A DNA stretch of 64,000 nucleotides from an uncultured Chlorobiaceae bacterium. Its GTDB lineage: Bacteria; Bacteroidota; Ignavibacteria; UBA10030; SZUA-254. Of the stretch, positions 1 to 64,000 are shown piece after piece. Positions within the stretch are counted from its first letter, which is position 1, and each line of letters begins with the position of its first letter. Location of the stretch: assembly GCA_964523395.1 (NCBI GenBank), contig CAZFXS010000003.1, positions 209,505-273,504 of the forward strand, in the 5' to 3' direction. Under the pieces are notes generated by a model. It saw only the letters and a list, made by a program, of their open reading frames with translations, had not been told where the DNA came from and ran no database searches. A program made the position numbers and the translations under genes.

Positions 1-198
1 GGAATTATGGTGGCGGATGATATCGTTCACCTTCATGGAAATTTCTTGGGAGCAATTATCGGTTTGACAAATTCCCCTACTGGTAATGTGGTTGGTAATG
101 GTAATGCCAGAATTAAGTTCTCGAAAAAAGCTATAGCTAATGCCACAAGTTTTGAAGTAAATGGTTCGGTTCCTAAAGTTATTGCTTGGTGGGAATAA
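1..198 (+). CDS. 3' end of an ORF that continues upstream of the window; product unknown.
   Basis: The reading frame is open from position 1 and stops at 198; a terminator follows. I recognise no family. Confidence 0.3.
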   Translation, partial: GIMVADDIVHLHGNFLGAIIGLTNSPTGNVVGNGNARIKFSKKAIANATSFEVNGSVPKVIAWWE

Positions 199-236
199 AA
201 GTTATCCCATTGTAATAAATACAGTTGAGTCTGAGG

Positions 237-275
237 GGTCGGAGAGAAGATAGGCTTTCCGACCTTTCTTTTTTG
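237..275 (+). terminator. Rho-independent terminator.
   Basis: A 7-bp GC-rich stem, ggtcgga (237-243) pairing with tccgacc (258-264), is followed by tttcttttttg. Confidence 0.6.
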
Positions 276-423
276 TATTTGAGTCGTCCTTTTTTCGAAA
301 TCCTTCCTTTTTCCTAATCTTTGACAAAAGATTGTGATGTGAAATACAACTCTCATTGATAGTCATTCTTCAGGTTTGTTCATTAATGCTGATTTTTTAC
401 ACAGAAACTGAACCATAGAAGGA

Positions 424-2142
424 GTGACTATGAAGAATTGTTTCCGGTTTTTGTTGTCAGTGCTTTTATTTGTTGCCGGACTAAACGGAATTATGGCGCA
501 AGAAGACCCGCCGAATCCTTCACCGCACGGAGTTATCGATGGAACGGTGCTTGATGATTCCACAGGCCTGCCGATCCGTGAGGCCCGGGTGAAATTCTTT
601 AATATCCATCGATTGTGGACTGAAGGAACACATACCGACTCCAACGGATATTATCATGCCAGCCTTGATACCGGAAACTATCTCGTTCGTGTTGAGAAGT
701 TCGGTTATATTCCTGAATGGTTCGACAATGCACGCGAAGTCAGAGATGGCTTAGTCCTGGATTTACATCAGGATACAACGTTAACGGCGAATGTCAGTCT
801 CCAGCCGTTTGAACCCCCGATATTCGTAAATGTTACCGGCACAGTTACTGACAGTGCCACGGGTGCACCGTTGCAGAATGCACTTGTAGCATTTGTGCGT
901 CCGCATCGCTGGCTGAAATGGCTCGAGGAGCTTTCCGACTGGAATGGCGGCCCCCCTGAAGAACGCGTATTCCTTCCGGGACTTGGCAGACTGCATGGAG
1001 TAGTTTGGTTTGGACTCACAGACGAAAATGGAAATTATGAAGCTCATGTGCTGAAGAACCTTCCGTTTATCGCTGTCGCGGTGAAACCGGGATATCTCCA
1101 TGAGTTTTACAATAATAAATTGTGGCCCTTTGATGCCGACAAAATTGTCGCGACGGGAAATTTATCCGGTATTAATTTTGATCTTGTACAAAATCCTCTC
1201 GCGGTGAATACCTTGTCCGGCAGAATAGTTGATTCGTCAGGATCCGGAGTTCCGTCGCACGTGCTTCTCGTGCGCCTGCTTCCCAATTCTGCAATGCGTG
1301 TCAGATACGTTCCAACGGACTCGCTTGGGAATTACCTCTTCCAGCACCTGGTACCCGGGCGCTTTCTTGTGAAGGCTGTGCCGATGAACGGTTTTGCGCC
1401 CGCATGGTATGCCGAGAATGAGTGTGGTATACGGAATTGGCATAATGCCGATGTCGTTGAGGTGTTGTCAAATGTCAGCAACATTGATGTTTGTGTACGG
1501 CCGTATCGCAGAGATGGATTCTGCAGAATCAGCGGAAATATTAGTGAAGGCGGTGGAAATCTCTTTTCGGCGGCAGGGTTAGGTGGTGTGTCTGTGTATG
1601 CGGTTTCTGGCATTACGGGCGAAGTCGAAGGATATGATATTACCGAAGATGACGGGTCGTACTCTATTGACAATCTTACACCCGGATCATATACGGTGAC
1701 AATTGATAAAGAAGGATACGTCTCCGGAAATTCACCAGTCGTTACGGTTGATGAAACCAACGGCTATGATGCCGGAAATCAGGACGTTGGTATAACCTCC
1801 GATCCGTTGCTTGGTGTCGTAAACAACCAGCCTGAAATGCCAAAGGCATTTCAGCTCTATCAGAATTTCCCGAACCCGTTCAATCCGGTGACGGTTATCC
1901 GGTATGACGTGCCTGTGGCGAGTATTGTTACGCTTAAGGTGTATAACCTGATCGGTCAACGGGTTCAAACGCTCGCCGACGAGGTAAAGCAGGCTGGTTC
2001 ATATTCCGTACGATGGAATGGAACCGATGACAATGGCAAGCAAATGACAAGCGGTATCTATTTTGTCAAATTTATCGCGAAGCCGGTTGACGGTGAACGG
2101 CCTGCGTATGAATCACTGCGGAAAATGATTATGGTGAAATAA
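424..2142 (+). CDS. Secreted multi-domain protein with carboxypeptidase-regulatory-like (CarboxypepD_reg) beta-sandwich repeats and a T9SS C-terminal sorting domain.
   Basis: N-terminal signal peptide MTMKNCFRFLLSVLLFVAGLNGIMAQ. Repeated segments of the form GTVxDxxTGxPIxxAxV. C-terminus YQNFPNPFNPVTVIRYDVP...LKVYNLIGQRV...SGIYFVKF matches the T9SS type-A C-terminal domain motif. Confidence 0.8.
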   Translation: MTMKNCFRFLLSVLLFVAGLNGIMAQEDPPNPSPHGVIDGTVLDDSTGLPIREARVKFFNIHRLWTEGTHTDSNGYYHASLDTGNYLVRVEKFGYIPEWFDNAREVRDGLVLDLHQDTTLTANVSLQPFEPPIFVNVTGTVTDSATGAPLQNALVAFVRPHRWLKWLEELSDWNGGPPEERVFLPGLGRLHGVVWFGLTDENGNYEAHVLKNLPFIAVAVKPGYLHEFYNNKLWPFDADKIVATGNLSGINFDLVQNPLAVNTLSGRIVDSSGSGVPSHVLLVRLLPNSAMRVRYVPTDSLGNYLFQHLVPGRFLVKAVPMNGFAPAWYAENECGIRNWHNADVVEVLSNVSNIDVCVRPYRRDGFCRISGNISEGGGNLFSAAGLGGVSVYAVSGITGEVEGYDITEDDGSYSIDNLTPGSYTVTIDKEGYVSGNSPVVTVDETNGYDAGNQDVGITSDPLLGVVNNQPEMPKAFQLYQNFPNPFNPVTVIRYDVPVASIVTLKVYNLIGQRVQTLADEVKQAGSYSVRWNGTDDNGKQMTSGIYFVKFIAKPVDGERPAYESLRKMIMVK

Positions 2143-2181
2143 TCAATTTACCATAATCAGGAATTTCTTTACGAAACTTCA

Positions 2182-2212
2182 AGGGGCAACATATAGTTGC
2201 CCCTTTTGTTTT
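2182..2212 (+). terminator. Rho-independent terminator.
   Basis: Stem aggggcaac / gttgcccct with loop atata, followed by ttttgtttt. Confidence 0.85.
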
Positions 2213-2302
2213 AATTGATTTTAGGATGAGAAATGTGTATCCTCCATCTGATTTTTTCAGAGCTGTAAATAACTATCGGGGTAATTCGCTGACACTGTAT
2301 TC

Positions 2303-4756
2303 ATGAATATATCTCCTTCATCAAATCATCAGAAATTTTTCGCTTCCTCGTTTGATTACGCGATAATTGTATTGTGCGGTCTGTTCTTTTGCGTGGGAGT
2401 ATTTTCGCTCAACGAAATATCGATCTACACACCGGATAGCACCCGGTACCTCGTGTGGGCAAAATCGCTGTCAGACATGATGGGGTTCTACGACGGAACG
2501 ATGCCGGAGGCTTCGCGTTATGTTGTCCATGCGCCGTTATATCCACTGCTTCTTGCTCCTGTTTCGTTTTTCTTTCCTCAAAGTATCCTCGCGCCAAAAA
2601 TTATCACTCTTCTGATAGGAACCATTGCTCTCTTTTTTCTCTATCGCTGGATGCGCTCTTTCATTCACAGCGGAATCGCGTTTCTGGGGTGCGCTGCACT
2701 TGCAGTGAACCCGTTGTATTTTCTCTATTCCACGGAAGTTCTGTCGGATGTCCCATTTGTCTTAAGTCTTATTCTCGTCTGCATTCTTGTCTCAAAAATT
2801 ACATCTGCCGGAGATTTCCGCCTCCGGGACGTAACTGCTTTGGCGCTATCGGTTGCCGCCGCATTGTTATTGCGTGAAATTGGCATCTCAGTCCTTATAG
2901 CGGCTGTTTTGTTTTTAGTATTCGGGAAAAAATACAAAGAAGCCGGCTTCGTATTTATTATACCGGTTGTTATTTATGGTGCATGGTATGTGCGGAATGA
3001 GCTTGTTGTTGCAGCTCTTGAACAACCGGTACTGACAAACTCTAAAATTTTCAGTTATCATTTCTTCACACCGGCAGACGCAACTCTGGCTCAGGAATTT
3101 ATGGCGCGGATTACTAATAATGCTGAAGTTTACGCAAAACTCATCGGAGATCTGCTTCTTTTTCCAATGTACTTCTCGCCGCAGTATGATCTGGTCGCTC
3201 CTTCCGAACCCATGGTCTCGTTCGTGAAAGGAATCCTTCTTTATGGGAAGTATCCGGTGTTCATTCTTCTATTCTCATCTTTTGTCTATGGAGTAATTAC
3301 AGACGTTCGACGGTCCGGGACAGGATTGTTCCATGTGCTGTTTATCGCACTTTATATAGGCGTAATGTTATTCTATCCTATCAATGATATTCGATTCCTG
3401 CTTCCTCTGATCGTAATAGCAGTGTATTATTTTGTCTGTGGAATAACTCAGTTTTCCGTTAGCCGAATTATTGCTATTCCTTTTGCCGGTGTACTGCTAT
3501 TGCCGAATATTGTCTGGGGTTATTCTTTTGTGAGGAACAGCCATGACTACGCCTCTCATCCGGTCGAATTCTATGAATCGGGCAGGTCGGAGAAAGATTA
3601 TCCAACCCATTTTACCAAGCCGTTCAGGCTGGCAGGGGGGTGGATTCAATCGCATACGCCACCTCAATCGGTGCTTATTTCTCAATGGAAAGACCTGGCA
3701 TTTTGGATTGGTGAGCGAAAGCTTCTGAACGTTGACCAGACAATTGCTCCTGATGAGTTTGAGAATCTCATCCGTGATTACGGGATAACATTTCTGGTAA
3801 GCCAGGTAAAACGGGGGGAAATTTCGGAATTTGCTTTCCAGGTGCACCATGCTCGTCGTTATGAATTTACGTTGCAACATCGCGTCGGTAACACGGAAGT
3901 ATACGAAATTACACGAAGGAAAAATTCGGGACAACCTGAGAGCAATATCTCCCGGTTTGAGGAAAGTCTCAGGGCATTGGATGAAGAGCGGTATGATGCA
4001 GCTGAAACCATTTTAGATTGTCTGTGGCGTGATAATAACAGAAACTTAACTGCGCTCTTTTATCTTGCGACCGCGAAAGAATGCGGTGGAAAACTCATAG
4101 AAGCGGATTCACTATTTGAGTTCATGCGCGAGCATCCCCAGGCAGGAATATTTTTGGGGAAGGCGGGAACCCACCGTCAAATCATCCGTCAATTGAAACT
4201 CGTTGCGCAAGATTCCTCTTCCACCGGGAAAGCAGAAAAACTGCTTGCTGTCGGTGCAGGTTACTGGAACATGGGGCTCCGAACACAAGGGAAAAGTTCG
4301 GTATCGCAGGCTCTGAAGGCAGATTCTCGGTTTGCGAACGCACTGATCTTTCAAACGCTCTTCGCGCTGAAGGAAGGTGATACGATCCTTGCCGTAAAGA
4401 CTGCTCGCGAATTGGAGTCCGTTCACCCGGGTCATCCGGTAAGCTCTGTTTTTAACCGTATGTTTTCAATCTTTGATTCTGTGTCGGTTGTTTCCGATAC
4501 TTCAAAACGTTCTGATTATTTTTTCCAGCTTGCGGAGCAATATCTTGCCCTCGGATTAACAGAGGATGCGGTGGATTGCGGGCTTTTATCGCTGGAGAGT
4601 AATCGTGCGAATTCCCAGACACTGGTCCTTCTTGCAGATATTTACATAAAGAAGCGCCGGTTCGCCCCCGCAAAAAAAGCGTTGCAACATGCTCTCGAAA
4701 TTGATCCCCTTCAAGAAAACGCACGTCTTCTGCTTTCAGAAGCAATGCAACACTAG
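2303..4756 (+). CDS. Integral-membrane GT-C fold glycosyltransferase (ArnT/PMT/GT39-like) with a C-terminal TPR-repeat domain; TMTC-like architecture.
   Basis: About 10 predicted TM helices in the N-terminal ~400 aa, with a first-loop acidic motif P-D-S-T-R-Y resembling the DE/DxD of ArnT/PMT. The C-terminal ~250 aa have TPR-like helical repeats (LALGLTEDAVDCG...LADIYIKKRRFAPAKKALQHALEIDP). Confidence 0.6.
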   Translation: MNISPSSNHQKFFASSFDYAIIVLCGLFFCVGVFSLNEISIYTPDSTRYLVWAKSLSDMMGFYDGTMPEASRYVVHAPLYPLLLAPVSFFFPQSILAPKIITLLIGTIALFFLYRWMRSFIHSGIAFLGCAALAVNPLYFLYSTEVLSDVPFVLSLILVCILVSKITSAGDFRLRDVTALALSVAAALLLREIGISVLIAAVLFLVFGKKYKEAGFVFIIPVVIYGAWYVRNELVVAALEQPVLTNSKIFSYHFFTPADATLAQEFMARITNNAEVYAKLIGDLLLFPMYFSPQYDLVAPSEPMVSFVKGILLYGKYPVFILLFSSFVYGVITDVRRSGTGLFHVLFIALYIGVMLFYPINDIRFLLPLIVIAVYYFVCGITQFSVSRIIAIPFAGVLLLPNIVWGYSFVRNSHDYASHPVEFYESGRSEKDYPTHFTKPFRLAGGWIQSHTPPQSVLISQWKDLAFWIGERKLLNVDQTIAPDEFENLIRDYGITFLVSQVKRGEISEFAFQVHHARRYEFTLQHRVGNTEVYEITRRKNSGQPESNISRFEESLRALDEERYDAAETILDCLWRDNNRNLTALFYLATAKECGGKLIEADSLFEFMREHPQAGIFLGKAGTHRQIIRQLKLVAQDSSSTGKAEKLLAVGAGYWNMGLRTQGKSSVSQALKADSRFANALIFQTLFALKEGDTILAVKTARELESVHPGHPVSSVFNRMFSIFDSVSVVSDTSKRSDYFFQLAEQYLALGLTEDAVDCGLLSLESNRANSQTLVLLADIYIKKRRFAPAKKALQHALEIDPLQENARLLLSEAMQH

Positions 4757-4968
4757 ATCCAGTATTACCTCATTCCGGTGATTCGCGGCTTTTCTCTTCG
4801 TGTGACATAAAACAACCCCCATTTTACTCGTTTGCAGGAAAGTTGTACTTTGTTTCCAGTAATTTTGATGGTGCTTTTAGCAGGAAAAGATTACTGACAT
4901 CAAGAAAAGATTTCTGATGGCGACTGACGAAAACAGTTAAAAAGCGGGATTTTTGCGATGGTTCCCGC

Positions 4969-4983
4969 TGGCACGGTGGTTGC
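4969..4983 (+). promoter_or_regulatory. Sigma54 (RpoN)-type -24/-12 promoter upstream of pilin copy 1.
   Basis: TGGCAC-ggtgg-TTGCG matches the TGGCAC-N5-TTGCW consensus and lies about 80 bp upstream of the ATG at 5063. Confidence 0.6.
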
Positions 4984-5062
4984 GAAGTAAGAAGCAGATA
5001 AGATTGAAAATAAAATAATAAAAACTAATAAACCATAAACTAACCAACGTAGGAGATTTACC

Positions 5063-5452
5063 ATGGGTCAGCAACAGCTCTTATTGATCATCCTCGGCGT
5101 TATCATTGTCGGTATCGCCATAGCAGTCGGTATATCAATGTTCAGTTCCGGTAGCGTCCAGGCGAACCGTGACGGTATTGTGAACGACTTGAATAACCTC
5201 GCAGCCAATGCGTATCAGTTCAAAATTCGCCCGACAACGATGGGCGGAGGCGGCGGAACATACACAGGCGGTTCAGGCTACACCATTCCGACCAAATTAG
5301 TGACGAATGAAAACGGCAGCTATACCCGCACAAACGCAGCTCAGGCAGTTACATTCGTCGGTACGTCAGCTTCCGGATACGGAACAGTTACCGCGGTATG
5401 CGACAGCTCAGGCGCGCTTGGCAGCTTCACCTATACCGGTCAGTTCCAGTAA
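5063..5452 (+). CDS. Major pilin-like protein (type IV pilin-like, non-canonical N-terminus), copy 1.
   Basis: 129 aa. M-G-Q-Q-Q is followed by a ~22-residue hydrophobic helix (LLLIILGVIIVGIAIAVGISMF) resembling the pilin alpha1-N segment, but it lacks the leader peptide and Glu5. There is a Gly-run (MGGGGGTYTGGSG) and an S/T/G-rich globular part. The RBS aggag sits 7 nt upstream, and an in-frame TAA 9 codons upstream fixes the start. The gene lies in a T4P-like cluster. Confidence 0.6.
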   Translation: MGQQQLLLIILGVIIVGIAIAVGISMFSSGSVQANRDGIVNDLNNLAANAYQFKIRPTTMGGGGGTYTGGSGYTIPTKLVTNENGSYTRTNAAQAVTFVGTSASGYGTVTAVCDSSGALGSFTYTGQFQ

Positions 5453-5490
5453 GCCGGTTACGATTTAAGGCGAAGATCGCATAACATATT

Positions 5491-5532
5491 GCCGGCGATA
5501 GAGATTTTCTCTGTCGCCGGCTTTTTGTTTTC
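5491..5532 (+). terminator. Rho-independent terminator after pilin copy 1.
   Basis: Stem gccggcgatagag / ctctgtcgccggc (one G-U pair), followed by tttttgttttc. Confidence 0.85.
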
Positions 5533-5717
5533 AGGGCTTTTTGGATGGTAACATGTCAATTAACGACTATTCTCATTAAGCAACATCGGAAGAATATACA
5601 TGCCCTCAGGTAAAAATTACCGTCAGCAAAAGTGCAGCATTAGTTTCGTAATGTAAAAAGTGCCAAAAATCGCTAATATTAGTAAAAAAGCAAAGTTATG
5701 AGAAGATAGACCTTGGT

Positions 5718-5733
5718 TGGCACACCGGTTGCA
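5718..5733 (+). promoter_or_regulatory. Sigma54-type -24/-12 promoter upstream of pilin copy 2.
   Basis: TGGCAC-accgg-TTGCA is a perfect match to TGGCAC-N5-TTGCA, about 77 bp upstream of the ATG at 5810. Confidence 0.65.
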
Positions 5734-5809
5734 GTTATAGGGACAGTTAAATTGAAATAAAATAATAAAAACTAATAAACCATAAACTAACCAACGTAGG
5801 AGATTTACC

Positions 5810-6199
5810 ATGGGTCAGCAACAGCTCTTATTGATCATCCTCGGCGTTATCATTGTCGGTATCGCCATAGCAGTCGGTATATCAATGTTCAGTTCCGGTA
5901 GCGTCCAGGCGAACCGTGACGGTATTGTGAACGACTTGAATAACCTCGCAGCCAATGCGTATCAGTTCAAAATTCGCCCGACAACGATGGGCGGAGGCGG
6001 CGGAACATACACAGGCGGTTCAGGCTACACCATTCCGACCAAATTAGTGACGAATGAAAACGGCAGCTATACCCGCACAAACGCAGCTCAGGCAGTTACA
6101 TTCGTCGGTACGTCAGCTTCCGGATACGGAACAGTTACCGCGGTATGCGACAGCTCAGGCGCGCTTGGCAGCTTCACCTATACCGGTCAGTTCCAGTAA
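5810..6199 (+). CDS. Major pilin-like protein, copy 2 (nucleotide-identical to 5063-5452).
   Basis: The 390-nt CDS is 100% identical to copy 1 and has the same RBS region. The upstream promoter region and downstream terminator are diverged. Confidence 0.6.
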   Translation: MGQQQLLLIILGVIIVGIAIAVGISMFSSGSVQANRDGIVNDLNNLAANAYQFKIRPTTMGGGGGTYTGGSGYTIPTKLVTNENGSYTRTNAAQAVTFVGTSASGYGTVTAVCDSSGALGSFTYTGQFQ

Positions 6200-6237
6200 G
6201 CCGGTTAAGATTTAAGGCGAAGATCGCATAACATGTT

Positions 6238-6290
6238 GCCAGCGATGGAGGTTCAATCCTTCTGTCGCTGGCAATATGCTTTTATGGCAT
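6238..6290 (+). terminator. Degenerate terminator-like hairpin after pilin copy 2.
   Basis: Stem gccagcga...tcgctggc with a weak T-tract (gcttttatgg). It is homologous to the 5491-5532 terminator but diverged. Confidence 0.4.
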
Positions 6291-6299
6291 AAAGATTGT
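6285..6299 (+). promoter_or_regulatory. Possible sigma54-like element (TGGCAT-N5-TTGTA) upstream of pilin 3.
   Basis: TGGCAT-aaaga-TTGTA has GG at -24 and the correct spacing, but GT rather than GC at -12, so it is weaker. Confidence 0.3.
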
Positions 6300-6361
6300 A
6301 GTATATGTATTGACAAAACACAGAGACAGACATTAATAGTTTTCTTAACAAAGGATAGTAT

Positions 6362-6739
6362 ATGGGCACCCAACAGATGCTGTTGATAATCGTAGGCGTA
6401 ATTGTTGTCGGTATTGCAATCGCCGTTGGGTTAAGTTTATTCAATTCAACAAGTGCGGAATCCAACCGGGATGCTATTGTAAATGATATGATGAATATCA
6501 GCCAATATGCCTATCGGTATAAACTGACCCCTATTCCGTACGGTGGCGGCGGGCGAAGTTATTCGGGGTTTACGATCCCTGAAAAACTCAGTAATAATGA
6601 AAATGCCACATACATGTCTGAAGCAGGTCCGGCTTCAGTCCGGTTCATAGGAACCTCAAATTATGGTTATGGAACTGTTGCTGCGGTTCTGGACAGTTCA
6701 GGGGAGCTTTCCGCTTTTACCTTTAGCGGACAATGGTAA
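6362..6739 (+). CDS. Pilin-like protein, divergent paralog of the 5063/5810 genes.
   Basis: 125 aa. N-terminus MGTQQMLLIIVGVIVVGIAIAVGLSLF has the same M-G-x-Q-Q plus hydrophobic helix architecture. It has a Gly-run (YGGGGRSYSGFTIP) and the conserved motifs NRDxIVNDxxN and GTSxxGYGTVxAV. Confidence 0.55.
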   Translation: MGTQQMLLIIVGVIVVGIAIAVGLSLFNSTSAESNRDAIVNDMMNISQYAYRYKLTPIPYGGGGRSYSGFTIPEKLSNNENATYMSEAGPASVRFIGTSNYGYGTVAAVLDSSGELSAFTFSGQW

Positions 6740-6945
6740 TTCTTACCAGATAGTCTCCATAAAAATATAAAGTACAGGTTTCCCCCTTTTTCAAGCACTT
6801 TTACCAAGCGTACCAACCTTAAAAAGTATTGCCTGCGTCACAAGGCTGTTGCATTTCCAGGGGTCCCTCTATACATTGCCCACGTGAAAAAACGGGTAAA
6901 TTGAGATAAGATTAGGATTAATAAACAAAAGAATGGAGCATTGCA

Positions 6946-8298
6946 ATGCCAGAATTCAGAGTAGAGGGCCTTTCATCAACCGGGAAACCTGTTCAGGGTA
7001 TAATCGAGTCGGAAAATACGCGTGCGGCCAAACAGAAGGCGCAACAGATGGCAACGCAGCGGAAATTCAAACTCATCAGGATTCTTCCCAGATCAACCTT
7101 TCTTTATAAAGTACAGCGGGGAACTGATAAACCTGTTCTTGGTGAACAGAAAGCGTTTACCAAGGAAGAGGTCCAGGATGCTCTGTCGAAAATGGGTTTC
7201 AGAGTCATCAGCGTTAAGAAGAAAACGTTCGATGTAAAAGTAAAACCACCGACAACCGAAATTGTGACATTCGTACGCGTCAGTGCTGACCTAATACGTC
7301 AGAAGCTTCCGTACAATGAAATTCTCCAGCTCATGGTGAATGACATTGAAAATAAAACATTGCGCGATGCCGTCCGTGAAATCAACAATGAGTTGAAACA
7401 GGGTAAAGACAGTGAAAAGGTTTTTATCAAGCAGGAAAACGTCCTCGGGCGTTTCACCGCGCATATGCTTGGTCTTGCGTCGAAGAGCGGTAACATGGCG
7501 GATATCTATGACAGCACAGCGAAGTTTCTCGAACGCAGGGCGGAATTCCGCAAGAATCTGAAAAGCGCATTGATCATGCCGATCGTAACCTTAATCGCGC
7601 TGTTCGGCGCGTGCGTGTATTATGTCGGATTCATTTTCCCGGGTATGGCGGAAATATTTGTTCGCCTCAAAGTGGATATGAGGCAATTTCCAATGACATA
7701 TGCAACGCTGCAGATGAGTGATTTCCTGCAGGATAATATATTTATCATACTCCTGTGCATCACTATTCCTGTGGTCCTTGCGGCAAGATTTTTTACCACC
7801 GAGCGCGGAAGATTCTTCTTGGATCAGTATATCTGGAAAGTTCCGGTTATCGGGAGCCTGCTTCATAAAACTTCCATCGAAATTTTCTGCCGGGTATTCT
7901 ACGCATTGTACAGTGGTTCCGGCGAAAATATTGATGTTATCAAAATGGCAGCAGAAGCAAGCGGCAATAAATATATGGAGCATAAGGTAAAGACCATTGC
8001 TATTCCGATGATGGTGGAAAAAGGCGCAGGAATCACCGAAGCATTTGAAGCATCGGGAGTGTTTACAAAGACGGCTATTTCCCGTCTTCACTCAGGCGCA
8101 GAAACAGGTACGGTCAAGCATACGGCGCTCCAGCTTGCCGAGTATTATGAAAAAGAGACAACCTATAAGATGCGTAATGCTATCGATTTCATTCAGCTCT
8201 GGATCAGTCTGATTATCATGGTCGTATTGACAGCGTTAACGCTCGTTTCATCAGAAACGGCAACGTTCCATCCCAATACGGCGCCCGGACAGCATTAA
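6946..8298 (+). CDS. pilC: PilC/GspF-family inner-membrane platform protein of a type IV pilus / T2SS.
   Basis: 450 aa. The N-terminal cytoplasmic region (FRVEGLSSTGKPVQGIIES..AAKQKA) is typical of PilC. Two T2SS-F-like domains and three TM segments are present. The gene is adjacent to the PilB-like ATPase. Confidence 0.75.
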   Translation: MPEFRVEGLSSTGKPVQGIIESENTRAAKQKAQQMATQRKFKLIRILPRSTFLYKVQRGTDKPVLGEQKAFTKEEVQDALSKMGFRVISVKKKTFDVKVKPPTTEIVTFVRVSADLIRQKLPYNEILQLMVNDIENKTLRDAVREINNELKQGKDSEKVFIKQENVLGRFTAHMLGLASKSGNMADIYDSTAKFLERRAEFRKNLKSALIMPIVTLIALFGACVYYVGFIFPGMAEIFVRLKVDMRQFPMTYATLQMSDFLQDNIFIILLCITIPVVLAARFFTTERGRFFLDQYIWKVPVIGSLLHKTSIEIFCRVFYALYSGSGENIDVIKMAAEASGNKYMEHKVKTIAIPMMVEKGAGITEAFEASGVFTKTAISRLHSGAETGTVKHTALQLAEYYEKETTYKMRNAIDFIQLWISLIIMVVLTALTLVSSETATFHPNTAPGQH

Positions 8299-8349
8299 TA
8301 ATGAACGGGAGATAGACAGAAGAACACTTTTTATTAAGGCTGACATAGA

Positions 8350-10140
8350 ATGGCTGAAGTCGATATCACTGACAAGATAGGGTATACGCTGTTAAAGAAG
8401 GGCGTCATTGATTATGAAACCCTTGAAAAATCCCTGACGGTAAAAGAATCGGAAGACAAAAAGAACCGGAGAAATCTCGGTCAGATCTTGGTAAACGAAT
8501 TCAGCGTGGACCACGATCTTGTCTTCCGTGAGGTCGCAAACCTCTATGCTTTTCGCGAAATCTATCTCACGGATGAGATCATTGATCCTGTCAGGATAGA
8601 ATTTATCAAGAAGTATGTGGAGGCGCTTCCCGACGCGACAAAAGATCTTCTGGTGCAGATAAAGATGTTGCCGCTCCGGTTTGATGAAAAACAAACCGAT
8701 AAGCTTATCATAATTTCTGCCGATCCAACTGACCGTAATATTCCAACAATAGCGCGCAATTTTGGCGTAAAAAAGTATGAAGTCTGTTACTGTCGGCTCA
8801 AAGACCTGCAGAATCTGATTGAACAGGTTATTCCTCCTGAGAATGAGTTTCTCAAGTTGCTGGCGAATGCCGATGTTGATATTACAGCAGTCGAAGATGA
8901 AGGTGTTGTTGATGAAGAGGCTCTTGAGAGCGAAATAAGCAAAAGCGCGCTTGTTAACCTTGTTGAAGGAGCCCTGATGGAAGCGGTGCGCCAGGGCGCA
9001 AGTGACATCCATATCATTGGTAGGGAAGGCAAACGCACGGATTTCCTTTTCCGTGTCGACGGCAACTTGAAATCATGGCATATTCAGGAGAACACCATGC
9101 CAGAGGCAATTGCCGCTGTCGTCAAGGACCGTTCGAAGAATGTTGACCGTTTTGAACGCGAAATGTCCCAGGACGGTTTTATTCAGCGCATTATCGATGG
9201 ACATAATATCCGATTCAGGGTGTCCATCATGCCGATTGTGGGAACCGAGTTTAAACACAAATTTGAAAGTATCGTTATTCGTGTTCTGGATGACCGTAAG
9301 GTTATCACTGACCTGAACAAGCTGGGATTGCAGGGACCTGCAAAAGATTTCTTTTACAAAGCCATATCGAAGCCTCAGGGTATCGTTATTCTCACCGGTC
9401 CGACGGGAAGCGGAAAAAGTACGACGCTGATCGCCGCGCTTCATCAGGTTATCGACCCTACGGTTAATGTGTTAACTGTCGAAGAACCTGTGGAATATAT
9501 TATCAAAGGCGCACGGCAGTTGAAGATCGGTCACAAGATGGATTTTGACCAAGCGATTCGCGGTATCTTGAGACATGACCCTGACATTGTGCTTGTGGGT
9601 GAAATGCGCGATAAAATGACTGCAGAGATCGCGATTAAACTCGCGAATACGGGTCACCTAACATTTTCAACACTTCATACCAACGACGCTCCCAGTGCGG
9701 TCGCACGTCTCTATAAAATGGGGGTTGAACCGTTTTTGATTGCATATGCCATCAATATCATTGTTGCTCAGCGCCTTATCAGGACACTCTGCTCACTCTG
9801 TAAAAAGCCGTTGAAGTTATCAGAAAAAGAAGTTCAGATTTATCTAAAATTTGGATTCACGGAAGAAATGTTAAAAAATTCCACTTTTTTCGAACCGATT
9901 GGCTGTGAAAAATGCAATGGCGGATGGAAGGGGAGAGCTGCCATTCATGAGGCACTCTACTTTACCAGGGAAATTAAGCAGATCATTGTCGGCTCAGGCA
10001 ATGAAGTGAACGAAAACGCTATTCGTGAACAGGCGGTTAAGGATGGTATGTGGACGCTACGCCGGTCCGGCATGGAAAGAATGATGGAAGGACTAACAAC
10101 GCTGGAGGAAATTATCGCCACAACCACAGAGGATGACTAA
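8350..10140 (+). CDS. pilB: PilB/GspE-family assembly ATPase of a type IV pilus / T2SS.
   Basis: 596 aa with a T2SSE_N-like N-terminal domain and the motif ASDIHI. Walker A is LTGPTGSGKSTT. Asp and His boxes are present, and a tetracysteine motif CSLC...CEKC is at the C-terminus. Confidence 0.9.
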   Translation: MAEVDITDKIGYTLLKKGVIDYETLEKSLTVKESEDKKNRRNLGQILVNEFSVDHDLVFREVANLYAFREIYLTDEIIDPVRIEFIKKYVEALPDATKDLLVQIKMLPLRFDEKQTDKLIIISADPTDRNIPTIARNFGVKKYEVCYCRLKDLQNLIEQVIPPENEFLKLLANADVDITAVEDEGVVDEEALESEISKSALVNLVEGALMEAVRQGASDIHIIGREGKRTDFLFRVDGNLKSWHIQENTMPEAIAAVVKDRSKNVDRFEREMSQDGFIQRIIDGHNIRFRVSIMPIVGTEFKHKFESIVIRVLDDRKVITDLNKLGLQGPAKDFFYKAISKPQGIVILTGPTGSGKSTTLIAALHQVIDPTVNVLTVEEPVEYIIKGARQLKIGHKMDFDQAIRGILRHDPDIVLVGEMRDKMTAEIAIKLANTGHLTFSTLHTNDAPSAVARLYKMGVEPFLIAYAINIIVAQRLIRTLCSLCKKPLKLSEKEVQIYLKFGFTEEMLKNSTFFEPIGCEKCNGGWKGRAAIHEALYFTREIKQIIVGSGNEVNENAIREQAVKDGMWTLRRSGMERMMEGLTTLEEIIATTTEDD

Positions 10141-10233
10141 CGTGGATCAAATAATGTTGATTTTCATCACACGTGCATTGAAATTGGGGAAAATGAGTAG
10201 TAGTTTGACCACGATAATTGACGGAGAAATGGT

Positions 10234-10767
10234 ATGAGTGGTCAAATGTTGATGGTTTTGGGCGCATTGATGTTATTGTCAATGGTAAGTTTATCCATTA
10301 ACACGATGTTTATTGGAAAAACAACAACCATGCTGGATGCGGAAGCAAGTCTGAATGCTATTTCTATCGCGCAGACGATGATTGATGAGATTATGGTAAA
10401 ATCTTACGATGCAGCGACGGTATCGTCGAAAATTTTTAACGCGTCTGCGTTCACAGCTCCGGGAAGTTTGGGAGCAAACGGGACGGAAACATCGAATGTT
10501 CCTCAACCGGACACTTCCAGTCCCTTTAAATCAATCAATAATTACAATGATGTGGACGACTATCACCTCTACCGCAGGACAGTGAACACTCCACGTCTTG
10601 GCAAGTTTACCGTACGGGACAGTGTCTTCTATGTTGTGGAGTCGAATCCAGATCAAAAATCTTTTACACAGACATTCAATAAAAAGATTGTCGTTACCAT
10701 CACTCATCCCAACATGTTACGGCCTTTGCAGATTTCCGATGTTGCTGTTTACAGACGATATTTCTAG
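10234..10767 (+). CDS. Minor pilin-like / pseudopilin-like protein.
   Basis: 177 aa. N-terminus MSGQMLMVLGALMLLSMVSLS is a short polar stretch then a hydrophobic helix with no Glu5. An RBS ggag lies upstream. It sits in the cluster between pilB and the PilW/PilX-like genes. Confidence 0.45.
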   Translation: MSGQMLMVLGALMLLSMVSLSINTMFIGKTTTMLDAEASLNAISIAQTMIDEIMVKSYDAATVSSKIFNASAFTAPGSLGANGTETSNVPQPDTSSPFKSINNYNDVDDYHLYRRTVNTPRLGKFTVRDSVFYVVESNPDQKSFTQTFNKKIVVTITHPNMLRPLQISDVAVYRRYF

Positions 10768-10820
10768 GCCTGATGATATTGCAACGAGATCACAAAAGAA
10801 TTTAGTGAAGGAAGAGTCGT

Positions 10821-11384
10821 ATGGCAGTAATGATGGATATAATTGGCGCAGCAGTACTTGTCGGTATGCTAATGCTTACCGTAATGAATATAAATATCAA
10901 CATGAATTCAGAAACGTACAGAACTGCCAGTGAGTTTCATACACAAACCGAACTGATTCAGCTTGCACGAATCTTTGAGTTTGACTTATACAAGATCGGG
11001 TATGCCGTCGCAAAACCTGCTATTATGGCAGCCGATACGTCGTATCTGAAATTCAAGACGAATCTTCTCAATGTTGCAGGTGCACGGGATAGTATTGAAT
11101 ATATCCTTGGAACACCCGTCACCAGTTCAGTAAACCCCAATGATAAGCATCTCCTACGTATCGAGAATGTCTCGACAGTGTCAATTAGTTATAGTGTTAC
11201 GAAATTTAAGCTGGCGTATTACGATGCCGAAGATTCTTTGATGGCAACGCCAGTTTCGAGCACGCTTCGTGACAGCATTCGGTCAATCAGGATTCAGTTG
11301 CGGCTGGAGGGACCCACTATTATTGACGGAGAATATCCTGGCGCGTTCTATGAGAAACTAATCTATCCACGAAATTTGCAGTGA
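10821..11384 (+). CDS. Minor pilin-like protein (PilW-like).
   Basis: 187 aa with an N-terminal hydrophobic helix (IIGAAVLVGMLMLTVM). The predicted globular C-terminal region ends in a conserved-looking IRIQLRLEGP segment. Confidence 0.4.
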   Translation: MAVMMDIIGAAVLVGMLMLTVMNININMNSETYRTASEFHTQTELIQLARIFEFDLYKIGYAVAKPAIMAADTSYLKFKTNLLNVAGARDSIEYILGTPVTSSVNPNDKHLLRIENVSTVSISYSVTKFKLAYYDAEDSLMATPVSSTLRDSIRSIRIQLRLEGPTIIDGEYPGAFYEKLIYPRNLQ

Positions 11385-11393
11385 GGTGAGAGC

Positions 11394-12410
11394 ATGGGAA
11401 GAATGGCATTGATAATAGTCGTGGGCTTGTCAATAACCCTAGGTGTTGTTGGCTTCAGTCTGAACAGATCAAAGACGGGAACCGTAGAAAATGTTGCCGG
11501 TTTCCATAAGTATACAACCGCGCGCAATATAGCGCATACCGCGGTAAATATGGCGCTCCGGGCGTTGGACCGGAATGATTCGGCCTTTATTGCCAATCGT
11601 AGCTTGAACGTGAGTGCCATGGGTGGCACTGCGGCAGTATCGTTTACATATCCGAATATGTCATCGCTCGATACGATAGATCTTACAGCAACTTCAAGAT
11701 ACATGGATACGACCAAGACGATGTCATTGCGATTATACCGTAGGCCCGTCCCATTTCCCACTATTGGTCAGGCAGTCGGATTGCGGGTTCCGAATGTGGA
11801 TTTCTCGATGTCCGGTACTCCCAGCATTGACGGCCGTAATCATGATATCAACGGAAATCTGCTTGCAGCAAGTGCAAATGATAAACCGGGTGTGGGAGTC
11901 ATCTATGGTCCTGATACCACGGATGTGTTGGGATTCGCGAGCAAAATCAATGGTACGAAGGATGTGGTTTATGATACCACAATTGCTGATCCCGCGCAGT
12001 TTGTCGGAGAATACATCAACGCTGCCGATCGGGTATACACGACCGGTGTGTACGGAAGTAACATGACCTGGGGTTCGGTCACGAGCCCGCAAATCGTCTA
12101 CGCAAATGGCGATGTGAAATTCAATGGTAACATTGAGGGATGGGGAATTTTGGTCGTCAACGGGAATCTCACTCTTGCCGGCACATTTAAATTTCATGGA
12201 TTGGTTGTTGCTTATTCAGATTTTTCCATTGATGTAACATTCTCAACCGGAACCCCGGATGTTATCGGTGCGGTACTTATGGCGGGCATCGCGAACAGTG
12301 ATTACATCATGAAGGGCAATAGTAATGTCTCCTACAGCAAGGATGCGCTGGACAAAGCAAAGTTCATTAACAAGCTTCAGGTGTATCGCGTTATGAGGTG
12401 GTACGAGTAG
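11394..12410 (+). CDS. PilX-like minor pilin / pilus tip-associated protein.
   Basis: 338 aa. An N-terminal hydrophobic helix (MGRMALIIVVGLSITLGVVGF) is followed by a PilX_N-like region (ARNIAHTAVNMALRALD). The Gly-rich C-terminal beta region (GNIEGWGILVVNGNLTLAG...GLVVAY) is typical of PilX family proteins. Confidence 0.55.
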   Translation: MGRMALIIVVGLSITLGVVGFSLNRSKTGTVENVAGFHKYTTARNIAHTAVNMALRALDRNDSAFIANRSLNVSAMGGTAAVSFTYPNMSSLDTIDLTATSRYMDTTKTMSLRLYRRPVPFPTIGQAVGLRVPNVDFSMSGTPSIDGRNHDINGNLLAASANDKPGVGVIYGPDTTDVLGFASKINGTKDVVYDTTIADPAQFVGEYINAADRVYTTGVYGSNMTWGSVTSPQIVYANGDVKFNGNIEGWGILVVNGNLTLAGTFKFHGLVVAYSDFSIDVTFSTGTPDVIGAVLMAGIANSDYIMKGNSNVSYSKDALDKAKFINKLQVYRVMRWYE

Positions 12411-12434
12411 ATGAAGAAACTCTTGTTTGCTGTT

Positions 12435-12480
12435 AATACCTTGAGTGTGAAATTTAGCGTAATTCAGGGTATTTTTTTTG
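12435..12480 (+). terminator. Terminator-like hairpin plus T8 tract after the PilX-like gene.
   Basis: Imperfect stem aataccttga ... tcagggtatt (about 9 bp, 1 mismatch) is followed by tttttttt. Confidence 0.45.
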
Positions 12481-12530
12481 GAAAAAAAAGGATTTTGTGT
12501 GATTTAGGCCATATTGAATAACGAAATCTA

Positions 12531-12559
12531 TTGACAAGTGCGGAACTTTTGTATATATT
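12531..12559 (+). promoter_or_regulatory. Sigma70-type promoter (TTGACA-17 bp-TATATT) upstream of the PilT-like gene.
   Basis: TTGACA at 12531-12536, an exact 17-bp spacer, and TATATT at 12554-12559. This is about 70 bp upstream of the ATG at 12628, in an AT-rich intergenic region. Confidence 0.55.
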
Positions 12560-12627
12560 AGCCGCCGTATTTATATAGAAATATTGGCATTATTTAAAGT
12601 ATAACTCGAAATAATTGAATAATTAAC

Positions 12628-13860
12628 ATGGATGAAGCGATTTCCATAATAAAACAGATTGTCAGCAATATACCGGAAACGGCATATGGCGTAGAACGCC
12701 AGATGCTTATCGGAGACCTTGTTTCGCGGCAATCTCAGGAAGAACGGGTCATAGTCAAGAAGATGTTTGACGGTTTCCTGACACGAATGTTCGAAATATC
12801 TGCGTCTGACATTGACCTCGGCGGCTTTGGTTCCCAGGGATGTGTCTGGTATCGTATTCATGGTTCAAAGAAGCCGGATACCAGCCTGCCGACTTTCACA
12901 TTTGACGAATGCAACGTCCTGCTTCAGACCATTTTGCTGGAGCGTCAACGCCAGTTCCTCTACGAAAATAGAAATCTTGATTTTTCGTATACCGTATTTC
13001 ATCAGGATAAAATGCACCGGTTTCGTGCCGATGTGTACTTTGACCTTGACCAGATCGCGATGAACATGCGCGCGATTAATGCAGTTGTTCGTCCGTATAA
13101 GAATCTGGATTTTCATGCAAATGTTACAAAGATTGTAAGTCTTGCTCATACCAAGGAAGGTATGATTCTTGTGACCGGAATTACCGGTTCAGGAAAAAGC
13201 TCGACTCTGGACGCCATTCTTGACGCAAATAATCATAGCGTTGATGCGCACTGCGTTATCATAGCGTCGCCGATTGAGTATGTGCATAAATCCGATCGCT
13301 GCATCATACGTCATAGAGAAGTTGGCCGTGACGTTCTCTCCTTTAAAGAAGGCGCAGTTCAGGCGTTACGGCAAGATCCTGATATTATTATCATCGGCGA
13401 GTTGCGCGATCCTGACACGATTTTGACGGCATTGGAAATTACTGATAGCGGTCATAAAGTATTCTCAACGCTCCATACATCTTCTGCTGTGGAAAGTATT
13501 GACCGTATTATTGGTGAAGTCCCCCCCATTGAACAAGAGCGTGTACGTAACCGGTTGGCGGATATTATTCAGTGCGTCATTTCTCAGAAACTCGTACCAA
13601 GTCTTGATAAGAAACGTGTGCTTGCGAAAGAAGTCATGATTGCGACACCGTCTGTCAGGGCTGCAATTAAAAATAATAATACAAGTGAAATTTATCAGAT
13701 GATGTCGGAATCCGGTGACTTGGGCATGGTCACGATGGAACAGGACTTGAAGCGCCTCTATCTTGCAAAGAAGATATCGCTTGAAACAGCGATGAACTTT
13801 GCAAACAATAAACGCAGGCTGCAGCAAATTCTGAACCTGGTTCCACAAGGTGAATTATAA
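12628..13860 (+). CDS. pilT: PilT/PilU-family twitching-motility (retraction) ATPase with an N-terminal extension.
   Basis: 410 aa. Walker A is GITGSGKSST, with Asp and His boxes. The PilT signature AAIKNNNTSEIYQMMSESGDLGMVTMEQDL matches AIRNLIRE..QI.S.MQTG...GM.T. The N-terminal extension is about 100 aa. Confidence 0.8.
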   Translation: MDEAISIIKQIVSNIPETAYGVERQMLIGDLVSRQSQEERVIVKKMFDGFLTRMFEISASDIDLGGFGSQGCVWYRIHGSKKPDTSLPTFTFDECNVLLQTILLERQRQFLYENRNLDFSYTVFHQDKMHRFRADVYFDLDQIAMNMRAINAVVRPYKNLDFHANVTKIVSLAHTKEGMILVTGITGSGKSSTLDAILDANNHSVDAHCVIIASPIEYVHKSDRCIIRHREVGRDVLSFKEGAVQALRQDPDIIIIGELRDPDTILTALEITDSGHKVFSTLHTSSAVESIDRIIGEVPPIEQERVRNRLADIIQCVISQKLVPSLDKKRVLAKEVMIATPSVRAAIKNNNTSEIYQMMSESGDLGMVTMEQDLKRLYLAKKISLETAMNFANNKRRLQQILNLVPQGEL

Positions 13861-13890
13861 CCTCGAACTTTTACAAGGATAGGATACTTT

Positions 13891-15492
13891 ATGGCCTCTA
13901 TGCGAGGAAGTAAATCGAGTGCAATAGGATTGTTTGTCGACGGCTTGGAACTGAAACTTGCCAAGCTTTCCCTAAAACACGGCAAGGTGGTGATCGATGA
14001 ACTGCGCGCCGCCACGTTAGCATCGAAGCTCGAAGAGCGGCAGATTGCCAGCGTGGAAATGGAATCGCTGAGCGAAACCTCTGTGTCGTCGGAAGCATTT
14101 GCCCTGCCGGCCTCTGAACCCGATGCCGACAGCAATACTGATAATAACAGCGTTCTCCTCGGGCTGCTTGCCAAACATCCGACAAGCAGTTATGTCCTTG
14201 GGTATGCTATCTCTGAGCCGAGTATCTACTATCATACACTCGATAGTGATCACGGACTCAAAGGCAAAAAACTTAAACAGCGGGCTGTGGATGAACTGCG
14301 CAATGTGCGTTCAGTTCAACCCCCGCTTGATGCAATTGACTTTTTCCCGTCAGCGGAAAAAAATCTGGTTTGCGTTGTCCGTGAAGACGGAATGACATTA
14401 CTGCGTTCACTTGAAGAGGTGAAACCGTTTTTGGGAAAACATCTCCCCAGAATTCCCCTCATCGAAATTTCCGATGTGGCATTAATGAACCTCGCCAAGG
14501 CGAATTACGGTTTTTCGCCAGATGAAATTACCACGATTATCTATATCGGCGTTGAGTTTACCCGGCTTATTTTCATGAAAGGAACTGAATTCCTCCACTT
14601 CGCGCCGGTGTTGGGTGAGGGGTACGATTCTTCAAATATTCAAAATACCGTGTACAGCAGATTGCTGCTGGAACAAGACAACATGGGTATCCCGCGTATC
14701 GATAAAGTGCTCCTCGCGGGTGAGAGCCGAAGAATTAATTTTGACGAATTTTTGCGTGAACAACTTTCTGACGTAGAAGTACAGTATCTCCGGACTCCGG
14801 AACTCGATTCCAGTGGTTTACCGGCAGATGTGCAGGAGCAAATTCCTGAATATGCAGTTGCGATAGCGACAGCATGGAAAATGCTGGATGATGACCATCC
14901 GGCGTTCTATCCCACGAACGTGCTGCCGGAATCAGTCCGTGAAAGCCAGCGTACCTTCAAGCTTGCGTGGCACGGCTATGTTGCATTAGTCCTTGTATTT
15001 TTATCAACGCTCTTCTTTACGTCGCGATACTCGGAATTACAGCGTGAGGTAGGTGTTAAACAGGGAACACTTGATCAGCTTCAGGAGAAAGTTGCTGAGA
15101 ATGACAAATTGAAAGCCGCGATAGCATCACTTAACGATCAAATCGGCAGATATAACGTAGCCCTTGCAGTGTACGACTCGTTGGTGCCGGGCAGTGACCG
15201 ATGGAATAAATCATTGGCGCACCTTGCAAAAGGTGTCGAAGATCTCGGCGCAATCTGGATTACGGAAATGAGGGCACTTGGCGGCGGTTCCATGAGTATC
15301 CAGGGCTATGCGCTGTATCGCGCTCGTATTCCCAGAATCGCGGCACTCTTTGATAACTCAACACTGACAAAAGTCGAGGTAAAAGAGATTCGTGTCAATT
15401 CTCCTTCTGTCTATAACTTTGTTATCACGGTTCCGCCGCAGGAGCAGAAGATTGAATCGACGATTCCGCCCGCAACCGGCGGACAACAATAA
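13891..15492 (+). CDS. PilM-like actin-fold protein fused to a PilN-like module (TM helix, coiled coil, periplasmic domain).
   Basis: 533 aa. The N-terminus (SAIGLFVDGLELKLAKL) resembles the PilM IGLDIGSS start. A single TM helix (YVALVLVFLSTLFFT) near residue 355 is followed by a coiled coil (LQREVGVKQGTLDQLQEKVAENDKLKAAIASLNDQI), typical of PilN/PilO. Confidence 0.55.
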   Translation: MASMRGSKSSAIGLFVDGLELKLAKLSLKHGKVVIDELRAATLASKLEERQIASVEMESLSETSVSSEAFALPASEPDADSNTDNNSVLLGLLAKHPTSSYVLGYAISEPSIYYHTLDSDHGLKGKKLKQRAVDELRNVRSVQPPLDAIDFFPSAEKNLVCVVREDGMTLLRSLEEVKPFLGKHLPRIPLIEISDVALMNLAKANYGFSPDEITTIIYIGVEFTRLIFMKGTEFLHFAPVLGEGYDSSNIQNTVYSRLLLEQDNMGIPRIDKVLLAGESRRINFDEFLREQLSDVEVQYLRTPELDSSGLPADVQEQIPEYAVAIATAWKMLDDDHPAFYPTNVLPESVRESQRTFKLAWHGYVALVLVFLSTLFFTSRYSELQREVGVKQGTLDQLQEKVAENDKLKAAIASLNDQIGRYNVALAVYDSLVPGSDRWNKSLAHLAKGVEDLGAIWITEMRALGGGSMSIQGYALYRARIPRIAALFDNSTLTKVEVKEIRVNSPSVYNFVITVPPQEQKIESTIPPATGGQQ

Positions 15493-15520
15493 TTGTGATT
15501 AACTATTAACGGAGCGAACA

Positions 15521-16405
15521 GTGTCTTATATCATACGAAATAGCATCGTACTCGGCGTTATCCTCTTCCTTATTCTTGCAGGAGGGATATACTTTACCAT
15601 GTTTTCTCTTCCAAAAAGGATTGAGAAAACGGATGCTGAGATTAAGCGCCTTCAGGACGATTTGCAGAATACTCCCGATCTTGCAAACCAATACAATACC
15701 ACTGCTGCCTTGCTTGATGATATCAAAAAGCGGTGGGAAACGAGAAACAAGGATGTTCCGCCGAAGGACATTACGGGCGAAACGTATGGTTACTTTAACC
15801 GCACAATTGACGTGAGTGGTGAAGTAAAAATGGATATGACGTATGTCGGTCCCAAAGATTTTGGTAACTATGGCTTTAACGTGTATACCCTGAAGGGCGA
15901 AGCGCCGTTCAGCAACTTGTTTAAGTTTATCTGGTTCACAGAAAACGGCCGCCGTCTCTTTAAAATATCCAACCTGGCACTCCGCGGGTATGAATCTAAA
16001 GTCGCGGAAACAGGAGAAACAAAAATCCTCGTTCTCTATGATATGGAGTTGCAGGCATATTATTCCTCCATGCCGGAGCTCAACAATGCACCTGGTCAAT
16101 TGAATGTCGTGCCGACCACGCTGACAGGCAATCCGTTCTATCCGCTTATTCTGCGCGAAATACCTCCTCCGCAGGCGGATGAAATTGAAATTGAACGGTC
16201 TGATTTAAAAGCGGTTATTCCGGGCAAAGCGTTCATTTTAGATCAGTTCCAGAAATCCAGAATTCTTGAAGAAGGTGATCCGGTGTACCTTGGATACGTG
16301 ACAAAGATTTATCCGAACGAAGGAAAGATAGAGTGTTTATTAAATAAAGGCGGTGTCGCCGAACGTTTCGAGCTTACTATACGTGTTGGTCAACCGATTA
16401 AATAG
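15521..16405 (+). CDS. PilO-like protein (N-terminal TM plus coiled coil), possibly with a PilP-like C-terminal beta domain.
   Basis: 294 aa. TM helix IVLGVILFLILAGGIYFTMF, then coiled coil (IEKTDAEIKRLQDDLQ). A beta-rich C-terminal domain follows. The gene lies between the PilM/N-like gene and the secretin. Confidence 0.45.
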   Translation: MSYIIRNSIVLGVILFLILAGGIYFTMFSLPKRIEKTDAEIKRLQDDLQNTPDLANQYNTTAALLDDIKKRWETRNKDVPPKDITGETYGYFNRTIDVSGEVKMDMTYVGPKDFGNYGFNVYTLKGEAPFSNLFKFIWFTENGRRLFKISNLALRGYESKVAETGETKILVLYDMELQAYYSSMPELNNAPGQLNVVPTTLTGNPFYPLILREIPPPQADEIEIERSDLKAVIPGKAFILDQFQKSRILEEGDPVYLGYVTKIYPNEGKIECLLNKGGVAERFELTIRVGQPIK

Positions 16406-16424
16406 CACAATTTACGGAGCTTCC

Positions 16425-17672
16425 ATGAACATCAAATATCTGTTGCTGTTGGTTGTAAGTCTTCTCTTTGTCCAGAGCGTTTCTTCCCAAACCAAGGAAC
16501 AGCGGTTACGGACAAAAGGGTATGTAAATCCCCAGGAAATCGTATCGCTTGATTCCACAACCAGAATGGATCAGGCATTCCTTGTCATTAATGAATTGAG
16601 CAAACAGTTTGCGGGAAAGATTCTTATCGATCTCGAGAAACGCCGTGGCCCCATTGGTGTTTATATTGTGAACCAGCACTGGCGGGATGCGCTTGACATG
16701 ATATTGTCACATAATGGCCTCACTGCCGTCGAAGAATCAGATTTCATCCGGATCATGGCAGCGGGTGCAGCGCCGGTTATGACCGGTTTGGGTTCAGGAG
16801 GCGAGATGAAGGAACCTCCCCCGACACTTGAAAGTCAGGATGTCAAAATTTCCGCGGTATTCTTTTCAACGAACGTCGATAAACTGCAGGACTACGGTAT
16901 CAGCTGGGATTTCTTCCGTTCCAAACCGAAGGAACCGGGCATTTCAGGGTATTTAAGCGCAGGGATTGTCCGTGGCGATACATTGTCGTTGATTCCCCCG
17001 ACATCTCCGCAACCGTCGCTGAACAGAGCTCTTGGCGTTATCTCGTCACCGCCGGAATTTAAATTTGCCAACATCGACGCGTTGGTGAAGTTCTTCGGTT
17101 CAAATCAGCTTGGTGAAGTTATCACCAGTCCGGAAGTTGTTGTCCGGAACGGAAAAAAAGGTAAAATCCAGGTTGGTAAAAATATCTTTATAACCACAAG
17201 AGATATCGCCGGTAACCCCATCGCACAGCAGGTTCAAACCGGAACCATCATTGACGTAAGTCCGATGATTTACACTCAAAACGATACCAATTTTATTTAC
17301 CTCGATCTGAACATCGAACAAAGCGATGCGAATACAGGTCAAACAGGCGTGGAAATTAACAAAGCATCTGTCACCACGCACGCGTTGCTCTACGACGGTG
17401 AAGAGAGTGCTATCGGTGGACTCTACACGACTTCTGAAACCCAGGTCAGGGAAGGAATTCCTGTCCTGAAGGATTTGCCGGGATGGTTCTTTGGCTTGCG
17501 CTATCTCTTTGGTTCTGAAAGCACCACCAAGACCAAGAATGAACTGATTGTGCTTCTCAAGGCTGAATTGTTGCATCCCATCAGGGATCGTATTGCCAAT
17601 CCCACGATGAAGCAGGAACAGCTCTTGAATGAAAAACGGAATGAATTCAAACAGGAATTTGAGAAGAAGTAA
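16425..17672 (+). CDS. pilQ: Secretin (PilQ/GspD family), short form.
   Basis: Start re-set to ATG 16425 (signal peptide MNIKYLLLLVVSLLFVQSVSSQ; RBS ggag 7 nt upstream). The C-terminal secretin core includes GIPVLKDLPGWFFGLRYLFG. About 415 aa. Confidence 0.8.
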   Translation: MNIKYLLLLVVSLLFVQSVSSQTKEQRLRTKGYVNPQEIVSLDSTTRMDQAFLVINELSKQFAGKILIDLEKRRGPIGVYIVNQHWRDALDMILSHNGLTAVEESDFIRIMAAGAAPVMTGLGSGGEMKEPPPTLESQDVKISAVFFSTNVDKLQDYGISWDFFRSKPKEPGISGYLSAGIVRGDTLSLIPPTSPQPSLNRALGVISSPPEFKFANIDALVKFFGSNQLGEVITSPEVVVRNGKKGKIQVGKNIFITTRDIAGNPIAQQVQTGTIIDVSPMIYTQNDTNFIYLDLNIEQSDANTGQTGVEINKASVTTHALLYDGEESAIGGLYTTSETQVREGIPVLKDLPGWFFGLRYLFGSESTTKTKNELIVLLKAELLHPIRDRIANPTMKQEQLLNEKRNEFKQEFEKK

Positions 17673-17735
17673 GCGATGATGCATACTCACGGATTTGAAG
17701 ACGAACAATTACGTTTATCCCAAAGGATTGTACAT

Positions 17736-19739
17736 ATGAACTCAAAATATATACTTCTGTTCTTAATCGCATGTGTGTCTCTCGGTCTCTGGAGTTGCGA
17801 AGACCTCCCGATAGAAGGGGGAGGGATTGTGCAGGTGACCGGAACGGTGACTGAACTCGGTACCGGACTCGCAGTCCAGAACGCGACGGTTTATCTGACT
17901 GTCGGCGGCAACGTGGACTCGGTTGTTACCGGAACAGGCGGGAGCTTCACCTTCGAAGCAGATTTTAACGCTCTGGAGAATGGCGGGGCGACCATTACAG
18001 TGAGAAAGACCGGATTTGAGACAAAGGTGGTCAGTATACCGAATGCCGGCGCTACGTCATTCAGCATCAATCTTCAGGCCGACCTTTCGACGTCAGCACT
18101 GATTGTTGGTACGTTACGCGACAGCACCACGTTATATCCGCTCCGTAATGGTCAGGTCATTCTTACACTTCCCGGTGTTGTTGACCAATTTATTACAGCT
18201 GTTGACGGGGCGTTCCGTCTTACTGCTGATCTTGTCGATCGGGATTCATTACCTGTCACTTTAACAATGGTCAAGGACGGTTATAAGACAAAGTCATTGA
18301 CAGTTGTTGTCTATAAAGGCCAGACGAGAAACTTAAATAATGTCTTGTTGCAAGTGGATGCGGGATCGACCGTAGCACAGGTTCTCGGCCGTGTTTTGGA
18401 TAATACCAACCGCCTTCCGGTGAATAACGCGACAGTGGTTATCTCCACGCCGATTTTTACGGACAGTATGGTTACTTCCGGAGATGGTTCGTTTACGTTC
18501 ACTGTTAACTTACAGGGACTCTCCTCGGTTGCCGGACAAGTAAAAGTTTCCAAGAGCGGGTATCGGTCGAACAATTTCTCTTTTAATGTGAATGCCGGTG
18601 CAACATTCGCACAGGATGTGACTATCACACGCGATACAACGACCGGCGTGCCACGCGATAGTTCAGGAACGGGAAATGCTCATTCTATTGCATTGGTGAG
18701 TGTCAGTGCCAGAGAAATATCTGTTTATGGTGTCGGTGGAACCGAGTCCTCGATTCTGGTTTGGGAAGTTCGGGATTCTTTAGGGTTCCCGATTGATATC
18801 GACCATCGCGATACGGTGAACTTCTCAATTGTCGGCACACCTGCAGGAGGTGTTGGTGGAGCCTATGTATCTCCTGCAACGGTGATGACAAACGTATCGG
18901 GAAGAGTCGCGACCACCGTAAACAGCGGAACGATTTCAGGCGTCATGCAGTTTATTGCATCGTTACGTCGCGAGTCAGATGGCGTGGTCATTCAATCTAC
19001 ACCTGTTATTATCACAGTGAATGCAGGATTACCTGACCAGGCGCATTTTACGATTGCTCCGGTTGAATTTAATTTCCCCGGACTCGATTGGCTCGGTCGT
19101 ATCGACCCGATCACTGTTCAGGTGGGTGATAAATACAGTAACCCGGTAAAAACGAATACCGCAGTGTACTTTAACACGACCGGCGGTATTATCAACGCCT
19201 CAGGCTTTACCAATGCTGATGGACAGGATGTAGTTGACCTTCATAGCGGCAATCCCCGTCCGAGCGATCCATTCTTTGGTCCGGGATTTGCGTGGGTGAG
19301 AGCCTCAACTGTTGGTGAAGCCGGAAGCACTGTCCAGGATTCGGTACTTATACTGTTCTCGGGAACATCCAGGATATCAAATGTCAGTCCGTCGTCATTT
19401 ACTGTGAACGCTGCCAGCGGACATACATCAGGACCGATCAGCTTTACTGTATCAGACGCGAATGGAAATCCGCTTTCCCAGGGAACGCGCATTCAGGTTC
19501 AGCTGCAATATACACCTCCGCCGCTGAGTTCAGTAAACCTGACAACCACCGGAGATGTGGATGTTACACTCGGTGATACTCAGGTAAGCGGGCCTGGAAC
19601 AACACAGTTCTCCTTCCAGGTTGTAGATCAGAGTATTCCGGTATTAGATAGTACAATTCCTGCAACGGTAACGATTAAGGTAACCAGCCGCAACGGTAAT
19701 CCTCCGATTGTTCAGATGTCCGGAACGATTGGTCCGTAA
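17736..19739 (+). CDS. Large lipoprotein with three CarboxypepD_reg-like repeats followed by Ig-like (Big) domains; function unknown, last gene of the pilus cluster.
   Basis: Start re-set to ATG 17736 (MNSKYILLFLIACVSLGLWSC, lipobox Cys). Repeated modules GTVxxxxTGLxVxNATVxL appear three times. The C-terminal half is beta-rich. Confidence 0.55.
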   Translation: MNSKYILLFLIACVSLGLWSCEDLPIEGGGIVQVTGTVTELGTGLAVQNATVYLTVGGNVDSVVTGTGGSFTFEADFNALENGGATITVRKTGFETKVVSIPNAGATSFSINLQADLSTSALIVGTLRDSTTLYPLRNGQVILTLPGVVDQFITAVDGAFRLTADLVDRDSLPVTLTMVKDGYKTKSLTVVVYKGQTRNLNNVLLQVDAGSTVAQVLGRVLDNTNRLPVNNATVVISTPIFTDSMVTSGDGSFTFTVNLQGLSSVAGQVKVSKSGYRSNNFSFNVNAGATFAQDVTITRDTTTGVPRDSSGTGNAHSIALVSVSAREISVYGVGGTESSILVWEVRDSLGFPIDIDHRDTVNFSIVGTPAGGVGGAYVSPATVMTNVSGRVATTVNSGTISGVMQFIASLRRESDGVVIQSTPVIITVNAGLPDQAHFTIAPVEFNFPGLDWLGRIDPITVQVGDKYSNPVKTNTAVYFNTTGGIINASGFTNADGQDVVDLHSGNPRPSDPFFGPGFAWVRASTVGEAGSTVQDSVLILFSGTSRISNVSPSSFTVNAASGHTSGPISFTVSDANGNPLSQGTRIQVQLQYTPPPLSSVNLTTTGDVDVTLGDTQVSGPGTTQFSFQVVDQSIPVLDSTIPATVTIKVTSRNGNPPIVQMSGTIGP

Positions 19740-19762
19740 TATTGGCAATCGCAATCAATGCA

Positions 19763-19802
19763 AAACGCCATCCCGGTTTTCCCGGGATGGCGTTTGTATT
19801 TT
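19763..19802. terminator. Bidirectional rho-independent terminator between the convergent pilus cluster and hemL.
   Basis: A 14-bp stem aaacgccatcccgg / ccgggatggcgttt with loop ttttc. T-tracts lie on both sides (A-rich 5' side, gtattttt 3' side). Confidence 0.85.
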
Positions 19803-19818
19803 TAGCAGTGTGGGATAA

Positions 19819-21111
19819 TTATTTGTTGATAGAAGCGAATGCCCGCTTACACGCGCGTATCGTCTTTAGAATATCCGCTTCTGTGTGTGCTGAGGAAACG
19901 AAGGCCGCTTCAAATTGAGAGGGAGGAAGATAAATCCCCTGTCGAAGCATCTCAGAAAAATACTGAGAGAACTTTGCAGTATCAGAAGTTTTTGCCGTCT
20001 CGTAGTCAAGCACGGGTTGTTCGGTGAAGAAGAGCGTAAACATCGATCCGACGCGGTTGATCTGGTAGTTGCATCCCGATGCGTGCATGGCATCGCGCAT
20101 ACCTTCTTCGAGCATCCGTGACCGTTGGTCCAGCTTCTTGTACAATGATCTGTTTTTGGAAATCATCGTCAACATTTCGAACCCTGCCGCCATCGCAAGG
20201 GGGTTGCCTGAGAGCGTTCCCGCTTGGTACATCGGCCCGCTTGGAGAAACCATCTCCATAATTTCGCGCTTTCCTCCGTAGGCGCCGACGGGCAATCCGC
20301 CACCGATGATTTTTCCCATGGTGGTTAAATCAGGTGTAATTCCAAATTTCCCTTGTGCTCCTCCTGGAGAAAGCCGGAATCCTGTCATGACTTCATCCAT
20401 GATGAACACTATGTTGTTCTCGCTACATAGCTTACGCAGACCTTCAAGAAATCCCGGAAGAGGGGGGACACATCCCATATTTCCTACCACGGGCTCAACA
20501 ATCAGCGCCGCGATAGCACCGGAATGTTCTTTCATTAACCGGCGGACGGAATCAAGGTCGTTAAACTGTGCGGTAAGTGTCTCTACCGCAAGGGATTTCG
20601 GAATGCCGGGGCTATCAGGTACACCAAATGTCATCGCGCCTGATCCGGCTTTAATGAGGAATGAATCACCGTGTCCGTGATAGCACCCCTCAAACTTTAT
20701 GATGGAATCTTTTCCAGTAAAGGCGCGCGCAAGCCGTACTGCGCTCATCGTAGCTTCGGTGCCGGAGTTTACCATCCGCACCATTTCAATTGAAGGCATC
20801 AGCTTTTTTATAAGCTCCGCCATTTTCACTTCAAGTTCCGTCGGTGCGCCGTAACTTGTGCCATTCTTTATCGCTTGCTGCAATGCTTTGATAATGCTGG
20901 GATGTGAGTGCCCGAACAGCATCGGCCCCCACGACCCTATGTAGTCGATATATTTAATGCCATCGACATCCCATATTGCGCTTCCCTTTGCCTTTTTTAT
21001 AAAGAGAGGATTACCGCCAACCGATCTGAACGCGCGGACAGGGGAATTAACGCCGCCGGGAATGGAATTTTTTGCCCGAAGAAAAAGTTTGTTTGATCTG
21101 GATCTGTTCAT
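19819..21111 (-). CDS. hemL: Glutamate-1-semialdehyde 2,1-aminomutase.
   Basis: 430 aa. N-terminal region [18 protein letters not shown] is conserved, and the sequence has a class-III aminotransferase fold. Confidence 0.9.
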
Positions 21112-21288
21112 AACAAGTCAAAAGTTAAAAATAAAAAGTAAAAAAATGTTTAGGGGTTTAGGATTGTAATAAACCGTTTCATGTTTTAAGTTTCAGGTTT
21201 CAAGTTTATGCTTCTTGAAACGTGAAACTGTAAACTCGAAACTCAAAAAGCTCACTATCACACATCTCATATACTCACATACTAAACT

Positions 21289-21744
21289 CTAATTGTCTCT
21301 CGCTCCCTGTTCAATCCACCGGCGTATCATATCGACCTCGATTGTTTTCAGGAAAGGACCTCCGGTTGGCATCCTTGACCCGAATGGGGGATTTGACCTA
21401 ACCTTCAGTATGAGAATACTTGCGTCGGGATCGGAAACATTCACGGCCGTGCCATGATTGCCGCCGGCGATAATATTTCCAACTGTATTCAGCGCAAGGC
21501 CGCCGTTCATTCCATGACAGCTGAGACAGCTGTATCGTGCAAACAAAGGAGTAATATGATTGGCGAATGAAACTGTATCTGGCAGTGAATCGGGCGGCGG
21601 ACTAACAGGGTCACTTCCTCCTTTACAGGCAGTCAGAAGAATCGATAGCGCGATAACACACAGGAATACGACAATCGGTCTTATGATAATTCCTCTTAGC
21701 GCTGGTCTGTAAACATCAGAGCAATTTCGCGGCGTCTTTCGCAA
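21289..21744 (-). CDS. Small membrane-anchored lipoprotein c-type cytochrome.
   Basis: 151 aa with a single CxxCH heme-binding motif (CLSCH). There is an N-terminal hydrophobic segment with lipobox LLTAC. The annotated start overlaps the hemB 3' end by 29 nt, so the true start may be downstream. Confidence 0.5.
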
Positions 21745-22729
21745 AGTATGTCAGTATGAGATCCGCTCCGGCGCGCTTAATGCCGGTCAGCATTTCCATC
21801 ATGACACGTTGTTCATCAATCCAGCCAAGCTTGCCCGCAGCTTTCACCATGGAATATTCTCCGCTAACGTTATATGCCGCGGTCGGCATCGCAAAAGTGT
21901 CCTTGACTCTGCGGATAATATCCAGATACGGCATTGCCGGTTTTACCATGACGATATCGGCGCCTTCTTCTATGTCGGCTTGCACTTCATGGAGCGCTTC
22001 ATCGGAGTTTGCCGGATCCATCTGGTGCGATCGCCTGTCGCCGAATTTCGGCGTACTTTCTGCGGCCTCACGGAATGGCCCGTAGAAACCGGAAGCATAT
22101 TTCGCCGCATACGACATGATCGGGATATTGTGATAATTATTCTCATCCAGAATAGTACGGATTGCTTTCACCCTTCCGTCAAACATATCCGATGGCGCAA
22201 CCATATCTGCCCCCGCGCGGGCATGAGTCAGTGCTTCTTTTGCAAGAAGTTCAATTGATTCATCATTTACTATTTCATCGCCGCGGACAATGCCGCAGTG
22301 CCCGTGCGATGTATATTCGCAAAGACAAACATCAGTGATAACGTACAGGTCAGGCACTTCTTTTTTAATCGCGTGGATGGCACGCTGAACGATGCCAAGT
22401 TCATCGTATGCTTCACTGCCGGTTTCATCCTTATGTTCGGGAATACCGAACAAAATTACGGCCGGAATGCCAAGCGCTTTTACTGCCGCGCATTCACGGA
22501 CGATTTCATCCACAGACATCTGGAACACGCCAGGCATGGAGGAAACTTCTTTTTTTACTTTTGAACCGGGTACGACAAACAGAGGGTATATAAAATCGTT
22601 TTTCGATAACTCCGTTTCACGAACCATGGAGCGGAGAGTCGCCGTCATTCGTGTGCGGCGTAAACGTTTAAAGGTGGAAATATCAGGTGTAACGAGGGAT
22701 CCTAACGTGAGTTTTTCGTTGTTTTGCAT
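21716..22729 (-). CDS. hemB: Porphobilinogen synthase (delta-aminolevulinic acid dehydratase).
   Basis: 337 aa. The N-terminal [32 protein letters not shown] is typical of ALAD, and the length matches. Confidence 0.9.
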
Positions 22730-22809
22730 AATAATTTTCTCGAAGAATGATATTCAGTAATAATGTACCGAACTCCTGGTAAAAGGTCAAACCATACTGA
22801 TTTTCTGTG

Positions 22810-22940
22810 CTGGCTCAGTTTAAAGAAAAGAACAACGCAGAATCGCAGAGTACGCAAAGAAACGCAGAGCATGAATCCCTTTGCGGTTCTCGGCGACCTC
22901 TGCGTCTCTGCGGTGAAAATTATTATTCAAACTGAGCCAG
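22810..22940. repeat. Nested inverted repeats in the MGDG-synthase / hemB intergenic region.
   Basis: A perfect 12-bp inverted repeat, ctggctcagttt (22810-22821) pairing with aaactgagccag (22929-22940). Enclosed inner complementarity: cgcagag x2 vs ctctgcgtctctgcg, and cgcaaag vs ctttgcg. Confidence 0.5.
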
Positions 22941-22996
22941 TACCTGATTTTCACTGATTGCACGGATAATCGCAGATAACTGATTTCGCTGAGGGA

Positions 22997-24154
22997 CTAA
23001 ATTCGTTGTAGCAAATCCCCCCAAATCATCTGAGCAGCTTTCGGAGTTGCAATCCTCCCGGCATTTTTTCTCATAGTCGTTAACAAAGAAGGCTTTTCAA
23101 TGAACTGCTTCAACTTAAAATGAAGATTCGTGAAATTTCCGGCACGGAGACCCGCGGCATGCTCAACGATGTAATCGGTATTTCTTCCTTCCTGTCCGGG
23201 GATTGGATCAAAAATAATCATTGGTAACTGTTTAGTCAACCCCTCGGTCACAGTCAACCCGCCTGCTTTTGAGATCATCACATCGGAACAATCCATCAAG
23301 CGGTCCATGAAAGGAATGTAGCGGTACAATGTTATTCGAACGTTATCGGGAGATTTTAGGCGCGAAAGTTTGTCGTAGAGCCGGTTATTTTTTCCGCAGG
23401 GAACGATAAGATGAAAATGTTTGCGGGAATATCCAGAGAGAAATTCCGCGACAGAAGGGACAAGATTGTCAATGACGCCGATGCCGTATCCGCCGGATGC
23501 AATCATGATCGTAAACGATGAGGTTGGGAAACGGAGTGAGGCGCGAGCTTTCGTTTTAGTTGGCCGATCTGAAAATGACGGCATAACGGGGATGCCGGTT
23601 ACTTGTATATCTGACGGTGAAATACCGTTCGATTTCAGTGTCCATGCGGTTTCTTCAGTTGCGACGTAGTATCGTTTTACTGAGGGATGGATCCAGAGTG
23701 AATGTGCGTCATAATCTGTTGGCACCGAAAAAAATGGGATCGCCCATCCCGGTGTTGTGATGTTGTCTGTGATTGCGAGGTATGGGAGAAAATGTGTGCA
23801 GAGGACAGCATCAGGCTTCAGCGAGTCGAGCTCCTGAAGATACTTTTTGTAGTTGAATTGGTCAAACAATTTGAGGAGAGGTGATTTGGTTCTTGCCACA
23901 TCTTTACGCTCCGCACGCTTGTAAAAATATCCCCACAATTCGGGAGAAGTATTCACAATTGTAAAATAGACTTCGCTATATATTTTTTTAAACAGCGGCG
24001 ATGTAAAACTGAGAATATCCTTGTGAACGACATTTACCGGCAGTTGTAAATCCTTTGCGGTTTCAAGAAGCGCTTCACCGGCTCTGACGTGCCCGGCGCC
24101 AGCTGTTGCCGAAAGGATAAGAATCGTTTTTTTTCTCTCGGAGGAAATGGTCAC
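22997..24154 (-). CDS. MGDG-synthase family glycosyltransferase (GT28-like diacylglycerol glycosyltransferase).
   Basis: 385 aa. N-terminal ILILSATAGAGHVRAGEAL is typical of the monogalactosyldiacylglycerol-synthase N-domain, and the C-terminus is a GT-B fold. Confidence 0.65.
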   Translation of the reverse strand: MTISSERKKTILILSATAGAGHVRAGEALLETAKDLQLPVNVVHKDILSFTSPLFKKIYSEVYFTIVNTSPELWGYFYKRAERKDVARTKSPLLKLFDQFNYKKYLQELDSLKPDAVLCTHFLPYLAITDNITTPGWAIPFFSVPTDYDAHSLWIHPSVKRYYVATEETAWTLKSNGISPSDIQVTGIPVMPSFSDRPTKTKARASLRFPTSSFTIMIASGGYGIGVIDNLVPSVAEFLSGYSRKHFHLIVPCGKNNRLYDKLSRLKSPDNVRITLYRYIPFMDRLMDCSDVMISKAGGLTVTEGLTKQLPMIIFDPIPGQEGRNTDYIVEHAAGLRAGNFTNLHFKLKQFIEKPSLLTTMRKNAGRIATPKAAQMIWGDLLQRI

Positions 24155-24948
24155 CGCAACTTTGAGAGAAATTTTACAAGATGCGTGTTGAACATTTCAG
24201 GGTTTTCCAAACTGCTGAGATGCCCCGATTGAGAGATAACAAACAGTTCCGCTTGAGGAATCTTTTCTTTCATCGCGTATGACGCAGAAGGGGGTGTGAT
24301 TGAATCATGCTGTCCCACGAGGATGAGTGTGGGAATCTTGATGGTAAAGAGAGAGGGAGTAGAATCTGTCCGCGCAGCAAGGGCAATAAGAGTTCCTGCA
24401 ACAGGCGCAGGTGAAGTTGTTTCGATAACGTTTCTGATCATTTCCACTGCGTCGGGCTTGGTCTCAAATGTTTTTTCGCAGAACACGCCTTTCAGGAATG
24501 GTTCGGAGAATTTCTTCATGCCGCCGGTTTTCACAATTTTTGCCTGTTGCGCCCGTTTTACTTTTCCTTCATTGCCATCAGCTTCGCTTCTGGTGTCGCA
24601 TAAGACAAGCGCGCGGACTCGTTCCGGGGAACGTTCATGTGCCCGCAACGCGATATATCCACCCATCGATAATCCGACAAGTACCGCGGAAGAAATCTTC
24701 AGATGATCCAATAATCCAAACAGGTCGTCAACAAAATATTCAACGGAATACTGCCCGTCACCGGCATCGCTTTGTCCGTGTCCCCGGATATCATACGTGA
24801 TAACATAGTAATTCTTTTTCAGCGCCTCGACCTGCGGCTTCCACATTTCTTTGCTAAACGGAAATCCGTGAATCAGAACGACGGGAACGCCGGTTCTGGG
24901 GCCTTCGACAGAATACTCCATCGATAAGTCATTAATTCGGGCTTTCAT
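24151..24948 (-). CDS. Alpha/beta-hydrolase fold enzyme.
   Basis: Start re-set to ATG 24948 (MKARINDLSMEY...), which overlaps the TGA of the upstream gene as ATGA. It has HGFPFS and a nucleophile elbow GLSMGG. Confidence 0.7.
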   Translation of the reverse strand: MKARINDLSMEYSVEGPRTGVPVVLIHGFPFSKEMWKPQVEALKKNYYVITYDIRGHGQSDAGDGQYSVEYFVDDLFGLLDHLKISSAVLVGLSMGGYIALRAHERSPERVRALVLCDTRSEADGNEGKVKRAQQAKIVKTGGMKKFSEPFLKGVFCEKTFETKPDAVEMIRNVIETTSPAPVAGTLIALAARTDSTPSLFTIKIPTLILVGQHDSITPPSASYAMKEKIPQAELFVISQSGHLSSLENPEMFNTHLVKFLSKLR

Positions 24949-25415
24949 GCAGAAGGCCCTTTGTGGTGTTCGCCTATTATTTCGCCAATCTTCTTCAATA
25001 TTTCTTCGGGAAGGTGTTCTTCGCACATGGGGAAGAAAACACGCTCCTCAGTGCGGATATGATGCTCCAGCACCTGGCCGAAACGGGTAAGCGTGCATTC
25101 CAGTTTCTTCTCGTCAGGTTGGCGCAGTTCATCCACAAGTTTCCGCATTTCTGTGTGCTCATCAATAAGCTCCCGGACAACAGTGTGAGATTCCGGGATA
25201 GCTGACTCCGCGAGAGAAAAGATGGCTTCCTCTTCCGTCTGAAAGTGCATTGCGAGATTATCATCGAAGAATTTTACCACATATTCCGCCTGCCATTTCG
25301 GGTCGTGCGACCAGAGGCGGAGAAGAGCCTTGCGCCCCTGCTGCAGGCGCGTTGCGAGCAGGAGGCCATCATGATGTTCCCGGGAGAGCAGTATAAAACT
25401 TTGATGACGCTTCAT
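24945..25415 (-). CDS. Hemerythrin-like (HHE cation-binding) domain protein.
   Basis: 156 aa with His/Glu-containing pairs spaced as in hemerythrin: REHHDG, AMHFQTEEE, DEHTEM, LEHHIRTEE. Confidence 0.6.
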   Translation of the reverse strand: MKRHQSFILLSREHHDGLLLATRLQQGRKALLRLWSHDPKWQAEYVVKFFDDNLAMHFQTEEEAIFSLAESAIPESHTVVRELIDEHTEMRKLVDELRQPDEKKLECTLTRFGQVLEHHIRTEERVFFPMCEEHLPEEILKKIGEIIGEHHKGPSA

Positions 25416-25431
25416 GGTAATATCCTTCAGG

Positions 25432-26340
25432 TTACGATTTTGTTCTCAGAATCGACGCGAAAATGGCGCAAGTAATCGCAGTAAAAATTGTCACCAGAGA
25501 TACCAGGATTGATATGTGGACCCAGGGTTCAATAAGCATTTTCATACCGATAAATACCAGGACAAAGGCGAGCCCGTACTTAAGATATTGAAATTGTTTG
25601 AGAAATCCAGCCACGACGAAATATAATGAGCGTAATCCGAGAATAGCAAAAATATTCGAGGTGTAAATAGTGAATGTATCGCGGGTAATTGCAAAAATTG
25701 CGGGGATAGAGTCAGTGGCAAATGCTATATCAGTTGTTTCAATCATGATGAGAACGATAAGAAGGGGGGTCATGAATAATTTTGCATTGTGCCGGACGAA
25801 GAATTTCCCTCCCACATAGTCACTTGTCACCGGCAATATCTTGCGGACTAACCGGATAAACGGGTTTTTTTCCGGATGAACTTCGGCGTCCACTTGTGTT
25901 GCAAGTTTGATGCCTGTGAATACCAGAAAAGCTCCGAGCAGATAGAGTATCCAGTGAAATTGAGCAACGAGAGCGGAACCCAGAACAATAAAAATCGCGC
26001 GGAAGATAATCGCGCCTAACACTCCCCAGAAGAGAACCCTGTGGTGAACCTGTTTTGGAACAGCGAAATAGGTAAAGATAACGATGAACACAAATACATT
26101 GTCGACGGAGAGGGCCTCTTCAACAATGTAGCCGGTGAAAAATTCGAGAGCTTTCGTGCTTCCGTATTGAATCCAAACGAAGACACCGAATAAAATAGCA
26201 AGGTTGATCCAGAATATGGACCAACCTATTGCCTCTTTCATCGAAGGAAAATGCGCCCGTTTTTGGATAATACCGAGGTCCAGAACGAGCATTGCAACAA
26301 CAAAGACATTGAACAAAATGAGAACAGTCGTTTCGCTCAA
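25432..26340 (-). CDS. TerC/Alx-family integral membrane protein.
   Basis: 302 aa with a multi-TM profile. The N-terminus ILFNVFVVAMLVLDLGIIQKR is typical of the TerC family. Confidence 0.75.
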   Translation of the reverse strand: MSETTVLILFNVFVVAMLVLDLGIIQKRAHFPSMKEAIGWSIFWINLAILFGVFVWIQYGSTKALEFFTGYIVEEALSVDNVFVFIVIFTYFAVPKQVHHRVLFWGVLGAIIFRAIFIVLGSALVAQFHWILYLLGAFLVFTGIKLATQVDAEVHPEKNPFIRLVRKILPVTSDYVGGKFFVRHNAKLFMTPLLIVLIMIETTDIAFATDSIPAIFAITRDTFTIYTSNIFAILGLRSLYFVVAGFLKQFQYLKYGLAFVLVFIGMKMLIEPWVHISILVSLVTIFTAITCAIFASILRTKS

Positions 26341-26419
26341 GCTGCTTTTTTCATCCTATGACTGTTTCCGGTTGTAAATATCTCTGCCGACTGGTTTGGA
26401 ACGAACCTATCGTTAAAGA

Positions 26420-27769
26420 TTATTGCCGTTTTCCCATCATCACGTAATCGCGTTTATCTTTTCCAAGATAAACCTGACGCGGCCGGGCTATTTTTTGGTC
26501 GGCATCAAGCAACATCTCATCCCATTGCGCAACCCATCCCGGAGTTCGTCCGATGGCAAAGAGTACAGGGAACATTTCAACCGGGAATCCCATCGCCTGA
26601 TAAATCAAGCCGGAGTAGAAATCAACGTTCGGATAGAGTTTCCGTTTAACAAAATAATCATCTTCCAACGCGATCCGTTCGAGTTCGAGAGCGATGTCGA
26701 GTTTTGGATTTCTGCCGGTGACTTCAAAGACTTCATCGGCGAGTTTCTTGATGACTTTCGCGCGCGGATCATAATTCTTGTACACGCGATGTCCGAAGCC
26801 CATCAGTTTGCCTTTGCCTTCTTTTACGTTCTTGATGAATGCGGGAATGTTATCTTTTGTCCGGATCTCATCCAGCATAACAAGCACGGCTTCGTTTGCT
26901 CCGCCGTGAAGCGGGCCATATAACGCTGCTGCCGCTGCCGCGGTTGCGGAGAACGGATCAACATGGGAACTTCCCACGTTGCGCATCGCGCTGGTACTGC
27001 AATTCTGTTCGTGGTCTGCATGGAGGATAAACAGCACATCCAGCGCGTGTTCCAGGACAGGGTTGACTTTATATTTCAATTCGGTCATTCTGAAAAGCAT
27101 GCTGAGGAAATTTCCAGCATAACTCATCTCGTTATCGGGATAGACATACCGTCTTCCCACGCTGTGGCGGAACGCAAACGCCGCAAGAGTCGGCATTTTA
27201 CCGACGAGGCGGTAAATCTGGAGCTTTCGTGATTCGGGATTGTTGATGTTTTTCGCGTCGGTATAAAATGTAGACAATGCAGCAACTGTACTGATGAGCA
27301 TTCCCATCGGGTGGGCATCATAATGGAATCCGTCAACAAATTTCTTGACGTTTTCATGAATCAGTGTATGCATCATGACATTGTTGGTCCATTCCTCATT
27401 TTCGGATTTTGAGGGCAGCTCACCGTAAATGAGAAGGTACGCGGTTTCAAGGAAATTACTTTTTTCCGCAAGCTGTTCAATGGGATAGCCGCGATAACGG
27501 AGAATTCCTTTATCGCCGTCGATGTAGGTAATGGTGCTTTTGCAGGCAGCGGTATTCATGAACGCCGGATCGTACGTCATCAATCCGAAATCATCGTCGC
27601 GGACTTTTATCTGGCGCAGGTCCATCGCACGGATTGTTTCGTTCTCAATAGGGATGTCGTACTGTTTCCCCGTTCTGTTATCGGTGATCGTAAGAGTGTT
27701 CTTTCCATTTTTTGTAGGTGCTACTTTTTCAGTCTTTTCAAGGACGGATGGTGCTGTATGGTTCGGCAT
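26420..27769 (-). CDS. gltA: Citrate synthase (type II).
   Basis: 449 aa with conserved blocks: GILRYRGYPIEQLAEKSNFLETAYLLIYGELP and the His/Asp catalytic residues context. Confidence 0.9.
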   Translation of the reverse strand: MPNHTAPSVLEKTEKVAPTKNGKNTLTITDNRTGKQYDIPIENETIRAMDLRQIKVRDDDFGLMTYDPAFMNTAACKSTITYIDGDKGILRYRGYPIEQLAEKSNFLETAYLLIYGELPSKSENEEWTNNVMMHTLIHENVKKFVDGFHYDAHPMGMLISTVAALSTFYTDAKNINNPESRKLQIYRLVGKMPTLAAFAFRHSVGRRYVYPDNEMSYAGNFLSMLFRMTELKYKVNPVLEHALDVLFILHADHEQNCSTSAMRNVGSSHVDPFSATAAAAAALYGPLHGGANEAVLVMLDEIRTKDNIPAFIKNVKEGKGKLMGFGHRVYKNYDPRAKVIKKLADEVFEVTGRNPKLDIALELERIALEDDYFVKRKLYPNVDFYSGLIYQAMGFPVEMFPVLFAIGRTPGWVAQWDEMLLDADQKIARPRQVYLGKDKRDYVMMGKRQ

Positions 27770-27996
27770 GGCTGACTCCTAAAAGAAAAATAGTACAGAT
27801 AGGATGGAATTAATTCGCTACAATGTACAAAAATTTCGTGAGAGATGCATGAAAAATCTCAAAAAGATTTACAGGGGATGTATACTTTTGCCGGAGTTGG
27901 AATTTCTGATGATCTGGTCTTAAATCGCGTCCTGAGAAAAACCGTTTTAAGGGGTAAGAGGAGGAGAGAAAGGCTGGCAGGAATATTGTACGGGTG

Positions 27997-30303
27997 TTAC
28001 TGTGCCAGCCGTTTATACGATTCCACGAGGTTGACGAATTCAGCCCGCGATCCTTCAAAATCATGACCAAGGGACGTCCTTGCCAGCGCGATTACGTCAT
28101 CGAATGAGGCATTACCGTTAAATCTATAACCCCGGAGGAGCATGCCGAACTGCGCCACAGCGGAAGCAAACCTGAAATTCAGTGATGCTTCGTCAAGGTC
28201 GATGCTTTCATCACGCACGGGCTTCGTGAGCAGTGTGCTGATTGAGGCCTCGGGGCGTTTATACCGGAGATTTATTGCCAGAAGTTCACTGGATATTTCC
28301 TTCGAAGCTGTGCTTTGGTACCGCAAAGAATCAGTTACCCGGATGCTCACCGGACCTGAGGATGGAATAATTTCATACAAAGCAGTTGCGGAGTGTCCCT
28401 CTCCGATCTCTCCCGCTTCGGTGCGGTCGTCGCTGAAATCACGTTTACCGAGGATGTGGTTTTCATATCCGATCAGGCGGTAGGACTTTACTTTCATGGG
28501 ATTGAATTCCACCTGGATCTTAACATCTTTCGCAATTGTATAGAATGTGCCGGTAAACTGTTTGACCAAAACGCGTTGCGCAGTCTGGACGTTTTCGATA
28601 TACGTGTAGTTCCCATTTCCTTTATCGGCGAAAAATTCCAATCGTTTATTGTTGCCATTTCCTTCGCCAAATCCGAGAATAGACAGGAATACTCCCTTTT
28701 GCTGGAGTTGCCCCAGTACAGAAACAACATTCCTGCTATCTGAATCACTCATGGTAAAATCACCATCAGTAGCAAATACGATACGGTTGTTGCCGCCTTT
28801 GACAAAAGCTTCGCTGGCAATGTTGTAGGCGAACACCATTCCGTCATCGCCGGAGATAGAGCCGCTTGTTTCGAGCTGGCTGATCGCGTCAAGTATTTTT
28901 TGCTTCCGGTCGCCGCGGGTCGCCGGCAGGACCAGCTTTGCAGATGCTCCATACGAAATAATCGATACTTTGTCCTGCTCGCGCAATTCATTGACAAGCA
29001 TGCTCAACGCGCCTTTGACAAGAGGAAGTTTGTTCGGTGAATCCATCGATCCGGAAACATCCACGAGGAATACTAGATTACTTGGCGGTAAATCTCTCGG
29101 ATTTATTTTCTTCCCTTGTAATCCTATCAGAAGCAATTTATTTTCCTGATTCCATGGACAAGCCGATAATTCCGTTACCAATGAAAACGGATTATCGCCT
29201 TTTGGCTGAGGATAGTCATACCGGAAATAATTAATCATTTCCTCAATGCGAACCGCATCCTTGGGAGGAAGTTTTCTTGTGGAAATAAACTTTCCAATGT
29301 TGCTGTACGACGAATTATCAACATCAACCGAAAATGTGGAAACAGGATTGAGCAGGGCATCATGAAACGCATCTTCTGCAATCACTTCATCCTGTGTTGG
29401 GACATAATACAGTGCCCGCTGCGTAGACGGAATAAACGATGCTATTTCTTCAATGATCGATTTTATCTCCCTCGTCTTGATATCCTGCGGCACCAAATCA
29501 TATGTTACAATTCCAGATTGAAGACTGACTATGTCACCGGGGTTTTTGACATCCGGCATCTGGATTGTTTCACTGCTTGTTATATTCTGCTGTGAGGAAG
29601 CCGGTGGTTGAACAGGCGAAGACTCAGACTTTTTTACATCGTTCAGGTCTGCAATGCTGGTGTTTACTGGCTTTTCTTTTTCAGCGTTGTGTGCAGGTGA
29701 TGATGGGCCGGGAAGGTTTATTTTAAAACTGCTTGCAGGAGGAGTGTGTAATGTTTGTGTAAGTTGTTGACTGCCCGGAGTTTGAAGGGATGAATTCTTC
29801 TTCTCGGCTGTTTCAGTCGTTCCCTCAGTAGTTTTTGTTGCCTGCTCTCCGGTTTGTGTTGTAACATCGGTGCGGGATGAAAGTAACGGTTGTTGCTCTT
29901 TTTGCCCGATCGTAAGCCAAACCGCATAGAGCGCTGCCGATAGAATCATCATTGCCGCAACGCGCATCAACAGGGGAGACTCGACTGATTTTTTCCTGAA
30001 GGTGTGCAGTTGCGGAACGGGTTTCCTATCGACAGCGCCATTCCGTTTCTCCACTAATCCACCAACATCCGGAAGTTTAGGTTTACTATGCAGTTGTGCT
30101 TCAATAACTTCTAGTAATCTGTGCGAAGGCGTGATCGAGCGCGGAAGTTTATGGATATCTTCCACGAGTTGCTGCAGTGTTTCATACTCAGTCCGGCATG
30201 ATTCGCATGCGATAAGATGGTTGATAACATCGACACGATCATGTTCTTTCAGGCATCCGTCAATAAAATCCTGAAGTTGGCTATTGACATGTTGGTTGTT
30301 CAT
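27997..30303 (-). CDS. Anti-sigma factor (zf-HC2) fused to a large periplasmic vWA / YfbK-like module.
   Basis: 768 aa. N-terminal H-x3-C-x2-C (HLIACESC) anti-sigma zinc-finger. One TM helix (LLMRVAAMMILSAALYAVWLTIG). An S/T/P/Q-rich linker. vWA domain with MIDAS motif DVSGSMD. The C-terminal region resembles DUF3520-type YfbK. It overlaps the ECF sigma gene by 4 nt. Confidence 0.65.
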   Translation of the reverse strand: MNNQHVNSQLQDFIDGCLKEHDRVDVINHLIACESCRTEYETLQQLVEDIHKLPRSITPSHRLLEVIEAQLHSKPKLPDVGGLVEKRNGAVDRKPVPQLHTFRKKSVESPLLMRVAAMMILSAALYAVWLTIGQKEQQPLLSSRTDVTTQTGEQATKTTEGTTETAEKKNSSLQTPGSQQLTQTLHTPPASSFKINLPGPSSPAHNAEKEKPVNTSIADLNDVKKSESSPVQPPASSQQNITSSETIQMPDVKNPGDIVSLQSGIVTYDLVPQDIKTREIKSIIEEIASFIPSTQRALYYVPTQDEVIAEDAFHDALLNPVSTFSVDVDNSSYSNIGKFISTRKLPPKDAVRIEEMINYFRYDYPQPKGDNPFSLVTELSACPWNQENKLLLIGLQGKKINPRDLPPSNLVFLVDVSGSMDSPNKLPLVKGALSMLVNELREQDKVSIISYGASAKLVLPATRGDRKQKILDAISQLETSGSISGDDGMVFAYNIASEAFVKGGNNRIVFATDGDFTMSDSDSRNVVSVLGQLQQKGVFLSILGFGEGNGNNKRLEFFADKGNGNYTYIENVQTAQRVLVKQFTGTFYTIAKDVKIQVEFNPMKVKSYRLIGYENHILGKRDFSDDRTEAGEIGEGHSATALYEIIPSSGPVSIRVTDSLRYQSTASKEISSELLAINLRYKRPEASISTLLTKPVRDESIDLDEASLNFRFASAVAQFGMLLRGYRFNGNASFDDVIALARTSLGHDFEGSRAEFVNLVESYKRLAQ

Positions 30304-30878
30304 CGCTGTAACCGCTCCTTTACCAGCATCCTTGCACGGTGAAGCTGTGCCTTGGATGTTCCGGGCGCAATGCCCATCATGTGTGCTATTTCCCTGTGGC
30401 GATACCCTTCAATGTCATGGAGAATGAGAATGGTACGCGCCTGTGTCGGAAGCGATGCGATTGCTTCCTCAAGATCAAGGGATTCTTCCGGTGAGATATG
30501 GTTTTCCTCAGCATCGTATTCTTCGATGTCTCCCGTGAACGTGATTTTTACGGAAAGTTTCTGCTCGTTGCGGATATGATCCAGAACTGCATTCACGGCT
30601 ATCCGGTGAATCCATCCTCCGAACGGGCTGTCTCCCCTGAAACTTGAAAGCATTTTCCACGCGCGCGCGATTGTTTCCTGTGCCATTTCTTCCGCACGGA
30701 GTCCATCCGCAAGCATGCGCAGACAGGTAGCGTAAATGTGTCCGATGTGCTGTCGATACAGCCGGACGAACGCATCCTTGTCTCCTGCCTGTGCTTGCGC
30801 AATCAGGTCGAGATCGTTCGCAAAGAGCTTTTTCTCTTTTTCCATTGCGATCTCCACTGTGGCGTAGTCTGTTATCAT
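30300..30878 (-). CDS. ECF-type RNA polymerase sigma factor (sigma-70 regions 2 and 4).
   Basis: 192 aa. Region 2 is FVRLYRQHIGHIYATCLRML and the region-4 HTH is HREIAHMMGIAPGTSKAQLHRAR. It is translationally coupled to the downstream anti-sigma gene. Confidence 0.85.
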   Translation of the reverse strand: MITDYATVEIAMEKEKKLFANDLDLIAQAQAGDKDAFVRLYRQHIGHIYATCLRMLADGLRAEEMAQETIARAWKMLSSFRGDSPFGGWIHRIAVNAVLDHIRNEQKLSVKITFTGDIEEYDAEENHISPEESLDLEEAIASLPTQARTILILHDIEGYRHREIAHMMGIAPGTSKAQLHRARMLVKERLQR

Positions 30879-30948
30879 ACAAGCCTCATAATAAAGACGT
30901 TACGCCTTCCAGTATGGTTTAAGCCGGTTAAAAAATAGCCCGATTTAG

Positions 30949-32376
30949 TTAAATTTGAGCGATATGGTCACAAACCCTTTTTGCAGTTTTTTCGGCACTC
31001 ATTACACAATCACCGACTGCGATTCCCCCCTTAAAGTTACTACAAATAAATGAACCTGCAAAGTTCTGCTCAAAATTATCAATTGCGTGAAGTATTTTAT
31101 AATATCCCAGGTTGTATTGGGGGATGGCTTTCTGCCATCTGATAATCTTAGTAAGGATAGGCGGCCCTGTGACGGAAAGGAGTTCCTTTAATTCATGAAG
31201 TACAATTTGTTGAAGTGATTTGTCGTCTTGGCCAGTAAGCTGAGGCTGGCGTGCACCCCCAATGAATGATGTCAGCGCAACAGCGTGCTCAGGCGAGCGG
31301 TTGGGAAATAGAGAGGATGTCCAGATCGTTCCGAGGATGTTGCGGCGTTCAATTTCAGGAACGAGAAAACCAAATCCATCGAGGTCACGGCCGATATCGT
31401 TTTTGGAAAATCCCATGAACACCTCAGCAACGGGAGGATAGTAAATCGATTCGAGGGTTTCCGACATGGCCGGATCGATGCGATGAATTATTTTCGCGGT
31501 CGCGTGGGCAGGCGCGGAGTAGACCACAGCATTTGGCTCGATTGTATGCTGAATAGCTCCCTGTTGGTAAGCAATTGTATAGACAGGATATTTCCCCGAG
31601 CGCATGGGAATAACGTGATTCACTGTTGCGTGATATTTTACTGAGGTGCCAAGAAAAGATGCGATCGCGTTTGGGAATGTTTGCATCCCGTCCTTGAATG
31701 AAAACAATCGGGCCCTGTCTTTTGCCACTTCCTTCCGTTTCTTCCGTTCTGAACGCGACCGCAGCGCTCCTTTGATGAGCGAACCGTAGTTAGCTTCCAA
31801 CGCGTACAATTTTGGAAACGCGCTTTGCACGGAAAGCTTTGCCGGATCTCCGGCGTATACTCCGGCGACAAACGGATTAATCGCGTAATCAAGAAATTCT
31901 TTGCCAAGACGGCGTGACACGAATTCGGCAATTGTCTCTTCTTTTGTCGCGCGCGCGATGAATGGTTCCTTGAGTAATCGAAGCTTTCCTCCTGTTGACC
32001 AAAGTTGAGAACTCAAAAAAGAACCTGGTCCCGTTGGCAGTGCGTGTAATGTTTTATCTTTTACAATAAAACGTTTTGATGCGCGTTCATCAGGATACTG
32101 CTGCAGATTGAGGATGCCAAGGTCTTCGAACATTTGTTTGAAGAGTGGAGTGGTTTCAAGCGCGCTGTTTGGTCCTGTTTCAATGAGCCAATCTCCGTCA
32201 TGGTCAGTTTTCATTGTCCCCCCTGGAGAATCTGAGGATTCAAGTACTGTAACGCTGACACCGTTCTTTTTTAACCAGTATGCGACGCAAAGTCCGGAAA
32301 TCCCGGCACCGATGATGACTACCGATTTACGGGAATGCAGTCCCAAAGGATTCAATATGTCTGACGCATCTGACAT
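30949..32376 (-). CDS. hemY: Protoporphyrinogen oxidase, FAD-dependent (HemY/PPOX type).
   Basis: 475 aa. The N-terminal dinucleotide-binding motif VVIIGAGISGLCVAYWL...VLESSDSPGG matches, and the gene sits in the heme cluster. Confidence 0.8.
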   Translation of the reverse strand: MSDASDILNPLGLHSRKSVVIIGAGISGLCVAYWLKKNGVSVTVLESSDSPGGTMKTDHDGDWLIETGPNSALETTPLFKQMFEDLGILNLQQYPDERASKRFIVKDKTLHALPTGPGSFLSSQLWSTGGKLRLLKEPFIARATKEETIAEFVSRRLGKEFLDYAINPFVAGVYAGDPAKLSVQSAFPKLYALEANYGSLIKGALRSRSERKKRKEVAKDRARLFSFKDGMQTFPNAIASFLGTSVKYHATVNHVIPMRSGKYPVYTIAYQQGAIQHTIEPNAVVYSAPAHATAKIIHRIDPAMSETLESIYYPPVAEVFMGFSKNDIGRDLDGFGFLVPEIERRNILGTIWTSSLFPNRSPEHAVALTSFIGGARQPQLTGQDDKSLQQIVLHELKELLSVTGPPILTKIIRWQKAIPQYNLGYYKILHAIDNFEQNFAGSFICSNFKGGIAVGDCVMSAEKTAKRVCDHIAQI

Positions 32377-32385
32377 GGTATTTTC

Positions 32386-33468
32386 TTACGAACGAGATTG
32401 TGCGGTCCAGTTGGGACAGAGCGTTGGGGATGTTCTTCCATTTTTTGTATTCATAATCATTCTACACGATGGAAGATCAATCGCCTTACCGGTGACGCGT
32501 TTCATCACCAGATCGACGAGGCATTCGATAAATTTGCGATGACTGTTAAGCGCAGGCATCATTTCAAATTGTTGCACACCGAGATGTTCAGCCTCCTCAC
32601 GTGTCTCTATGTTAATTTCATGCAGAGTTTCAATATGTTCCGTAACAAACGCCACAGGAATGACCAGGAGATGTTTTCTCCCCTGTGTGGCAAGATCATG
32701 AATAGTCGTGTGGATGGATGGTTTGAGCCATTCGGCCGGCCCGACTTTACTTTGATAACAAAGTGTATGGGGTGATTTCCATTTACCCTGAGCCATAGTC
32801 AGTCTGACAGTTTCTTCGATCTGAATCTGGTACGGGTCTCCTTCTTGTATCAAACTAACCGGTACACCGTGCGCGCTAAAGACGAGGTCTATCTCCTTAG
32901 GGTCGATGCCTGAGAATTTCGCGTATGCCTTGTTTACATTATCAACAATGGCATCAACATAAAGAGGATGATTATGATAACAGCAAATTGTTGACGACGG
33001 AATCTGCTGAAAGTTTATAATCTTGCATTGGCGATTCCATTCTTTAAAACTGGAAATCGTCGTAGCTTTTGAAAATTGCGGGTAGAGCGGAAGTAAAACA
33101 ATTTTCGTATACCGCTCTTTTTGTAATTGATGGATTACCTCCTCGGTGAGGGGATGCCAGTAACGCATTGCCACAAAGACTTTTGCTTCGATCTGTTTAT
33201 TCAATGCTGATTCCAACGCAGTTGCCTGATCTCTTGTCAGGTCGACGATAGGTGATTTACCGCCGATTTCACGGTAATGTTCGGCAACTTTTTTAGAACG
33301 GCGGGATGAAATAAACCGTGCCAGCGGTTTGCGTGCCAGAAACGCTCCCGGAAAGTTGATGATATCCGGATCCTTGAACAGATTATAGAGAAACGGTTCA
33401 ATTGCGTCAAGAGAATCAGGTCCGCCCAGCTGAAAAAGAACAACGGCTATTTTTTCTTTTTGGTTCAT
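32386..33468 (-). CDS. hemH: Ferrochelatase.
   Basis: 360 aa. The N-terminus IAVVLFQLGGPDSLDAIEPFLYNLFKDPDII is typical of ferrochelatase. Confidence 0.85.
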   Translation of the reverse strand: MNQKEKIAVVLFQLGGPDSLDAIEPFLYNLFKDPDIINFPGAFLARKPLARFISSRRSKKVAEHYREIGGKSPIVDLTRDQATALESALNKQIEAKVFVAMRYWHPLTEEVIHQLQKERYTKIVLLPLYPQFSKATTISSFKEWNRQCKIINFQQIPSSTICCYHNHPLYVDAIVDNVNKAYAKFSGIDPKEIDLVFSAHGVPVSLIQEGDPYQIQIEETVRLTMAQGKWKSPHTLCYQSKVGPAEWLKPSIHTTIHDLATQGRKHLLVIPVAFVTEHIETLHEINIETREEAEHLGVQQFEMMPALNSHRKFIECLVDLVMKRVTGKAIDLPSCRMIMNTKNGRTSPTLCPNWTAQSRS

Positions 33469-34358
33469 ATCCAGGATTTAGGTTGTTGTAATACATCGAT
33501 GAGATGTTGCTCGCGCGAACCGGCGACCGGGGAGTAATTATATTTCCATTCGACTTCCGGCGGAAGGGACATTAATATTGATTCTACTCTGCCATCGGTT
33601 TCTAATCCGAAGAGTGTTCCTCTGTCGTACACAAGATTAAATTCCACGTATCTCCCTCTGCGGACGCGCTGCCACTCCTTTTCAAGCGTACCCCATGGCT
33701 CATTCTTTCTCCGTTCGATAATCGGGAGATATGCCGCGAGGAACGCATTACCGATTTCTTTTACAAACAGGAATGTCGCTTCAGGGTTATCGCGGAGATA
33801 ATCAAAAAATATTCCGCCGATACCGCGGGTTTCCTTCCGGTGCTTGATAAAGAAATATTCATCACACCACTTTTTGAATCGTCCGTAATATTCAGCTGAG
33901 TGCTTATCGCAAGCAGTTTTCAGTGTTGTGTGAAAATGTCTGGCGTCGTCTTCAAAAAAATACCAGGGTGTCAGATCGGTGCCGCCGCCAAACCACATCT
34001 CGCCCTCGTCAAGGCGGAGAAACCGAAGGTTCATGTGAACAGTCGGAACCATCGGGCTATAAGGATGAAGGACGAGTGAAATGCCGGTGGCAAAAACTTT
34101 TTGCGGAGTCGTTTTTAACCGGGCGGCGAGGAGCTCAGAAAGAAATGTGTGAACAGCGGAGAAATTTACGCCGGCTTTTTCAAAGATTTTGCCATGTTGA
34201 AGGACTTTTGTGATGCCGCCGCCGCCGGCGGGGTGTGTCCACTTGTCTTCAGAAAATTGCTTGCCGCCATCAATGCGTTCAAGTCCTTCACAAATAATTC
34301 CCTGAAGGTGCTGAAAATATTCTTCTGCCTGCTGTTGCATTGAATTAGACGTGGACAT
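33465..34358 (-). CDS. hemF: Oxygen-dependent coproporphyrinogen-III oxidase.
   Basis: 297 aa with conserved HemF blocks (PAGGGGITKVLQHGKIFEKAGVNFSAVH, RRGRYVEFNLVYDRGTLFGL). It overlaps hemH by 4 nt. Confidence 0.85.
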   Translation of the reverse strand: MSTSNSMQQQAEEYFQHLQGIICEGLERIDGGKQFSEDKWTHPAGGGGITKVLQHGKIFEKAGVNFSAVHTFLSELLAARLKTTPQKVFATGISLVLHPYSPMVPTVHMNLRFLRLDEGEMWFGGGTDLTPWYFFEDDARHFHTTLKTACDKHSAEYYGRFKKWCDEYFFIKHRKETRGIGGIFFDYLRDNPEATFLFVKEIGNAFLAAYLPIIERRKNEPWGTLEKEWQRVRRGRYVEFNLVYDRGTLFGLETDGRVESILMSLPPEVEWKYNYSPVAGSREQHLIDVLQQPKSWI

Positions 34359-34457
34359 ATCGAATAGAGATTGGAATAATTACGTATAGCAAAAGTGTTA
34401 TATAAAAAATGCTCGCGGTGAGAGATGATCCCGCGAGCATTCAATGAACAGTAACGA

Positions 34458-34880
34458 TTACATGCCTTTGAGAATACGTTCAATCTGCTCGGCGTGGCCG
34501 GTTTCATCCATAAGCAGTTCCTCGAGTTTAATCTTCAAACCGATTTCACCCGCTTCTTCCGCCTGGATGCAACGCTGGCGGTAGTTTTCAATTGCTTCAC
34601 GTTCGAGTTTGAGGTCGTATTTCAGCATGCCCTTGACATCCTTCGGGCATTTATGCTGAACGGGAACGGTGGTCGGCTTCCCGCCAAGGGCCGCGATTTT
34701 CTCAGCGAGGAAAATCGCGTGTGCCATCTCGCCGGTAATTTCCGGAACCAAAAATTCTCGCAACTCTTCGCCATCCCATCCGGTCGCCGTTGATGTTTGA
34801 TAAAGATATAAGAGCGATGCGCCAAGTTCGTTTGCAAGATCCTGGTTCAATCCATCGATGAGTGCCTTTTTGTTTGCCAT
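34458..34880 (-). CDS. bfr: Bacterioferritin-like ferritin-superfamily protein.
   Basis: 140 aa. Di-iron ExxH motifs (EITGEMAHAIF, ELLMDETGHAEQIE) and an N-terminal LIDGLNQDLANELGASLLYLY segment resemble bacterioferritin. It is embedded in the heme operon. Confidence 0.55.
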   Translation of the reverse strand: MANKKALIDGLNQDLANELGASLLYLYQTSTATGWDGEELREFLVPEITGEMAHAIFLAEKIAALGGKPTTVPVQHKCPKDVKGMLKYDLKLEREAIENYRQRCIQAEEAGEIGLKIKLEELLMDETGHAEQIERILKGM

Positions 34881-34895
34881 AGTGTCTCCTTTGCG

Positions 34896-35960
34896 TTATT
34901 GATGATAGAGAATGCTTTGTTCTTTCACTGTTTGAACTAATAATTGTACATGTTCCACCGGGATGTCGGGATGAATACCATGCCCCAGATTAAAAATGTG
35001 TCCATGTCCTTTTCCGAATTTGTGCAGTATCGATTCAACTTCCTTTTTGATGATAGAAGGGGATGCATAAAGAACAGTCGGATCCAGATTTCCCTGCAGT
35101 GCAACTTTTGAATCGATACTCTTTCGCGCAACTCCGATGTCTGTCGACCAATCAAGCCCGACAACATCACACCCGGTATCTGCAATTTCTTTGAGAGAAT
35201 GCCCTGTATCCTTACAAAACACAATGACGGGCACTCCCGTAGTCCGGACTTCTTTCACTATCTGCTGAATATATGGGAGCGAGAAATTTCTGAATGCGTC
35301 TACCGTTAATATTCCGCCCCATGTATCAAAAATCTGAACCGCCTGCGCGCCTGCCTGCACCTTTGCCTTCAGATAACTTGTAACAGATTGTGTGAGCTTT
35401 TCTAATAGCATATGCAGAAGGCTCGGATTATTATACATCATTTCCTTTGCGTAGCGAAATGACTTCGAACCATGTCCCTCGATCATGTATGCTGCCAGTG
35501 TCCACGGTGATCCTGCAAACCCGATAAGCGGAACGCGTCCGTTGAGTTGCTTTCTGGTCAAGGAGACTGCATCGAGAACGTATTGCAGTTTATCTGCCGG
35601 GTCGGGAACACGCAATTTCCGAATGCTTTCTTCACTTCGGACCGGATGCGGAAATCTCGGGCCTCCTTTACCTTCTTCGACAATAAGTTCCATCCCCATA
35701 GCTTCTGGTACAACAAGAATATCGGAAAAAATTATTGCCGCATCAACCCCTATGATATCCACAGGTTGTATTGTGACCTCTGTAGCCAGTTCAGGTGTTT
35801 TGCAAAGCGTAAGAAAATCAGTTTTAGCCCGAACAGCCCGATATTCAGGCAAATACCGGCCGGCCTGGCGCATTATCCAAATTGGAGTTCGTGACGTTTC
35901 CTGCCGGCGGCAGGCCTTCAAAAACAGGTCGTTCTTCAGTGTTGTATCGTGTTGATTCAT
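34896..35960 (-). CDS. hemE: Uroporphyrinogen decarboxylase.
   Basis: 354 aa with the hallmark N-terminal PIWIMRQAGRYLPEY. Confidence 0.9.
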   Translation of the reverse strand: MNQHDTTLKNDLFLKACRRQETSRTPIWIMRQAGRYLPEYRAVRAKTDFLTLCKTPELATEVTIQPVDIIGVDAAIIFSDILVVPEAMGMELIVEEGKGGPRFPHPVRSEESIRKLRVPDPADKLQYVLDAVSLTRKQLNGRVPLIGFAGSPWTLAAYMIEGHGSKSFRYAKEMMYNNPSLLHMLLEKLTQSVTSYLKAKVQAGAQAVQIFDTWGGILTVDAFRNFSLPYIQQIVKEVRTTGVPVIVFCKDTGHSLKEIADTGCDVVGLDWSTDIGVARKSIDSKVALQGNLDPTVLYASPSIIKKEVESILHKFGKGHGHIFNLGHGIHPDIPVEHVQLLVQTVKEQSILYHQ

Positions 35961-35963
35961 CAG

Positions 35964-36764
35964 TTACAGTTTCTCTGGGTTTTCAAATTCAAGTTGGAAG
36001 TGGTGTATGATTGCTTCAATAAGTCCATGAATGGTAGAATGCCGCGCCGTAACATGCGGTGGAAATCCGTTTTGTATCAGCGCTTCAGCAGTTACCGGAC
36101 CGATGACCGCAAATACGGAATGTGAATAAATGTTCTGTGCTTTCTCAACGGAAAAAAGTGAAAGAAAATTGCGCACCGCAGAGGGACTGGCGAATGTCAG
36201 AACGTCAATTTCTCCGTTAACAATTCTGGCGTACATTTTCTCAGCATCCGCGACATCCGGTTTTACAGTTTGATAAACTTCGATTGCATCTACAATTCCA
36301 CCTAATTCTTCGATTCCTTTTGACAGTGTATTCTCTCCTAAATTTCCTTTGGGGAGAAGGAATTTCCTTCCGGAAATGTTTTCCTTCCTGAGAGATACAA
36401 CAAGTTCAGAAGCCGAGTAAGAGTCAGGTATCAATGTCACTGTGAAATTATGATGCTCGATAGCTTCCTTTGTTTTCTCTCCGACGGTATAGATCTGTTT
36501 ATCGCGAAGACAATCTATTGGAATTGCTGTTTCAGCCGCACGGCGGAAAAAGAATTCGACGCCATTCGTACTTCCAAAACAAATCCCGTCGTAGCCGGGA
36601 AGCTGTTTCATCGCTTTGTCGCACGCGTCCCATGATTGCGGCGGAGTAATTTCAATTGTTGAAAATATGACAGCATTTCCCCCAGCCCGTTCAATTGCGT
36701 GAACAGACTCTCCCGCCTGATGGCGGGATCGCGTTACCAGTATTGTTTTCCCGGATAAATTCAT
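35964..36764 (-). CDS. hemD: Uroporphyrinogen-III synthase.
   Basis: 266 aa. Its position between hemC and hemE and the two-lobe HemD-like sequence (GKTILVTRSRHQAG...) support the call. Confidence 0.7.
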   Translation of the reverse strand: MNLSGKTILVTRSRHQAGESVHAIERAGGNAVIFSTIEITPPQSWDACDKAMKQLPGYDGICFGSTNGVEFFFRRAAETAIPIDCLRDKQIYTVGEKTKEAIEHHNFTVTLIPDSYSASELVVSLRKENISGRKFLLPKGNLGENTLSKGIEELGGIVDAIEVYQTVKPDVADAEKMYARIVNGEIDVLTFASPSAVRNFLSLFSVEKAQNIYSHSVFAVIGPVTAEALIQNGFPPHVTARHSTIHGLIEAIIHHFQLEFENPEKL

Positions 36765-36775
36765 TTGGTATACGG

Positions 36776-37798
36776 CTATCCAACTGTTAGCGGCTGTGCG
36801 TTTCTGATACCGTCAAGAATTTCTTTGCCTCCACTTTCAAACAGAGTTTTTGCCAGATGTTTGCCAAGTTCTTCCGGTGTATCGGCATTTCCTTTTACTT
36901 TTCCCCGGACAATCTTTTTTCCGTCAATACTTCCGATAACGGCATCAAACAATAATTCATTGTTCTCTATCCTTGCATACGCTCCGATAGGAACCTGGCA
37001 CCCGCCTTCCAAAAAACGGAGAAATGCGCGTTCACACGAAGTTGACTTTTCAGCTGCAGTACTGTGAAGTGATTGCAGGAACTTCTCAATTCTTTTGTCC
37101 CCAATCCGTACCTCAATACCGAGAGCACCTTGCCCAACAGCCGGAAGCATACGGTCAACCGGAATCACTTCCGAAATTTTTGATGCCATCTCAAGTCTCA
37201 CGACGCCGGCGCGAGCCAATATCATCCCGTCCCAATCCGATGATTCCAGTTTTGCGAACCGTGTATTAAGATTACCTCTCAGGTCAATGATTTTTAGGTC
37301 AGGGCGCCGGTTCAGCAACTGGCTTCTTCGGCGTAAACTCCCGGTCGCTATCGTTCCGCCTTTTGGGACATCATCAAGGCTTTTAAACGGTTTATTGGGA
37401 TGGCAGATAAACACGTCGCGGACATCTTCTCTTTTGGTAATCGCGCCGATGCGTAAACCTTCAGGGAGAACTGTCGGAAGATCTTTCAAACTATGGACTG
37501 CCAGGTCGATAGAGCCATTAAGGAGCGCGACTTCAATTTCTTTTGTGAATAATCCTTTATCGCCGATGGCAGAGAGGGGAGAGTCAAGAACTGCATCTCC
37601 TGTAGTCTTAATAATTTGAATTTCGACGTCAATTGCCGGAAAGTGTTCCTTAATCTCTCGCTGTACCCAATGTGCCTGCCACAGTGCGAGCTGGCTACCT
37701 CTGCTTCCGATGATGATGTTAGTGTCGTTCTTCACGATGTGTCCGTTTGTCCAATCCGAAAAGATGTCTGAGAAAGAAAACTTTGGTGCGCGTCTCAT
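36776..37798 (-). CDS. hemC: Hydroxymethylbilane synthase (porphobilinogen deaminase).
   Basis: Conserved IIIGSRGSQLALWQAHWV. The ORF-track start overlaps hemA by 80 nt; a GTG at 37735 would give a more typical N-terminus with a 16-nt overlap. Confidence 0.85.
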   Translation of the reverse strand: MRRAPKFSFSDIFSDWTNGHIVKNDTNIIIGSRGSQLALWQAHWVQREIKEHFPAIDVEIQIIKTTGDAVLDSPLSAIGDKGLFTKEIEVALLNGSIDLAVHSLKDLPTVLPEGLRIGAITKREDVRDVFICHPNKPFKSLDDVPKGGTIATGSLRRRSQLLNRRPDLKIIDLRGNLNTRFAKLESSDWDGMILARAGVVRLEMASKISEVIPVDRMLPAVGQGALGIEVRIGDKRIEKFLQSLHSTAAEKSTSCERAFLRFLEGGCQVPIGAYARIENNELLFDAVIGSIDGKKIVRGKVKGNADTPEELGKHLAKTLFESGGKEILDGIRNAQPLTVG

Positions 37799-39044
37799 CT
37801 TCCGGGTGTTCGCCCGTTCCGTTCTTAAGGTTTGTCATCGGCGTATGAAGGATTTTATTGACGATGCGCTTTGTCAGCATGTCAATGGCTTCCTGCTTTT
37901 CTTCGCCGAAATGATGGAGATGCTTGCTGACTTCCTCTCTGCGAATCGCTTCAATCTGTTCCTGCAGCTCTTGTATCGTTGGGCTGACATCGAGCGATTT
38001 ATACCACCGCTCGAATTCATGAACTTCCTCGGCGATAATCGTTTCAACAAGAGGCACCTGACTTTTACGATGGGATAGATTGCCATCGATGATGTGGTTT
38101 AATGCATCAATATCATGCAAAAAGACGTTATCGATGATGTTTACTTTCGGATCAATATTCCTTGGCACGCCGAGGTCTATAATAAAGAGAGGCCTATTCC
38201 CCCGGCTTTTCATAGCCTGGCGGAGTTGCTGTTCAGTCAGTACGAATTGGGTGCTATGCACAGAACAGATGAGGATGTCGATATGCTGTAATTCTGAAGT
38301 CATCTTATCAAAGTCGATGACGGTTCCTCCAAGTTGCTGAGCAAGCGTTTCAGCGTGTTCCCGTGTCCTGTTGCAGAAGATAAACTTGCCAAGATTCCGG
38401 CTTTTTAAATGTTTTGCAGTCAATTTGCCCGTTTCACCGGCACCAATGAGCATCGCGGTCCGTTTGGAGAGGTCTTCAAAGATTTTTGAAGCAAGCTCAG
38501 CGGCCGCGTAGCTGATGGATACAGCTCCTTCACCGATTTCCGTCTCGGTGCGCGCGCGTTTCCCCACATGAAGCGCACTTGTATAGAGCCGGTGTAACAG
38601 AATGCCGGTTGTGTGTTTATCGTGCGCGATGGAAAATGCTTCCTTGATCTGATTGGTAATCTGGACATCTCCCAGCACCATCGAATCAATTCCGGATACA
38701 ACACGGTACAACTGTTGGATTGCCGGAATGCCGGAGAAGGTGTAGAAATTTTTTTCGTCTACAACATCGGAAGAATGTTTTTGTTCAGAAAGCACTTTCC
38801 ATGCGTGAAGCCCGTTCATTTCTGCGGAAGATGGAACGTAGTAGAGTTCTGTCCGGTTGCACGTTGATATCAATGCGCATTCTTTAACGGCGTGTTCTTT
38901 GAGATAGGAAAGGACTTCCGGAACCTCTTCGTTCGAGAACCAGAGTTTTTCCCGGACCTCAATCGGCGCTGTCCGGTGGTTGATGCCGACGCAGATGATA
39001 TTCATACGTTGCTTTGCATTGCTGTTGCTTCGTCCTTCACTCAA
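37719..39044 (-). CDS. hemA: Glutamyl-tRNA reductase.
   Basis: 441 aa. N-terminus ICVGINHRTAPIEVREKL; an NADPH-binding Rossmann motif; a C-terminal dimerisation domain. Confidence 0.9.
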   Translation of the reverse strand: MSEGRSNSNAKQRMNIICVGINHRTAPIEVREKLWFSNEEVPEVLSYLKEHAVKECALISTCNRTELYYVPSSAEMNGLHAWKVLSEQKHSSDVVDEKNFYTFSGIPAIQQLYRVVSGIDSMVLGDVQITNQIKEAFSIAHDKHTTGILLHRLYTSALHVGKRARTETEIGEGAVSISYAAAELASKIFEDLSKRTAMLIGAGETGKLTAKHLKSRNLGKFIFCNRTREHAETLAQQLGGTVIDFDKMTSELQHIDILICSVHSTQFVLTEQQLRQAMKSRGNRPLFIIDLGVPRNIDPKVNIIDNVFLHDIDALNHIIDGNLSHRKSQVPLVETIIAEEVHEFERWYKSLDVSPTIQELQEQIEAIRREEVSKHLHHFGEEKQEAIDMLTKRIVNKILHTPMTNLKNGTGEHPEDETRTKVFFLRHLFGLDKRTHREERH

Positions 39045-39919
39045 TAAAATTTGTGAAAGCCGGTGAAGAACATATTAATAATCGTCATTGAGAACAATGC
39101 GATTGCGAAACCGATGACTGATAACACCATGATTCTTCGTCCTTGCCAGCCGATGATTTTCTTTGCTCCAAGGCCGGCGGCGTACACACACCATATAGCA
39201 AACGTACCGATGAGTTTCGGATCGGCGTACGAGAAATCCGGTATAGCGCTCGGGAGCCAGATCATTCCAATGATAATTGCGATTGTCAGAAGGATAAAAC
39301 CTGATATCGTTGCGGTGTAACTCATGCGCTCGAGTACTTCGAGATTTGGGAGGCGTTTATAGATTACACTGAACTGACTCGACTTGATATCATGATACAA
39401 CATCAGATATAATAATCCGTACACGGCGGAGATTGTAATCGCAGCGTACCCAAACAATGCGCTGAAGACATGAAACCCGAGTAAATTGCTTCGAAGGATT
39501 GGCGGTATTTCGTTCAGTTCTTTAATGAAAATTGATGAAATCAATTGAAAAAAGAAGGGAAGTATCAGTATAAAATATCCCGTTGCATTGTTTTTTGTGG
39601 TGAATTCTATGTATGCATAGATCAGCGCAACAGTCAAAGCAATGAGAGAAAGAATTTCGAAAATAGACGTAATCGGTGGATGGGAATACTCGATTGTTCG
39701 TAATGTACAATACGCGATATGGACTGCGATAGTAATGAGCAGGAATGGCGTTTTCAGAACCTCGGCCTGCTTTACACTGCTGAAGAAGGCACGCGCATAT
39801 GTCCAAATTGTTATAAAATAGAGGAACGGAAGAAGAAACTGGAGTGCGAAAGTGTATATGTTTATCATGTTATTATCAATTTCTTTATCGAAGATAAGCA
39901 AATGGGATGCCATTTTCAA
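39041..39919 (-). CDS. Polytopic membrane protein, HemX / CcsA-like (cytochrome c assembly family), first gene of the heme operon.
   Basis: 292 aa with about 8 TM helices. It lies immediately upstream of hemA with a 4-nt overlap, the same position as B. subtilis hemX. Confidence 0.45.
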   Translation of the reverse strand: MKMASHLLIFDKEIDNNMINIYTFALQFLLPFLYFITIWTYARAFFSSVKQAEVLKTPFLLITIAVHIAYCTLRTIEYSHPPITSIFEILSLIALTVALIYAYIEFTTKNNATGYFILILPFFFQLISSIFIKELNEIPPILRSNLLGFHVFSALFGYAAITISAVYGLLYLMLYHDIKSSQFSVIYKRLPNLEVLERMSYTATISGFILLTIAIIIGMIWLPSAIPDFSYADPKLIGTFAIWCVYAAGLGAKKIIGWQGRRIMVLSVIGFAIALFSMTIINMFFTGFHKFY

Positions 39920-40048
39920 TTGTGGAAGAATTCCCGAATAAATACTCTCAAATGCGAGAATTTATTGCAACTGCTCTATGGCTTTACTATATTGAAACGC
40001 ATTTGCACAAAATTTTATCAATCATGATAAACTCTTTTAGGAGTCCTG

Positions 40049-41437
40049 ATGAAGCAGGTTCTTAACTATATTGACAATAATAAAGACAGATATTTAAGCG
40101 AATTAAAACACCTGATTGCAATTCCCAGTATCAGTACAAACCCCGAGAATAAAGGGGATGTACTTCGTTGTGCCGAATGGGTCAAAGGTCATCTACAAAG
40201 TATCGGAATGAACAATGCACAAATTTTCCCGACTGAAGGCCACCCTGTTGTCTATGCGGAATGGCTTGGTGCAGAGGGAAAACCTACGATTCTCCTCTAT
40301 GGTCATTATGATGTTCAGCCGGTTGACCCGCTAAATCTCTGGACATCCCCGCCATTCGAGGCAACTATACGAAATGGCAATCTGTATGCCCGTGGGTCTG
40401 CAGACGATAAAGGGCAGGTATTTATCCATCTGAAAAGCATCGAAGCATTTATGAAAAATGTCGGCAGTCTGCCGATAAACATCAAAATGCTGATTGAAGG
40501 CGAAGAAGAAATCGGGAGTGAGCATCTTTCGCCGTTTGTCAGCTCACATAAAGAGCTGCTAAAGGCTGATCTCGTGCTGATTTCGGATACATCGATGTTC
40601 GCGCGCGGTGTGCCGTCGGTGTGCTACGGATTACGCGGGCTTTCGTATATGCAGATTGATCTTGTCGGCCCGAATAAGGATTTGCATTCCGGTTCGTACG
40701 GCGGTTCTGTACATAATCCTATTCAGGCACTTGCGGAAATCATTGCCCAGCTTCATGATGAGAACGGAAGAATTACCATTCCCAGCTTTTATAAGGATGT
40801 CAGAAAGCTTTCAAAAAAAGAGCGTGATGCGTACAAAAAACTTCCCTGGAACGATAAGAACTATGCAAAGGAACTTGGCGTGAAGTCGCTGTACGGAGAA
40901 AAGGGATTCTCGACACTCGAACGTCTCTGGGCGCGTCCCACTCTTGAATGCAATGGCATTTGGGGCGGGTTCACAGGAGAAGGAGCAAAGACAGTTCTTC
41001 CTTCAAAGGCATCCGCAAAAATTTCCATGCGGCTTGTTCCCGACCAGAAAGCAGATAAGATTGCGGCGTTGTTTCAGAAGCATATAAACAAAATCGCTCC
41101 CAAATCAGTCTCTGTAACAGTACGCTATTTACATGGCGGCGAAGCTGCGATTACGCCGATTGAAAGTCCCGGAGTTCAGGCCGCCGTGGCGGCTCTTGAG
41201 AAGGGATTTGGTAAAAAACCGCTCTACCAAAGAGAGGGCGGTTCGATTCCCATTGTCATTCAGTTCAAGCAGATTCTCGGACTTGATACTGTTCTTTTGG
41301 GATTCGGGCTTCCTGATGAAAACGCTCATGCGCCCGACGAATTCCTGAATCTTGATAATTTTTATGGTGGAATCAGGACAGCTGCTCATTTTTATAATGA
41401 GCTTCCGAATTATATGAAAGCAGGGAAAAAGAAATGA
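40049..41437 (+). CDS. M20-family metallopeptidase (dipeptidase-like).
   Basis: 462 aa with M20 motifs: HYDVQPVDPLNLWTSPPF and NLYARGSADDKGQ. Confidence 0.8.
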   Translation: MKQVLNYIDNNKDRYLSELKHLIAIPSISTNPENKGDVLRCAEWVKGHLQSIGMNNAQIFPTEGHPVVYAEWLGAEGKPTILLYGHYDVQPVDPLNLWTSPPFEATIRNGNLYARGSADDKGQVFIHLKSIEAFMKNVGSLPINIKMLIEGEEEIGSEHLSPFVSSHKELLKADLVLISDTSMFARGVPSVCYGLRGLSYMQIDLVGPNKDLHSGSYGGSVHNPIQALAEIIAQLHDENGRITIPSFYKDVRKLSKKERDAYKKLPWNDKNYAKELGVKSLYGEKGFSTLERLWARPTLECNGIWGGFTGEGAKTVLPSKASAKISMRLVPDQKADKIAALFQKHINKIAPKSVSVTVRYLHGGEAAITPIESPGVQAAVAALEKGFGKKPLYQREGGSIPIVIQFKQILGLDTVLLGFGLPDENAHAPDEFLNLDNFYGGIRTAAHFYNELPNYMKAGKKK

Positions 41438-41455
41438 ATTTCCTGAAATCATCCT

Positions 41456-42454
41456 ATGAAAGGATTTGTAAGCTATAGTTCAACCCGTACTGCTTCTCTT
41501 CGTGTCTGCATTATTGTAAGCGTTTTAATTCTTGGTGTTGGTGGATGCAGGAAAAGTAGTATCATTCAACCGGAGAACGGCAAAGGCTGGATTGTAAGAT
41601 CATGGCAGCAAAACGGCAAACATCTCCATTCGGTTGCTTTTTCTGATAATCGGCGCGGCGTTACAGTTGGTTGGTATGGAAGTATCTTAAGAACAACAGA
41701 TGCCGGTAATACGTGGGTAGAACTGTCGGGTGGCGGCACAGCCAGGTTGTGGAGTGTAGCATTCTTCGATTCTGGCTATGGTATGATTGTTGGAGAAGCA
41801 GGAACAGTTTTGGTATCTGATAATGACGGTGCTACCTGGTCTCCGGGTAATTCAGGAATTCTCACCACACTAATGGATGTTGACCTGGTGAATCAACAGA
41901 CCGCTTATGCCGTAGGAGATAATGCAACGATAATGAAAACAATAAATGGTGGGAAAAGCTGGTCTGTTCAATCGGTTGCACTAACGAATTACCTGCGTAG
42001 TGTCGCCTTCATCAATGATTCTGTAGGAGTCGCAGTTGGAGGGAATGGGACAATCGTGCGGACCACGAATGGCGGTGCCACGTGGACACGGCAGCAGCTT
42101 GGATTTACAGGTGATTTGACCGGAGTTGCTTTTACAGATTCCATACATGGAATTGCTGTCGGTGAAAGAGGGAAAATGTTTTATACACCGGATGGAGGAA
42201 GTTCCTGGGTTGAGAGAGCGACCGGATTTCCTAATGCTTTGCTTGATGTTCAATTCTCCGATTTTCTTAATGGCACAGTAGTCGGGGAAGTAGGAATGAT
42301 ACTTAAGACTATTGATGGCGGTGAGACATGGTCAAAGCAAAAAAATGACACTCCGGTCGACCTTTTTTCTGTCTTCTTTGTTGACCAGAATACAGGTGTT
42401 GCTGTAGGCGATAACTTACTTATATTGCTGACGGAGAATGGCGGATGGCAATGA
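41456..42454 (+). CDS. BNR/Asp-box beta-propeller protein (Ycf48-like), probably a lipoprotein.
   Basis: 332 aa. Six or more repeats of the form S/T-x-D/N-G-G-x-T/S-W (TTDAGNTW, SDNDGATW, TINGGKSW, TTNGGATW, TPDGGSSW, TIDGGETW). Lipobox LGVGGC. Confidence 0.65.
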   Translation: MKGFVSYSSTRTASLRVCIIVSVLILGVGGCRKSSIIQPENGKGWIVRSWQQNGKHLHSVAFSDNRRGVTVGWYGSILRTTDAGNTWVELSGGGTARLWSVAFFDSGYGMIVGEAGTVLVSDNDGATWSPGNSGILTTLMDVDLVNQQTAYAVGDNATIMKTINGGKSWSVQSVALTNYLRSVAFINDSVGVAVGGNGTIVRTTNGGATWTRQQLGFTGDLTGVAFTDSIHGIAVGERGKMFYTPDGGSSWVERATGFPNALLDVQFSDFLNGTVVGEVGMILKTIDGGETWSKQKNDTPVDLFSVFFVDQNTGVAVGDNLLILLTENGGWQ

Positions 42455-42996
42455 AAATCTATACAGAAACCGGAGATAAAGGGAAGACATCGTTATTCGG
42501 AGGGGCCAGAGTTTCAAAAGACGATAAACGCATCGAGGCTTATGGAACTGTTGATGAGCTCAACAGTATTATCGGCGTATGCCGGTCTATCAGCATGGTA
42601 CGTGAGATTGACCATATCCTTCATCAGATTCAGAATGATCTTTTTATTCTTGGAGCCGATCTTGCCACTCCTCTGACAAAAAAATCTTCCAAAATCCGGC
42701 GAATATTACCAGCGGATATCAAAAGATTGGAAAAGCATATTGACACCATCGATCCTCTTCTCACACCGTTGAAGAAATTTATTCTTCCCGGAGGAAACCG
42801 GTCCGCGTCTATGCTTCATTTTTCAAGAACTGTATGCCGCAGGGCGGAACGCCTTGTTGTTCATCTTTCTCACACCGAGAATATCGGTTCATCTCCCGTT
42901 ATTTACCTCAACAGACTTTCCGACCTGTTATTCGTTCTTGCACGGAGGGTAAATGCGCTGAGTAATACAACGGAAACCAAGTGGAACCCAAAGTAG
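42445..42996 (+). CDS. ATP:cob(I)alamin adenosyltransferase, PduO type.
   Basis: 183 aa. The N-terminus MKIYTETGDKGKTSLFGGARVSKDDKRIEAYGTVDELNS is the canonical PduO/MMAB signature. Confidence 0.85.
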   Translation: MAMKIYTETGDKGKTSLFGGARVSKDDKRIEAYGTVDELNSIIGVCRSISMVREIDHILHQIQNDLFILGADLATPLTKKSSKIRRILPADIKRLEKHIDTIDPLLTPLKKFILPGGNRSASMLHFSRTVCRRAERLVVHLSHTENIGSSPVIYLNRLSDLLFVLARRVNALSNTTETKWNPK

Positions 42997-43386
42997 CTTT
43001 TTTGTGAAAAAAGGGGATGATTTAGGAAACTCCTTCATATAAAAATCCGCACGAACTGGCAGGCTCAAAATAAAATGAGCAACTAGTGAGTGTGGCATTC
43101 TAACTTGGGAGGCGAAGTCAGAAACCGTGGGTCTCAAAAGTTGCTCGTACAAAGATACAACACTCCTATAAAAAAGTCAAGAAATTTTTTTGAGGCGAAA
43201 ACTTCTCCGACATTTTTTTCCTATTTTCTTTCACCTTCGATGTCCGCTAAAGTCGACATCCAATTCGTGGTGAAAAATCATTCGCAGTTGTTTTGACTTT
43301 CAAAAAAAATCTTTCTATATTCTGTCGCAAATTTTATCCATCTTCAGCCTTTTTGCAGCCATCAGATAACGATCATTCCATAATCG

Positions 43387-43818
43387 ATGATTACAGAATT
43401 CGGGCGAGTTTTCATTTTCTTTATTATAGGCGCAGTCTTTGTCGCCATAGGTTTGATTGCCGCATGGTTTATCCGTCCGAGCAGAGCATATCCCAGCAAA
43501 CTGACAACATATGAGTGCGGCGAGGAGCCGGTAGGTAACTCGTGGGTGAAGTTTAATATCCGTTTTTATGTTGTCGCGCTGATTTTCCTCATTTTTGAAG
43601 TTGAAACAGTCTTTCTTTTTCCCTGGGCTTTAGTATACCAGAAACTTGGTGTATTTGCATTTGCAGAAATGCTGATATTTCTTGTTATCCTGTTCGTCGG
43701 GTATGCTTATGTATGGGTGAAAGGTGATTTGGATTGGGACAGGCCCGAGCCTTTCATTCCCGTGGTAAAAAGCCCTACGCAGTCTAAACAACTTACAACC
43801 GAAGAAGCGACAGTATAG
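43387..43818 (+). CDS. nuoA: NADH-quinone oxidoreductase subunit A.
   Basis: 143 aa with 3 TM helices; the conserved YECGEEP...FEVE motif is present. Confidence 0.85.
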
Positions 43819-43825
43819 AGATCAT

Positions 43826-44317
43826 ATGGGACTTCTCGATAAACAGTTTAACAATAGTAACGTGATCATCACCTCTGTCGATGGTCTTCTTAATTGGGCG
43901 CGGCTTTCATCCCTCTGGCAGATGCAGTTTGGTCTGGCATGTTGCGCGATTGAAATGATGGCGGCCGCTGCATCGCATTACGATTTTGACCGCTTCGGTG
44001 TTATTCCCCGCGCTACGCCTCGCCAATCCGATGTTATGATTGTTGCCGGAACAGTAACGCTGAAAATGGCAAGCCGCGTGAAGCGGCTCTATGACCAGAT
44101 GTCGGAACCGCGATATGTCATCTCGATGGGAAGCTGTTCCAATTGCGGCGGCCCCTATTGGGAACATGGTTATCATGTGCTCAAAGGCGTTGACCGCGTG
44201 ATCCCTGTTGATGTGTATGTGCCGGGATGTCCTCCGCGCCCTGAAGCGTTGATGGAAGGCCTGATCAAGCTTCAGGAAAAAATCCGCAACGAAAGTCTCG
44301 TCAAAAAAACTGCCTGA
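43826..44317 (+). CDS. nuoB: NADH-quinone oxidoreductase subunit B (N2 Fe-S cluster).
   Basis: Conserved [23 protein letters not shown] and [10 protein letters not shown]...VPGCPPRPE cysteines. Confidence 0.9.
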
Positions 44318-44318
44318 T

Positions 44319-44798
44319 ATGACCGCACAGGAAATTTTCAACAAGTTAAAGACAACATTCGGTGACGCAATCCTTGAGGTGAAAACGGAAGGAGTGCTTG
44401 ATCCGTTTATTAAGGTTGCGCCTGAAAAGATTGCCGATGTTGCCGTGGCCCTCCGCACCGACGGTGAGCTCGAGTTCGATTTTCTGATGTGTTTGAGCGG
44501 AATGGATAACGGAAAGGGAATTCTTGGCGTCGTCTATCATCTCGATTCCATGACGAAGCGTCATAAGATTGTTATTAAAGTTGATGTCCCGAAAGACAAA
44601 GCAGTTGTTCCTACCGTTTCCACTATCTGGCCATCAGCAGACTGGCATGAACGCGAAGCGTATGATATGGTAGGCATAACATTTGCGGGCCACCCGGATC
44701 ATCGCAGGATTTTATTGCCGGAGGATTATCCCGGCCATCCGCTTCAAAAAGATTTTAAAGTTCCTGAATTTTATCAGGGCATGAAAGTTCCCTATTAA
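44319..44798 (+). CDS. nuoC: NADH-quinone oxidoreductase subunit C (30 kDa).
   Basis: 159 aa. The conserved C-terminal block [19 protein letters not shown]...LLPEDY is typical of NuoC. Confidence 0.85.
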
Positions 44799-45958
44799 TG
44801 TCTGAAATTCTCACAGAACCGTTGCGTACATCCACGGGACGGGCAGTCCGCTCCCAGGAGATGATCATCAACATGGGTCCGCAGCACCCATCGACGCATG
44901 GTGTTCTCCGTCTCGAACTGGTTGTTGACGGCGAAATTGTCGTTGATGTTATTCCGCATATCGGTTACCTCCATCGTTGCTTCGAAAAACACTGTGAAGC
45001 GATGACCAATTATCAGCAGGTGATTCCGTACTGCGACAGGATGGATTATCTGGCCTCCATGAATATGGATTGGGCGTATGCACTCGCAGTGGAAAAGATG
45101 CTTGCCATAAAAGTTCCTGACCGCGTCGAATATATCCGCGTGATTATGGCAGAACTGCAGCGTATTGCTTCCCATCTTATTGCGCTTGGAACGTACGGCC
45201 TCGATGTGGGCGCGTTTACACCGTTTCTTTTCATGTTCCGTGACCGTGAGCGTATTCTCGACTTATTCGAAATGACCTGTGGTGCTCGCCTTCTCTACAA
45301 TTATATCTGGATTGGCGGAGTCTCCCATGACCTGCCGCCCGGATTTATTGAAAAAGCCAAGGCATTCTGCAAATACTTCCGCCCGAATATCAAAGAGTTT
45401 AACGATCTTCTTACCTACAACGAAATTTTTATCAAGCGAACAGCAAATGTCGGAATCCTTCCGAAAGACGTTGCTATAGCGTATGGCTGTTCCGGTCCGA
45501 TGCTGAGAGGATCAGGTGTAAAGTTTGATCTCCGCAAGGATGACCCGTATTCTATTTACGATAAGTTTCAGTTTGATATCCCCGTCGGTAAAGGGGAAGT
45601 AGGAACAGTCGGTGATTGCTGGGATCGCTATATGGTGCGCATGAGGGAGATGGAGCAGAGCCTGAACATTATTGAGCAAGCGCTCGATCAGATTCCGGAA
45701 GGCGATGTCGCGTCGGCCATTCCCAAACGTATCCGTCCCAACGCAGGTGATATTTATGTGCGTTCAGAATCGCCGCGCGGTGAAATCGGTTTCTATGTTG
45801 TATCCGATGGTACCACCACACCATACCGCATCAAAGCGCGTTCACCCGCGTTTGTGAATCTGAGCGTCTGCCCCGAAATTTGCAAAGGATATATGATTGC
45901 CGATCTGGTTGCTATTGTCGGAAGTGTGGATATCGTCCTTGGCGAGGTGGACAGATAA
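44798..45958 (+). CDS. nuoD: NADH-quinone oxidoreductase subunit D (49 kDa).
   Basis: 386 aa with conserved [15 protein letters not shown] and the C-terminal RIKARSPAF...L block. It is a separate gene, not fused to nuoC. Confidence 0.9.
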
Positions 45959-47037
45959 TGGAACAATTTCTTACATCACTTTTGACAGCTTGCGGGCTAC
46001 AGGATATTGTCGATGTTACTATCGTGAGCTATGTAATCATGGCAATGATCCCGCTGTTCGTGTGGGTATTGCCATATGCTCTTTTCGCGGTGTGGCTTGA
46101 AAGAAAAGTTTCCGCGCATATGCAAGACCGTCTTGGCCCGATGCGGGTCGGCGGCTGGCATGGCTGGGCGCAAACCATAGCGGATATTTTAAAGCTTATT
46201 CAAAAGGAAGATATTGTCCCAATCGCAGCTGATAAGAAACTCCATTTCCTGGCGCCCTTTGTCGTCTTTATCGGATCGTATGCGGCATTTGCGGCTATTC
46301 CGTTCAGCAGTGAATTTATCGGCAGTAACATCAGCATCGGCCTCTTCTATATTATTGCTGTCTCTTCTCTGGTAGTAGTCGGTATCCTGATGGCAGGATG
46401 GTCTTCAAACAACAAGTGGTCGCTGTTCGGTGCAATGCGTTCTGCAGCACAGATTGTGAGCTATGAAATTCCCACTGCCTTGGCATTGCTCGTCGGTGTT
46501 ATGCTTGTCGGTTCATTGAATCTTCAGGAGATTACAAAGTTTCAGGATGGCGGCATTCAAAACTGGATTTTGTTCGGCGGGCCGTTCTCGTTTCCGGGAA
46601 AAATTCTCCTCATACCGTTTACCCTGGTCGCGTTTGTGATTTTGTTTGTTGCTTCCCTGGCAGAAACGAACCGGACGCCGTTCGATATTCCCGAAGCGGA
46701 ATCGGAACTGGTTGCCGGTTATCATACCGAGTACAGCGGAATGAAATTCGCTCTCTTTTTCCTTGCGGAATATGCCAATATGTTTGCCGTTTCCGCGATA
46801 GCTTCAGTCATGTTTCTCGGCGGGTGGAGCAGTCCGTTCGGCGATTTCATGAATGGTCCGATCTGGGGCGTCTTCTGGTTCCTCTCCAAAGGCATGTTCT
46901 TTGTGTTTGTCCAGATGTGGCTGCGCTGGACATTACCGCGGTTGCGTGTCGACCAGTTAATGTATGTTTCCTGGAAAGTGTTGACGCCGTGGGCGTTTGC
47001 CTGCGTTATCGGCGTCGGTTTCTGGATGATGATGTAA
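45958..47037 (+). CDS. nuoH: NADH-quinone oxidoreductase subunit H.
   Basis: Start re-set to ATG 45958 (MEQFLTSLL..), overlapping the nuoD TAA. 8 TM helices. Conserved [34 protein letters not shown]. Confidence 0.9.
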
Positions 47038-47052
47038 TGATAAAGAAATGAA

Positions 47053-47715
47053 ATGAACGAATATTTTAGTCAAATATTTAAGTCGGTTTGGACAGTGTTG
47101 GTGGGTATGAAGATTACCTTTAAGCATCTCTTCACGCCAGCCGTTACGATTCAGTACCCTGACGTGAAGCTGAAATTGCCGGAGCGCGCACGTAACAGGC
47201 TTTATGTGAATATGGATGACTGCATCGGTTGTGATCAGTGCTCGATGGCTTGTCCTGTTTCCTGTATCTCAATTGAAACCGCGAAAGCCATGCCGACGGA
47301 AGACCTTGGTTTAACTTCAACAGGGCAGAAGAAACGGTTGTGGGTGACGCAATTCGATATTGACATCGCGAAATGCTGTTACTGTGGATTGTGCGTCTAT
47401 CCGTGCCCGACAGAATGTATCAAGATGACCGATGTGTATGAGTTTTCAGAATTCGAACGTACAAGTTTGATTTACAATTACGCGACTGTGACACAAGCTG
47501 AAGTTGTCAAGATTAAAGAAAATGTGGCAATTATGGAGAAAGAAGCTGCCGCGAAGAAAGCCGCCGCCGCGGCTGCCGCAGCAGCGGCGAAAGCGGCACA
47601 ACCGGCCGCAGGAACAGCTCCTGCGCCAAAGCCTGCAGCACCCGCACAGGCAACGCCTTCTGCAACCCCGGAAAAGCCGGCAACTGATTCCACACCACCC
47701 CCTGCAAAATCCTAA
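47053..47715 (+). CDS. nuoI: NADH-quinone oxidoreductase subunit I (2x[4Fe-4S]) with an unusual Ala/Pro-rich C-terminal tail.
   Basis: Two ferredoxin motifs: CIGCDQCSMACP and CCYCGLCVYPCP. The core of about 160 aa is followed by about 55 aa of low-complexity sequence: AAAKKAAAAAAAAAAKAAQPAAGTAPAPKPAAPAQATPSATPEKP... Confidence 0.85.
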   Translation: MNEYFSQIFKSVWTVLVGMKITFKHLFTPAVTIQYPDVKLKLPERARNRLYVNMDDCIGCDQCSMACPVSCISIETAKAMPTEDLGLTSTGQKKRLWVTQFDIDIAKCCYCGLCVYPCPTECIKMTDVYEFSEFERTSLIYNYATVTQAEVVKIKENVAIMEKEAAAKKAAAAAAAAAAKAAQPAAGTAPAPKPAAPAQATPSATPEKPATDSTPPPAKS

Positions 47716-47718
47716 AGC

Positions 47719-48234
47719 ATGAATCTCTACGATATCATATTCTACTTTTTTGCGGTTATCACATTGGTATCTGCCGGTATTGTTGTGTTTTCAAAGAACA
47801 TTATTTATTCGGCGTTTTCATTATTATTCACATTCTTCGGCGTCGCCGGATTGTACATACTTCTCAGCGCGGATTTTCTTGCCATCACACAGCTGCTGAT
47901 ATATGTCGGAGGCATTCTCGTCTTGTTATTATTTGGTGTCATGTTAACCAATAAAGTTATTGACGTAGAAATGAAAACCGGAACACTGCAGACTCTTCCG
48001 GCGTCGGTGCTTGTCGCTGTTGCGGCAGGAGCGTTGTGCGGTGTCTTTTATATTACCGACTGGAAGGTTGTTCGCGGTGTCACGGAAGTATCCGATACAA
48101 CAAATGTCATTGGCGAAATGCTGTTAACATCATACTTGCTTCCTTTTGAAATCGCATCGGTGGTATTGCTCGTCGCACTTGTTGGCGCGGCAATGATCGC
48201 GCGAAAAGAACAGGCGGTGACAAAGAATAAATGA
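47719..48234 (+). CDS. nuoJ: NADH-quinone oxidoreductase subunit J.
   Basis: 171 aa with 5 TM helices, in NuoJ position and size. Confidence 0.8.
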   Translation: MNLYDIIFYFFAVITLVSAGIVVFSKNIIYSAFSLLFTFFGVAGLYILLSADFLAITQLLIYVGGILVLLLFGVMLTNKVIDVEMKTGTLQTLPASVLVAVAAGALCGVFYITDWKVVRGVTEVSDTTNVIGEMLLTSYLLPFEIASVVLLVALVGAAMIARKEQAVTKNK

Positions 48235-48545
48235 CTATGGAAGTCGGCCTTTCACATTACTTAATCATCAGCGGAATATTGTTTTCACTTGGCGTTTTTA
48301 GCGTTCTTACAAGAAGAAATGCTATTCTTGTGTTAATGGGAATTGAATTGATGCTGAATTCGGCCAATATTAATTTTATCGCGTTCTCACGTTTCGGCGG
48401 AATGAATCTGGATGGACAGTTGATCTCCATTTTTGTCATCATTCTTGCGGCCGCCGAAGCTGCAATCGCACTGGCAATTGTTCTCAATATATATCAACGC
48501 TTCAATACCGTGAACGTTGACGAAATCAATTCTTTGAAGGAATAG
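48231..48545 (+). CDS. nuoK: NADH-quinone oxidoreductase subunit K.
   Basis: 104 aa with 3 TM helices and the conserved LNSANINF...AEAA motifs. Confidence 0.85.
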   Translation: MTMEVGLSHYLIISGILFSLGVFSVLTRRNAILVLMGIELMLNSANINFIAFSRFGGMNLDGQLISIFVIILAAAEAAIALAIVLNIYQRFNTVNVDEINSLKE

Positions 48546-48548
48546 TAC

Positions 48549-50792
48549 TTGACTCCTGATACCATACTGCAGTTTGCGCTGGCAATCCTTCTTCTTCCGC
48601 TGGTAAGCTTTACCGTGCTGGTGTTTATCGGTAAGCGCTTGCCGCGGCAAGGTGATTGGTTCGGTACGGGGCTTCTGTTTATTTGTCTAGCGCTTTCATT
48701 AATGGTGATGGTTAACGCGTTAGGGATGGAAGAACCTTCAGTTCTGAACTTCTCCTGGGTTGATTTTGGAAATCTTCCGGTCATTGGTCCGCTTCAGATT
48801 ACACTTGGTATAACTGTTGACCACCTTTCAGCTATCATGCTCGTTGTTGTCTGCCTGGTAAGTTCGCTGGTGCACCTGTTCTCAATGGCGTATATGCACG
48901 GCGATATCAGGTATCACCGGTACTTCGCTTACCTTGGGATTTTCACGTTCTCGATGCTGATTATTGTGCTCACCAACAATCTGTTCATGATGTATGTTGG
49001 CTGGGAATTGGTGGGATTGAGTTCCTACTTGCTGATCGGCCATTGGTATGAAAAAGCATCCGCATCGAATGCGGCGAAGAAAGCGTTTATTGTCAACCGT
49101 GTTGGCGATATCGGAATGTTCACCGGTATCATGATCCTTTATTACACCTTCAGAACATTCGGCTTTACGGAAATTTTCACTGCCATCGGTTCGGGCAATA
49201 TCCCGATGGGAAGTGAAGCGTGGCTTACTGCAGCCGGCATTTTGATTTTCTGCGGCGCGATTGGTAAGTCGGCGCAGTTCCCGTTGCATGTCTGGTTGCC
49301 GGATGCGATGGAAGGCCCGACCCCGGTCAGCGCTCTTATCCATGCCGCGACAATGGTTGCTGCCGGAGTTTACCTTGTTGCTCGCACCTTCCCGCTCATG
49401 ACAGCAGACGCGCTGGTTTTTATCGCCTATACAGGTGCAATTACCGCGTTTATTTCTGCAACGATTGCTATCGCGCAAAACGATATCAAAAAAGTTCTTG
49501 CCTATTCCACTATTTCCCAGCTTGGTTATATGGTAATGGGACTCGGCGTAGGGGCATACACTGCAGGATTTTTCCATCTTGTCACGCACGCAATGTTTAA
49601 AGCAGGATTGTTCCTTGGCTCCGGTTCAGTTATTCATGCCATGCACCATGCACTACACCATCAGCATGACCACCACACCGATCCGCAGGATATCCGCAAT
49701 ATGGGCGGATTGAAAAAGAAAATGCCAATTACGTTTGTGACGTTTCTGATATATACACTTGCCATCAGCGGCGTTCCGTTTACATCCGGGTTTTTAAGTA
49801 AGGATGAGATTCTTGCGGGAACACTCGCGTTCGGAAGTCTTACCGGACATTACATTATTCCGATCATCGGTTTTCTTGTTGCCGGCCTGACCGCATTCTA
49901 TATGTTTCGTCTCGTTATCCTTACGTTTTTCGGTGAACACAAAGACAATCACCGGTACGAGCATCTCCATGAATCTCCGGTGCAAATGACGATTCCTCTG
50001 ATTGTATTTGCAATCCTTAGTTTCTTCGCGTTTTATTCCTTTAATCCGTTTGGCGCTTCATCGGGATGGTTCTATCACGCCGTTGAACGGCCTGCGTCTG
50101 TAGTTCCCGCGACCGTTCAGGCATCCGGCATCGAAGTATTTGAAGAAGCTGTTCATCACGCGCATATCCCCGCGATGGCACTGTCATTATTGGTGGCGGG
50201 CATCGGTATCCTTATTGCTTTTGCCACATATCAATGGAAGAAGATCAGTGCTGACGCATGGGCGGAAAAAATGAGCGGCCTCTACAAATTTCTTCTCAAT
50301 AAATGGTACTTTGATGAATTGTACGAAGCGGTTATTGTCGGAGGAACAATGGCGCTGACCCGTATGTTACGCTGGTTTGATATGTATATTATCGATGGAC
50401 TGGTGAACGGAACGGCAAGCTGGACGAAAGCCGTGGTGTTTGGCTATACCGAACACTCAAAAGAGAAAGGTATTTCCTCTAAAGTATTCCTGGCTGTGGG
50501 ATTAGCGGTCTCGGTTCTTGTTGGCATTTGGACAGCTCAATGGATGTGGGCTGAACACAGCGGTTTCAGCTCTATTCTCATGTCTGTTCTTGCCGGTTTC
50601 CTCACGCTATTCTTTTTCTGGTCGGGTGCCGGCGGTTTCGATAAATATGTCGTTGACGGAATTGTGAACGGCGCGGCGTACGTTTCAGGTTTTTTTGGGA
50701 TTATCTTCAAAAAGTTTCAAACCGGAAGAGTGCAGACATATCTGGTGTTCGTGATACTGGGTGTCATTGTGCTGTTCTTCTGGTTCAAATAA
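48549..50792 (+). CDS. nuoL: NADH-quinone oxidoreductase subunit L (long form).
   Basis: 747 aa. It is an antiporter-like subunit with conserved WLPDAMEGPTPVSALIHAATMV and a long C-terminal region. Confidence 0.9.
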   Translation: MTPDTILQFALAILLLPLVSFTVLVFIGKRLPRQGDWFGTGLLFICLALSLMVMVNALGMEEPSVLNFSWVDFGNLPVIGPLQITLGITVDHLSAIMLVVVCLVSSLVHLFSMAYMHGDIRYHRYFAYLGIFTFSMLIIVLTNNLFMMYVGWELVGLSSYLLIGHWYEKASASNAAKKAFIVNRVGDIGMFTGIMILYYTFRTFGFTEIFTAIGSGNIPMGSEAWLTAAGILIFCGAIGKSAQFPLHVWLPDAMEGPTPVSALIHAATMVAAGVYLVARTFPLMTADALVFIAYTGAITAFISATIAIAQNDIKKVLAYSTISQLGYMVMGLGVGAYTAGFFHLVTHAMFKAGLFLGSGSVIHAMHHALHHQHDHHTDPQDIRNMGGLKKKMPITFVTFLIYTLAISGVPFTSGFLSKDEILAGTLAFGSLTGHYIIPIIGFLVAGLTAFYMFRLVILTFFGEHKDNHRYEHLHESPVQMTIPLIVFAILSFFAFYSFNPFGASSGWFYHAVERPASVVPATVQASGIEVFEEAVHHAHIPAMALSLLVAGIGILIAFATYQWKKISADAWAEKMSGLYKFLLNKWYFDELYEAVIVGGTMALTRMLRWFDMYIIDGLVNGTASWTKAVVFGYTEHSKEKGISSKVFLAVGLAVSVLVGIWTAQWMWAEHSGFSSILMSVLAGFLTLFFFWSGAGGFDKYVVDGIVNGAAYVSGFFGIIFKKFQTGRVQTYLVFVILGVIVLFFWFK

Positions 50793-50816
50793 AGTGTGCA
50801 TAAACTTAAAGGTTGA

Positions 50817-52421
50817 ATGACGATGGAATTCATTGGTCTTGGTATCTTAAGCTGGATAACATTTCTGCCTGTCGCGGGAATGATCCTTGTGCTTCTGCTC
50901 CCGAAGGAAAATAAAAATGCTGCTCGGTGGGCATCAGCAATCATCACGGGTATGCAGCTGATATTGGCTGTCGTAATTTATATGAAGTTCGACAGGTCAA
51001 TGGCAGGTGTCAATACGGAAGCAGGATTCCAGTTTATCGAGAAAGCGCGGTGGATTGATATCCCGGCGTTATCCTGGTTTGGCAGAATTCAAATTGATTA
51101 CTTCCTCGGCATCGACGGATTAAGCGTTCTTATGGTTATCCTGACCGCGCTGATTTCTTTTATCGCGGTGTTTTCTTCCTGGACAATTGAAAAATCGGTG
51201 AAAGGATATTTTGCCCTCCTGTTACTGCTTGATGCAGGAATGATGGGCGTCTTTGTTTCACTCGATTTCTTCCTTTTTTATATTTTCTGGGAAATCATGC
51301 TTCTGCCGATGTATTTCCTTATCGGCATCTGGGGCGGGCCGCGCAGAGAGTATGCGGCCATCAAATTCTTCCTCTATACACTTCTTGGCAGCGTGCTGAT
51401 GCTGCTGGCAATTATCGCGCTCTATTTCAGCGTTTCGATTGTTGATCCCGGGACAGGAGAAAGTGTTCATACTTTCAACATGGTTGCGATGATGAATCAG
51501 GCAAACTTCGCGCCTGATTCTATTCTTGGCGGACTCCATACGTCGTGGCGGTATCTTGCCTTTATCGCCCTCTTTATCGGGTTCGCGATTAAAGTTCCTA
51601 TTTTCCCGTTCCACACATGGCTGCCCGATGCTCACGTCGAAGCGCCGACAGCTATCAGCGTTATCCTTGCGGGCGTTCTGCTGAAGATGGGCACCTACGG
51701 AATTCTGAGGGTCTGTTATTCGATGTTCCCGGACGCGACGGTCTATTATCAGATTCCCATAGCGATTCTCGGCTTTATAAGTATTGTGTATGGTGCTCTT
51801 GTAGCTATGGCGCAGGAAGATTTTAAGAAACTTATCGCATACTCCAGTATCAGTCATATGGGTGTTGTCGTTCTCGGTATTGCCGCGCAGAACACGCAGG
51901 GCATTATCGGCGGTGTCATGCAGATGTTTAATCACGGTACGATTACCGCAATGCTCTTCTTGATTGTCGGTGTAATCTACGACCGCGCGCATACACGCGG
52001 GCTGAATGATTTCGGGGGTTTGATGAACCAAATGCCGAAATATTCCGGCGTTATGGTCGTCGCGTTCTTCGCCGCACTCGGGTTGCCGGGCTTAAGCGGA
52101 TTCATTAGCGAAGCGTTCTCGTTTATCGGCGCGTTTCAGGCATTTAAAGAAATCACCATCGCGGCAACAATCGGTATTGTGCTGACTGCGGCGTACATGC
52201 TCTGGACACTGCAAAGGTTATTCCTCGGCACGCTTCCGGAAAAATGGAAAACATTACCTGATATTAACGGACGCGAACTCTTTATGCTTGTGCCTCTCGC
52301 GATCATTGTCATTTTCCTTGGATTGTACCCGGCTCCAATGATCGACCTGATGTCATCTGCAGTCAATACGCTTGTTGATGTCGTCGGTAAAACCGGTGCA
52401 ATGGCAGTAACAGGTCAGTAA
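50817..52421 (+). CDS. nuoM: NADH-quinone oxidoreductase subunit M.
   Basis: 534 aa. It is an antiporter-like subunit with conserved FHTWLPDAHVEAPTAISVILAGVLLKMG. Confidence 0.9.
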   Translation: MTMEFIGLGILSWITFLPVAGMILVLLLPKENKNAARWASAIITGMQLILAVVIYMKFDRSMAGVNTEAGFQFIEKARWIDIPALSWFGRIQIDYFLGIDGLSVLMVILTALISFIAVFSSWTIEKSVKGYFALLLLLDAGMMGVFVSLDFFLFYIFWEIMLLPMYFLIGIWGGPRREYAAIKFFLYTLLGSVLMLLAIIALYFSVSIVDPGTGESVHTFNMVAMMNQANFAPDSILGGLHTSWRYLAFIALFIGFAIKVPIFPFHTWLPDAHVEAPTAISVILAGVLLKMGTYGILRVCYSMFPDATVYYQIPIAILGFISIVYGALVAMAQEDFKKLIAYSSISHMGVVVLGIAAQNTQGIIGGVMQMFNHGTITAMLFLIVGVIYDRAHTRGLNDFGGLMNQMPKYSGVMVVAFFAALGLPGLSGFISEAFSFIGAFQAFKEITIAATIGIVLTAAYMLWTLQRLFLGTLPEKWKTLPDINGRELFMLVPLAIIVIFLGLYPAPMIDLMSSAVNTLVDVVGKTGAMAVTGQ

Positions 52422-52438
52422 GAACCTTAGAATACTTC

Positions 52439-53935
52439 ATGCTGGAACAAATCATACATAGCGCGCTTCTTTTTAAACCTGAATCAGCTCTGACGGTTGC
52501 ATTTTGCGTTGTCCTTCTGGTTGGGATTATTGCAAAGAAAAACAATTCTTTGGTTGCGTATCTCTCGATCATCGGACTTGTCATCGCCGGATATTTTGTC
52601 GTAGAACAGTCAGGGATGGAATCAGCATCGCTGTTCAGCAACATGATGGCGGTGGATCCGTTCTCGGTTTTCTTTAAGGCCTTTGCGCTTGTCAGCACAG
52701 TGATGATTGTACTGTTCTCGCTGAACTCGAATGAGCTGAATACCGGGAAAAGAGTGTTGGGAGAGTATTACGCATTACTTCTGGCATTAACGCTCGGCAT
52801 GTTCCTGATGGCGGGCGCGACAAACCTGCTGATGATGTATCTTGCGCTGGAACTCACCAGTCTGAGTTCCTACATCCTCAGCGGGTTTACGAAAGAGGCC
52901 GAAGACTCCAGTGAAGCATCGTTAAAGTACGTTATTTACGGCGCGGTTTCTTCCGGTATGATGTTGTACGGAATTTCAATTCTCTACGGTCTGACCGGAT
53001 CTACGGATATCTACGGCGTCAACCGGGTGCTTGCGGGCGGGGAAGTGAACTCCATAACGCTGACCATTGCCGGCATTCTGATCATTGTCGGATTCGGATA
53101 CAAAATTTCAGCGGTGCCGTTCCACTTCTGGACGCCCGATGTGTACGAAGGCGCTCCGTTGACGATTACCGCGATTCTTTCCGTCGCGTCCAAAGCCGCC
53201 GGCTTCGCAATGATGATGCGTTTCTTCAAGATTACATTCTTCGATCCTTCGGTCGGGGGAGCGCTCGGATCTTGGATTTCAATTGAGGGATTTGACTGGA
53301 ACCATATCCTTGCAATTCTTTCCGTTATTACGATGACGGTTGGTAATCTTGTAGCTGTCTGGCAGAAGAATCTCAAGCGTCTTCTTGCATATTCCAGTAT
53401 TGCGCACGCCGGTTATATGCTGTTGGGTGTTGTCGTGCTGAGCAACGAAGGTATTGCCGCGGTGTTGATTTATCTTGTCGTCTATTTCTTCATGAACCTC
53501 GGTGCATTTTTCACCGTGATGCTGGTTGCCAACAAAACGGGAAGCGAGCATATCGACGCGTACAAAGGACTCGGATACCGCACGCCGCTGATTGGCGTTG
53601 CGATGACGATTTTCCTCCTGTCGCTCACCGGTATTCCTCCGACGGCAGGTTTTGTCGGCAAGCTGTATCTCTTTGCCGCGCTGATTAACGCAAAATGGTT
53701 CTGGCTCGCGATTGTCGCGGCGCTGAACAGCGTTATCTCGTTATATTATTATGTCAACATCCTCCGCAACATGTTCCTGAAGGAACCGGAAGGAGCTCAG
53801 GAGCCGATGAAATTCTCGCCAGCGCAGGTGATTATCCTCTTTATGTTTGTGATTCCCACGATTCTTTTCGGACTCTATTTCGGGCCGTTAGTAGAATACG
53901 CCCGTGCATCCATAGTGATGTTTGGGGCGAGATAG
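52439..53935 (+). CDS. nuoN: NADH-quinone oxidoreductase subunit N.
   Basis: 498 aa. It is an antiporter-like subunit with FHFWTPDVYEGAPLTITA, and is the last gene of the operon. Confidence 0.9.
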   Translation: MLEQIIHSALLFKPESALTVAFCVVLLVGIIAKKNNSLVAYLSIIGLVIAGYFVVEQSGMESASLFSNMMAVDPFSVFFKAFALVSTVMIVLFSLNSNELNTGKRVLGEYYALLLALTLGMFLMAGATNLLMMYLALELTSLSSYILSGFTKEAEDSSEASLKYVIYGAVSSGMMLYGISILYGLTGSTDIYGVNRVLAGGEVNSITLTIAGILIIVGFGYKISAVPFHFWTPDVYEGAPLTITAILSVASKAAGFAMMMRFFKITFFDPSVGGALGSWISIEGFDWNHILAILSVITMTVGNLVAVWQKNLKRLLAYSSIAHAGYMLLGVVVLSNEGIAAVLIYLVVYFFMNLGAFFTVMLVANKTGSEHIDAYKGLGYRTPLIGVAMTIFLLSLTGIPPTAGFVGKLYLFAALINAKWFWLAIVAALNSVISLYYYVNILRNMFLKEPEGAQEPMKFSPAQVIILFMFVIPTILFGLYFGPLVEYARASIVMFGAR

Positions 53936-53954
53936 CAAGTTTTTTCCTTGCTCT

Positions 53955-53994
53955 AAAAGCATTTCTCATTTGAGGGATGCTTTTTTTGTTTTAC
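53955..53994 (+). terminator. Weak rho-independent terminator after nuoN.
   Basis: An AT-rich 8-bp stem aaaagcat / atgctttt with a 14-nt loop, followed by tttgtttt. Confidence 0.4.
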
Positions 53995-54040
53995 AAATGT
54001 TGATGTTGTAAGAAAAATTTTGTAGTATTCCTACCGCCTT

Positions 54041-54769
54041 ATGCCGAAGAAAACTCAAACAGAAGAGAAATCCACCGTCACCCGTCCTAACCAAAAGGTC
54101 TTTATCCTTGTGGTAGAGGATGAACGCCATCTTGCAGATTCTGTTGCTCGGAGATTGCAGGAAGAAGGATACATGACGGATGTTTGTCATGATGGGGAAG
54201 AGGCATTTCAGCTTGCATCATCCAAGAAGTATCATCTTATCGTGCTTGACTTACTTCTTCCGAGAAAAGATGGTATGTCCATTCTCCGTGAGCTCCGGAG
54301 GAATAAAGTTCAAAGCATGATACTCATTGTAACAGCTAAGAGTACAGTGGAAGATCGTGTTGATGGCCTCCGCGCCGGCGCGGATGATTATCTTCTGAAA
54401 CCATTTGCCTTTGCTGAACTGCTTGCCCGCATCGAGTCGCTTCTCCGCCGCCAGGGCGTTGAACAGCAAACGATGATGCGAGTCGGCGACCTTGAGCTGG
54501 ATATCGAAACACGCAATGTCCGCCGGGCGGGCAAGGGTATCCATCTCACAGCGAAAGAATTTATGCTTCTCGAGCTTCTCATGCGGAACAAAAACCGCAT
54601 CCTGACCCGTCGTGCCATCGCCGAGCAGGTATGGGGATACACATTTGATACAGGTACAAATGTTGTCGACGTGTACGTGAATTACCTCCGCAAAGCCATC
54701 GACGATGGTTATACCAAACGCCTCATTCATACCGTCCGCGGTGTCGGCTTTATCCTGAAAGAAGAGTAA
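54041..54769 (+). CDS. OmpR-family two-component response regulator (REC plus winged helix).
   Basis: Receiver motifs ILVVEDE...DLLLPRKDG...LTAK. The C-terminal trans_reg_C includes RVGDLELD...LTAKEFMLLELL. Confidence 0.9.
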   Translation: MPKKTQTEEKSTVTRPNQKVFILVVEDERHLADSVARRLQEEGYMTDVCHDGEEAFQLASSKKYHLIVLDLLLPRKDGMSILRELRRNKVQSMILIVTAKSTVEDRVDGLRAGADDYLLKPFAFAELLARIESLLRRQGVEQQTMMRVGDLELDIETRNVRRAGKGIHLTAKEFMLLELLMRNKNRILTRRAIAEQVWGYTFDTGTNVVDVYVNYLRKAIDDGYTKRLIHTVRGVGFILKEE

Positions 54770-56158
54770 ATGTTCCGTTCCATCCGCTTCCGGCTTACCC
54801 TGTGGTATGTACTCACGGTAATGGCAACATTTGTGGTAATCGCCTGGGCAACCTACCAATATGTCAATGCGATGCTCATATCATCCCTCGATACCTCGGT
54901 GACAAATGAAGTGAAATGGATTACATCACGCCTGGAAAAACAAAGAGAAAGAAATGAAAGCAATGATGAAGTAAGGGAGGATATCAGGGACCACGCGTCG
55001 TATTTCCCACACAAGGAATTTATCGAGATCTGGGATTCGACAGGCCAGATATTTCATCAGTCGAGAAATTTATCGGGGGATACGCTTTTCTTTCTTCTTG
55101 AAAATATTGAAAATCATCGGTGGCTTCTGATCACATTGCAGGATTTTCGCGACCATCAGCTCCGTCTTGCCATGAGCAAAACCTCTTCGGCAACAATCCT
55201 GCTGGGTATCCCTATGGAATCAACAACAGAAGTCATGAGTCAATTATTCGATACCCTTGCATGGATGAGTCCGTTGGTAATGCTGATAGCTGTCGTCGGC
55301 GGAACTATCCTTGCGAAAAAATCGCTCGCAAAGGTCAACAAAGTTACTGAAACGGTCAAGCGGATAACAGTTGAACGCCTTCACGATCGTATTCCGGAGC
55401 CGGAAATTAATGATGAAATCGGCAACCTGATTTCGACATTCAATGCGATGATCTCCCGGCTCGACTCTTCCTTCGAACAAATGAAGCAGTTCTCTGCCGA
55501 TGCGTCGCACGAACTCCGGACACCGTTGACAGTCATACGTACGCAACTTGAATCTGCGCTCGACAGCAGGAGGTCGCCCGCAGAACTGAAAAAAATTGTC
55601 GCGCATTGTCTTGACGAAACCATCAGAATGAGCTCAACCATTGAAAATCTGCTGTTGCTGGCGAAATCAGACGCGGGGCAGGTGACCGTTCGTAATGATA
55701 AGGTGGTATTACAAAAGCTCATGGAAGAGATGTACGAGGAAAGCATTATTCTCGCTTCTGCCAAATCAATTACCGTTCAATTACAGAAAGCGGATCCGGC
55801 GACGATTTTGGGGGACGAACAACGGTTACGACAAATGCTGCTGAATCTTATCGATAATGCTATTAAGTACAGTCAATATAACGGAGCAATTAACCTTTCG
55901 CTTGTTAAAAATAACGGGAGGGCAACGATCACTGTCGCGGATAACGGCATTGGAATCCCTGCGGAAGAAGTCCCAAGAATTTTTGACCGATTTTACAGGG
56001 TCGATAGAGCTCGTTCCAGAGAAATGGGAGGGGCAGGACTTGGACTGTCCATTACCCGCTGGATTGTTCAGGCACACGGAGGAAATCTTACTGTTAAAAG
56101 CGAGGTAAATAAAGGTAGCGAATTTACTGTTGTGTTTCCTCTTGCCACTTCAACCTAA
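54770..56158 (+). CDS. Sensor histidine kinase (two N-terminal TM helices, HAMP, HisKA, HATPase_c).
   Basis: H-box FSADASHELRTPLTVI. N box NLIDNAIKYS. G boxes DNGIGIP and GGAGLGLSI. Its start abuts the response-regulator stop. Confidence 0.9.
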   Translation: MFRSIRFRLTLWYVLTVMATFVVIAWATYQYVNAMLISSLDTSVTNEVKWITSRLEKQRERNESNDEVREDIRDHASYFPHKEFIEIWDSTGQIFHQSRNLSGDTLFFLLENIENHRWLLITLQDFRDHQLRLAMSKTSSATILLGIPMESTTEVMSQLFDTLAWMSPLVMLIAVVGGTILAKKSLAKVNKVTETVKRITVERLHDRIPEPEINDEIGNLISTFNAMISRLDSSFEQMKQFSADASHELRTPLTVIRTQLESALDSRRSPAELKKIVAHCLDETIRMSSTIENLLLLAKSDAGQVTVRNDKVVLQKLMEEMYEESIILASAKSITVQLQKADPATILGDEQRLRQMLLNLIDNAIKYSQYNGAINLSLVKNNGRATITVADNGIGIPAEEVPRIFDRFYRVDRARSREMGGAGLGLSITRWIVQAHGGNLTVKSEVNKGSEFTVVFPLATST

Positions 56159-56571
56159 AGTATCCATTGCCAGGACTTCCCTATAGTCCTGATTTACTCC
56201 TTTTGCACCTTTCTTATAGACGCTATTTTCCCTCCGGCTGCTCAAAAATCCGTGTTGTGTATCACTCACCTCCTTTGTGAAATCAGGAAAAAAGTTTTTT
56301 GTTGTGATATACATCCTAATACAGAAAGCGTGTATTTCGGTGTTATATCAGGTAAAGTACAACCCTTCCCCATTGATAACTTGAGCACAGGGCATTACAT
56401 TAGTCCTGTTCATTCACGTCGTCTATCCTCATCATTGAAAAATCAAAGTCATTAGATAACCGTGGTCGCATTCTCGAGTACAGGCAGGGAATGTAAATTG
56501 TCATCGGATCAATTGTAATTCAATCTCACTAACTCACTTAATCATTAATAAATTATGGAGAAGGTATAATT

Positions 56572-58200
56572 ATGGTGTCTCAAACAACACGTTTCAATGC
56601 AATGCGAGGAGTCGCGCTTATTGCGCTTATTACAGTATTATGCAGTGCATGGGTGTACACGCAGGAACTATGCGATCCTCCGATTGGCACGGCAGGACAT
56701 GACAAATATCTCACCTGCTCAATCCGCTGGATTGATCTGAAAGGTGCATCTTCAATCGAAGGAGCGACATTTTTATGGGATGGCCCGTCAGGGTCCGGAT
56801 GGACCGGAGCTCATCTTACAACAAATGTTCCCGGTATGTATGTCCTCAAAATTACATCCCCGAGCGGATGCTATACTATCGATACAGTGTATCTCTATGA
56901 CAACGCTGACACGCCGGATCTTCGCTGTGAAGGCGATTATCTTTCGTGTACAAAAACAACTGCAACCACGAACGTCTATTCAGATCCTTCTGAAGGCGTG
57001 ACCTATATGTGGTATGGCGACGGCCTTGTGAGCGGTCAGGGAACTTCATCGGCGGTATGGGATGCACCGGGGACGAAGAAAGTTGTCGTGCGCGTTGAAG
57101 CAACAGGCTGTACCGATTCCTGCTCAACCGAAGTAACAATGAACAGTGATAAGCCTTCCTGCAATTTGTCTGTTCCGAGCACCAAGCCGGCGTGCGGAAG
57201 CACCGGTAACCAATTGTGTGCAAATGTATCCGGTGCCGCTTCTTATGAGTGGACAGTTACCGGTTGGACGATGACAGGCGGTCAGGGTACAAACTGCGTT
57301 ACCTATACCGCCGGCGTGGCGGGTACCAGTGGTACATTTAAACTTGTCGTCACGGGTCAGAACGGCTGCAAAGATTCTTGCACGGTTGTGTTAACATGCG
57401 AAGGAGAGTTGGGTCAAGGCTGTACCCCTGGTTATTGGAAGAATCATAAGTTCCAGTGGGATCGGGCTGGCGATGTCGCGTCAAGCTGCGTTGCAGCAGC
57501 AATTGCGGCAAAAGCCGCAGCGTTTCCGGCAGAACCCTGGAGCGGCAACGGTACAATCAATTCATTATACAGAACGACGTTTGGTGTTACTGCCGCGCAG
57601 ATGACTGCGGTTGGTCTGGCTTCAAACCTTACGCTGATCCAGGCGCTTAATCTCGGCGGTGGCAAATTTGAACAGCTGGCCCGTCATTCAGTTGCCGGCC
57701 TTCTAAGTGCATGCGCAGTGAATTATGCATTTACTTCTGCCACTGTTCTGCAACAGACACATAATGCAATTGTAACGAAAACGCTCGGTACTCCGACACT
57801 TGGCGATATCTTTGACCTTGCCAATAACGCAGGCTGTCCGCTGGATAACAAGGAACTCGGCAGAGAAACCATTGTAGGTGGTTCTATTGAAGAGGTTATG
57901 CCGACACAGTATAATCTTTCGAGCAATTATCCGAATCCCTTTAATCCGTCAACAGTTATCAATTACGAAGTTCCTGAACCAAGTTATGTACGCCTTGCGG
58001 TGTACAATATGCTCGGACAGGAAGTCGCGACGTTGGTAGATGGAGTGGTTGAACCGGGTGTTCGCGCGGTTGAATGGAATGCCAGCAACGGCAGTGGCGC
58101 TGTCCTTCCTTCGGGCATCTATATTTACAAGATGCAGGCAACCTCATTAACATCTGAAAAAGGCTTCCAGACAGTCAAGAAGATGATGTTGATGAAGTAA
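56572..58200 (+). CDS. Secreted cysteine-rich protein with a conserved N-terminal module and T9SS C-terminal sorting domain (paralog 1).
   Basis: 542 aa. Signal peptide GVALIALITVLCSAWVYTQ. The N-terminal ~115 aa are about 80% identical to the 58570 ORF. The central region is Cys-rich. The C-terminus NYPNPFNPSTVINYEVP...LAVYNMLGQEVATLVDG...SGIYIYKMQA is a T9SS CTD. Confidence 0.8.
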   Translation: MVSQTTRFNAMRGVALIALITVLCSAWVYTQELCDPPIGTAGHDKYLTCSIRWIDLKGASSIEGATFLWDGPSGSGWTGAHLTTNVPGMYVLKITSPSGCYTIDTVYLYDNADTPDLRCEGDYLSCTKTTATTNVYSDPSEGVTYMWYGDGLVSGQGTSSAVWDAPGTKKVVVRVEATGCTDSCSTEVTMNSDKPSCNLSVPSTKPACGSTGNQLCANVSGAASYEWTVTGWTMTGGQGTNCVTYTAGVAGTSGTFKLVVTGQNGCKDSCTVVLTCEGELGQGCTPGYWKNHKFQWDRAGDVASSCVAAAIAAKAAAFPAEPWSGNGTINSLYRTTFGVTAAQMTAVGLASNLTLIQALNLGGGKFEQLARHSVAGLLSACAVNYAFTSATVLQQTHNAIVTKTLGTPTLGDIFDLANNAGCPLDNKELGRETIVGGSIEEVMPTQYNLSSNYPNPFNPSTVINYEVPEPSYVRLAVYNMLGQEVATLVDGVVEPGVRAVEWNASNGSGAVLPSGIYIYKMQATSLTSEKGFQTVKKMMLMK

Positions 58201-58227
58201 GATTTCCCTCATAAGAGGAATCGATGA

Positions 58228-58268
58228 GCGGGGTAAGCGATGTTTGCTTGCCCCGTTTTGTTTTTTTT
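58228..58268 (+). terminator. Rho-independent terminator.
   Basis: Stem gcggggtaagc / gcttgccccg (1 mismatch), followed by ttttgtttttttt. Confidence 0.7.
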
Positions 58269-58569
58269 GCTCAATTTCTCTTAACTATGATGCACTATTC
58301 GTTATCTGTCCGGACGAGTTTTTAGGAATGTAGTTAATGAGTATAAGCAAAAACAAGAAAAACAGGTAACAAAACTCTTGATTCATACTTTTTTCTCCTT
58401 ATATTGTATCGTTGTTTTGGAAGCAAATTCTCCCCTCATTGTCTCAATTATCTGTTGAAAAAGTTTTTCGGAACTTATTGTAATTGCAGTCTCAGGCTTC
58501 AAAAGTGTTTCAAGAAAATTAAAACTCACTAATCAACCATTCACTAACTATTATAGGGAAGGTATATTT

Positions 58570-59835
58570 ATGATACCTCAAACAACACGTAATAATGCCA
58601 TATGGAGTGTTGCTCTTGTTGCACTGATCACTGTATTGTGCAGCGCTTGGGCGTACACACAGCAAGAACAGTGTAATCCTCCGATTGGTACGGCGGGATA
58701 TGATAAGCATCTCACCTGCGATATTCGCTGGATCGATTTGAAGGGTGCATCGTCAGTAGAAGGCGCGACGTTCTATTGGAGTGGCCCGTCAGGTACGGGA
58801 TGGACCGGAGCCCATCTTACAACAAATGTTCCGGGAACATATATCTTAAAAATTACCGCTCCGAGCGGCTGTTACACTCTTGATACCGTTCAACTGATTG
58901 ACGATTGCGTACCGGGAGAGAACGGCGTTTGCTGGCTCACCGGTGGCGGATCAAAAAAATCACCGATCGTTGATATCGGTCTTGGCGAATCGGTAAAGCC
59001 AAGGAAACTCTACAACTGGGGCGGCAACGTGAACCCGGGTTGCAGCCCAACAGCTGGTGACGGCGGTAGCTGGAACCTGATTGATGTCGCGCAGAGCCTT
59101 CATTTCCATGCAACACACATCGAGGTCGTAGAATGCGGCAATGTTTCCGGAATTCCTCCAGGATCGACTTCACCGGTAACGCCGTTCAACTACATCCATT
59201 ACACCGGATGGGGAACATTGAAAGGTGTTAAAGGAAACAAGACCGATATGCCCCTTGTGTATTTCTGGGCGCGAGCGGAAGACCGCAATGAACCGGGAAG
59301 CAACGGAATGAATGATGGAGCTGGGAAGGACCGTTTGTTTGTACACGTTTATGCGAACCAAGCGAACCCTAACGGCTCAACTCTTATACTGCTTGATATC
59401 GACGGAAACCCTGCGACAGTAGATCCGTTCACCATTTCAACCGGAAATCTCCAGCTCCACATCAGCAGCTGCGACGATCCACCGGCGGCATTTGCCGACC
59501 TTGGCGCAGCGTCAGAAAAAGAAGTCAACGCAGCTCCGGTTGCATATGCACTTCATGCAAATTACCCGAATCCCTTCAATCCGTCAACATATATCTCGTA
59601 CGATATACCTGAACTCAGCAATGTTCGTCTTTCTGTGTTCAATATGCTCGGTCAGGAAGTTGCGACATTGGTGGATGGTATAGTTGAACCGGGTCGTCAG
59701 ACGGTAGAATGGAATGCCGGTAATGATAATGGTATTTCGCTCCCTTCCGGCGTCTATATTTACAGAATGCAGGCCAATTCTGTCAATAGCGGCAACGGAT
59801 TCCAGACGATTAAGAAGATGATGTTAATGAAGTAA
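58570..59835 (+). CDS. Secreted protein, paralog 2 of 56572-58200, with T9SS C-terminal sorting domain.
   Basis: 421 aa with the same N-terminal module (SVALVALITVLCSAWAYTQ...PPIGTAGYDKHLTCDIRWIDLKGASS...) and T9SS CTD (NYPNPFNPSTYISYDIPE...FNMLGQEVATLVDG...SGVYIYRMQA). The central region is unrelated to paralog 1. Confidence 0.8.
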   Translation: MIPQTTRNNAIWSVALVALITVLCSAWAYTQQEQCNPPIGTAGYDKHLTCDIRWIDLKGASSVEGATFYWSGPSGTGWTGAHLTTNVPGTYILKITAPSGCYTLDTVQLIDDCVPGENGVCWLTGGGSKKSPIVDIGLGESVKPRKLYNWGGNVNPGCSPTAGDGGSWNLIDVAQSLHFHATHIEVVECGNVSGIPPGSTSPVTPFNYIHYTGWGTLKGVKGNKTDMPLVYFWARAEDRNEPGSNGMNDGAGKDRLFVHVYANQANPNGSTLILLDIDGNPATVDPFTISTGNLQLHISSCDDPPAAFADLGAASEKEVNAAPVAYALHANYPNPFNPSTYISYDIPELSNVRLSVFNMLGQEVATLVDGIVEPGRQTVEWNAGNDNGISLPSGVYIYRMQANSVNSGNGFQTIKKMMLMK

Positions 59836-59860
59836 GTTCTCTTCACAGGAAGAGAATTGA

Positions 59861-59900
59861 AATCGGGGCGAGCGGTTTAACGCTTGCCCCGATTTTTTTT
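59861..59900. terminator. Bidirectional terminator between T9SS paralog 2 (+) and coaX (-).
   Basis: Stem aatcggggcgagcg / cgcttgccccgatt with loop gtttaa, followed by tttttttt. It is homologous to the 58228 terminator. Confidence 0.75.
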
Positions 59901-60668
59901 CCTTCTTTGCTGAAGTTCATAAAGCAGGCGGGCGCCATCAAGGACCAGCGACGGTTCAGTGTAGTCAACAACAGAAGTGTGCCTAGTAATCAAACCGGCA
60001 TTTCCCCCGGTTGCAACCACCACAGTTTTCCTCCCAAGTTCTTTTTTTAGTCGGTGAACGATTCCATTGACAGCCTCGATAGTGCTATACATAATACCGG
60101 ATTGAAGGCACTCTTCTGTGCTGGTCCCGATTAGGTTCCGGGGAAGTTCAAGTCTGACTTCCGGCAAAACTGCGGTCTTTAACGCCAGTGCCGATGCGGT
60201 TGTCTGAATTCCTGCCGCGATAAGTCCTCCGATAAATTCTCCTTTGGCCGAAACAATATCATATGTTATTGCTGTCCCGAAATCCACGATAATAGCAGGA
60301 GTACCGTACTTTTCCATCGCGGCAACGGCATTACAAATGCGGTCAGCGCCTAATTTTTGTGGCTGTTGATACCTGATGTTTATCCCAAGCTCTTTATCTC
60401 CTGAGATAATAAAAGGTTTTTTCTTGAGCCACTTCGAAATAACTCGTTCGATAATCCTGCAGTTCCTTGGATTTACCGAAGAAATGACCGTCCCGTCAAT
60501 TTCGGCTGGAGAAATGCCGGTTTCTTTACAAAGCAGCAGCAGCGTTTGCCGGATCACAGCTCCCGCAGGCGCAGGTGTGCTATGTGTACGCCATTCCGAA
60601 GTGAGCCGGTTGCGGGAAAACATTCCGTATACTGTGTCGGTGTTCCCGATATCAATTGCCAATAACAT
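59877..60668 (-). CDS. coaX: Type III pantothenate kinase.
   Basis: 263 aa. N-terminus MLLAIDIGNTDTVYGMF; an actin-fold with the GADR motif context (KLGADRICN). Confidence 0.85.
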   Translation of the reverse strand: MLLAIDIGNTDTVYGMFSRNRLTSEWRTHSTPAPAGAVIRQTLLLLCKETGISPAEIDGTVISSVNPRNCRIIERVISKWLKKKPFIISGDKELGINIRYQQPQKLGADRICNAVAAMEKYGTPAIIVDFGTAITYDIVSAKGEFIGGLIAAGIQTTASALALKTAVLPEVRLELPRNLIGTSTEECLQSGIMYSTIEAVNGIVHRLKKELGRKTVVVATGGNAGLITRHTSVVDYTEPSLVLDGARLLYELQQRRKKNRGKR

Positions 60669-60676
60669 TCCGAGGG

Positions 60677-61453
60677 TTAATCCTTTCTCACTGTAACATC
60701 GCCCGCGTAAACGGTGATGAGCTTGTTTTCTCTTTCAATAATAAGTCCGCCATCATCCCGGATATCTTTTGCGGTGCCGTAAAGTAACTTCCCTGATTGG
60801 TCAACACAAATAGAGCTCCCGATGATAGAGCTTAGTGATTTCCATTGGTTGATGATTTCTGTGTACCGGCTGTGTTGAATCAAAAAATATAACTCTTCCA
60901 TTTGTTCGAGAATGTTGCTAAGGATCATCGTACAATCATACTCTTTTCCTGACTCAAGAGAGAGGGATGTCGCGATCGATTGCACTTCCTGTGGGAAATC
61001 CGACTGATTAACATTCACTCCGATTCCAACTATCACCGACATTGTTTTACCGGAATGATGAACAATTTCGGAAAGAATCCCGCACACTTTTTTCTTCCGG
61101 ATTAATACATCGTTGGGCCATTTGCATTCAGTTGTTTGACTGGTTGTTTTTCTGATTGCGTTGCAAACAGCCACGCCGGCATATAGAGAAATAATGCCGA
61201 GATTTGAAACGGGAATTTGAGGTTGGAGTATAACCGAAAAGGTGAGGCTTTTTCCTTTTTCCGAAATCCATGATCTGCCCAAGCGCCCCCGTCCGGCGTT
61301 CTGTTCTTCCGCAATAATGAGTGTGCCGGTATGTGTACCGGTTGCGGCAATTTCTTTCGCTTTCGAGTTTGTGGAATCGATTGTCCGGAAAAAATGAAAA
61401 TTTTTTCCAAAGGTCCTGGTTCTCAGATTTTGCGCTATTGTCTTTTCATCCAT
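60677..61453 (-). CDS. birA: Biotin--[acetyl-CoA-carboxylase] ligase (no N-terminal HTH).
   Basis: 258 aa with the signature GRGRLGRSWIS and a BPL/LPL catalytic domain. Confidence 0.8.
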   Translation of the reverse strand: MDEKTIAQNLRTRTFGKNFHFFRTIDSTNSKAKEIAATGTHTGTLIIAEEQNAGRGRLGRSWISEKGKSLTFSVILQPQIPVSNLGIISLYAGVAVCNAIRKTTSQTTECKWPNDVLIRKKKVCGILSEIVHHSGKTMSVIVGIGVNVNQSDFPQEVQSIATSLSLESGKEYDCTMILSNILEQMEELYFLIQHSRYTEIINQWKSLSSIIGSSICVDQSGKLLYGTAKDIRDDGGLIIERENKLITVYAGDVTVRKD

Positions 61454-61748
61454 TGCGCCTTGATAGTACCAAAAAAGGGGGGGAAAAACAAGGCGACAAT
61501 TTTGTCAGATTGTTTGGACGAACTGTCATATTTGATCCTTCTGCTGACACTGTGACGCTTTAAGGAGATCTTCAACTTGACGACTTCATTTTCAAAAACC
61601 TCTAAATTGGTTCGATTTTTAAACATTCTAAAACTCAGCCATTGGCATACCAATTGTAATTATTGAGGGCAAAATTGCTATTGAAAACGAAACACCAAAG
61701 AGCAAAAAATCTCTGTGGTGAAAACTACCTTTAAGGAGGGTACGAAGA

Positions 61749-63689
<1,941 letters not shown>

Positions 63690-63856
63690 CAGCTGGAAGC
63701 TGTTACCCTGAGCGCAAGCGAAGGGTCTGCTGTTTATAAGTAAAAATCCCGAGCCGCCGTCTCATTGGAGAAATCCAATGGTCGCGCGGCTCAAATTTTT
63801 AATACAAAATACAAACCTCGAACCTCAAACTGGTGCGAGTATTAAGCGAGAATACT

Positions 63857-64000
63857 ATGAACTTTCAAAAATTCACAATAAAATCACAGGAAGCTGTACA
63901 AAATGCTCAGGAGATTGCAGCAAGTTACAGCAATCAATCCATTGAACCTGAACATTTGCTTGCGGCATTGGTGCAGGACGCGGACGGACTTGTAACTCCA
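63857..64000 (+). CDS. clpB: 5' end of a ClpB/ClpA-family AAA+ chaperone gene that runs off the window.
   Basis: ATG at 63857 opens MNFQKFTIKSQEAVQNAQEIAASYSNQSIEPEHLLAALVQD, a Clp_N repeat motif. It is immediately downstream of dnaK and was not in the ORF track because no stop falls in the window. Confidence 0.55.
   Translation, partial: MNFQKFTIKSQEAVQNAQEIAASYSNQSIEPEHLLAALVQDADGLVTP

Follow-up and report, generated by a model that had tools for sequence, protein, structure and literature searches.

A probable type IVa-like pilus locus of an Ignavibacteria-class bacterium whose pilins lack a leader peptide

The stretch of DNA analysed (64 kb, hereafter the window) carries between positions 4969 and 19802 a set of 13 co-directional open reading frames (ORFs) on the + strand (Table 1). 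These are, in order, three pilin genes, pilC, pilB, three genes for small proteins with an N-terminal helix (mp1 to mp3), pilT, a gene for a PilM-PilN fusion, one for a 294-aa bitopic protein, a secretin gene and a lipoprotein gene. An earlier note on this DNA had described a compact type IV pilus-like cluster on one strand, with pilC before pilB and a large lipoprotein at its end; all 13 ORFs were found in the place and order given there, and the lipoprotein shows a lipobox once the internal Met is taken as its start. The synteny comparison that the note had proposed was based on 80 loci fetched from Ignavibacteria-type genomes, out of 209 species genomes in which relatives of the PilM-PilN fusion were matched. 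Across the 80 loci the order is constant, pilA(x1-4)-pilC-pilB-(mp1-3)-pilT-pilMN-294aa-pilQ-lipoprotein, with pilT mid-cluster in every locus and the pilin genes directly 5' of pilC-pilB in every locus in which that region was captured. Since 80 independent genomes share this arrangement, the cluster is not a chance grouping.

Table 1. Features of the pilus-like cluster, with positions in the window
Feature	Position	Strand	Remarks
Sigma-54-type -24/-12 promoter element	4969..4983	+	TGGCACGGTGGTTGC; exact TGGCAC-N5-TTGC, 94 nt upstream of pilA1
pilA1, major pilin candidate	5063..5452	+	129 aa; N-terminus MGQQQLLLIILGV..., without leader, without Glu5
Intrinsic-terminator-like hairpin after pilA1	5491..5521	+	14-bp stem and T tract
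Second sigma-54-type element	5718..5732	+	TGGCACACCGGTTGC; exact, 92 nt upstream of pilA2
pilA2, exact copy of pilA1	5810..6199	+	tandem duplication 5008-5505 = 5755-6252
Terminator-like hairpin after pilA2	6232..6278	+	20-pair stem
pilA3, second pilin paralogue	6362..6739	+	125 aa; MGTQQMLLIIVGV..., 57% identity to pilA1
PilC platform protein	6946..8298	+	two T2SSF domains, 3 TM; Pfam T2SSF 1.2e-28, two stretches
PilB assembly ATPase	8350..10140	+	Walker A at residue 350, tetracysteine C481/C484/C519/C522; T2SSE 4e-99
mp1, minor-pilin candidate	10234..10767	+	177 aa; N-terminal hydrophobic helix; position between pilB and pilT conserved
mp2, minor-pilin candidate	10821..11384	+	187 aa; N-terminal hydrophobic helix, invariant Asp6
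mp3, largest minor-pilin or tip-protein candidate	11394..12410	+	338 aa; N-terminus MG(R/K)MALII...
PilT-type retraction ATPase	12628..13860	+	410 aa; ~45-aa N-terminal extension; TIGR01420 326 bits, cut-off 319.1
PilM-PilN fusion	13891..15492	+	cytoplasmic actin-like PilM domain (~1-340), TM 358-376, coiled coil, periplasmic PilN domain
294-aa bitopic protein, positional PilO/PilP candidate	15521..16405	+	TM 9-27, coiled coil, C-terminal beta-rich part
Short secretin, PilQ/GspD family	16425..17672	+	PF00263 2.5e-28; mechanical ORF from 16353, signal peptide after Met25
Lipoprotein	17736..19739	+	667 aa; starts at internal Met 17736; lipobox LWSC, acidic +2/+3, CarboxypepD_reg-like beta-sandwich domains
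Terminator-like hairpin closing the cluster	19763..19795	+	14-bp stem

Judged by sequence, the identity of PilB, PilC, PilT, PilM, PilN and the secretin is well established. Profile searches supported the assignments of PilB, PilC, PilT and secretin made in the earlier note, with scores under the NCBIfam equivalog cut-offs for PilB, PilC and PilQ alike. The best NCBIfam matches of PilC are PilC models, all below these cut-offs, and PilB reaches 416 bits on TIGR02538, above its GspE score (375) and below the model's own cut-off (675). In addition, PilB matches the PilB of Myxococcus xanthus over its full length (3.6e-87), as it does that of Geobacter, and among solved structures it aligns full-length only to PilB. 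The PilT-type ATPase has a degenerate AIRNLIRE motif. The proposed PilM-PilN fusion was borne out, as its residues 340-479 match M. xanthus PilN (E 3.6e-4) and its cytoplasmic domain has PilM proteins as best structural matches, followed by FtsA and not by GspL. The secretin scores ~85-88 bits on TIGR02517/TIGR02515, under the cut-offs, and its best PDB match is Pseudomonas aeruginosa PilQ (2e-9). [quoted passage not shown]

The mp1 family has the consensus M-x-x-G-Q-M-L-L, with Gln at position 5 in 35 of the 37 scored ORFs, differing residues at positions 2-4, and N or Y as the preceding residue in 5; its match to PilV is weak (E 0.01) and no PDB match was obtained. The invariant acidic residue of mp2 stands at position 6, not 5, and family (Pfam/NCBIfam) and PDB searches returned no match for either mp2 or mp3. 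From the earlier labelling of these three as minor pilins, one of them PilX-like, the N-terminal hydrophobic helices and the gene position stand, while the PilX and minor-pilin identities were not confirmed by the family and PDB searches. Likewise, the PilO/PilP-like label of the 294-aa protein draws on its N-terminal hydrophobic helix and position, and it found no support in Pfam, NCBIfam or structure searches; the protein is conserved (79 ORFs across the fetched loci) and weakly matches the DotF C-terminus (E 0.06). The lipoprotein gene lies directly 3' of the secretin gene in most loci, and its product is a candidate pilotin, secretin partner or surface component.

Exact matches to TGGCAC-N5-TTGC occur only twice in the 64 kb, against 0.19 expected, both ahead of pilA1/pilA2. 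With one mismatch allowed, 32 of the 107 pilin genes of related loci carry the element upstream (~0.8 expected, ~40-fold). Sigma-54 control is a known pattern for pilA in Pseudomonas, Myxococcus and Geobacter. Each pilin gene is followed by a hairpin. The genes pilA1 and pilA2 are 100% identical and both lie within a ~500-bp tandem duplication, so that the three major-pilin-like proteins noticed earlier correspond to three genes, of which two are distinct and one is an exact duplicate. A near-identical metagenome contig has a single copy in place of the pilA1/pilA2 pair, and tandem pilin copies number 1-4 in the loci of other species.

The pilins have neither a leader nor the conserved Glu5. 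With ORF starts taken as the first start codon following a stop, 105 of 109 pilin-family members begin with M-G-(Q/S/T)-Q-Q and run immediately into the hydrophobic helix, the Gln just ahead of the hydrophobic run being position 5 from Met1 (105/109). K/R occurs at residues 1-6 in none of 111 ORFs, and D/E is absent from residues 1-12 in 109 of them. Of 150 library proteins that each represent a single cluster at 50% identity, ~100 have the same MG(Q/S/T)QQ start. Even at E 10, no member was matched by Pfam N_methyl or Class_IIIsignal or by a pilin model of any kind, in line with the non-canonical pilins described earlier. The predicted structure (pLDDT 87.9), with an N-terminal helix of 53 residues and a 4-stranded sheet, has the pilin fold. 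The sole sequence-level alignment to a solved pilin is a weak one to Geobacter PilA (E 0.08), in which the family's G17 falls on canonical G14 and canonical +1 is set at Q4, not M1; the Gly residues of the hydrophobic helix coincide with helix-breaker positions of canonical pilins. The family spans at least 2137 clusters at 50% identity, with no Pfam or NCBIfam domain and no functional name attached, which agrees with the earlier reading of a candidate undescribed variant; one member bears the JGI label 'UPF0333 family'. The head domain is not exclusive to pilins, because Sec-secreted and very large proteins also contain it, in tandem repeats that lack the N-terminal helix.

No A24 peptidase was found in the cluster or in the whole window, whose multi-TM ORFs encode TerC, a protein of cytochrome c assembly and Nuo subunits. 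Nor did the 80 loci (~10 kb around the cluster) contain a multi-TM ORF with a GxGD motif or a canonical prepilin-like ORF, which extends to related genomes the earlier statement that the locus has no prepilin peptidase (PilD/A24). In the complete genome of M. roseus, pilD is reported as not found. An A24 gene may lie elsewhere in the genome, unlinked to the cluster, as prepilin peptidases are often encoded apart from their system or shared between systems (Denise 2019, PMC6668835). A Pilfind-verified canonical pilin is reported in one Ignavibacteriales MAG (PMC7399161), and class III signal processing therefore exists somewhere in the group.

We consider it likely that the locus encodes a type IVa-like pilus (T4aP) of an Ignavibacteria-class bacterium, with sigma-54-type promoters and with pilins made without a class III signal peptide. 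One to several major-pilin genes in tandem would be transcribed from these promoters, each closed by a strong hairpin, and the primary product, M1-G2-Q3-Q4-Q5 plus the hydrophobic alpha1 helix, would already be the mature pilin, with Gln5 in place of canonical Glu5. The machine encoded downstream (PilC platform, PilB extension ATPase, PilT retraction ATPase, fused PilM-PilN alignment protein, PilO/P-position protein, short secretin and lipoprotein) would polymerise the pilins (125-129 aa) into a surface filament able to retract, whose fibre mp1-3 would probably prime or tip. We infer filament formation, retraction, peptidase independence and what mp1-3, the 294-aa protein and the lipoprotein do. 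Because the primary product already corresponds to a mature pilin, we lean slightly, given a functional machine, towards neither prepilin-peptidase cleavage nor N-methylation being needed, with at most the formyl group or Met removed. Two features regarded as universal in such filaments, the leader peptide and the conserved glutamate, are missing from the pilins of a complete retractile-type machine, and leaderless pilins probably account for the pilin and prepilin-peptidase genes reported missing in the class. In comparison with the type IVa pili of M. xanthus, P. aeruginosa and Thermus thermophilus, the present pilins lack leader, Gly-1/Phe+1 context, Glu5, D-region disulfide and prepilin HMM match; pilD is absent from the locus and its surroundings, PilM is fused to PilN, pilC lies before pilB, PilO/PilP are unrecognisable, the secretin is short (~415 aa, no AMIN domains detected) and a conserved 667-aa lipoprotein follows it. 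T4aP are described as typically multi-locus (Denise et al. 2019, PMC6668835).

Two other readings concern what the machine builds. The pilin-like genes might encode small membrane-anchored proteins of another function, with real canonical pilins and the peptidase encoded elsewhere, as the wider occurrence of the head domain and the canonical pilin of the MAG (PMC7399161) would allow; we regard this as very improbable, given the constant place of these genes directly 5' of pilC-pilB, the helix-breaker glycines and a sigma-54 control like that of known pilA genes. Improbable too, to a lesser degree, is a type II-like secretion machine in which the pilin-like proteins form a periplasmic pseudopilus pushing folded exoproteins through the short secretin. 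Its model is the Bacteroidetes 'T2SS' (Cytophaga hutchinsonii CHU_3191-3201), which groups phylogenetically with T4aP (Denise et al. 2019, PMC6668835); such T4aP-derived secretion systems of Bacteroidetes-related lineages have pseudopilins that diverge strongly, together with platform proteins resembling PilM/N/O/P (PMC6668835; PMC5553014). There are likenesses: both lineages belong to the FCB group, both systems combine secretin, ATPase, platform and divergent small pilin-like proteins in a single locus, and in both the PilM/N/O/P-like proteins are missed by ordinary searches. The secretin, a short one, has a slight edge for GspD over PilQ among the NCBIfam models (88 vs 85 bits). Moreover, the PilM-PilN fusion resembles GspL in architecture, as one polypeptide with an actin-like domain in the cytoplasm, one TM helix and a ferredoxin-like domain in the periplasm, functionally PilM plus PilN; however, its cytoplasmic domain is closest to PilM and then FtsA structures, and its periplasmic part matches PilN. 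To our knowledge, T2SS lack PilT, whereas here a PilT-family ATPase above its family cut-off sits mid-cluster in every locus, and PilB sides with PilB over GspE in both models and structures. That major-pilin genes occur in 1-4 tandem copies, with a separate sigma-54 promoter and terminator for each, suggests a structural subunit made in bulk. The Cytophaga cluster, for its part, has CHU_3197 as an A24 peptidase and CHU_3198 as a GspG that BLAST recognises, with PilT not listed (PMC5553014), whereas the present one has PilT, neither A24 nor recognisable GspG, and another gene order.

A less favoured but appreciable possibility keeps the same machine and lets the pilins be prepilins with an extremely short, not missing, leader, cut after Gly by an unlinked A24-family peptidase (MG/QQQ... 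in the pilins, MxxG/Q... in mp1, the slash marking the cut). G2-Q3 in the pilins and G4-Q5 in most mp1 proteins do resemble such a G/Q site, at differing distances from Met1, and in the weak Geobacter PilA alignment the canonical +1 lies at most one or two residues away from Q3. In archaea, the substrates of EppA carry Gln at +1, and one Methanococcus pilin is reported to begin with pyroglutamate; here, too, a Gln at the mature N-terminus may cyclise to pyroglutamate, making Glu5 unnecessary. The frequent unlinking or sharing of prepilin peptidases (PMC6668835) and the MAG pilin (PMC7399161) also fit. However, the leader would be a lone uncharged Met of constant length over >100 genes and ~100 representative clusters, the N or Y ahead of the conserved Gln in 5 of 37 mp1 orthologues does not give a Gly/Ala/Ser -1 position, mp2 lacks a Gly close to its N-terminus, and Arg/Lys would come to stand at +1 in mp3; the lack of an A24 gene in the window and around the cluster in 80 species, and of a reported pilD in M. 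roseus, points the same way. In archaea, prepilins bear charged leaders of several residues. The leaderless pilins favoured here share with archaeal type IV pilins, EppA-type (Gln at +1) and others, Gln residues right where the hydrophobic helix begins and the lack of Glu5, but have no Pfam Class_IIIsignal match, and the ATPases, platform, PilM/N and secretin that accompany them are of bacterial T4aP type.

The pilus cluster comprises 13 ORFs on the + strand, separated by short gaps and lying between ~4969 and 19802 in the ORF map of the window. The earlier note had described a compact, co-directional cluster of type IV pilus genes, and this was borne out, both in the number and direction of the ORFs and in the core components recognized by HMM. 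The block is considered a discrete unit because its flanks are unrelated to it: upstream lies a PMT_2/TPR membrane glycosyltransferase, and downstream, on the opposite strand, are hemL, hemB, and an MGDG-synthase-like gene. The glycosyltransferase (817 aa, PMT_2, 10 TM, C-terminal TPR, window 2303-4756) is directly 5' of the pilin genes. In some Pseudomonas, pilin glycosyltransferases adjoin pilA. In the related loci from other genomes, the PMT_2/TPR gene neighbours the pilins just twice (L031 and L034, on the opposite strand), and given this lack of synteny in most loci, the idea of a pilin glycosylase was dropped. Within the unit, the 217-bp gap before pilT holds the best sigma-70-like match of the region (TTGACA-17-TATATT, 11/12, 12531-12559), a possible internal promoter, judged by sequence, for the half running from pilT to the lipoprotein gene. 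Overall, the count of sigma-70-like sites equals that given by chance.

Features of the pilus cluster, with their positions in the window
Feature	Position	Strand	Observation
Sigma-54-type promoter element	4969-4983	+	5' end of unit
pilA1	5063-5452	+	129-aa product
Second sigma-54-type element	5718-5732	+	5' of pilA2
pilA2	5810-6199	+	129-aa product, identical to that of pilA1
pilA3	6362-6739	+	125-aa paralogue, 57% identical
PilC, platform	6946-8298	+	PF00482 T2SSF 1.2e-28, two stretches; best NCBIfam matches are PilC models
PilB, extension ATPase	8350-10140	+	T2SSE 4e-99; TIGR02538 (PilB) 416 bits, below its equivalog cut-off of 675, vs GspE 375
mp1	10234-10767	+	177 aa, minor-pilin candidate
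mp2	10821-11384	+	187 aa, minor-pilin candidate
mp3	11394-12410	+	338 aa, minor-pilin candidate
PilT, retraction ATPase	12628-13860	+	TIGR01420 326 bits, above the cut-off of 319.1
PilMN, PilM-PilN fusion	13891-15492	+	533 aa
294-aa bitopic protein	15521-16405	+	PilO/PilP position; best match DotF C-terminus, E 0.06
Secretin	16353-17672 (ORF)	+	PF00263 2.5e-28; best PDB match P. aeruginosa PilQ
Lipoprotein	17736 (probable start)	+	Lipobox LWSC; CarboxypepD_reg-like domains
Terminator-like hairpin, 14-bp stem	19763-19795	+	3' end of unit

Profile-HMM searches agreed with the earlier assignments of PilB, PilC, PilT, and the secretin. PilB aligned over its full length to the M. xanthus and Geobacter PilB structures (3.6e-87), whereas GspE was matched only via the C-terminal ATPase part, and the tetracysteine motif of extension ATPases is present. 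Residues 9-160 (window 8350-8830) show a weak MshE-related c-di-GMP-binding motif (E 0.005) and a similarly weak match to MshEN (E 0.007), which hints that extension may be under c-di-GMP control through the PilB N-terminus. PilT does not conserve the AIRNLIRE motif. The fusion of PilM with PilN is genuine. Its sequence by itself gives weak hints (PilN 0.011; Amuc_1101 PilM-like family 3e-5). When 14 homologues are combined in a profile, residues 340-479 align with M. xanthus PilN (E 3.6e-4), and the AlphaFold model built from 47 homologues (pLDDT 78.8) shows a cytoplasmic PilM domain, a TM segment at 358-376, an extended coiled coil, and a small periplasmic domain of alpha/beta type. For the 294-aa protein, nothing scored better than the DotF match in Pfam, NCBIfam, or PDB, and it is a PilO/PilP candidate only positionally. 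The PilQ and GspD models score the secretin at ~85-88 bits, both below their cut-offs, and translation of this protein probably starts at Met25 (16425), where a signal peptide is found. In the lipoprotein, acidic residues directly follow the lipidated Cys (C-E-D, 17736-17810); in Bacteroidetes, such residues are associated with surface export of lipoproteins.

Homologues of PilMN carry the labels Ignavibacteria, Ignavibacteriales, Chlorobiaceae, or Bacteroidota MAGs. When one genome per species was scanned, PilMN relatives turned up in 209 stretches, and the best 80, 48-74% identical, were taken for comparison. Based on tblastn with the window proteins, all loci long enough share the order pilA (1-4)-pilC-pilB-mp1-mp2-mp3-pilT-pilMN-294-aa gene-pilQ-lipoprotein. 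The next genes, on the opposite strand, are often hemL and hemB. One sub-clade (L060 1853-4124, L061 1854-4099, L077 1087-3358) has two further genes directly 5' of the pilins, one for a CheY-like receiver and the other for an additional PilB-like ATPase of ~611 aa that shares 37-48% identity with PilB.

Type IV filaments (pili, T2SS pseudopili, competence pili, and archaella) are by textbook definition built from subunits with a class III signal peptide, cleaved and N-methylated by an A24 prepilin peptidase, and with Glu5. This signal peptide is absent from the pilins of the cluster, as judged from their starts, their charges, and the lack of family matches. The pilin ORFs open at the first possible start codon past a stop, with AGGAG 8 nt 5', and the protein starts with MGQQQLLLIILGVIIVGIAIAVG. 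We compared 111 ORFs of the family, taken from the window and from the 80 genomes. In ~105 of them the hydrophobic helix comes immediately after an initial MG(Q/S/T)QQ, Lys and Arg do not occur at residues 1-6 in any, and 109 are without Asp or Glu in residues 1-12. The same start is present in ~100 of the best 150 library representatives (one per cluster at 50% identity). Thirty-seven members gave no match to N_methyl, Class_IIIsignal, T2SSG, or any other pilin family of Pfam at E up to 10, and no NCBIfam model matched the family. It is nevertheless large, with 2,962 matches in one search and at least 2,137 clusters at 50% identity, all annotated as "hypothetical". One member bears the JGI label "UPF0333 family", which was rejected as unsupported, given the lack of a Pfam prepilin, pilin, or Class_IIIsignal match at E 10.

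The Gln right before the hydrophobic run is residue 5 in 105 of 109 pilins, and likewise in 35 of the 37 scored mp1 proteins, a family unrelated to the pilins. Residues 2-4 differ between the two, and five mp1 proteins have N or Y, not G, immediately ahead of the Gln. This Gln lies equally far from Met1 in both families, at the place canonically taken by Glu5, and the simplest account of the pattern would be that translation yields the mature pilin directly.

Pfam searches of every multi-TM ORF found no A24 peptidase in the cluster or in the rest of the 64-kb window, whose multi-TM ORFs are all accounted for (TerC, cytochrome c assembly protein, Nuo subunits, glycosyltransferase). Similarly, no ORF with at least three TM segments and a GxGD-type motif was found in the 80 loci (~1.35 Mb, ~10 kb either side of the cluster), where a few multi-TM ORFs resemble the TerC-family ORF of the window by N-terminal sequence, and a regex search of these loci for canonical prepilin N-termini returned only one spurious antisense ORF. 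The absence of A24 is therefore local in scope, covering the 64-kb window and, in the 80 genomes, the ~10 kb that flank the cluster on each side. The M. roseus genome paper states that pilD was not found, as expected if M. roseus has the present system. On the other hand, a Pilfind-verified canonical pilin was reported in one Ignavibacteriales MAG (PMC7399161), which counts against a general absence.

Read as a whole, the locus probably encodes a functional T4aP-like machine, in support of the earlier interpretation as a type IV pilus cluster with non-canonical pilins. In such a machine, pilin would be produced in large quantity by sigma-54-dependent transcription, PilB and PilC would pull the pilins from the inner membrane and polymerize them, and PilT would depolymerize the fibre. 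The cytoplasmic motor would be connected to the secretin through PilMN and the 294-aa protein, and mp1-3 would probably prime or cap the fibre. It could be argued that the same locus serves a T2SS-like secretion role, which is unlikely considering that PilT is present and conserved. It is also unlikely that the pilin-like genes do not code for fibre subunits, a reading opposed by their fold, position, and regulation.

Granting the T4aP-like machine, we lean towards a maturation of the pilins that would not involve endoproteolysis, on account of an MG start that does not vary, a Gln5 that keeps its position, the absence of any charged leader, the residues other than Gly before the Gln of some mp1 proteins, and the missing peptidase. 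The main competing explanation is that the N-terminus represents an extreme form of the signal, cleaved between G and Q by an unlinked A24 peptidase, perhaps with subsequent conversion to pyroGlu; unlinked or shared prepilin peptidases are common according to a large TFF survey (PMC6668835). We regard such cleavage as plausible, though less likely. The complete proposal built on maturation without endoproteolysis, namely that Ignavibacteria (at least 209 species) build retractile pili from pilins translated in mature form, with neither peptidase nor N-methylation and with Gln5 in place of Glu5, is put forward as a tentative one.

The two identical pilin genes sit in a ~500-bp tandem duplication (5008-5505 = 5755-6252), with a hairpin 3' of each copy. 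The near-identical metagenome contig L001 has one pilin copy, other species have up to four, and in L026 (73-1456) three are identical. The duplication is natural copy-number variation, given that both copies come with a promoter and a terminator of their own, that the sister strain has one copy, and that 2-4 tandem copies occur elsewhere. An assembly artefact was considered and ruled out on the same grounds. This pattern suggests recurrent amplification or gene conversion of the major pilin gene. Exact matches to TGGCAC-N5-TTGC number 2 in the 64 kb, against 0.19 expected, and lie 94 and 92 nt 5' of pilin ATGs. With one mismatch allowed, the sigma-54 element occurs at most 200 nt 5' of 32 of the 107 pilin genes of related loci (~0.8 expected, an enrichment of ~40-fold), mostly 85-115 nt from the ATG. 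No gene for an enhancer-binding protein was recognized in the window.

The AlphaFold model of the pilin (37 sequences, pLDDT 87.9) has an N-terminal helix of 53 residues and, after it, an antiparallel sheet of four strands; as modelled, this is the bacterial type IV pilin fold. The globular part (~residues 30-128) is also found without the N-terminal helix, either as 2-5 tandem repeats after Sec signal peptides or inside proteins of 1400-2300 aa. The carriers of such heads are the library representatives P0245, P0246, P0247, P0249, P0269, P0270, and P0387, with P0269 starting with a segment like the middle of mp3.

A hydrophobic helix at the N-terminus and a conserved place between pilB and pilT are common to the proteins mp1, mp2, and mp3. 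The mp1 consensus, M-N-T-G-Q-M-L-L, has the Gln5 motif in common with the pilins, mp2 has an invariant Asp6, and the N-terminus of mp3 is MG(R/K). One of the three gave a weak match to PilV (E 0.01), their profiles gave no usable match to PDB sequences, and hhalign of mp1 with the pilin family aligned only 20 N-terminal residues, with a probability of 23%. The labels "minor pilin" and "PilX-like" used in the earlier note thus lack a supporting family or PDB match, and we infer from helix and position that mp1-3 are minor-pilin candidates. The mp genes are absent from the pilB-pilT gap in L013-L016, where pilT directly follows pilB, and are inverted (minus strand) in L026 (5604-8042) and L027 (4424-6861). 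They behave as a movable module inside an otherwise fixed cluster.

In comparison with known systems, the cluster is closest to T4aP, which it would resemble in its mode of action and in most of the defining components: a major pilin with the type IV pilin fold, an actin-like PilM with PilN, and an outer-membrane secretin PilQ. However, it departs from T4aP in what defines a pilin, the class III signal peptide (basic leader, Gly-1, hydrophobic +1, Glu+5). T2SS (Gsp) have GspG-K pseudopilins with a class III signal and a GspC/L/M platform, and lack a retraction ATPase. Here, GspG-K are unmatched, PilT is present, and the GspE and GspF models score below those of PilB and PilC, so that the cluster is not the standard T2SS with canonical GspG-K raised earlier as a counter-case. 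Archaeal type IV pili (EppA/PibD) have a Class_IIIsignal/DUF361 N-terminus and a FlaI/TadA-type ATPase, with no secretin, whereas the present cluster has no Class_IIIsignal, has PilB/PilT-type ATPases (the FlaI model reaches only 1e-10), a bacterial platform and PilM/N, and a secretin. Lastly, the "T2SS" of Cytophaga-type Bacteroidetes, compared here through its published description, includes an A24 peptidase and a recognizable GspG in the cluster (PMC5553014), both absent here. As far as sequence can tell, the machine is an ordinary one, and it is the pilins that depart from the superfamily's defining rule, throughout an entire bacterial class.

Our literature search found no description of leaderless bacterial type IV pilins. 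If the proposal is correct, this would be the first type IV filament lineage without an A24 peptidase and a class III signal peptide, and a natural experiment on the roles of leader and Glu5 in membrane insertion, orientation, charge neutralization in the fibre core, and assembly gating. Considering that Melioribacter roseus and Ignavibacterium album are in culture, the question of leaderless pilins should be directly testable. A lineage of this kind would also account for pilA and pilD being reported missing in Ignavibacteria genomes and give a name to a large protein family without a Pfam or NCBIfam model (at least 2,100 clusters at 50% identity). Tools for detection, PilFind and MacSyFinder among them, require a recognizable pilin, and surveys of pilus distribution would then undercount systems in poorly studied phyla. 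According to its searchable text, the large TFF survey uses models that demand a recognizable major pilin and lists no Ignavibacteria systems (PMC6668835). The genome paper of I. album makes no mention of pili, and Ignavibacterium and Melioribacter are unlisted in the searchable supplement text of the same survey (Denise 2019), which is weak evidence.

Elsewhere in the window, the tetrapyrrole-biosynthesis genes hemL and hemB belong to a minus-strand stretch (19819-39919) that also holds a cytochrome c assembly gene (39041-39919). The plus strand at 43387-53935 carries an apparent NADH dehydrogenase (nuo) operon, in which the sole ORF scanned, 45880-47037, matches Pfam NADHdh. Three proteins in the regions 424-2142 and 56572-59835 have T9SS C-terminal sorting domains, in agreement with the earlier placement of this genome in a T9SS-bearing FCB lineage.

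Follow-up and report, generated by a model that had tools for sequence, protein, structure and literature searches.

Putative sigma-54 promoters upstream of pilin-like genes in an uncultured Ignavibacteria bacterium

The DNA that we analyzed is a 64 kb stretch (the window) from an uncultured bacterium of the class Ignavibacteria. Near its beginning lie three consecutive genes for pilin-like proteins, two of which have intrinsic terminators behind them, and these are followed by genes for a type IV pilus-like machine:

5063-5452, + strand: pil1, encoding a 129-aa pilin-like protein with the N-terminus MGQQQLLLIILGVIIVGIAIAVG
5491-5531, + strand: pil1 intrinsic terminator, a 14-bp stem followed by TTTTTGTTTT (z = -4.79)
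5810-6199, + strand: pil2, 129 aa, with a coding sequence 100% identical to that of pil1
6232-6285, + strand: pil2 intrinsic terminator (z = -6.27)
6362-6739, + strand: pil3, encoding a 125-aa paralogue with the N-terminus MGTQQMLLIIVGV, 57% identical to pil1
6946-17672, + strand: downstream genes of the type IV pilus-like machine, as follows
6946-8298, + strand: PilC-like T2SSF
8350-10140, + strand: PilB-like T2SSE
10234-12410, + strand: three ORFs with hydrophobic N-termini that resemble minor pilins
12628-13860, + strand: PilT-like T2SSE
13891-15492, + strand: weakly PilM-like ORF
15521-16405, + strand: ORF of unknown function
16353-17672, + strand: secretin

The pilin-like genes thus adjoin genes for an assembly ATPase, a platform protein, a retraction ATPase, and a secretin, and this arrangement is syntenic in a related locus, L081. 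Between the two terminators, the stem shows a compensatory change (GCCAGCGA/TCGCTGGC in the pil2 terminator and GCCGGCGA/TCGCCGGC in the pil1 terminator).

The original prediction described these genes as pilins. They are pilin-like and they lie beside pilus machine genes, but they do not have the canonical type IV prepilin signature. The N-terminus of the subunits is an invariant MGQQQLLLIILG, and we found no in-frame start upstream of the pilin-like ORFs. The proteins have no match in Pfam or NCBIfam. Cultured bacteria that carry the family include Ignavibacterium album and Stygiobacter electus. In an alignment to PilA from Geobacter, the position of Glu5 corresponds to Leu8, and the similarity to the alpha-1 helix of PilA is weak (hhalign probability of 66%, 38% identity over 37 columns; E = 0.11 in a search of PDB sequences). 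In the predicted structure, residues 3-55 form a long N-terminal helix, and a four-stranded sheet comes after it; Foldseek found no significant match to this structure in the PDB. The predicted fold may thus resemble that of type IVa pilins such as Geobacter PilA, whose genes likewise lie beside genes for T2SSF, T2SSE, and secretin proteins. Unlike type IVa pilins, the present proteins do not have the signature of a class III signal peptide: they lack a basic leader (there is nothing beyond Met-Gly), Glu5, and the N_methyl motif. We found no gene for a prepilin peptidase in the 64 kb window. In the genome of Melioribacter roseus, pilB, pilC, pilT, and pilQ were found, and pilA and pilD were not (PMC3534657).

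Upstream of the pilin-like genes are sequences that resemble the -24/-12 promoters of sigma-54:

4969-4984, + strand: predicted sigma-54-type promoter P1, TGGCACggtggTTGCG, an exact match to the consensus, with a predicted transcription start near 4995
4995-5062, + strand: predicted pil1 leader, ~68 nt, A/C-rich, with a GGAG Shine-Dalgarno sequence
5718-5733, + strand: predicted sigma-54-type promoter P2, TGGCACaccggTTGCA, an 11/11 match to the consensus, with a predicted transcription start near 5744
5744-5809, + strand: predicted pil2 leader, ~66 nt
6285-6300, + strand: candidate weaker sigma-54-type promoter P3, TGGCATaaagaTTGTA, which directly abuts the pil2 terminator, with a predicted transcription start at ~6311

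Both copies of TGGCAC-N5-TTGC are where they had been reported, about 80 bp before the start codons: the C of the -12 element is 80 nt from the ATG of pil1 and 78 nt from the ATG of pil2. These are the only two exact matches on either strand of the window. Shuffled sequences gave an expectation of 0.19 matches, and just 1 of 100 shuffles had two. The GG at -24 and the GC at -12, one helical turn apart, are present exactly in both P1 and P2. The 200 nt upstream of pil1 and pil2 are only 52% identical to each other (shuffles: 49.5 +/- 1.7%). In this DNA, which is otherwise at random-level identity, the -24/-12 motif is the sole conserved element: P1 and P2 retain the consensus positions, and their spacers differ at 3 of 5 bases. 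From the predicted transcription start onward, identity climbs from 52% to the 95.6% that the two leaders share. This step is an indirect hint that transcription may start ~12 nt past the -12 element. The pil1 leader is unstructured (minimum free energy of -3.8 kcal/mol, z = +0.45). The canonical sequence, along with an exact N5 spacing that recurs in relatives, supports the sigma-54 reading of sites 1 and 2 that had been proposed, and they seem to behave as genuine -24/-12 promoters.

We then considered the upstream regions of homologous genes from ~80 Ignavibacteria-class loci, which represent dozens of species. TGGCAY-N5-TTG is present in 39 of 110 of these regions (1.78 per kb across 21.9 kb), as compared to 27 occurrences in 1.63 Mb of background (0.0166 per kb), which is an enrichment of over 100-fold and gives strong support to the sigma-54 reading. 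The distance from the motif to the ATG in the homologues is mostly 49-105 nt. Furthermore, when sites were chosen on GGCAY alone, so that the position matrix (84 sites) was built without presupposing a -12 element, positions 0, +6, and +11 to +13 came out as T, a purine, and TTG, respectively. This matrix agrees with the sigma-54 consensus TGGCACR-N4-TTG. The C of the -12 element is found in just 21 of the 84 sites, so the promoters of the family deviate from the textbook GC doublet; P1 and P2 are canonical. At L081, there are three tandem paralogues, each with TGGCAY-N5-TTGC in unrelated intergenic DNA. The motif is missing altogether from about a third of the homologous genes, and Melioribacteraceae-type loci retain TGGCAC alone. 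Some sub-lineages appear to rely instead on another upstream element and on a receiver-domain regulator that is encoded alongside. Outside of the window, the exact pilin turned up only on L080, a 3.4 kb JGI contig.

Other upstream regions in the window were also scanned. There is no sigma-54 motif in the intergenic region before the minor-pilin-like gene at 10234, nor upstream of the CarboxypepD_reg gene of the window, which has a TTGACA-type element instead, though its orthologue at L081 does have a sigma-54 motif. By eye, a Bacteroidota-type TAnnTTTG was noticed near pil3, and it was rejected because the transcription start would fall inside the Shine-Dalgarno sequence.

Transcription by sigma-54 would require an activator, and the original prediction suggested a search for inverted repeats 80-150 bp upstream of the promoters. 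These were found, and their position is conserved across the family. They are 13-bp palindromes (GGWAA-N3-TTWCC) with centres ~80, 101, and 122 nt upstream of the T at -24, that is, with a phase of 21 bp. Their density before the family's promoters is 5.8 per kb, versus 0.52 per kb overall (11-fold enrichment), and their centres cluster, with 17 sites at 97-103 nt and 11 sites at 118-125 nt from the -24 T. From this distribution we infer that GGWAA-N3-TTWCC is a candidate activator site. In the window, the candidates are:

4837-4915, + strand: degenerate candidate activator sites of pil1, scoring 6-7 of 9 against the family palindrome, as follows
4837-4849, + strand: GGAAAGTTGTACT, centre ~126 nt upstream of the -24 T
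4858, + strand: half-site AGTAA, centre ~105 nt upstream of the -24 T
4883-4895, + strand: GGAAAAGATTACT, centre ~80 nt upstream of the -24 T
4903-4915, + strand: AGAAAAGATTTCT, centre ~60 nt upstream of the -24 T
5588-5600, + strand: distal candidate activator site of pil2, GGAAGAATATACA, weak, centre 124 nt upstream of the -24 T
5609-5621, + strand: proximal candidate activator site of pil2, GGTAAAAATTACC, a perfect palindrome, centre 103 nt upstream of the -24 T

The positions of the two pil2 sites and their 21-bp spacing match those in many homologous promoters. The pil1 sites, which are ~21 bp apart, are weak candidates that we read in light of the family pattern. The best-preserved module is that of pil2, and pil1 combines a canonical promoter with degenerate candidate activator sites. 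The same combination of palindromes and promoter also precedes a minor-pilin-like operon in three relatives (L004, L037, and L040).

The window had been described as encoding no NtrC-type activator, and indeed no ORF of at least 110 aa has a Sigma54_activat domain, and a six-frame scan turned up neither GAFTGA nor ESELFGH. When an authentic enhancer-binding protein was used as a phmmer query, it matched just the receiver domain of the regulator at 54041-54769, which is OmpR-type and is the sole response regulator in the window, as the original prediction had stated. Neither a PilR-type activator nor a PilS-type sensor kinase is encoded in the 64 kb window or in the 10 kb of upstream DNA at the syntenic L081. 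We also sought regulators in the relatives' loci by using regular expressions for the rpoN box and for activators, along with phmmer. Activators were found in only two of the relatives, L034 and L016 (Ignavibacteria), which have, 1.6-3.5 kb from their pilin genes, both a PAS histidine kinase and an activator of the NtrC/AtoC/ZraR type. This activator is full-length and has the motifs GSFTGA and ESELFGH. It is a candidate activator for the pilin genes. We found no rpoN in the 64 kb window or in ~0.8 Mb of the relatives' loci. Sigma-54 is nearly universal among diderm bacteria with LPS (PMC3162934). A literature search for Ignavibacteria with sigma-54 or rpoN found nothing relevant.

Could TGGCAC-N5-TTGC be present by chance, or be inherited through the duplication of the gene, with no promoter function? 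Sigma-70 or Bacteroidota-type promoters would then drive the pilins. There are just two exact sites and they precede duplicate genes, but both motifs sit outside of the high-identity duplicated tract, in DNA of random-level identity. The motif is also enriched, always with the same internal spacing, before the homologous genes of many species, and the palindromes keep a fixed distance from it; both findings speak against this explanation. A scan found no sigma-70-like site upstream of pil1 or pil2, although the host's housekeeping promoter type may differ from the one that the scan assumed, in which case the scan could miss it. Overall, we consider this explanation to be very improbable. A second explanation, which we rate as hardly any more probable, is that the bipartite element is read by something other than sigma-54 (an ECF-type sigma factor or a repressor at an operator), or that it works at the level of RNA within a longer 5' UTR. 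This would be compatible with the poor conservation of the -12 C (21/84 sites), with the TGGCAC that stands alone at Melioribacteraceae-type loci, and with the lack of rpoN in the window and the ~0.8 Mb of relatives' loci that were searched. However, TGGCAC(R) and TTG blocks that are exactly one helical turn apart are the signature of sigma-54, while sigma-70 and ECF promoters have spacers of 16-18 nt, and NtrC-type activators do exist in the class Ignavibacteria. As for an RNA element, a scan of 4700-7000 against Rfam gave no match and the leaders are unstructured. Also, the distance from the motif to the ATG varies (49-105 nt) while the distance to the palindromes is fixed, which implies that the geometry is set at the level of DNA.

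Site 3 is less certain. The weaker TGGCAT-N5-TTGTA that had been noted before the third pilin gene is present (its TTGT ends 63 nt from the ATG of pil3), but its role as a promoter is uncertain. It retains the GG, but the -12 C is replaced (TTGT, without the GC doublet) and there is a T at -21. It has no upstream palindrome when scored against the family palindrome. Also, the window has 4 one-mismatch matches to TGGCAC-N5-TTGC versus 4.19 expected, so that site 3, taken by itself, lacks significance. All of this would fit with site 3 being a decaying or accidental remnant that does not work. Part of the transcription from pil2 would then pass its terminator and express pil3, at a lower dose that would suit a minor subunit. 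Among the pil3-like genes, the motif is absent in 7/12 and present only in a one-mismatch form in 1/12, and a pil3-type gene is directly behind a terminator hairpin in L001, L004, L009, L037, and L040, as well as in L005 (the one-mismatch case). On the other side, the equivalent position in the close relative L080 is occupied by TGGCACaagtaTTGCA, a perfect, canonical match that would arise by chance in ~150 nt with a probability of roughly 1e-4. Variants are common among the family's promoters (TGGCAT in 12/36 sites and TTGT in 14/36). The pil2 terminator forms a very strong hairpin (z = -6.3), and this speaks against extensive read-through into pil3. And enhancer-binding proteins would be able to act on P3 from the activator sites of pil2, ~680 bp away. 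A non-working site 3 is a serious contender, if somewhat short of an even chance. We favor a weakened promoter at P3, a site that is confined to this lineage; transcripts that pass the pil2 terminator may additionally contribute to pil3 expression.

We propose, with good confidence, that the three pilin-like genes are separate single-gene units with sigma-54 promoters that are controlled by an NtrC-family activator. Each unit would consist of candidate activator sites, a -24/-12 promoter, an unstructured, A/C-rich leader of ~66 nt with a Shine-Dalgarno sequence, the ORF, and an intrinsic terminator. Sigma-54 RNA polymerase would bind TGGCAC-N5-TTGC to form a closed complex. An AAA+ enhancer-binding protein of the NtrC family, which would be encoded outside of the window, would bind the 13-bp palindromes as dimers; the three palindrome positions (~80, 101, and 122 nt upstream of -24) would share one face of the helix. 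The activator would then oligomerise, loop to the promoter, and open it with ATP. The major subunit of a type IV pilus-like filament would thereby be expressed at a high level and under tight on-off control.

RpoN-dependent control of pilins by PilS-PilR is familiar from pilA in Pseudomonas aeruginosa, Myxococcus xanthus, and Geobacter sulfurreducens, and variants include PilRX/RpoN2 in Xanthomonas oryzae and Nps/Npa with RpoN at pilE in commensal Neisseria. The premise of the original prediction, that RpoN-dependent pilin transcription is established in other bacteria, is borne out by documented cases in Geobacter, Xanthomonas, and commensal Neisseria (PMC2725144, PMC7170775, PMC6528607). As in those systems, a predicted -24/-12 promoter lies directly before a proposed single-gene unit for the major pilin, candidate activator sites are found ~100-150 bp upstream, the gene adjoins genes of the PilB, PilC, and PilT types, and in the relatives L034 and L016 a kinase and an NtrC-type regulator are encoded near the pilins. 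Unlike those systems, the host is a member of the Ignavibacteria, in the FCB group; the subunit is no recognisable PilA (it has no prepilin leader, Phe1, Glu5, or match in Pfam or NCBIfam); no activator is encoded near the pilins within the window; the neighbouring kinase in L034 resembles a PAS kinase rather than the multi-span PilS; and the -12 C is often replaced across the family. The candidate activator site also differs: it is a GGWAA-N3-TTWCC palindrome, while the PilR site of P. aeruginosa is a tandem (C/G)TGTC repeat. The operators of NtrC (TGCACCA-N3-TGGTGCA) and LuxO (TTGCA-N3-TGCAA) are more alike in form, as they are palindromes centred on N3, and at glnAp2 (NtrC) and qrr (LuxO), as here, 2-3 sites on the same face lie ~100-150 bp upstream of a sigma-54 promoter. 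The half-site of the present candidate sites is GGWAA instead, and the sites at glnAp2 are ~32 bp apart rather than 21 bp. This is a familiar kind of pilus control, here in an unstudied lineage and on an unannotated pilin family.

Tentatively, and with somewhat less than even confidence, we would go further and suggest that this protein family, with its invariant MGQQQ N-terminus, is the missing major subunit of the type IV pilus-like machine of Ignavibacteria and Melioribacter, and that it is leaderless, lacks Glu5, and does not need PilD-type processing. It would be part of a class-wide regulon in which an NtrC-family activator acts on phased GGTAA-N3-TTACC palindromes and the sigma-54 holoenzyme tolerates any base at -12 (TTGN for TTGC).

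The Ignavibacteria are abundant and mostly uncultured FCB-group members of sediments, aquifers, and bioreactors, and this is the first concrete, testable regulatory model for their pilus-like filaments. The promoter variant TGGCAY-N5-TTGN and the palindrome GGWAA-N3-TTWCC provide two sequence handles for the regulon and its activator, and the relaxed -12 position bears on the prediction of sigma-54 promoters outside of the Proteobacteria. The unannotated family of ~3,000 pilin-like proteins probably explains why pilA was reported as missing in this class.

The three tandem pilin-like genes in the window (pil1, pil2 and pil3) stand ahead of genes for a type IV pilus-like machine, and each is preceded by a candidate sigma-54 (-24/-12) promoter (P1, P2 and P3). 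For all three sites, the motif sequences are present at the positions claimed in the original prediction, and its distance of about 80 bp from motif to pilin ATG for P1 and P2 agrees with the 80 and 78 nt that we measured from the -12 C (to ATG 5063 for pil1 and ATG 5810 for pil2). The end of site 3 (P3) lies 63 nt before the pil3 ATG (6362).

Features of the pilin-like locus
4969-4984: P1, TGGCACggtggTTGCG, exact TGGCAC-N5-TTGC
5063-5452: pil1, 129 aa, protein identical to pil2
5491-5531: pil1 intrinsic terminator, strong (z = -4.8)
5588-5600: pil2 weak palindrome, centre 124 nt upstream
5609-5621: pil2 perfect palindrome, GGTAAAAATTACC, centre 103 nt upstream
5718-5733: P2, TGGCACaccggTTGCA, exact TGGCAC-N5-TTGC
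5810-6199: pil2, 129 aa, protein identical to pil1
6232-6285: pil2 intrinsic terminator, strong (z = -6.3)
6285-6300: P3 (site 3), TGGCATaaagaTTGTA
6362-6739: pil3, 125-aa paralogue
6946-8298: T2SSF platform protein
8350-10140: PilB-like T2SSE ATPase
10234-12410: three ORFs with hydrophobic N-termini
12628-13860: PilT-like ATPase
13891-15492: weakly PilM-like ORF, 533 aa (E = 2.8e-5, far below cut-off)
16353-17672: secretin

On both strands of the 64 kb window, P1 and P2 are the sole exact matches to TGGCAC-N5-TTGC; 0.19 matches were expected, and just 1 of 100 dinucleotide-preserving shuffles gave two. With one mismatch allowed there are 4 matches and 4.19 expected by chance, so site 3 alone has no statistical weight.

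Comparing the pil1 and pil2 units gives evidence that P1 and P2 are under selection. The coding sequences are 100% identical (390/390) and the predicted leaders 95.6% identical, while over the 200 nt that precede the motif identity falls to the random level (52.3%; 49.5 +/- 1.7% for shuffles). P1 and P2 nevertheless agree at all ten consensus bases, with 3 of 5 spacer bases differing, and thus the promoter element is the sole shared feature of the two upstream regions. High identity begins approximately where a sigma-54 transcript would start (near 4995 and 5744), and the homogenised tract (4995-5530 versus 5744-6285) coincides with the predicted transcription unit, which suggests that duplication or gene conversion took place recently. 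Relatives also differ in copy number: locus L080 has one copy plus pil3, and L081 has three copies plus a pil3-type gene. The terminator stems differ by a compensatory pair (GCCGGCGA/TCGCCGGC versus GCCAGCGA/TCGCTGGC), a change that speaks for both hairpins being functional. Since a strong terminator ends each gene, each is its own transcription unit. A scan for sigma-70-like promoters upstream of pil1 and pil2 found none. The leaders of the family (window 4995-5062 and homologues) are G-poor and A/C-rich and include motifs like AACTAACCAAC and ACAACAACA; they have no Rfam match and no predicted structure, and might act as a translation enhancer for a highly expressed gene.

We then considered homologues of these genes, which share an MGQQQ N-terminus, in 79 loci from species-representative genomes and in contigs of three closer relatives. 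Almost all are from the class Ignavibacteria (an Ignavibacterium album MAG, Melioribacteraceae, Stygiobacter electus and Kryptoniota), and the type IX secretion sorting domains and MGDG synthase of the window agree with this placement. Of 110 family genes, 39 have TGGCAY-N5-TTG in the preceding 200 nt, a density of 1.78 per kb as compared to 0.0166 per kb on both strands of the remaining 1.63 Mb; the motif usually lies 49-105 nt from the ATG. Another 22 genes have one-mismatch forms (e.g., TGGTAC-N5-TTGA), and genes that lack the motif are largely second or third members of tandem arrays, behind terminators. Each of three tandem 129-aa paralogues in L081, a locus syntenic with the window, has TGGCAY-N5-TTGC ahead of it, within non-homologous intergenic DNA. 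Among 84 sites chosen on GGCAY alone, position 0 is T in 55, +6 is a purine in 74, and TTG occupies +11 to +13 in 54-56; the -12 position is A in 34, T in 22, C in 21 and G in 7. The family consensus is therefore TGGCAY-R-N4-TTG-N, an element with sigma-54 geometry and -24 box and a relaxed -12 C. The fixed spacing between the two blocks, which are one helical turn apart, and their variable distance from the ATG point to a sigma-54 element at the DNA level; these features do not fit a sigma-70 promoter, an ECF promoter or an RNA motif.

Some relatives depart from this pattern. Eight Melioribacteraceae-type loci (L059, L061, L063, L066, L071, L073, L074 and L079) keep TGGCAC 63-80 nt before the ATG, with an AT-rich -12 region that lacks TTG (e.g., TGGCACAATTATTTTT, TGGCACGATTCTGGAA). 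In another sub-lineage (L020 5165-6000, L027 3832-4711, L070 4627-5574 and L041 ~5880-6000), pilin homologues have, in place of the sigma-54 motif, a common upstream element with the pattern AAAATCCAGCAnTTTCCCTGATTGA; a receiver-domain regulator gene lies directly upstream in L020, L027 and L070, which suggests regulatory turnover. In L030, L032 and L076, a divergent receiver-domain gene and a ~750-aa receiver-containing gene adjoin the pilin.

With the promoters aligned at the -24 box, a 13-bp palindrome, GGWAA-N3-TTWCC, was seen to recur. In the 220 nt that precede family promoters, sites scoring at least 8/9 reach a density of 5.8 per kb, as compared to 0.52 per kb overall. Measured from the -24 T, the centres cluster at 97-103 nt (17 sites) and 118-125 nt (11 sites), and also at 79-83 nt; chance would give about 0.1 sites per 7-nt positional window across 36 promoters. 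The 21-bp phase places the sites on one helix face. As candidate activator-binding sites, they share their 5-N3-5 geometry with the operators of NtrC and LuxO type. Of the inverted repeats proposed upstream of P1 and P2, a perfect one was found before pil2, but pil1 has only degenerate palindromes, ~126, 105, 80 and 60 nt upstream. The palindrome-plus-promoter module also precedes a minor-pilin-like operon in L004, L037 and L040 and a CarboxypepD_reg gene in L081, which suggests that it marks a small regulon.

Within the window, a near-perfect palindrome (GGTAATTCTTACC, 6735-6747) shares bases with the stop codon of pil3 and lies ~200 nt before the PilC-like gene; the sole -24/-12 candidate ~100 nt downstream of this palindrome (AGGCTGttgcaTTTC, near 6843) is a poor one. 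A -24/-12 variant as in site 3, TGGCATaccaaTTGTAA at 61643-61659 (+), lies ~90 nt upstream of dnaK (61749-63689), with no palindrome upstream, and may be a chance match. TGGCATcccatTTGCT at 39912-39896 (-) precedes by ~30 nt an ATG at ~39866, which is a more plausible start than TTG 39919 for the Cytochrom_C_asm gene that heads a haem-biosynthesis operon (32386-39919, minus strand); this one-mismatch match is consistent with chance.

For pil3, we see a roughly even chance that P3 is a weak working sigma-54 promoter. TGGCAT and TTGT are both frequent family variants, and the close relative L080 carries a canonical TGGCACaagtaTTGCA at the homologous place. It is about equally probable that pil3 depends on read-through instead: no palindromic activator site lies upstream of site 3, whose match is at chance level in the window, and among 12 pil3-like genes the motif is absent from 7 and present only in one-mismatch form in 1. 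A terminator lies directly before the pil3-like gene in L001, L004, L005, L009, L037 and L040. However, the strength of the pil2 terminator opposes much read-through.

As claimed originally, no NtrC-type activator is encoded in the window: the Sigma54_activat domain is absent from all ORFs of at least 110 aa, no frame contains GAFTGA, ESELFGH or activator-type Walker A motifs, and the only phmmer match to a genuine activator is the receiver domain of the OmpR-type regulator (54041-54769). In two relatives, L034 (Ignavibacteriaceae) and L016 (Ignavibacteria), genes for a PAS histidine kinase and for a regulator of 463 aa lie 1.6-3.5 kb downstream of the pilin genes; the regulator has receiver, AAA+ and HTH domains and ESELFGH and GSFTGA motifs. 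This regulator matches the AtoC, ZraR and NtrC models end-to-end (E = 1e-144 to 1e-118, below equivalog cut-offs). NtrC-type activators are not known to function without sigma-54, which means that the class possesses the sigma-54 system, and we infer that the window's genome contains rpoN. Our literature search found no paper on sigma-54 in Ignavibacteria. Directly downstream of the activator gene is a conserved TGGCACATTCCTTGC (L034 11097, L016 5707), likely another sigma-54 promoter, with canonical TTGC. Motif rarity, the pil1/pil2 comparison and the enrichment in relatives all support the sigma-54 interpretation of P1 and P2, and we consider it quite probable that both are sigma-54 promoters and depend on an unlinked activator.

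The proteins are best called non-canonical pilin-like subunits. The family has 2,962 matches at E <= 1e-3, uniformly annotated as hypothetical, and matches no Pfam or NCBIfam model. The N-terminus, MGQQQ(L/M)LLII, is invariant, and no upstream start is possible. Glu5 and a leader peptide are absent from these proteins, and prepilin peptidase is absent from the window. An AlphaFold2 model (pLDDT 81) places a helix at residues 3-55 ahead of four strands; Foldseek gave nothing significant, and among solved structures only the alpha-1 helix of Geobacter PilA shows sequence similarity (E = 0.11 against PDB; hhalign, 66% probability, 38% identity over 37 columns). The three ORFs at 10234-12410 begin with MSGQMLMVLG, MAVMMDIIG and MGRMALIIVVG and look like minor subunits matching this family. 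The weak match of 13891-15492 is to Amuc_1101, an Akkermansia family of PilM-like pilus complex proteins. In the Melioribacter roseus genome, pilB, pilC, pilT and pilQ were reported and neither pilA nor pilD was found (PMC3534657); the pilin-like family is a plausible explanation.

RpoN and PilR control major pilin genes in Pseudomonas and Myxococcus. The same paradigm is described for Geobacter (PMC2725144), Xanthomonas (PMC7170775) and commensal Neisseria (PMC6528607). The predicted control of the window's pilin-like genes is a functional match to it, but it differs in lineage, subunit family and operator sequence, in the relaxed -12 position across the family, and in that no linked PilSR pair was found in the 64 kb of this genome. 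This type of regulation is already known, and what these loci add is a candidate conserved activator-site architecture and an unannotated pilin-like family.

Follow-up and report, generated by a model that had tools for sequence, protein, structure and literature searches.

Three features are taken to define bacterial type IV pilins and to be almost universal among them, namely the leader peptide, its removal by a prepilin peptidase of the A24 family, and Glu5, and pilus search tools (PilFind, N_methyl HMMs, and models of the TXSScan type) are driven by these three features. The role of the leader, N-methylation and Glu5 has been an open question since the 1990s. Subunits of the GspK and PilX type lack Glu5; of these, GspK is a single tip subunit, made with a normal leader and processed by the peptidase. 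The pilins of MSH pili keep a normal class III signal and Glu5. MSH loci have no peptidase of their own and borrow that of another system (PMC6668835). Leaders of type IVa pilins (PilA/PilE) are 6-26 residues long and usually basic, and Glu5 mutants of classical pilins form no homopolymeric pili (PMC4471445). In the archaeon Methanococcus maripaludis, Gln is found at position +1 of a pilin and is cyclised to pyroglutamate (PMC4471445). In the FCB superphylum, Cytophaga hutchinsonii carries a type IVa-pilus-derived “type II secretion system” (CHU_3191-3201) with divergent pilin-like proteins and an inner-membrane set of the PilM/N/O type, which clusters with type IVa pili in phylogenies (PMC5553014; PMC6668835). 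[quoted passage not shown] Ignavibacterium and Melioribacter are not mentioned in the supplements of a survey of type IV filaments (PMC6668835), and the literature searched, including that on Ignavibacteria and on methionine aminopeptidase, yielded no published description of pilins that are leaderless or independent of prepilin peptidase.

Results

Three Pilin-Like Genes and Their Starts

A sequence-only reading of the window, i.e., the whole stretch of 64,000 nucleotides that was analysed, had pointed to three ORFs that begin M-G-(Q/T)-Q-Q and continue into a hydrophobic helix of ~22 residues, and all three are present (all coordinates given here are on the + strand). Copy 1 (5063..5452) and copy 2 (5810..6199) encode an identical protein of 129 aa that begins MGQQQLLLIILGVIIVGIAIAVGISMF (start of copy 1, MGQQQLLLIILG), and the third ORF (6362..6739) encodes a paralogue of 125 aa that begins MGTQQMLLIIVGVIVVGIAIAVGLSLF (start MGTQQMLLIIVG) and has 57% identity with copy 1. 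Copies 1 and 2 are contained in a tandem duplication, in which positions 5008-5460 and 5755-6207 are 100% identical. The start was also said to be fixed by the sequence, and this holds: an in-frame TAA lies nine codons upstream of the ATG at 5063, ATG, GTG and TTG are absent between them, and AGGAG, a strong ribosome-binding site, ends 7 nt before the ATG in the raw sequence. A longer upstream reading frame is ruled out by in-frame stops. Downstream of copy 1, a terminator-like GC-rich hairpin (5491..5521; 14-bp stem with 9 GC pairs) is followed by the T-run TTTTTGTTTT, and another terminator-like hairpin (6232..6278) is located 3' of copy 2. It should be noted that terminator-like sites are no more numerous in the region than expected from shuffling; therefore, the hairpins are suggestive only. 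Counted together as expression signals, the ribosome-binding site, the two hairpins and the tandem duplication suggest a major-pilin role.

A One-Residue Leader throughout the Family

Homologous gene copies were collected from 80 related loci and the window, in a stricter set (n = 120) and a looser scan (n = 124). In the stricter set, 112 copies have an in-frame upstream stop and no alternative start. For most of the remaining eight, the only alternative start is inside or next to the ribosome-binding site; in two of the eight, in-frame starts lie farther away, and one copy is truncated at the end of its contig. In the looser scan, all 124 copies start exactly one codon before Gly, and none has a longer leader; seven use TTG or another non-ATG start, with leader length unchanged. 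A hydrophilic or basic leader of ~6-26 residues is thus absent from these copies, Met alone preceding Gly2. This recurrence of the leaderless start across homologues is far beyond chance, and a leader of constant length in 124 copies is unexpected for a merely disposable peptide.

Conservation of the MGxQQ start among homologues had been proposed as a check, and we found that it is high: among 104 full-length representatives of clusters at 50% identity, M1 is found in 100%, G2 in 95%, Q3 in 84%, Q4 in 93%, and Q5 in 97%. Gly2 is present in 95-97% of family members, with Ser in most others, so that the major pilin family has the Gly directly before the hydrophobic helix that marks position -1 of type IV pilins. 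Positions 3-5 are Gln, Asp and Glu are absent from positions 4-24 in all 86 diverse members aligned, and Lys or Arg is found within the first six residues of only 2 of these 86 sequences. The lack of Glu5 and a leader of Met, or Met-Gly at most, as read from the three ORFs, are therefore properties of the whole family (124 copies, 86 sequences). Conservation is 0.76 for residues 1-27, compared to 0.42-0.50 for the rest of the protein, and the median length of the uncharged hydrophobic run is 22 residues in the family alignment, as in alpha1-N of type IV pilins, which consists of ~21 hydrophobic residues and is their most conserved segment. Behind the helix, the flanking segment carries a net charge of -1.2. 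Cys is absent in 53 of 86 members, and the C-terminal disulphide of surface type IVa pilins is mostly missing.

The family is large: it makes up 2,149 clusters at a 50% identity threshold, and scanning species-representative genomes gave over 500 gene stretches that match it. Nevertheless, no Pfam or NCBIfam family was found for these proteins: N_methyl and the prepilin-type cleavage/methylation domain were unmatched at E values up to 1, and there was no match to Class_IIIsignal in Pfam. One JGI record labels a family member “UPF0333”, the name of an archaeal family with a class III signal.

Predicted Fold

AlphaFold2 with an alignment of 86 sequences gave a model with pLDDT of 94.1, a helix spanning residues 2-55 and three to four strands, which superseded a first run with 13 close homologues (pLDDT 60). 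In the predicted structure, an antiparallel beta-sheet packs against a long N-terminal helix, the pilin arrangement, and the whole predicted molecule, including the helix of ~54 residues, matches full-length pilins. The three ORFs are thus confidently predicted to have a pilin fold, and the non-pilin outcome allowed for by the sequence-only reading was not seen. A Foldseek search of the PDB gave no significant match. The top PDB matches by sequence were weak (E ~0.1), to Geobacter PilA-N; in this alignment Gly17 is paired with Gly14 and Phe27 with Phe24, and a DLxN motif is in common. The match of the family profile to PAK pilin was also weak (hhalign E 0.029, probability 1.7%). The head domain is found in other proteins behind Sec signal peptides and in T9SS cargo, where 2-6 tandem copies occur without the N-terminal helix, which indicates that the head functions outside the cytoplasm. 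That the pilin-like proteins begin with an ordinary Sec signal peptide is ruled out by the 22-residue run, by the highest conservation in this segment and by the single continuous helix of 54 residues in the model.

Gene Cluster

The pilin-like genes are followed by a set of pilus genes. A PilC/GspF-type inner-membrane platform is encoded at 6946..8298 (Pfam T2SSF, E 1e-28; best NCBIfam match PilC, E 2e-39) and a PilB-type extension ATPase at 8350..10140 (Pfam T2SSE, E 4e-99; best match TIGR02538, type IV-A PilB, with 416 bits, below the equivalog cut-off). After three minor-pilin-like genes come a PilT-type retraction ATPase (12628..13860; TIGR01420 PilT/PilU family, 326 bits versus a curated cut-off of 319) and a PilM/PilN-like alignment protein of 533 aa (13891..15492), with weak matches to PilN (Pfam E 0.011) and to the PilM-like Amuc_1101 (E 3e-5). 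The next gene (15521..16405) encodes a bitopic protein of 294 aa, which is PilO-like by position only and has no significant Pfam or NCBIfam match. A secretin of the PilQ/GspD type follows (16353..17672; Pfam Secretin E 2.5e-28, GspD and PilQ matches ~1e-24), and downstream of it lies a large protein with a CarboxypepD_reg domain (17676..19739; Pfam CarbopepD_reg_2 E 2e-10), relatives of which follow the secretin in 7 loci, the wider family being present in 20. Upstream of the pilin-like genes, a polytopic glycosyltransferase of the PMT_2 type (GT-C-like) with C-terminal TPR repeats is encoded (2303..4756; Pfam PMT_2 E 3e-10, and TPR matches). Its homologues occur in 7-8 related loci, mostly a few kb upstream of pilin genes, and it may be a pilin-modifying enzyme.

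Pilin genes are located directly upstream of pilC in 42 of the 80 loci, including that of the cultured Melioribacter roseus P3M-2, which has the same layout. In most of the 42 loci, the order pilB, three minor-pilin-like genes, pilT, pilM/N, pilO-like gene and secretin gene is kept. We found pilB in 38 loci, pilT in 37, pilM/N in its position in 33, the PilO-like gene after it in 28-29, and the secretin gene in 22; several loci are cut by contig ends. About half of the 80 loci contain orphan pilin copies with no pil genes within reach. No canonical prepilin of the G|FTLIE type was found in the window or in 1.2 Mb around related clusters; thus, there is no other pilin candidate for the machine. 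The association with a PilB/PilC/PilT/secretin machine is borne out by the matches in the window and by this synteny, and the refuting outcome named in the sequence-only reading, ordinary signal-anchored proteins unrelated to type IV filaments, did not occur.

Minor-Pilin-Like Proteins

The three genes between pilB and pilT encode leaderless proteins that are putative minor pilins by their sequences, with weak matches. Protein 1 (10234..10767, 177 aa) begins MSGQMLMVLGA, has the family consensus M-x-x-G-Q followed by a hydrophobic helix, and matches PilV weakly (TIGR02523, E 0.01); its N-terminus aligns with M1..Q5 of the major pilin (hhalign, 19 columns, E 0.0016, probability 16%). The N-termini of its family are mostly MNTGQ, MHSGQ and MGLGQ, so that G-Q stands at a variable distance from Met. 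Protein 2 (10821..11384, 187 aa, MAVMMDIIGAAVL) has the start MAVMMDIIG, an invariant Asp6 and no Gly before the helix. Protein 3 (11394..12410, 338 aa) begins MGRMALIIVVG, with the consensus M-G-(R/K)-hydrophobic, and is assigned by its N-terminal helix, its position and the fact that it occurs together with proteins 1 and 2. Three of the four pilin-like families, major and minor, keep a Gly directly before the helix. The MSGQMLMVL and MGRMALIIVV starts had been described as having the same style as the major proteins, and they were confirmed; for both of these and for the start at 10821, the sequence just upstream has a stop or lacks any alternative start. Scans of Pfam and NCBIfam assigned these proteins to no meaningful family. 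A profile search of the PDB gave no match for family 1 and only a non-significant one for family 2 (Thermus pilin-like TTHA1219, E 2).

Search for a Prepilin Peptidase

The locus had been read as lacking an A24 peptidase, and our searches of the window agree: no Peptidase_A24 was found by Pfam scans covering nearly every ORF of 120 aa or more, by a motif scan or by phmmer with E. coli GspO. The same result was obtained for 1.2 Mb of related loci, using the motif G-x-[GAS]-D-x-K in polytopic ORFs and phmmer with GspO. The best GspO match (E 0.02) was a fragment resembling an MFS transporter and was rejected as an A24 peptidase. Clustering of the neighbourhoods yielded no small polytopic protein conserved with the cluster.

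Comparison with Known Systems

The proteins resemble type IVa pilins in the predicted lollipop fold with an alpha1 of ~54 residues and a beta-sheet head, in the hydrophobic alpha1-N of ~22 residues as the most conserved segment, in Gly residues that break the helix and an aromatic residue close to the end of alpha1-N, which align with Geobacter PilA, and in the presence of several paralogues per genome. The locus is also like type IVa loci (PilBCDMNOPQT), with pilins before pilC/pilB, PilT and secretin genes in the cluster, and candidate PilM/N-like and PilO-like genes. The differences concern the N-terminus and its processing: the leader is Met-Gly at most (compared to 6-26 residues, usually basic; PMC4471445), Gln-Gln-Gln replaces Phe-Thr-Leu, Glu5 and any acidic residue at 4-24 are lacking, the N_methyl HMM (PF07963) is unmatched, there is no pilD in the cluster, and the C-terminal disulphide is usually missing. 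Gly followed by Gln at the start of the helix is shared with archaeal EppA-processed pilins (M. maripaludis EpdE/MMP1685; Class_IIIsignal/DUF361, UPF0333). However, those have a charged leader and a dedicated EppA, whereas the present proteins have a one-residue leader and the searches gave no peptidase; their QxSxExxxL motif is absent, with no Ser/Glu at +3/+5 and no Pfam match, and the machine here is bacterial and type IVa-like, with secretin and PilT.

In the Cytophaga cluster, which comes from the same FCB superphylum, a Peptidase_A24 (CHU_3197) and a GspG recognisable by BLAST are present, and no retraction ATPase is among the listed components (PMC5553014); the present cluster has PilT and leaderless pilins, and no peptidase. 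Absence of a peptidase gene from the locus is shared with MSH loci (PMC6668835). MSH relies on a peptidase supplied by a T2SS, T4aP or Tad system in the same cell, whereas here the substrate motif itself is missing. In contrast to GspK, the absence of Glu5 concerns an abundant, duplicated subunit of the major type. Flp/Tad pilins are ~50-80 aa with the motif G|xxxxEY, whereas the present proteins are 125-129 aa, with a globular head and no E-Y motif, and their locus has PilB/PilT, not TadA/CpaF.

Discussion

The three ORFs very probably encode major pilins of a divergent type IVa-like pilus. Our overall reading, which we hold with moderate confidence, is that they are the major subunits of such a pilus in Ignavibacteria and related FCB bacteria, without a dedicated A24 peptidase. 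The pilin would be translated without a hydrophilic leader (Met-Gly only), with three Gln in place of the Phe1...Glu5 region, and the first ~22 hydrophobic residues of the ~54-residue helix would anchor it in the inner membrane, the small beta-sheet head facing the periplasm. The PilC platform and the PilB ATPase would extract it from the membrane and polymerise it through the secretin, PilT would retract the filament, and the three downstream leaderless proteins may form a priming or tip complex of minor pilins. In the filament core, the conserved Gln cluster and an unprocessed or generally trimmed N-terminus would replace the pairing of Glu5 with the N-terminal amine. There is nothing substantial to remove; hence, the pilins most likely do without a dedicated A24 prepilin peptidase. 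In its strong form, leaderless insertion as a signal anchor, Met1 or Gly2 as the mature N-terminus and Gln3-Gln4-Gln5 in place of the salt bridge would make this the first type IV filament system that has no class III signal peptide and works without any prepilin peptidase, a proposal we make tentatively and consider slightly less probable than its opposite.

The mature N-terminus can be drawn in three ways, as trimming by methionine aminopeptidase, proposed in the sequence-only reading, an unprocessed Met1 and a cut after Gly are all viable. In minor family 1, Gly is not residue 2, and aminopeptidase specificity cannot explain its conservation there. Counted from Met1, Gln5 occupies the position of Glu5 in the major pilins and in minor family 1, so residue +1 may be the unprocessed Met1. 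Cleavage after Gly would leave Gln at the N-terminus, where it could cyclise by analogy with the M. maripaludis pilin, and the conservation of Gly2, together with G-Q at a variable distance in minor family 1, looks like a G|Q cleavage motif. That Glu5 mutants fail to form homopolymeric pili counts against filament formation without Glu5 in bacteria.

The G|Q resemblance leads to the alternative that these are true prepilins with an ultrashort class III signal, cut by an A24 peptidase encoded elsewhere at MG|QQQ, at MxxG|Q in minor protein 1 and at MG|R/K in minor protein 3, the N-terminal Gln then turning into pyroglutamate with loss of charge, so that Glu5 would be unnecessary, as in the EppA-processed pilin. 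Gly at -1 is the sole absolute requirement of prepilin peptidases, leaders can be shortened in some systems, and a pyroglutamate at +1 has its precedent in M. maripaludis (PMC4471445). The Gly before the helix in three of four families, the lack of an own peptidase in MSH loci (PMC6668835), the canonical PilA of an Ignavibacteriales genome (PMC7399161) and the “UPF0333” name are also in line with it. However, we consider this explanation rather unlikely: the window and 1.2 Mb of related loci yielded no A24 gene, pilD was reported as not found in M. roseus, whose genome is complete, the leader of the major pilins is a single residue in every copy, whereas cleaved leaders normally vary in length, it contains no basic residue, minor family 2 has no Gly ahead of its helix, and neither N_methyl nor Class_IIIsignal is matched in Pfam.

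Another possibility is that the cluster encodes a secretion or DNA-uptake machine with a short periplasmic pseudopilus, like that of Cytophaga, the proteins being pseudopilins. The Bacteroidetes system derived from type IVa pili does act in secretion (PMC5553014; PMC6668835), the score of PilB against GspE is only a little below that against PilB, GspD and PilQ fit the secretin equally well, and most members lack the cysteines of the C-terminal disulphide. Still, this is improbable in view of the conserved PilT, which exceeds its curated cut-off and is a mark of type IVa pili (PMC4471445), of PilM/N/O-like genes in place of GspL/M/C, and of a recognisable GspG and A24 peptidase that the Cytophaga cluster has and this one does not; multiple tandem and orphan paralogues are more typical of exposed, variable pilins. 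That the proteins are non-polymerising display proteins, held in the inner membrane by a signal anchor, with a convergent or vestigial pilin-like fold, would agree with the helix-free use of the head domain in Sec-exported and T9SS cargo proteins, with the orphan copies, and with the joint absence of a class III signal, Glu5 and a curated family match. This appears very improbable. The N-terminal helix is the most conserved part, whereas the opposite is seen in ordinary membrane anchors; the match to full-length pilins covers the entire molecule with its 54-residue helix; and the position directly upstream of pilC is kept in 42 loci, with no other pilin candidate for a complete machine.

A large family thus seems to keep the pilin fold and a full type IVa-like machine while dropping the leader, its removal by a peptidase and Glu5. 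This would mean that pili are being missed in Ignavibacteria, Melioribacteraceae, Cloacimonadota and their relatives; the pilus gene set of M. roseus was called incomplete because such pilins go unrecognised. If the peptidase-free reading is true, it would break the rule by which all type IV filaments have a dedicated aspartic peptidase among their core components, it would explain surveys of Ignavibacteria that find pilB/C/T/Q together with “no pilA, no pilD”, and the system would offer a minimal scaffold for building pilus-type filaments. The family represents a natural experiment on how membrane extraction and filament packing depend on the leader, N-methylation and Glu5, and cultured carriers (M. 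roseus, Stygiobacter electus, and Rosettibacter firmus) make the question directly testable.

Leaderless pilin genes and their start codons

Three genes on one strand of the window encode pilin-like proteins in which a single residue precedes the conserved Gly. Copy 1 (5063-5452) and copy 2 (5810-6199) encode identical proteins of 129 aa that begin MGQQQLLLIILGVIIVGIAIAVGISMF..., and the product of a paralogue (6362-6739; 125 aa, beginning MGTQQMLLIIVG) is 57% identical to them. In the raw DNA, the ATG at 5063 is preceded by AGGAG, which ends 7 nt away, and, nine codons upstream, by an in-frame TAA, and ATG, GTG and TTG are absent between this TAA and the start; the start is thus fixed, as an earlier sequence-only reading had claimed, and its observation of leaderless pilin-like ORFs without Glu5 is confirmed in both the window and the family. 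Using a scan of species-representative genomes, which gave more than 500 confirmed matches, we fetched 79 loci. An upstream in-frame stop without an alternative start was found for 112 of the 120 gene copies in these loci and the window. For most of the remaining 8 copies, the sole alternative start is in or beside the ribosome-binding site; in two, in-frame starts occur farther away, and another is truncated at a contig end. An SD-like sequence precedes 91 of the 120 copies. In a looser scan, all 124 copies begin exactly one codon before Gly, 7 of them with TTG or another non-ATG start, i.e., the length of the "leader" does not vary. Therefore, the one-residue "leader" is not an annotation artefact.

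Copies 1 and 2 lie in a perfect 453-bp tandem duplication (5008-5460 and 5755-6207) that includes the ribosome-binding region and the entire pilin gene, and the identity of the units decays just past the stop codon, near terminator-like hairpins. This perfect duplication points to recent duplication or gene conversion; an assembly effect is possible. Each copy is followed by a GC-rich hairpin and a T-run; because hairpin counts in the scan were not above shuffle expectation, a terminator role is only suggestive.

Conservation across the family

A word-indexed search returned 2,962 relatives, the best 120 of which all begin MGQQQ, and a search from the Stygiobacter electus homologue returned 5,800 relatives, with MGQQQL at the start of all 120 matches listed. 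Searching 1.84 billion cluster representatives exhaustively with a profile gave 2,149 clusters at E <= 0.001. In the 104 full-length single-domain proteins among the best 150 of these clusters, the residue frequencies are 100% for M1, 95% for G2 (replaced mostly by Ser), 84% for Q3, 93% for Q4 and 97% for Q5; conservation of MGxQQ in homologues, a check that the sequence-only reading had proposed, thus held. In an alignment of 86 sequences, conservation is 0.76 over residues 1-27, compared to 0.42-0.50 elsewhere, the uncharged hydrophobic run has a median length of 22 residues, an acidic residue at positions 4-24 occurs in none of the sequences, and Lys or Arg within the first six residues occurs in two. 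The long helix is followed, at protein residues 60-66 (window 5240-5260) and at the same position in homologues, by the Gly-rich loop R-P-x-x-x-G-G-G-x-G-S-Y; as Gly62 and Gly63 show essentially no variation among members, the loop is the most conserved feature of the family beyond the N-terminus. We found no model covering the family in Pfam (2025) or NCBIfam (June 2026). The JGI pipeline labels some members "Tfp pilus assembly protein PilE" and one "UPF0333", and the NCBI label is hypothetical.

Predicted fold and orientation

AlphaFold2 with 13 close homologues was unconvincing (pLDDT 60), and with 86 diverse members it gave a model (pLDDT 94.1, pTM 0.78) with a continuous helix at residues 2-55, a loop, and three to four strands. 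The structure prediction suggested in the sequence-only reading thus returned a pilin fold, and the family protein is predicted to be a pilin. Comparison of the fold with known proteins gave values of 8.9 for Shewanella pilin and ComP, 8.8 for GspK, 8.6 for P. aeruginosa PilE, 8.2 (over 111 residues) for D. nodosus FimA, 8.1 for Thermus PilA4, and 7.4 for gonococcal pilin and PAO1 PilA. A profile search of PDB sequences produced weak matches (E ~0.1) to Geobacter PilA-N, in which Gly17 is paired with Gly14 and Phe27 with Phe24, and a DLxN motif is common to both.

The head domain (profile positions ~28-127, i.e., alpha1-C and the sheet) also exists without the hydrophobic helix, in the public proteins P0121, P0122, P0138, P0149 and P0164. 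Among public homologues, it is found behind ordinary Sec signal peptides in 2-6 tandem copies, and interleaved with SdrD_B and CarboxypepD_reg in T9SS cargo proteins bearing Por_Secre_tail; such use of a pilin head as a repeat module of secreted or surface proteins is unusual. Prepilins normally stay N-in by means of a charged leader (PMC4471445), which is absent in the family; the flank after the helix, however, has a net charge of -1.2. The occurrence of the head domain behind Sec signals and in T9SS cargo implies that it works outside the cytoplasm, and thus argues for a pilin-like N-in/C-out orientation.

The pilus cluster and its carriers

Downstream of the pilin genes, on the same strand, are genes for a PilC/GspF platform protein (6946-8298) and a PilB-type ATPase (8350-10140), followed by three minor-pilin-like ORFs, each with a very short N-terminus and then a hydrophobic helix: the first spans 10234-10767 (MSGQMLMVL, as previously read), the second 10821-11384 (MAVMMDIIG), and the third 11394-12410 (MGRMALIIVV, likewise). 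Next on this strand are a PilT-family ATPase that passes the curated cut-off (12628-13860), a PilM/N-like protein, a PilO-like protein, a secretin and, directly after it, a 687-aa CarboxypepD_reg-domain protein (17676-19739). Relatives of the latter directly follow the secretin in several related loci too, and it may serve the pilus machine as an accessory in the outer membrane; we know of no similar pilus component. Just upstream of the pilin genes is a PMT_2 (GT-C-like) polytopic glycosyltransferase-like gene with TPR (2303-4756), with homologues in 7-8 related loci, most a few kb upstream of pilins (L006, L011, L012, L013, L021, L035, L054). GT2-like and further ~8-TM GT-C-like genes recur near pilin genes, and this gene neighbourhood suggests that the pilins may be glycosylated.

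Other window genes include a two-component system, and a haem biosynthesis set (hemA, C, D, E, N/F, H, Y-like) and complex I (nuo) operon in regions 30949-39044 and 43387-53935 form a housekeeping context. The proteins at 424-2142 and 58570-59835 are T9SS cargo with FlgD_ig and Por_Secre_tail at the C-terminus, and that at 56572-58200 carries FlgD_ig and a PKD-like domain only. The cargo proteins confirm the placement of the organism in the T9SS-bearing FCB group.

Family genes lie immediately 5' of pilC in 42 of the 80 loci, followed in window order by pilB in 38, pilT in 37, pilM/N in 33, the pilO-like gene in 28 and the secretin gene in 22, with several loci cut by contig ends. Other loci contain orphan paralogues, often several per genome. 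The family is carried by Ignavibacteria, Melioribacteraceae, "Bacteroidota" metagenome-assembled genomes and Cloacimonadota; among the cultured carriers are Stygiobacter electus, Rosettibacter firmus, Melioribacter sp. OK-6-Me and Melioribacter roseus P3M-2 (MROS_0599). The Cloacimonadota copies, on contigs of 108 kb (locus L036) and 3.7 Mb (L055), look genuine; those from Sphaerochaetaceae (L043) and Acidobacteriota (L080) bins, on short contigs, may be binning errors. M. roseus, whose genome is complete and in which pilA and pilD were reportedly not found, has two family genes followed by T2SSF, two T2SSE genes, a 517-aa protein, a 295-aa protein and a secretin, and the family is very probably the missing pilA of this species. 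No canonical prepilin of the G|FTLIE type was found within the 1.2 Mb of related loci, which leaves the family proteins as the sole pilin candidates for a complete machine. The family is very probably the major subunit, with a type IV pilin fold; its assembly into filaments, like every other function given here, is inferred.

Possible processing of the N-terminus

The sequence-only reading had found no A24 peptidase in the locus, and this is upheld, as both Pfam and a motif scan of the window were negative. Near related clusters, neither a motif scan nor neighbourhood clustering revealed an A24 peptidase, phmmer with E. coli GspO found none (the top match was an MFS-like fragment), and neighbourhood clustering found no conserved small polytopic protein; this absence applies to loci, not to whole genomes. 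MSH loci likewise lack a peptidase and borrow one (PMC6668835), and one Ignavibacteriales genome is reported to have a canonical Geobacter-like PilA (PMC7399161).

As to what processing may occur, the minor-pilin-like families point in different directions. Family 1 mostly has M-x-x-G-Q before the helix (MNTGQ, MHSGQ, MGLGQ; MSGQ in the window), and family 3 has M-G-(R/K). Family 2 has M-(S/T/A)-V-M-L-D-I-I-G; in the window member and its homologues from 11 loci, Asp6 is invariant and Gly is absent before the helix. In the pilin-like proteins of the cluster, no acidic residue close to the N-terminus is conserved except this Asp6; as a partner, family 2 may supply the charge lacking in the major pilin.

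If the mature major pilin keeps Met1, Gln5 occupies the Glu5 position; counted from Met, a Gln stands at position 5 in family 1 too, in a weak hhalign alignment. Exposure of Gly2 by methionine aminopeptidase, the idea of the sequence-only reading, agrees with Gly or Ser at position 2, but leaves the Gly at position 4 of family 1 unexplained. The invariant leader length, the lack of a basic residue in the leader, the lack of Gly in family 2 and the missing peptidase all favour one or the other of these two pathways. Conversely, the G-Q of family 1, at variable distance from Met, favours a cut behind Gly, which would expose Gln3; cyclisation to pyroglutamate could follow, as for the exposed Gln of the M. 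maripaludis pilin (PMC4471445). On balance, peptidase independence is plausible and slightly more probable than not, and a cut behind Gly is less likely. Full-text searches of open-access papers and bioRxiv turned up no account of pilins that lack a leader or do without a peptidase.

Comparison with known systems

The family resembles classical type IVa pili in fold, hydrophobic alpha1-N, conservation pattern and machine. The classical leader, however, has 6-26 residues, compared to one residue here, and Glu5, almost invariant in classical bacterial pilins and required for homopolymer assembly (PMC4471445), is lacking, as are the N_methyl signature and the in-cluster peptidase. Archaeal pilins also frequently lack Glu5, and EppA substrates share G|Q, but archaeal leaders are charged and a dedicated peptidase exists. 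The "T2SS" of Cytophaga (Bacteroidetes), from the same broad group of bacteria, differs in that its cluster includes an A24 gene and a GspG that can be recognised (PMC5553014). Thus, the family and its cluster combine the predicted type IV pilin fold with a machine of type IVa-like composition, but lack the class III signal; this is of interest to the study of pili and to the annotation of FCB genomes.
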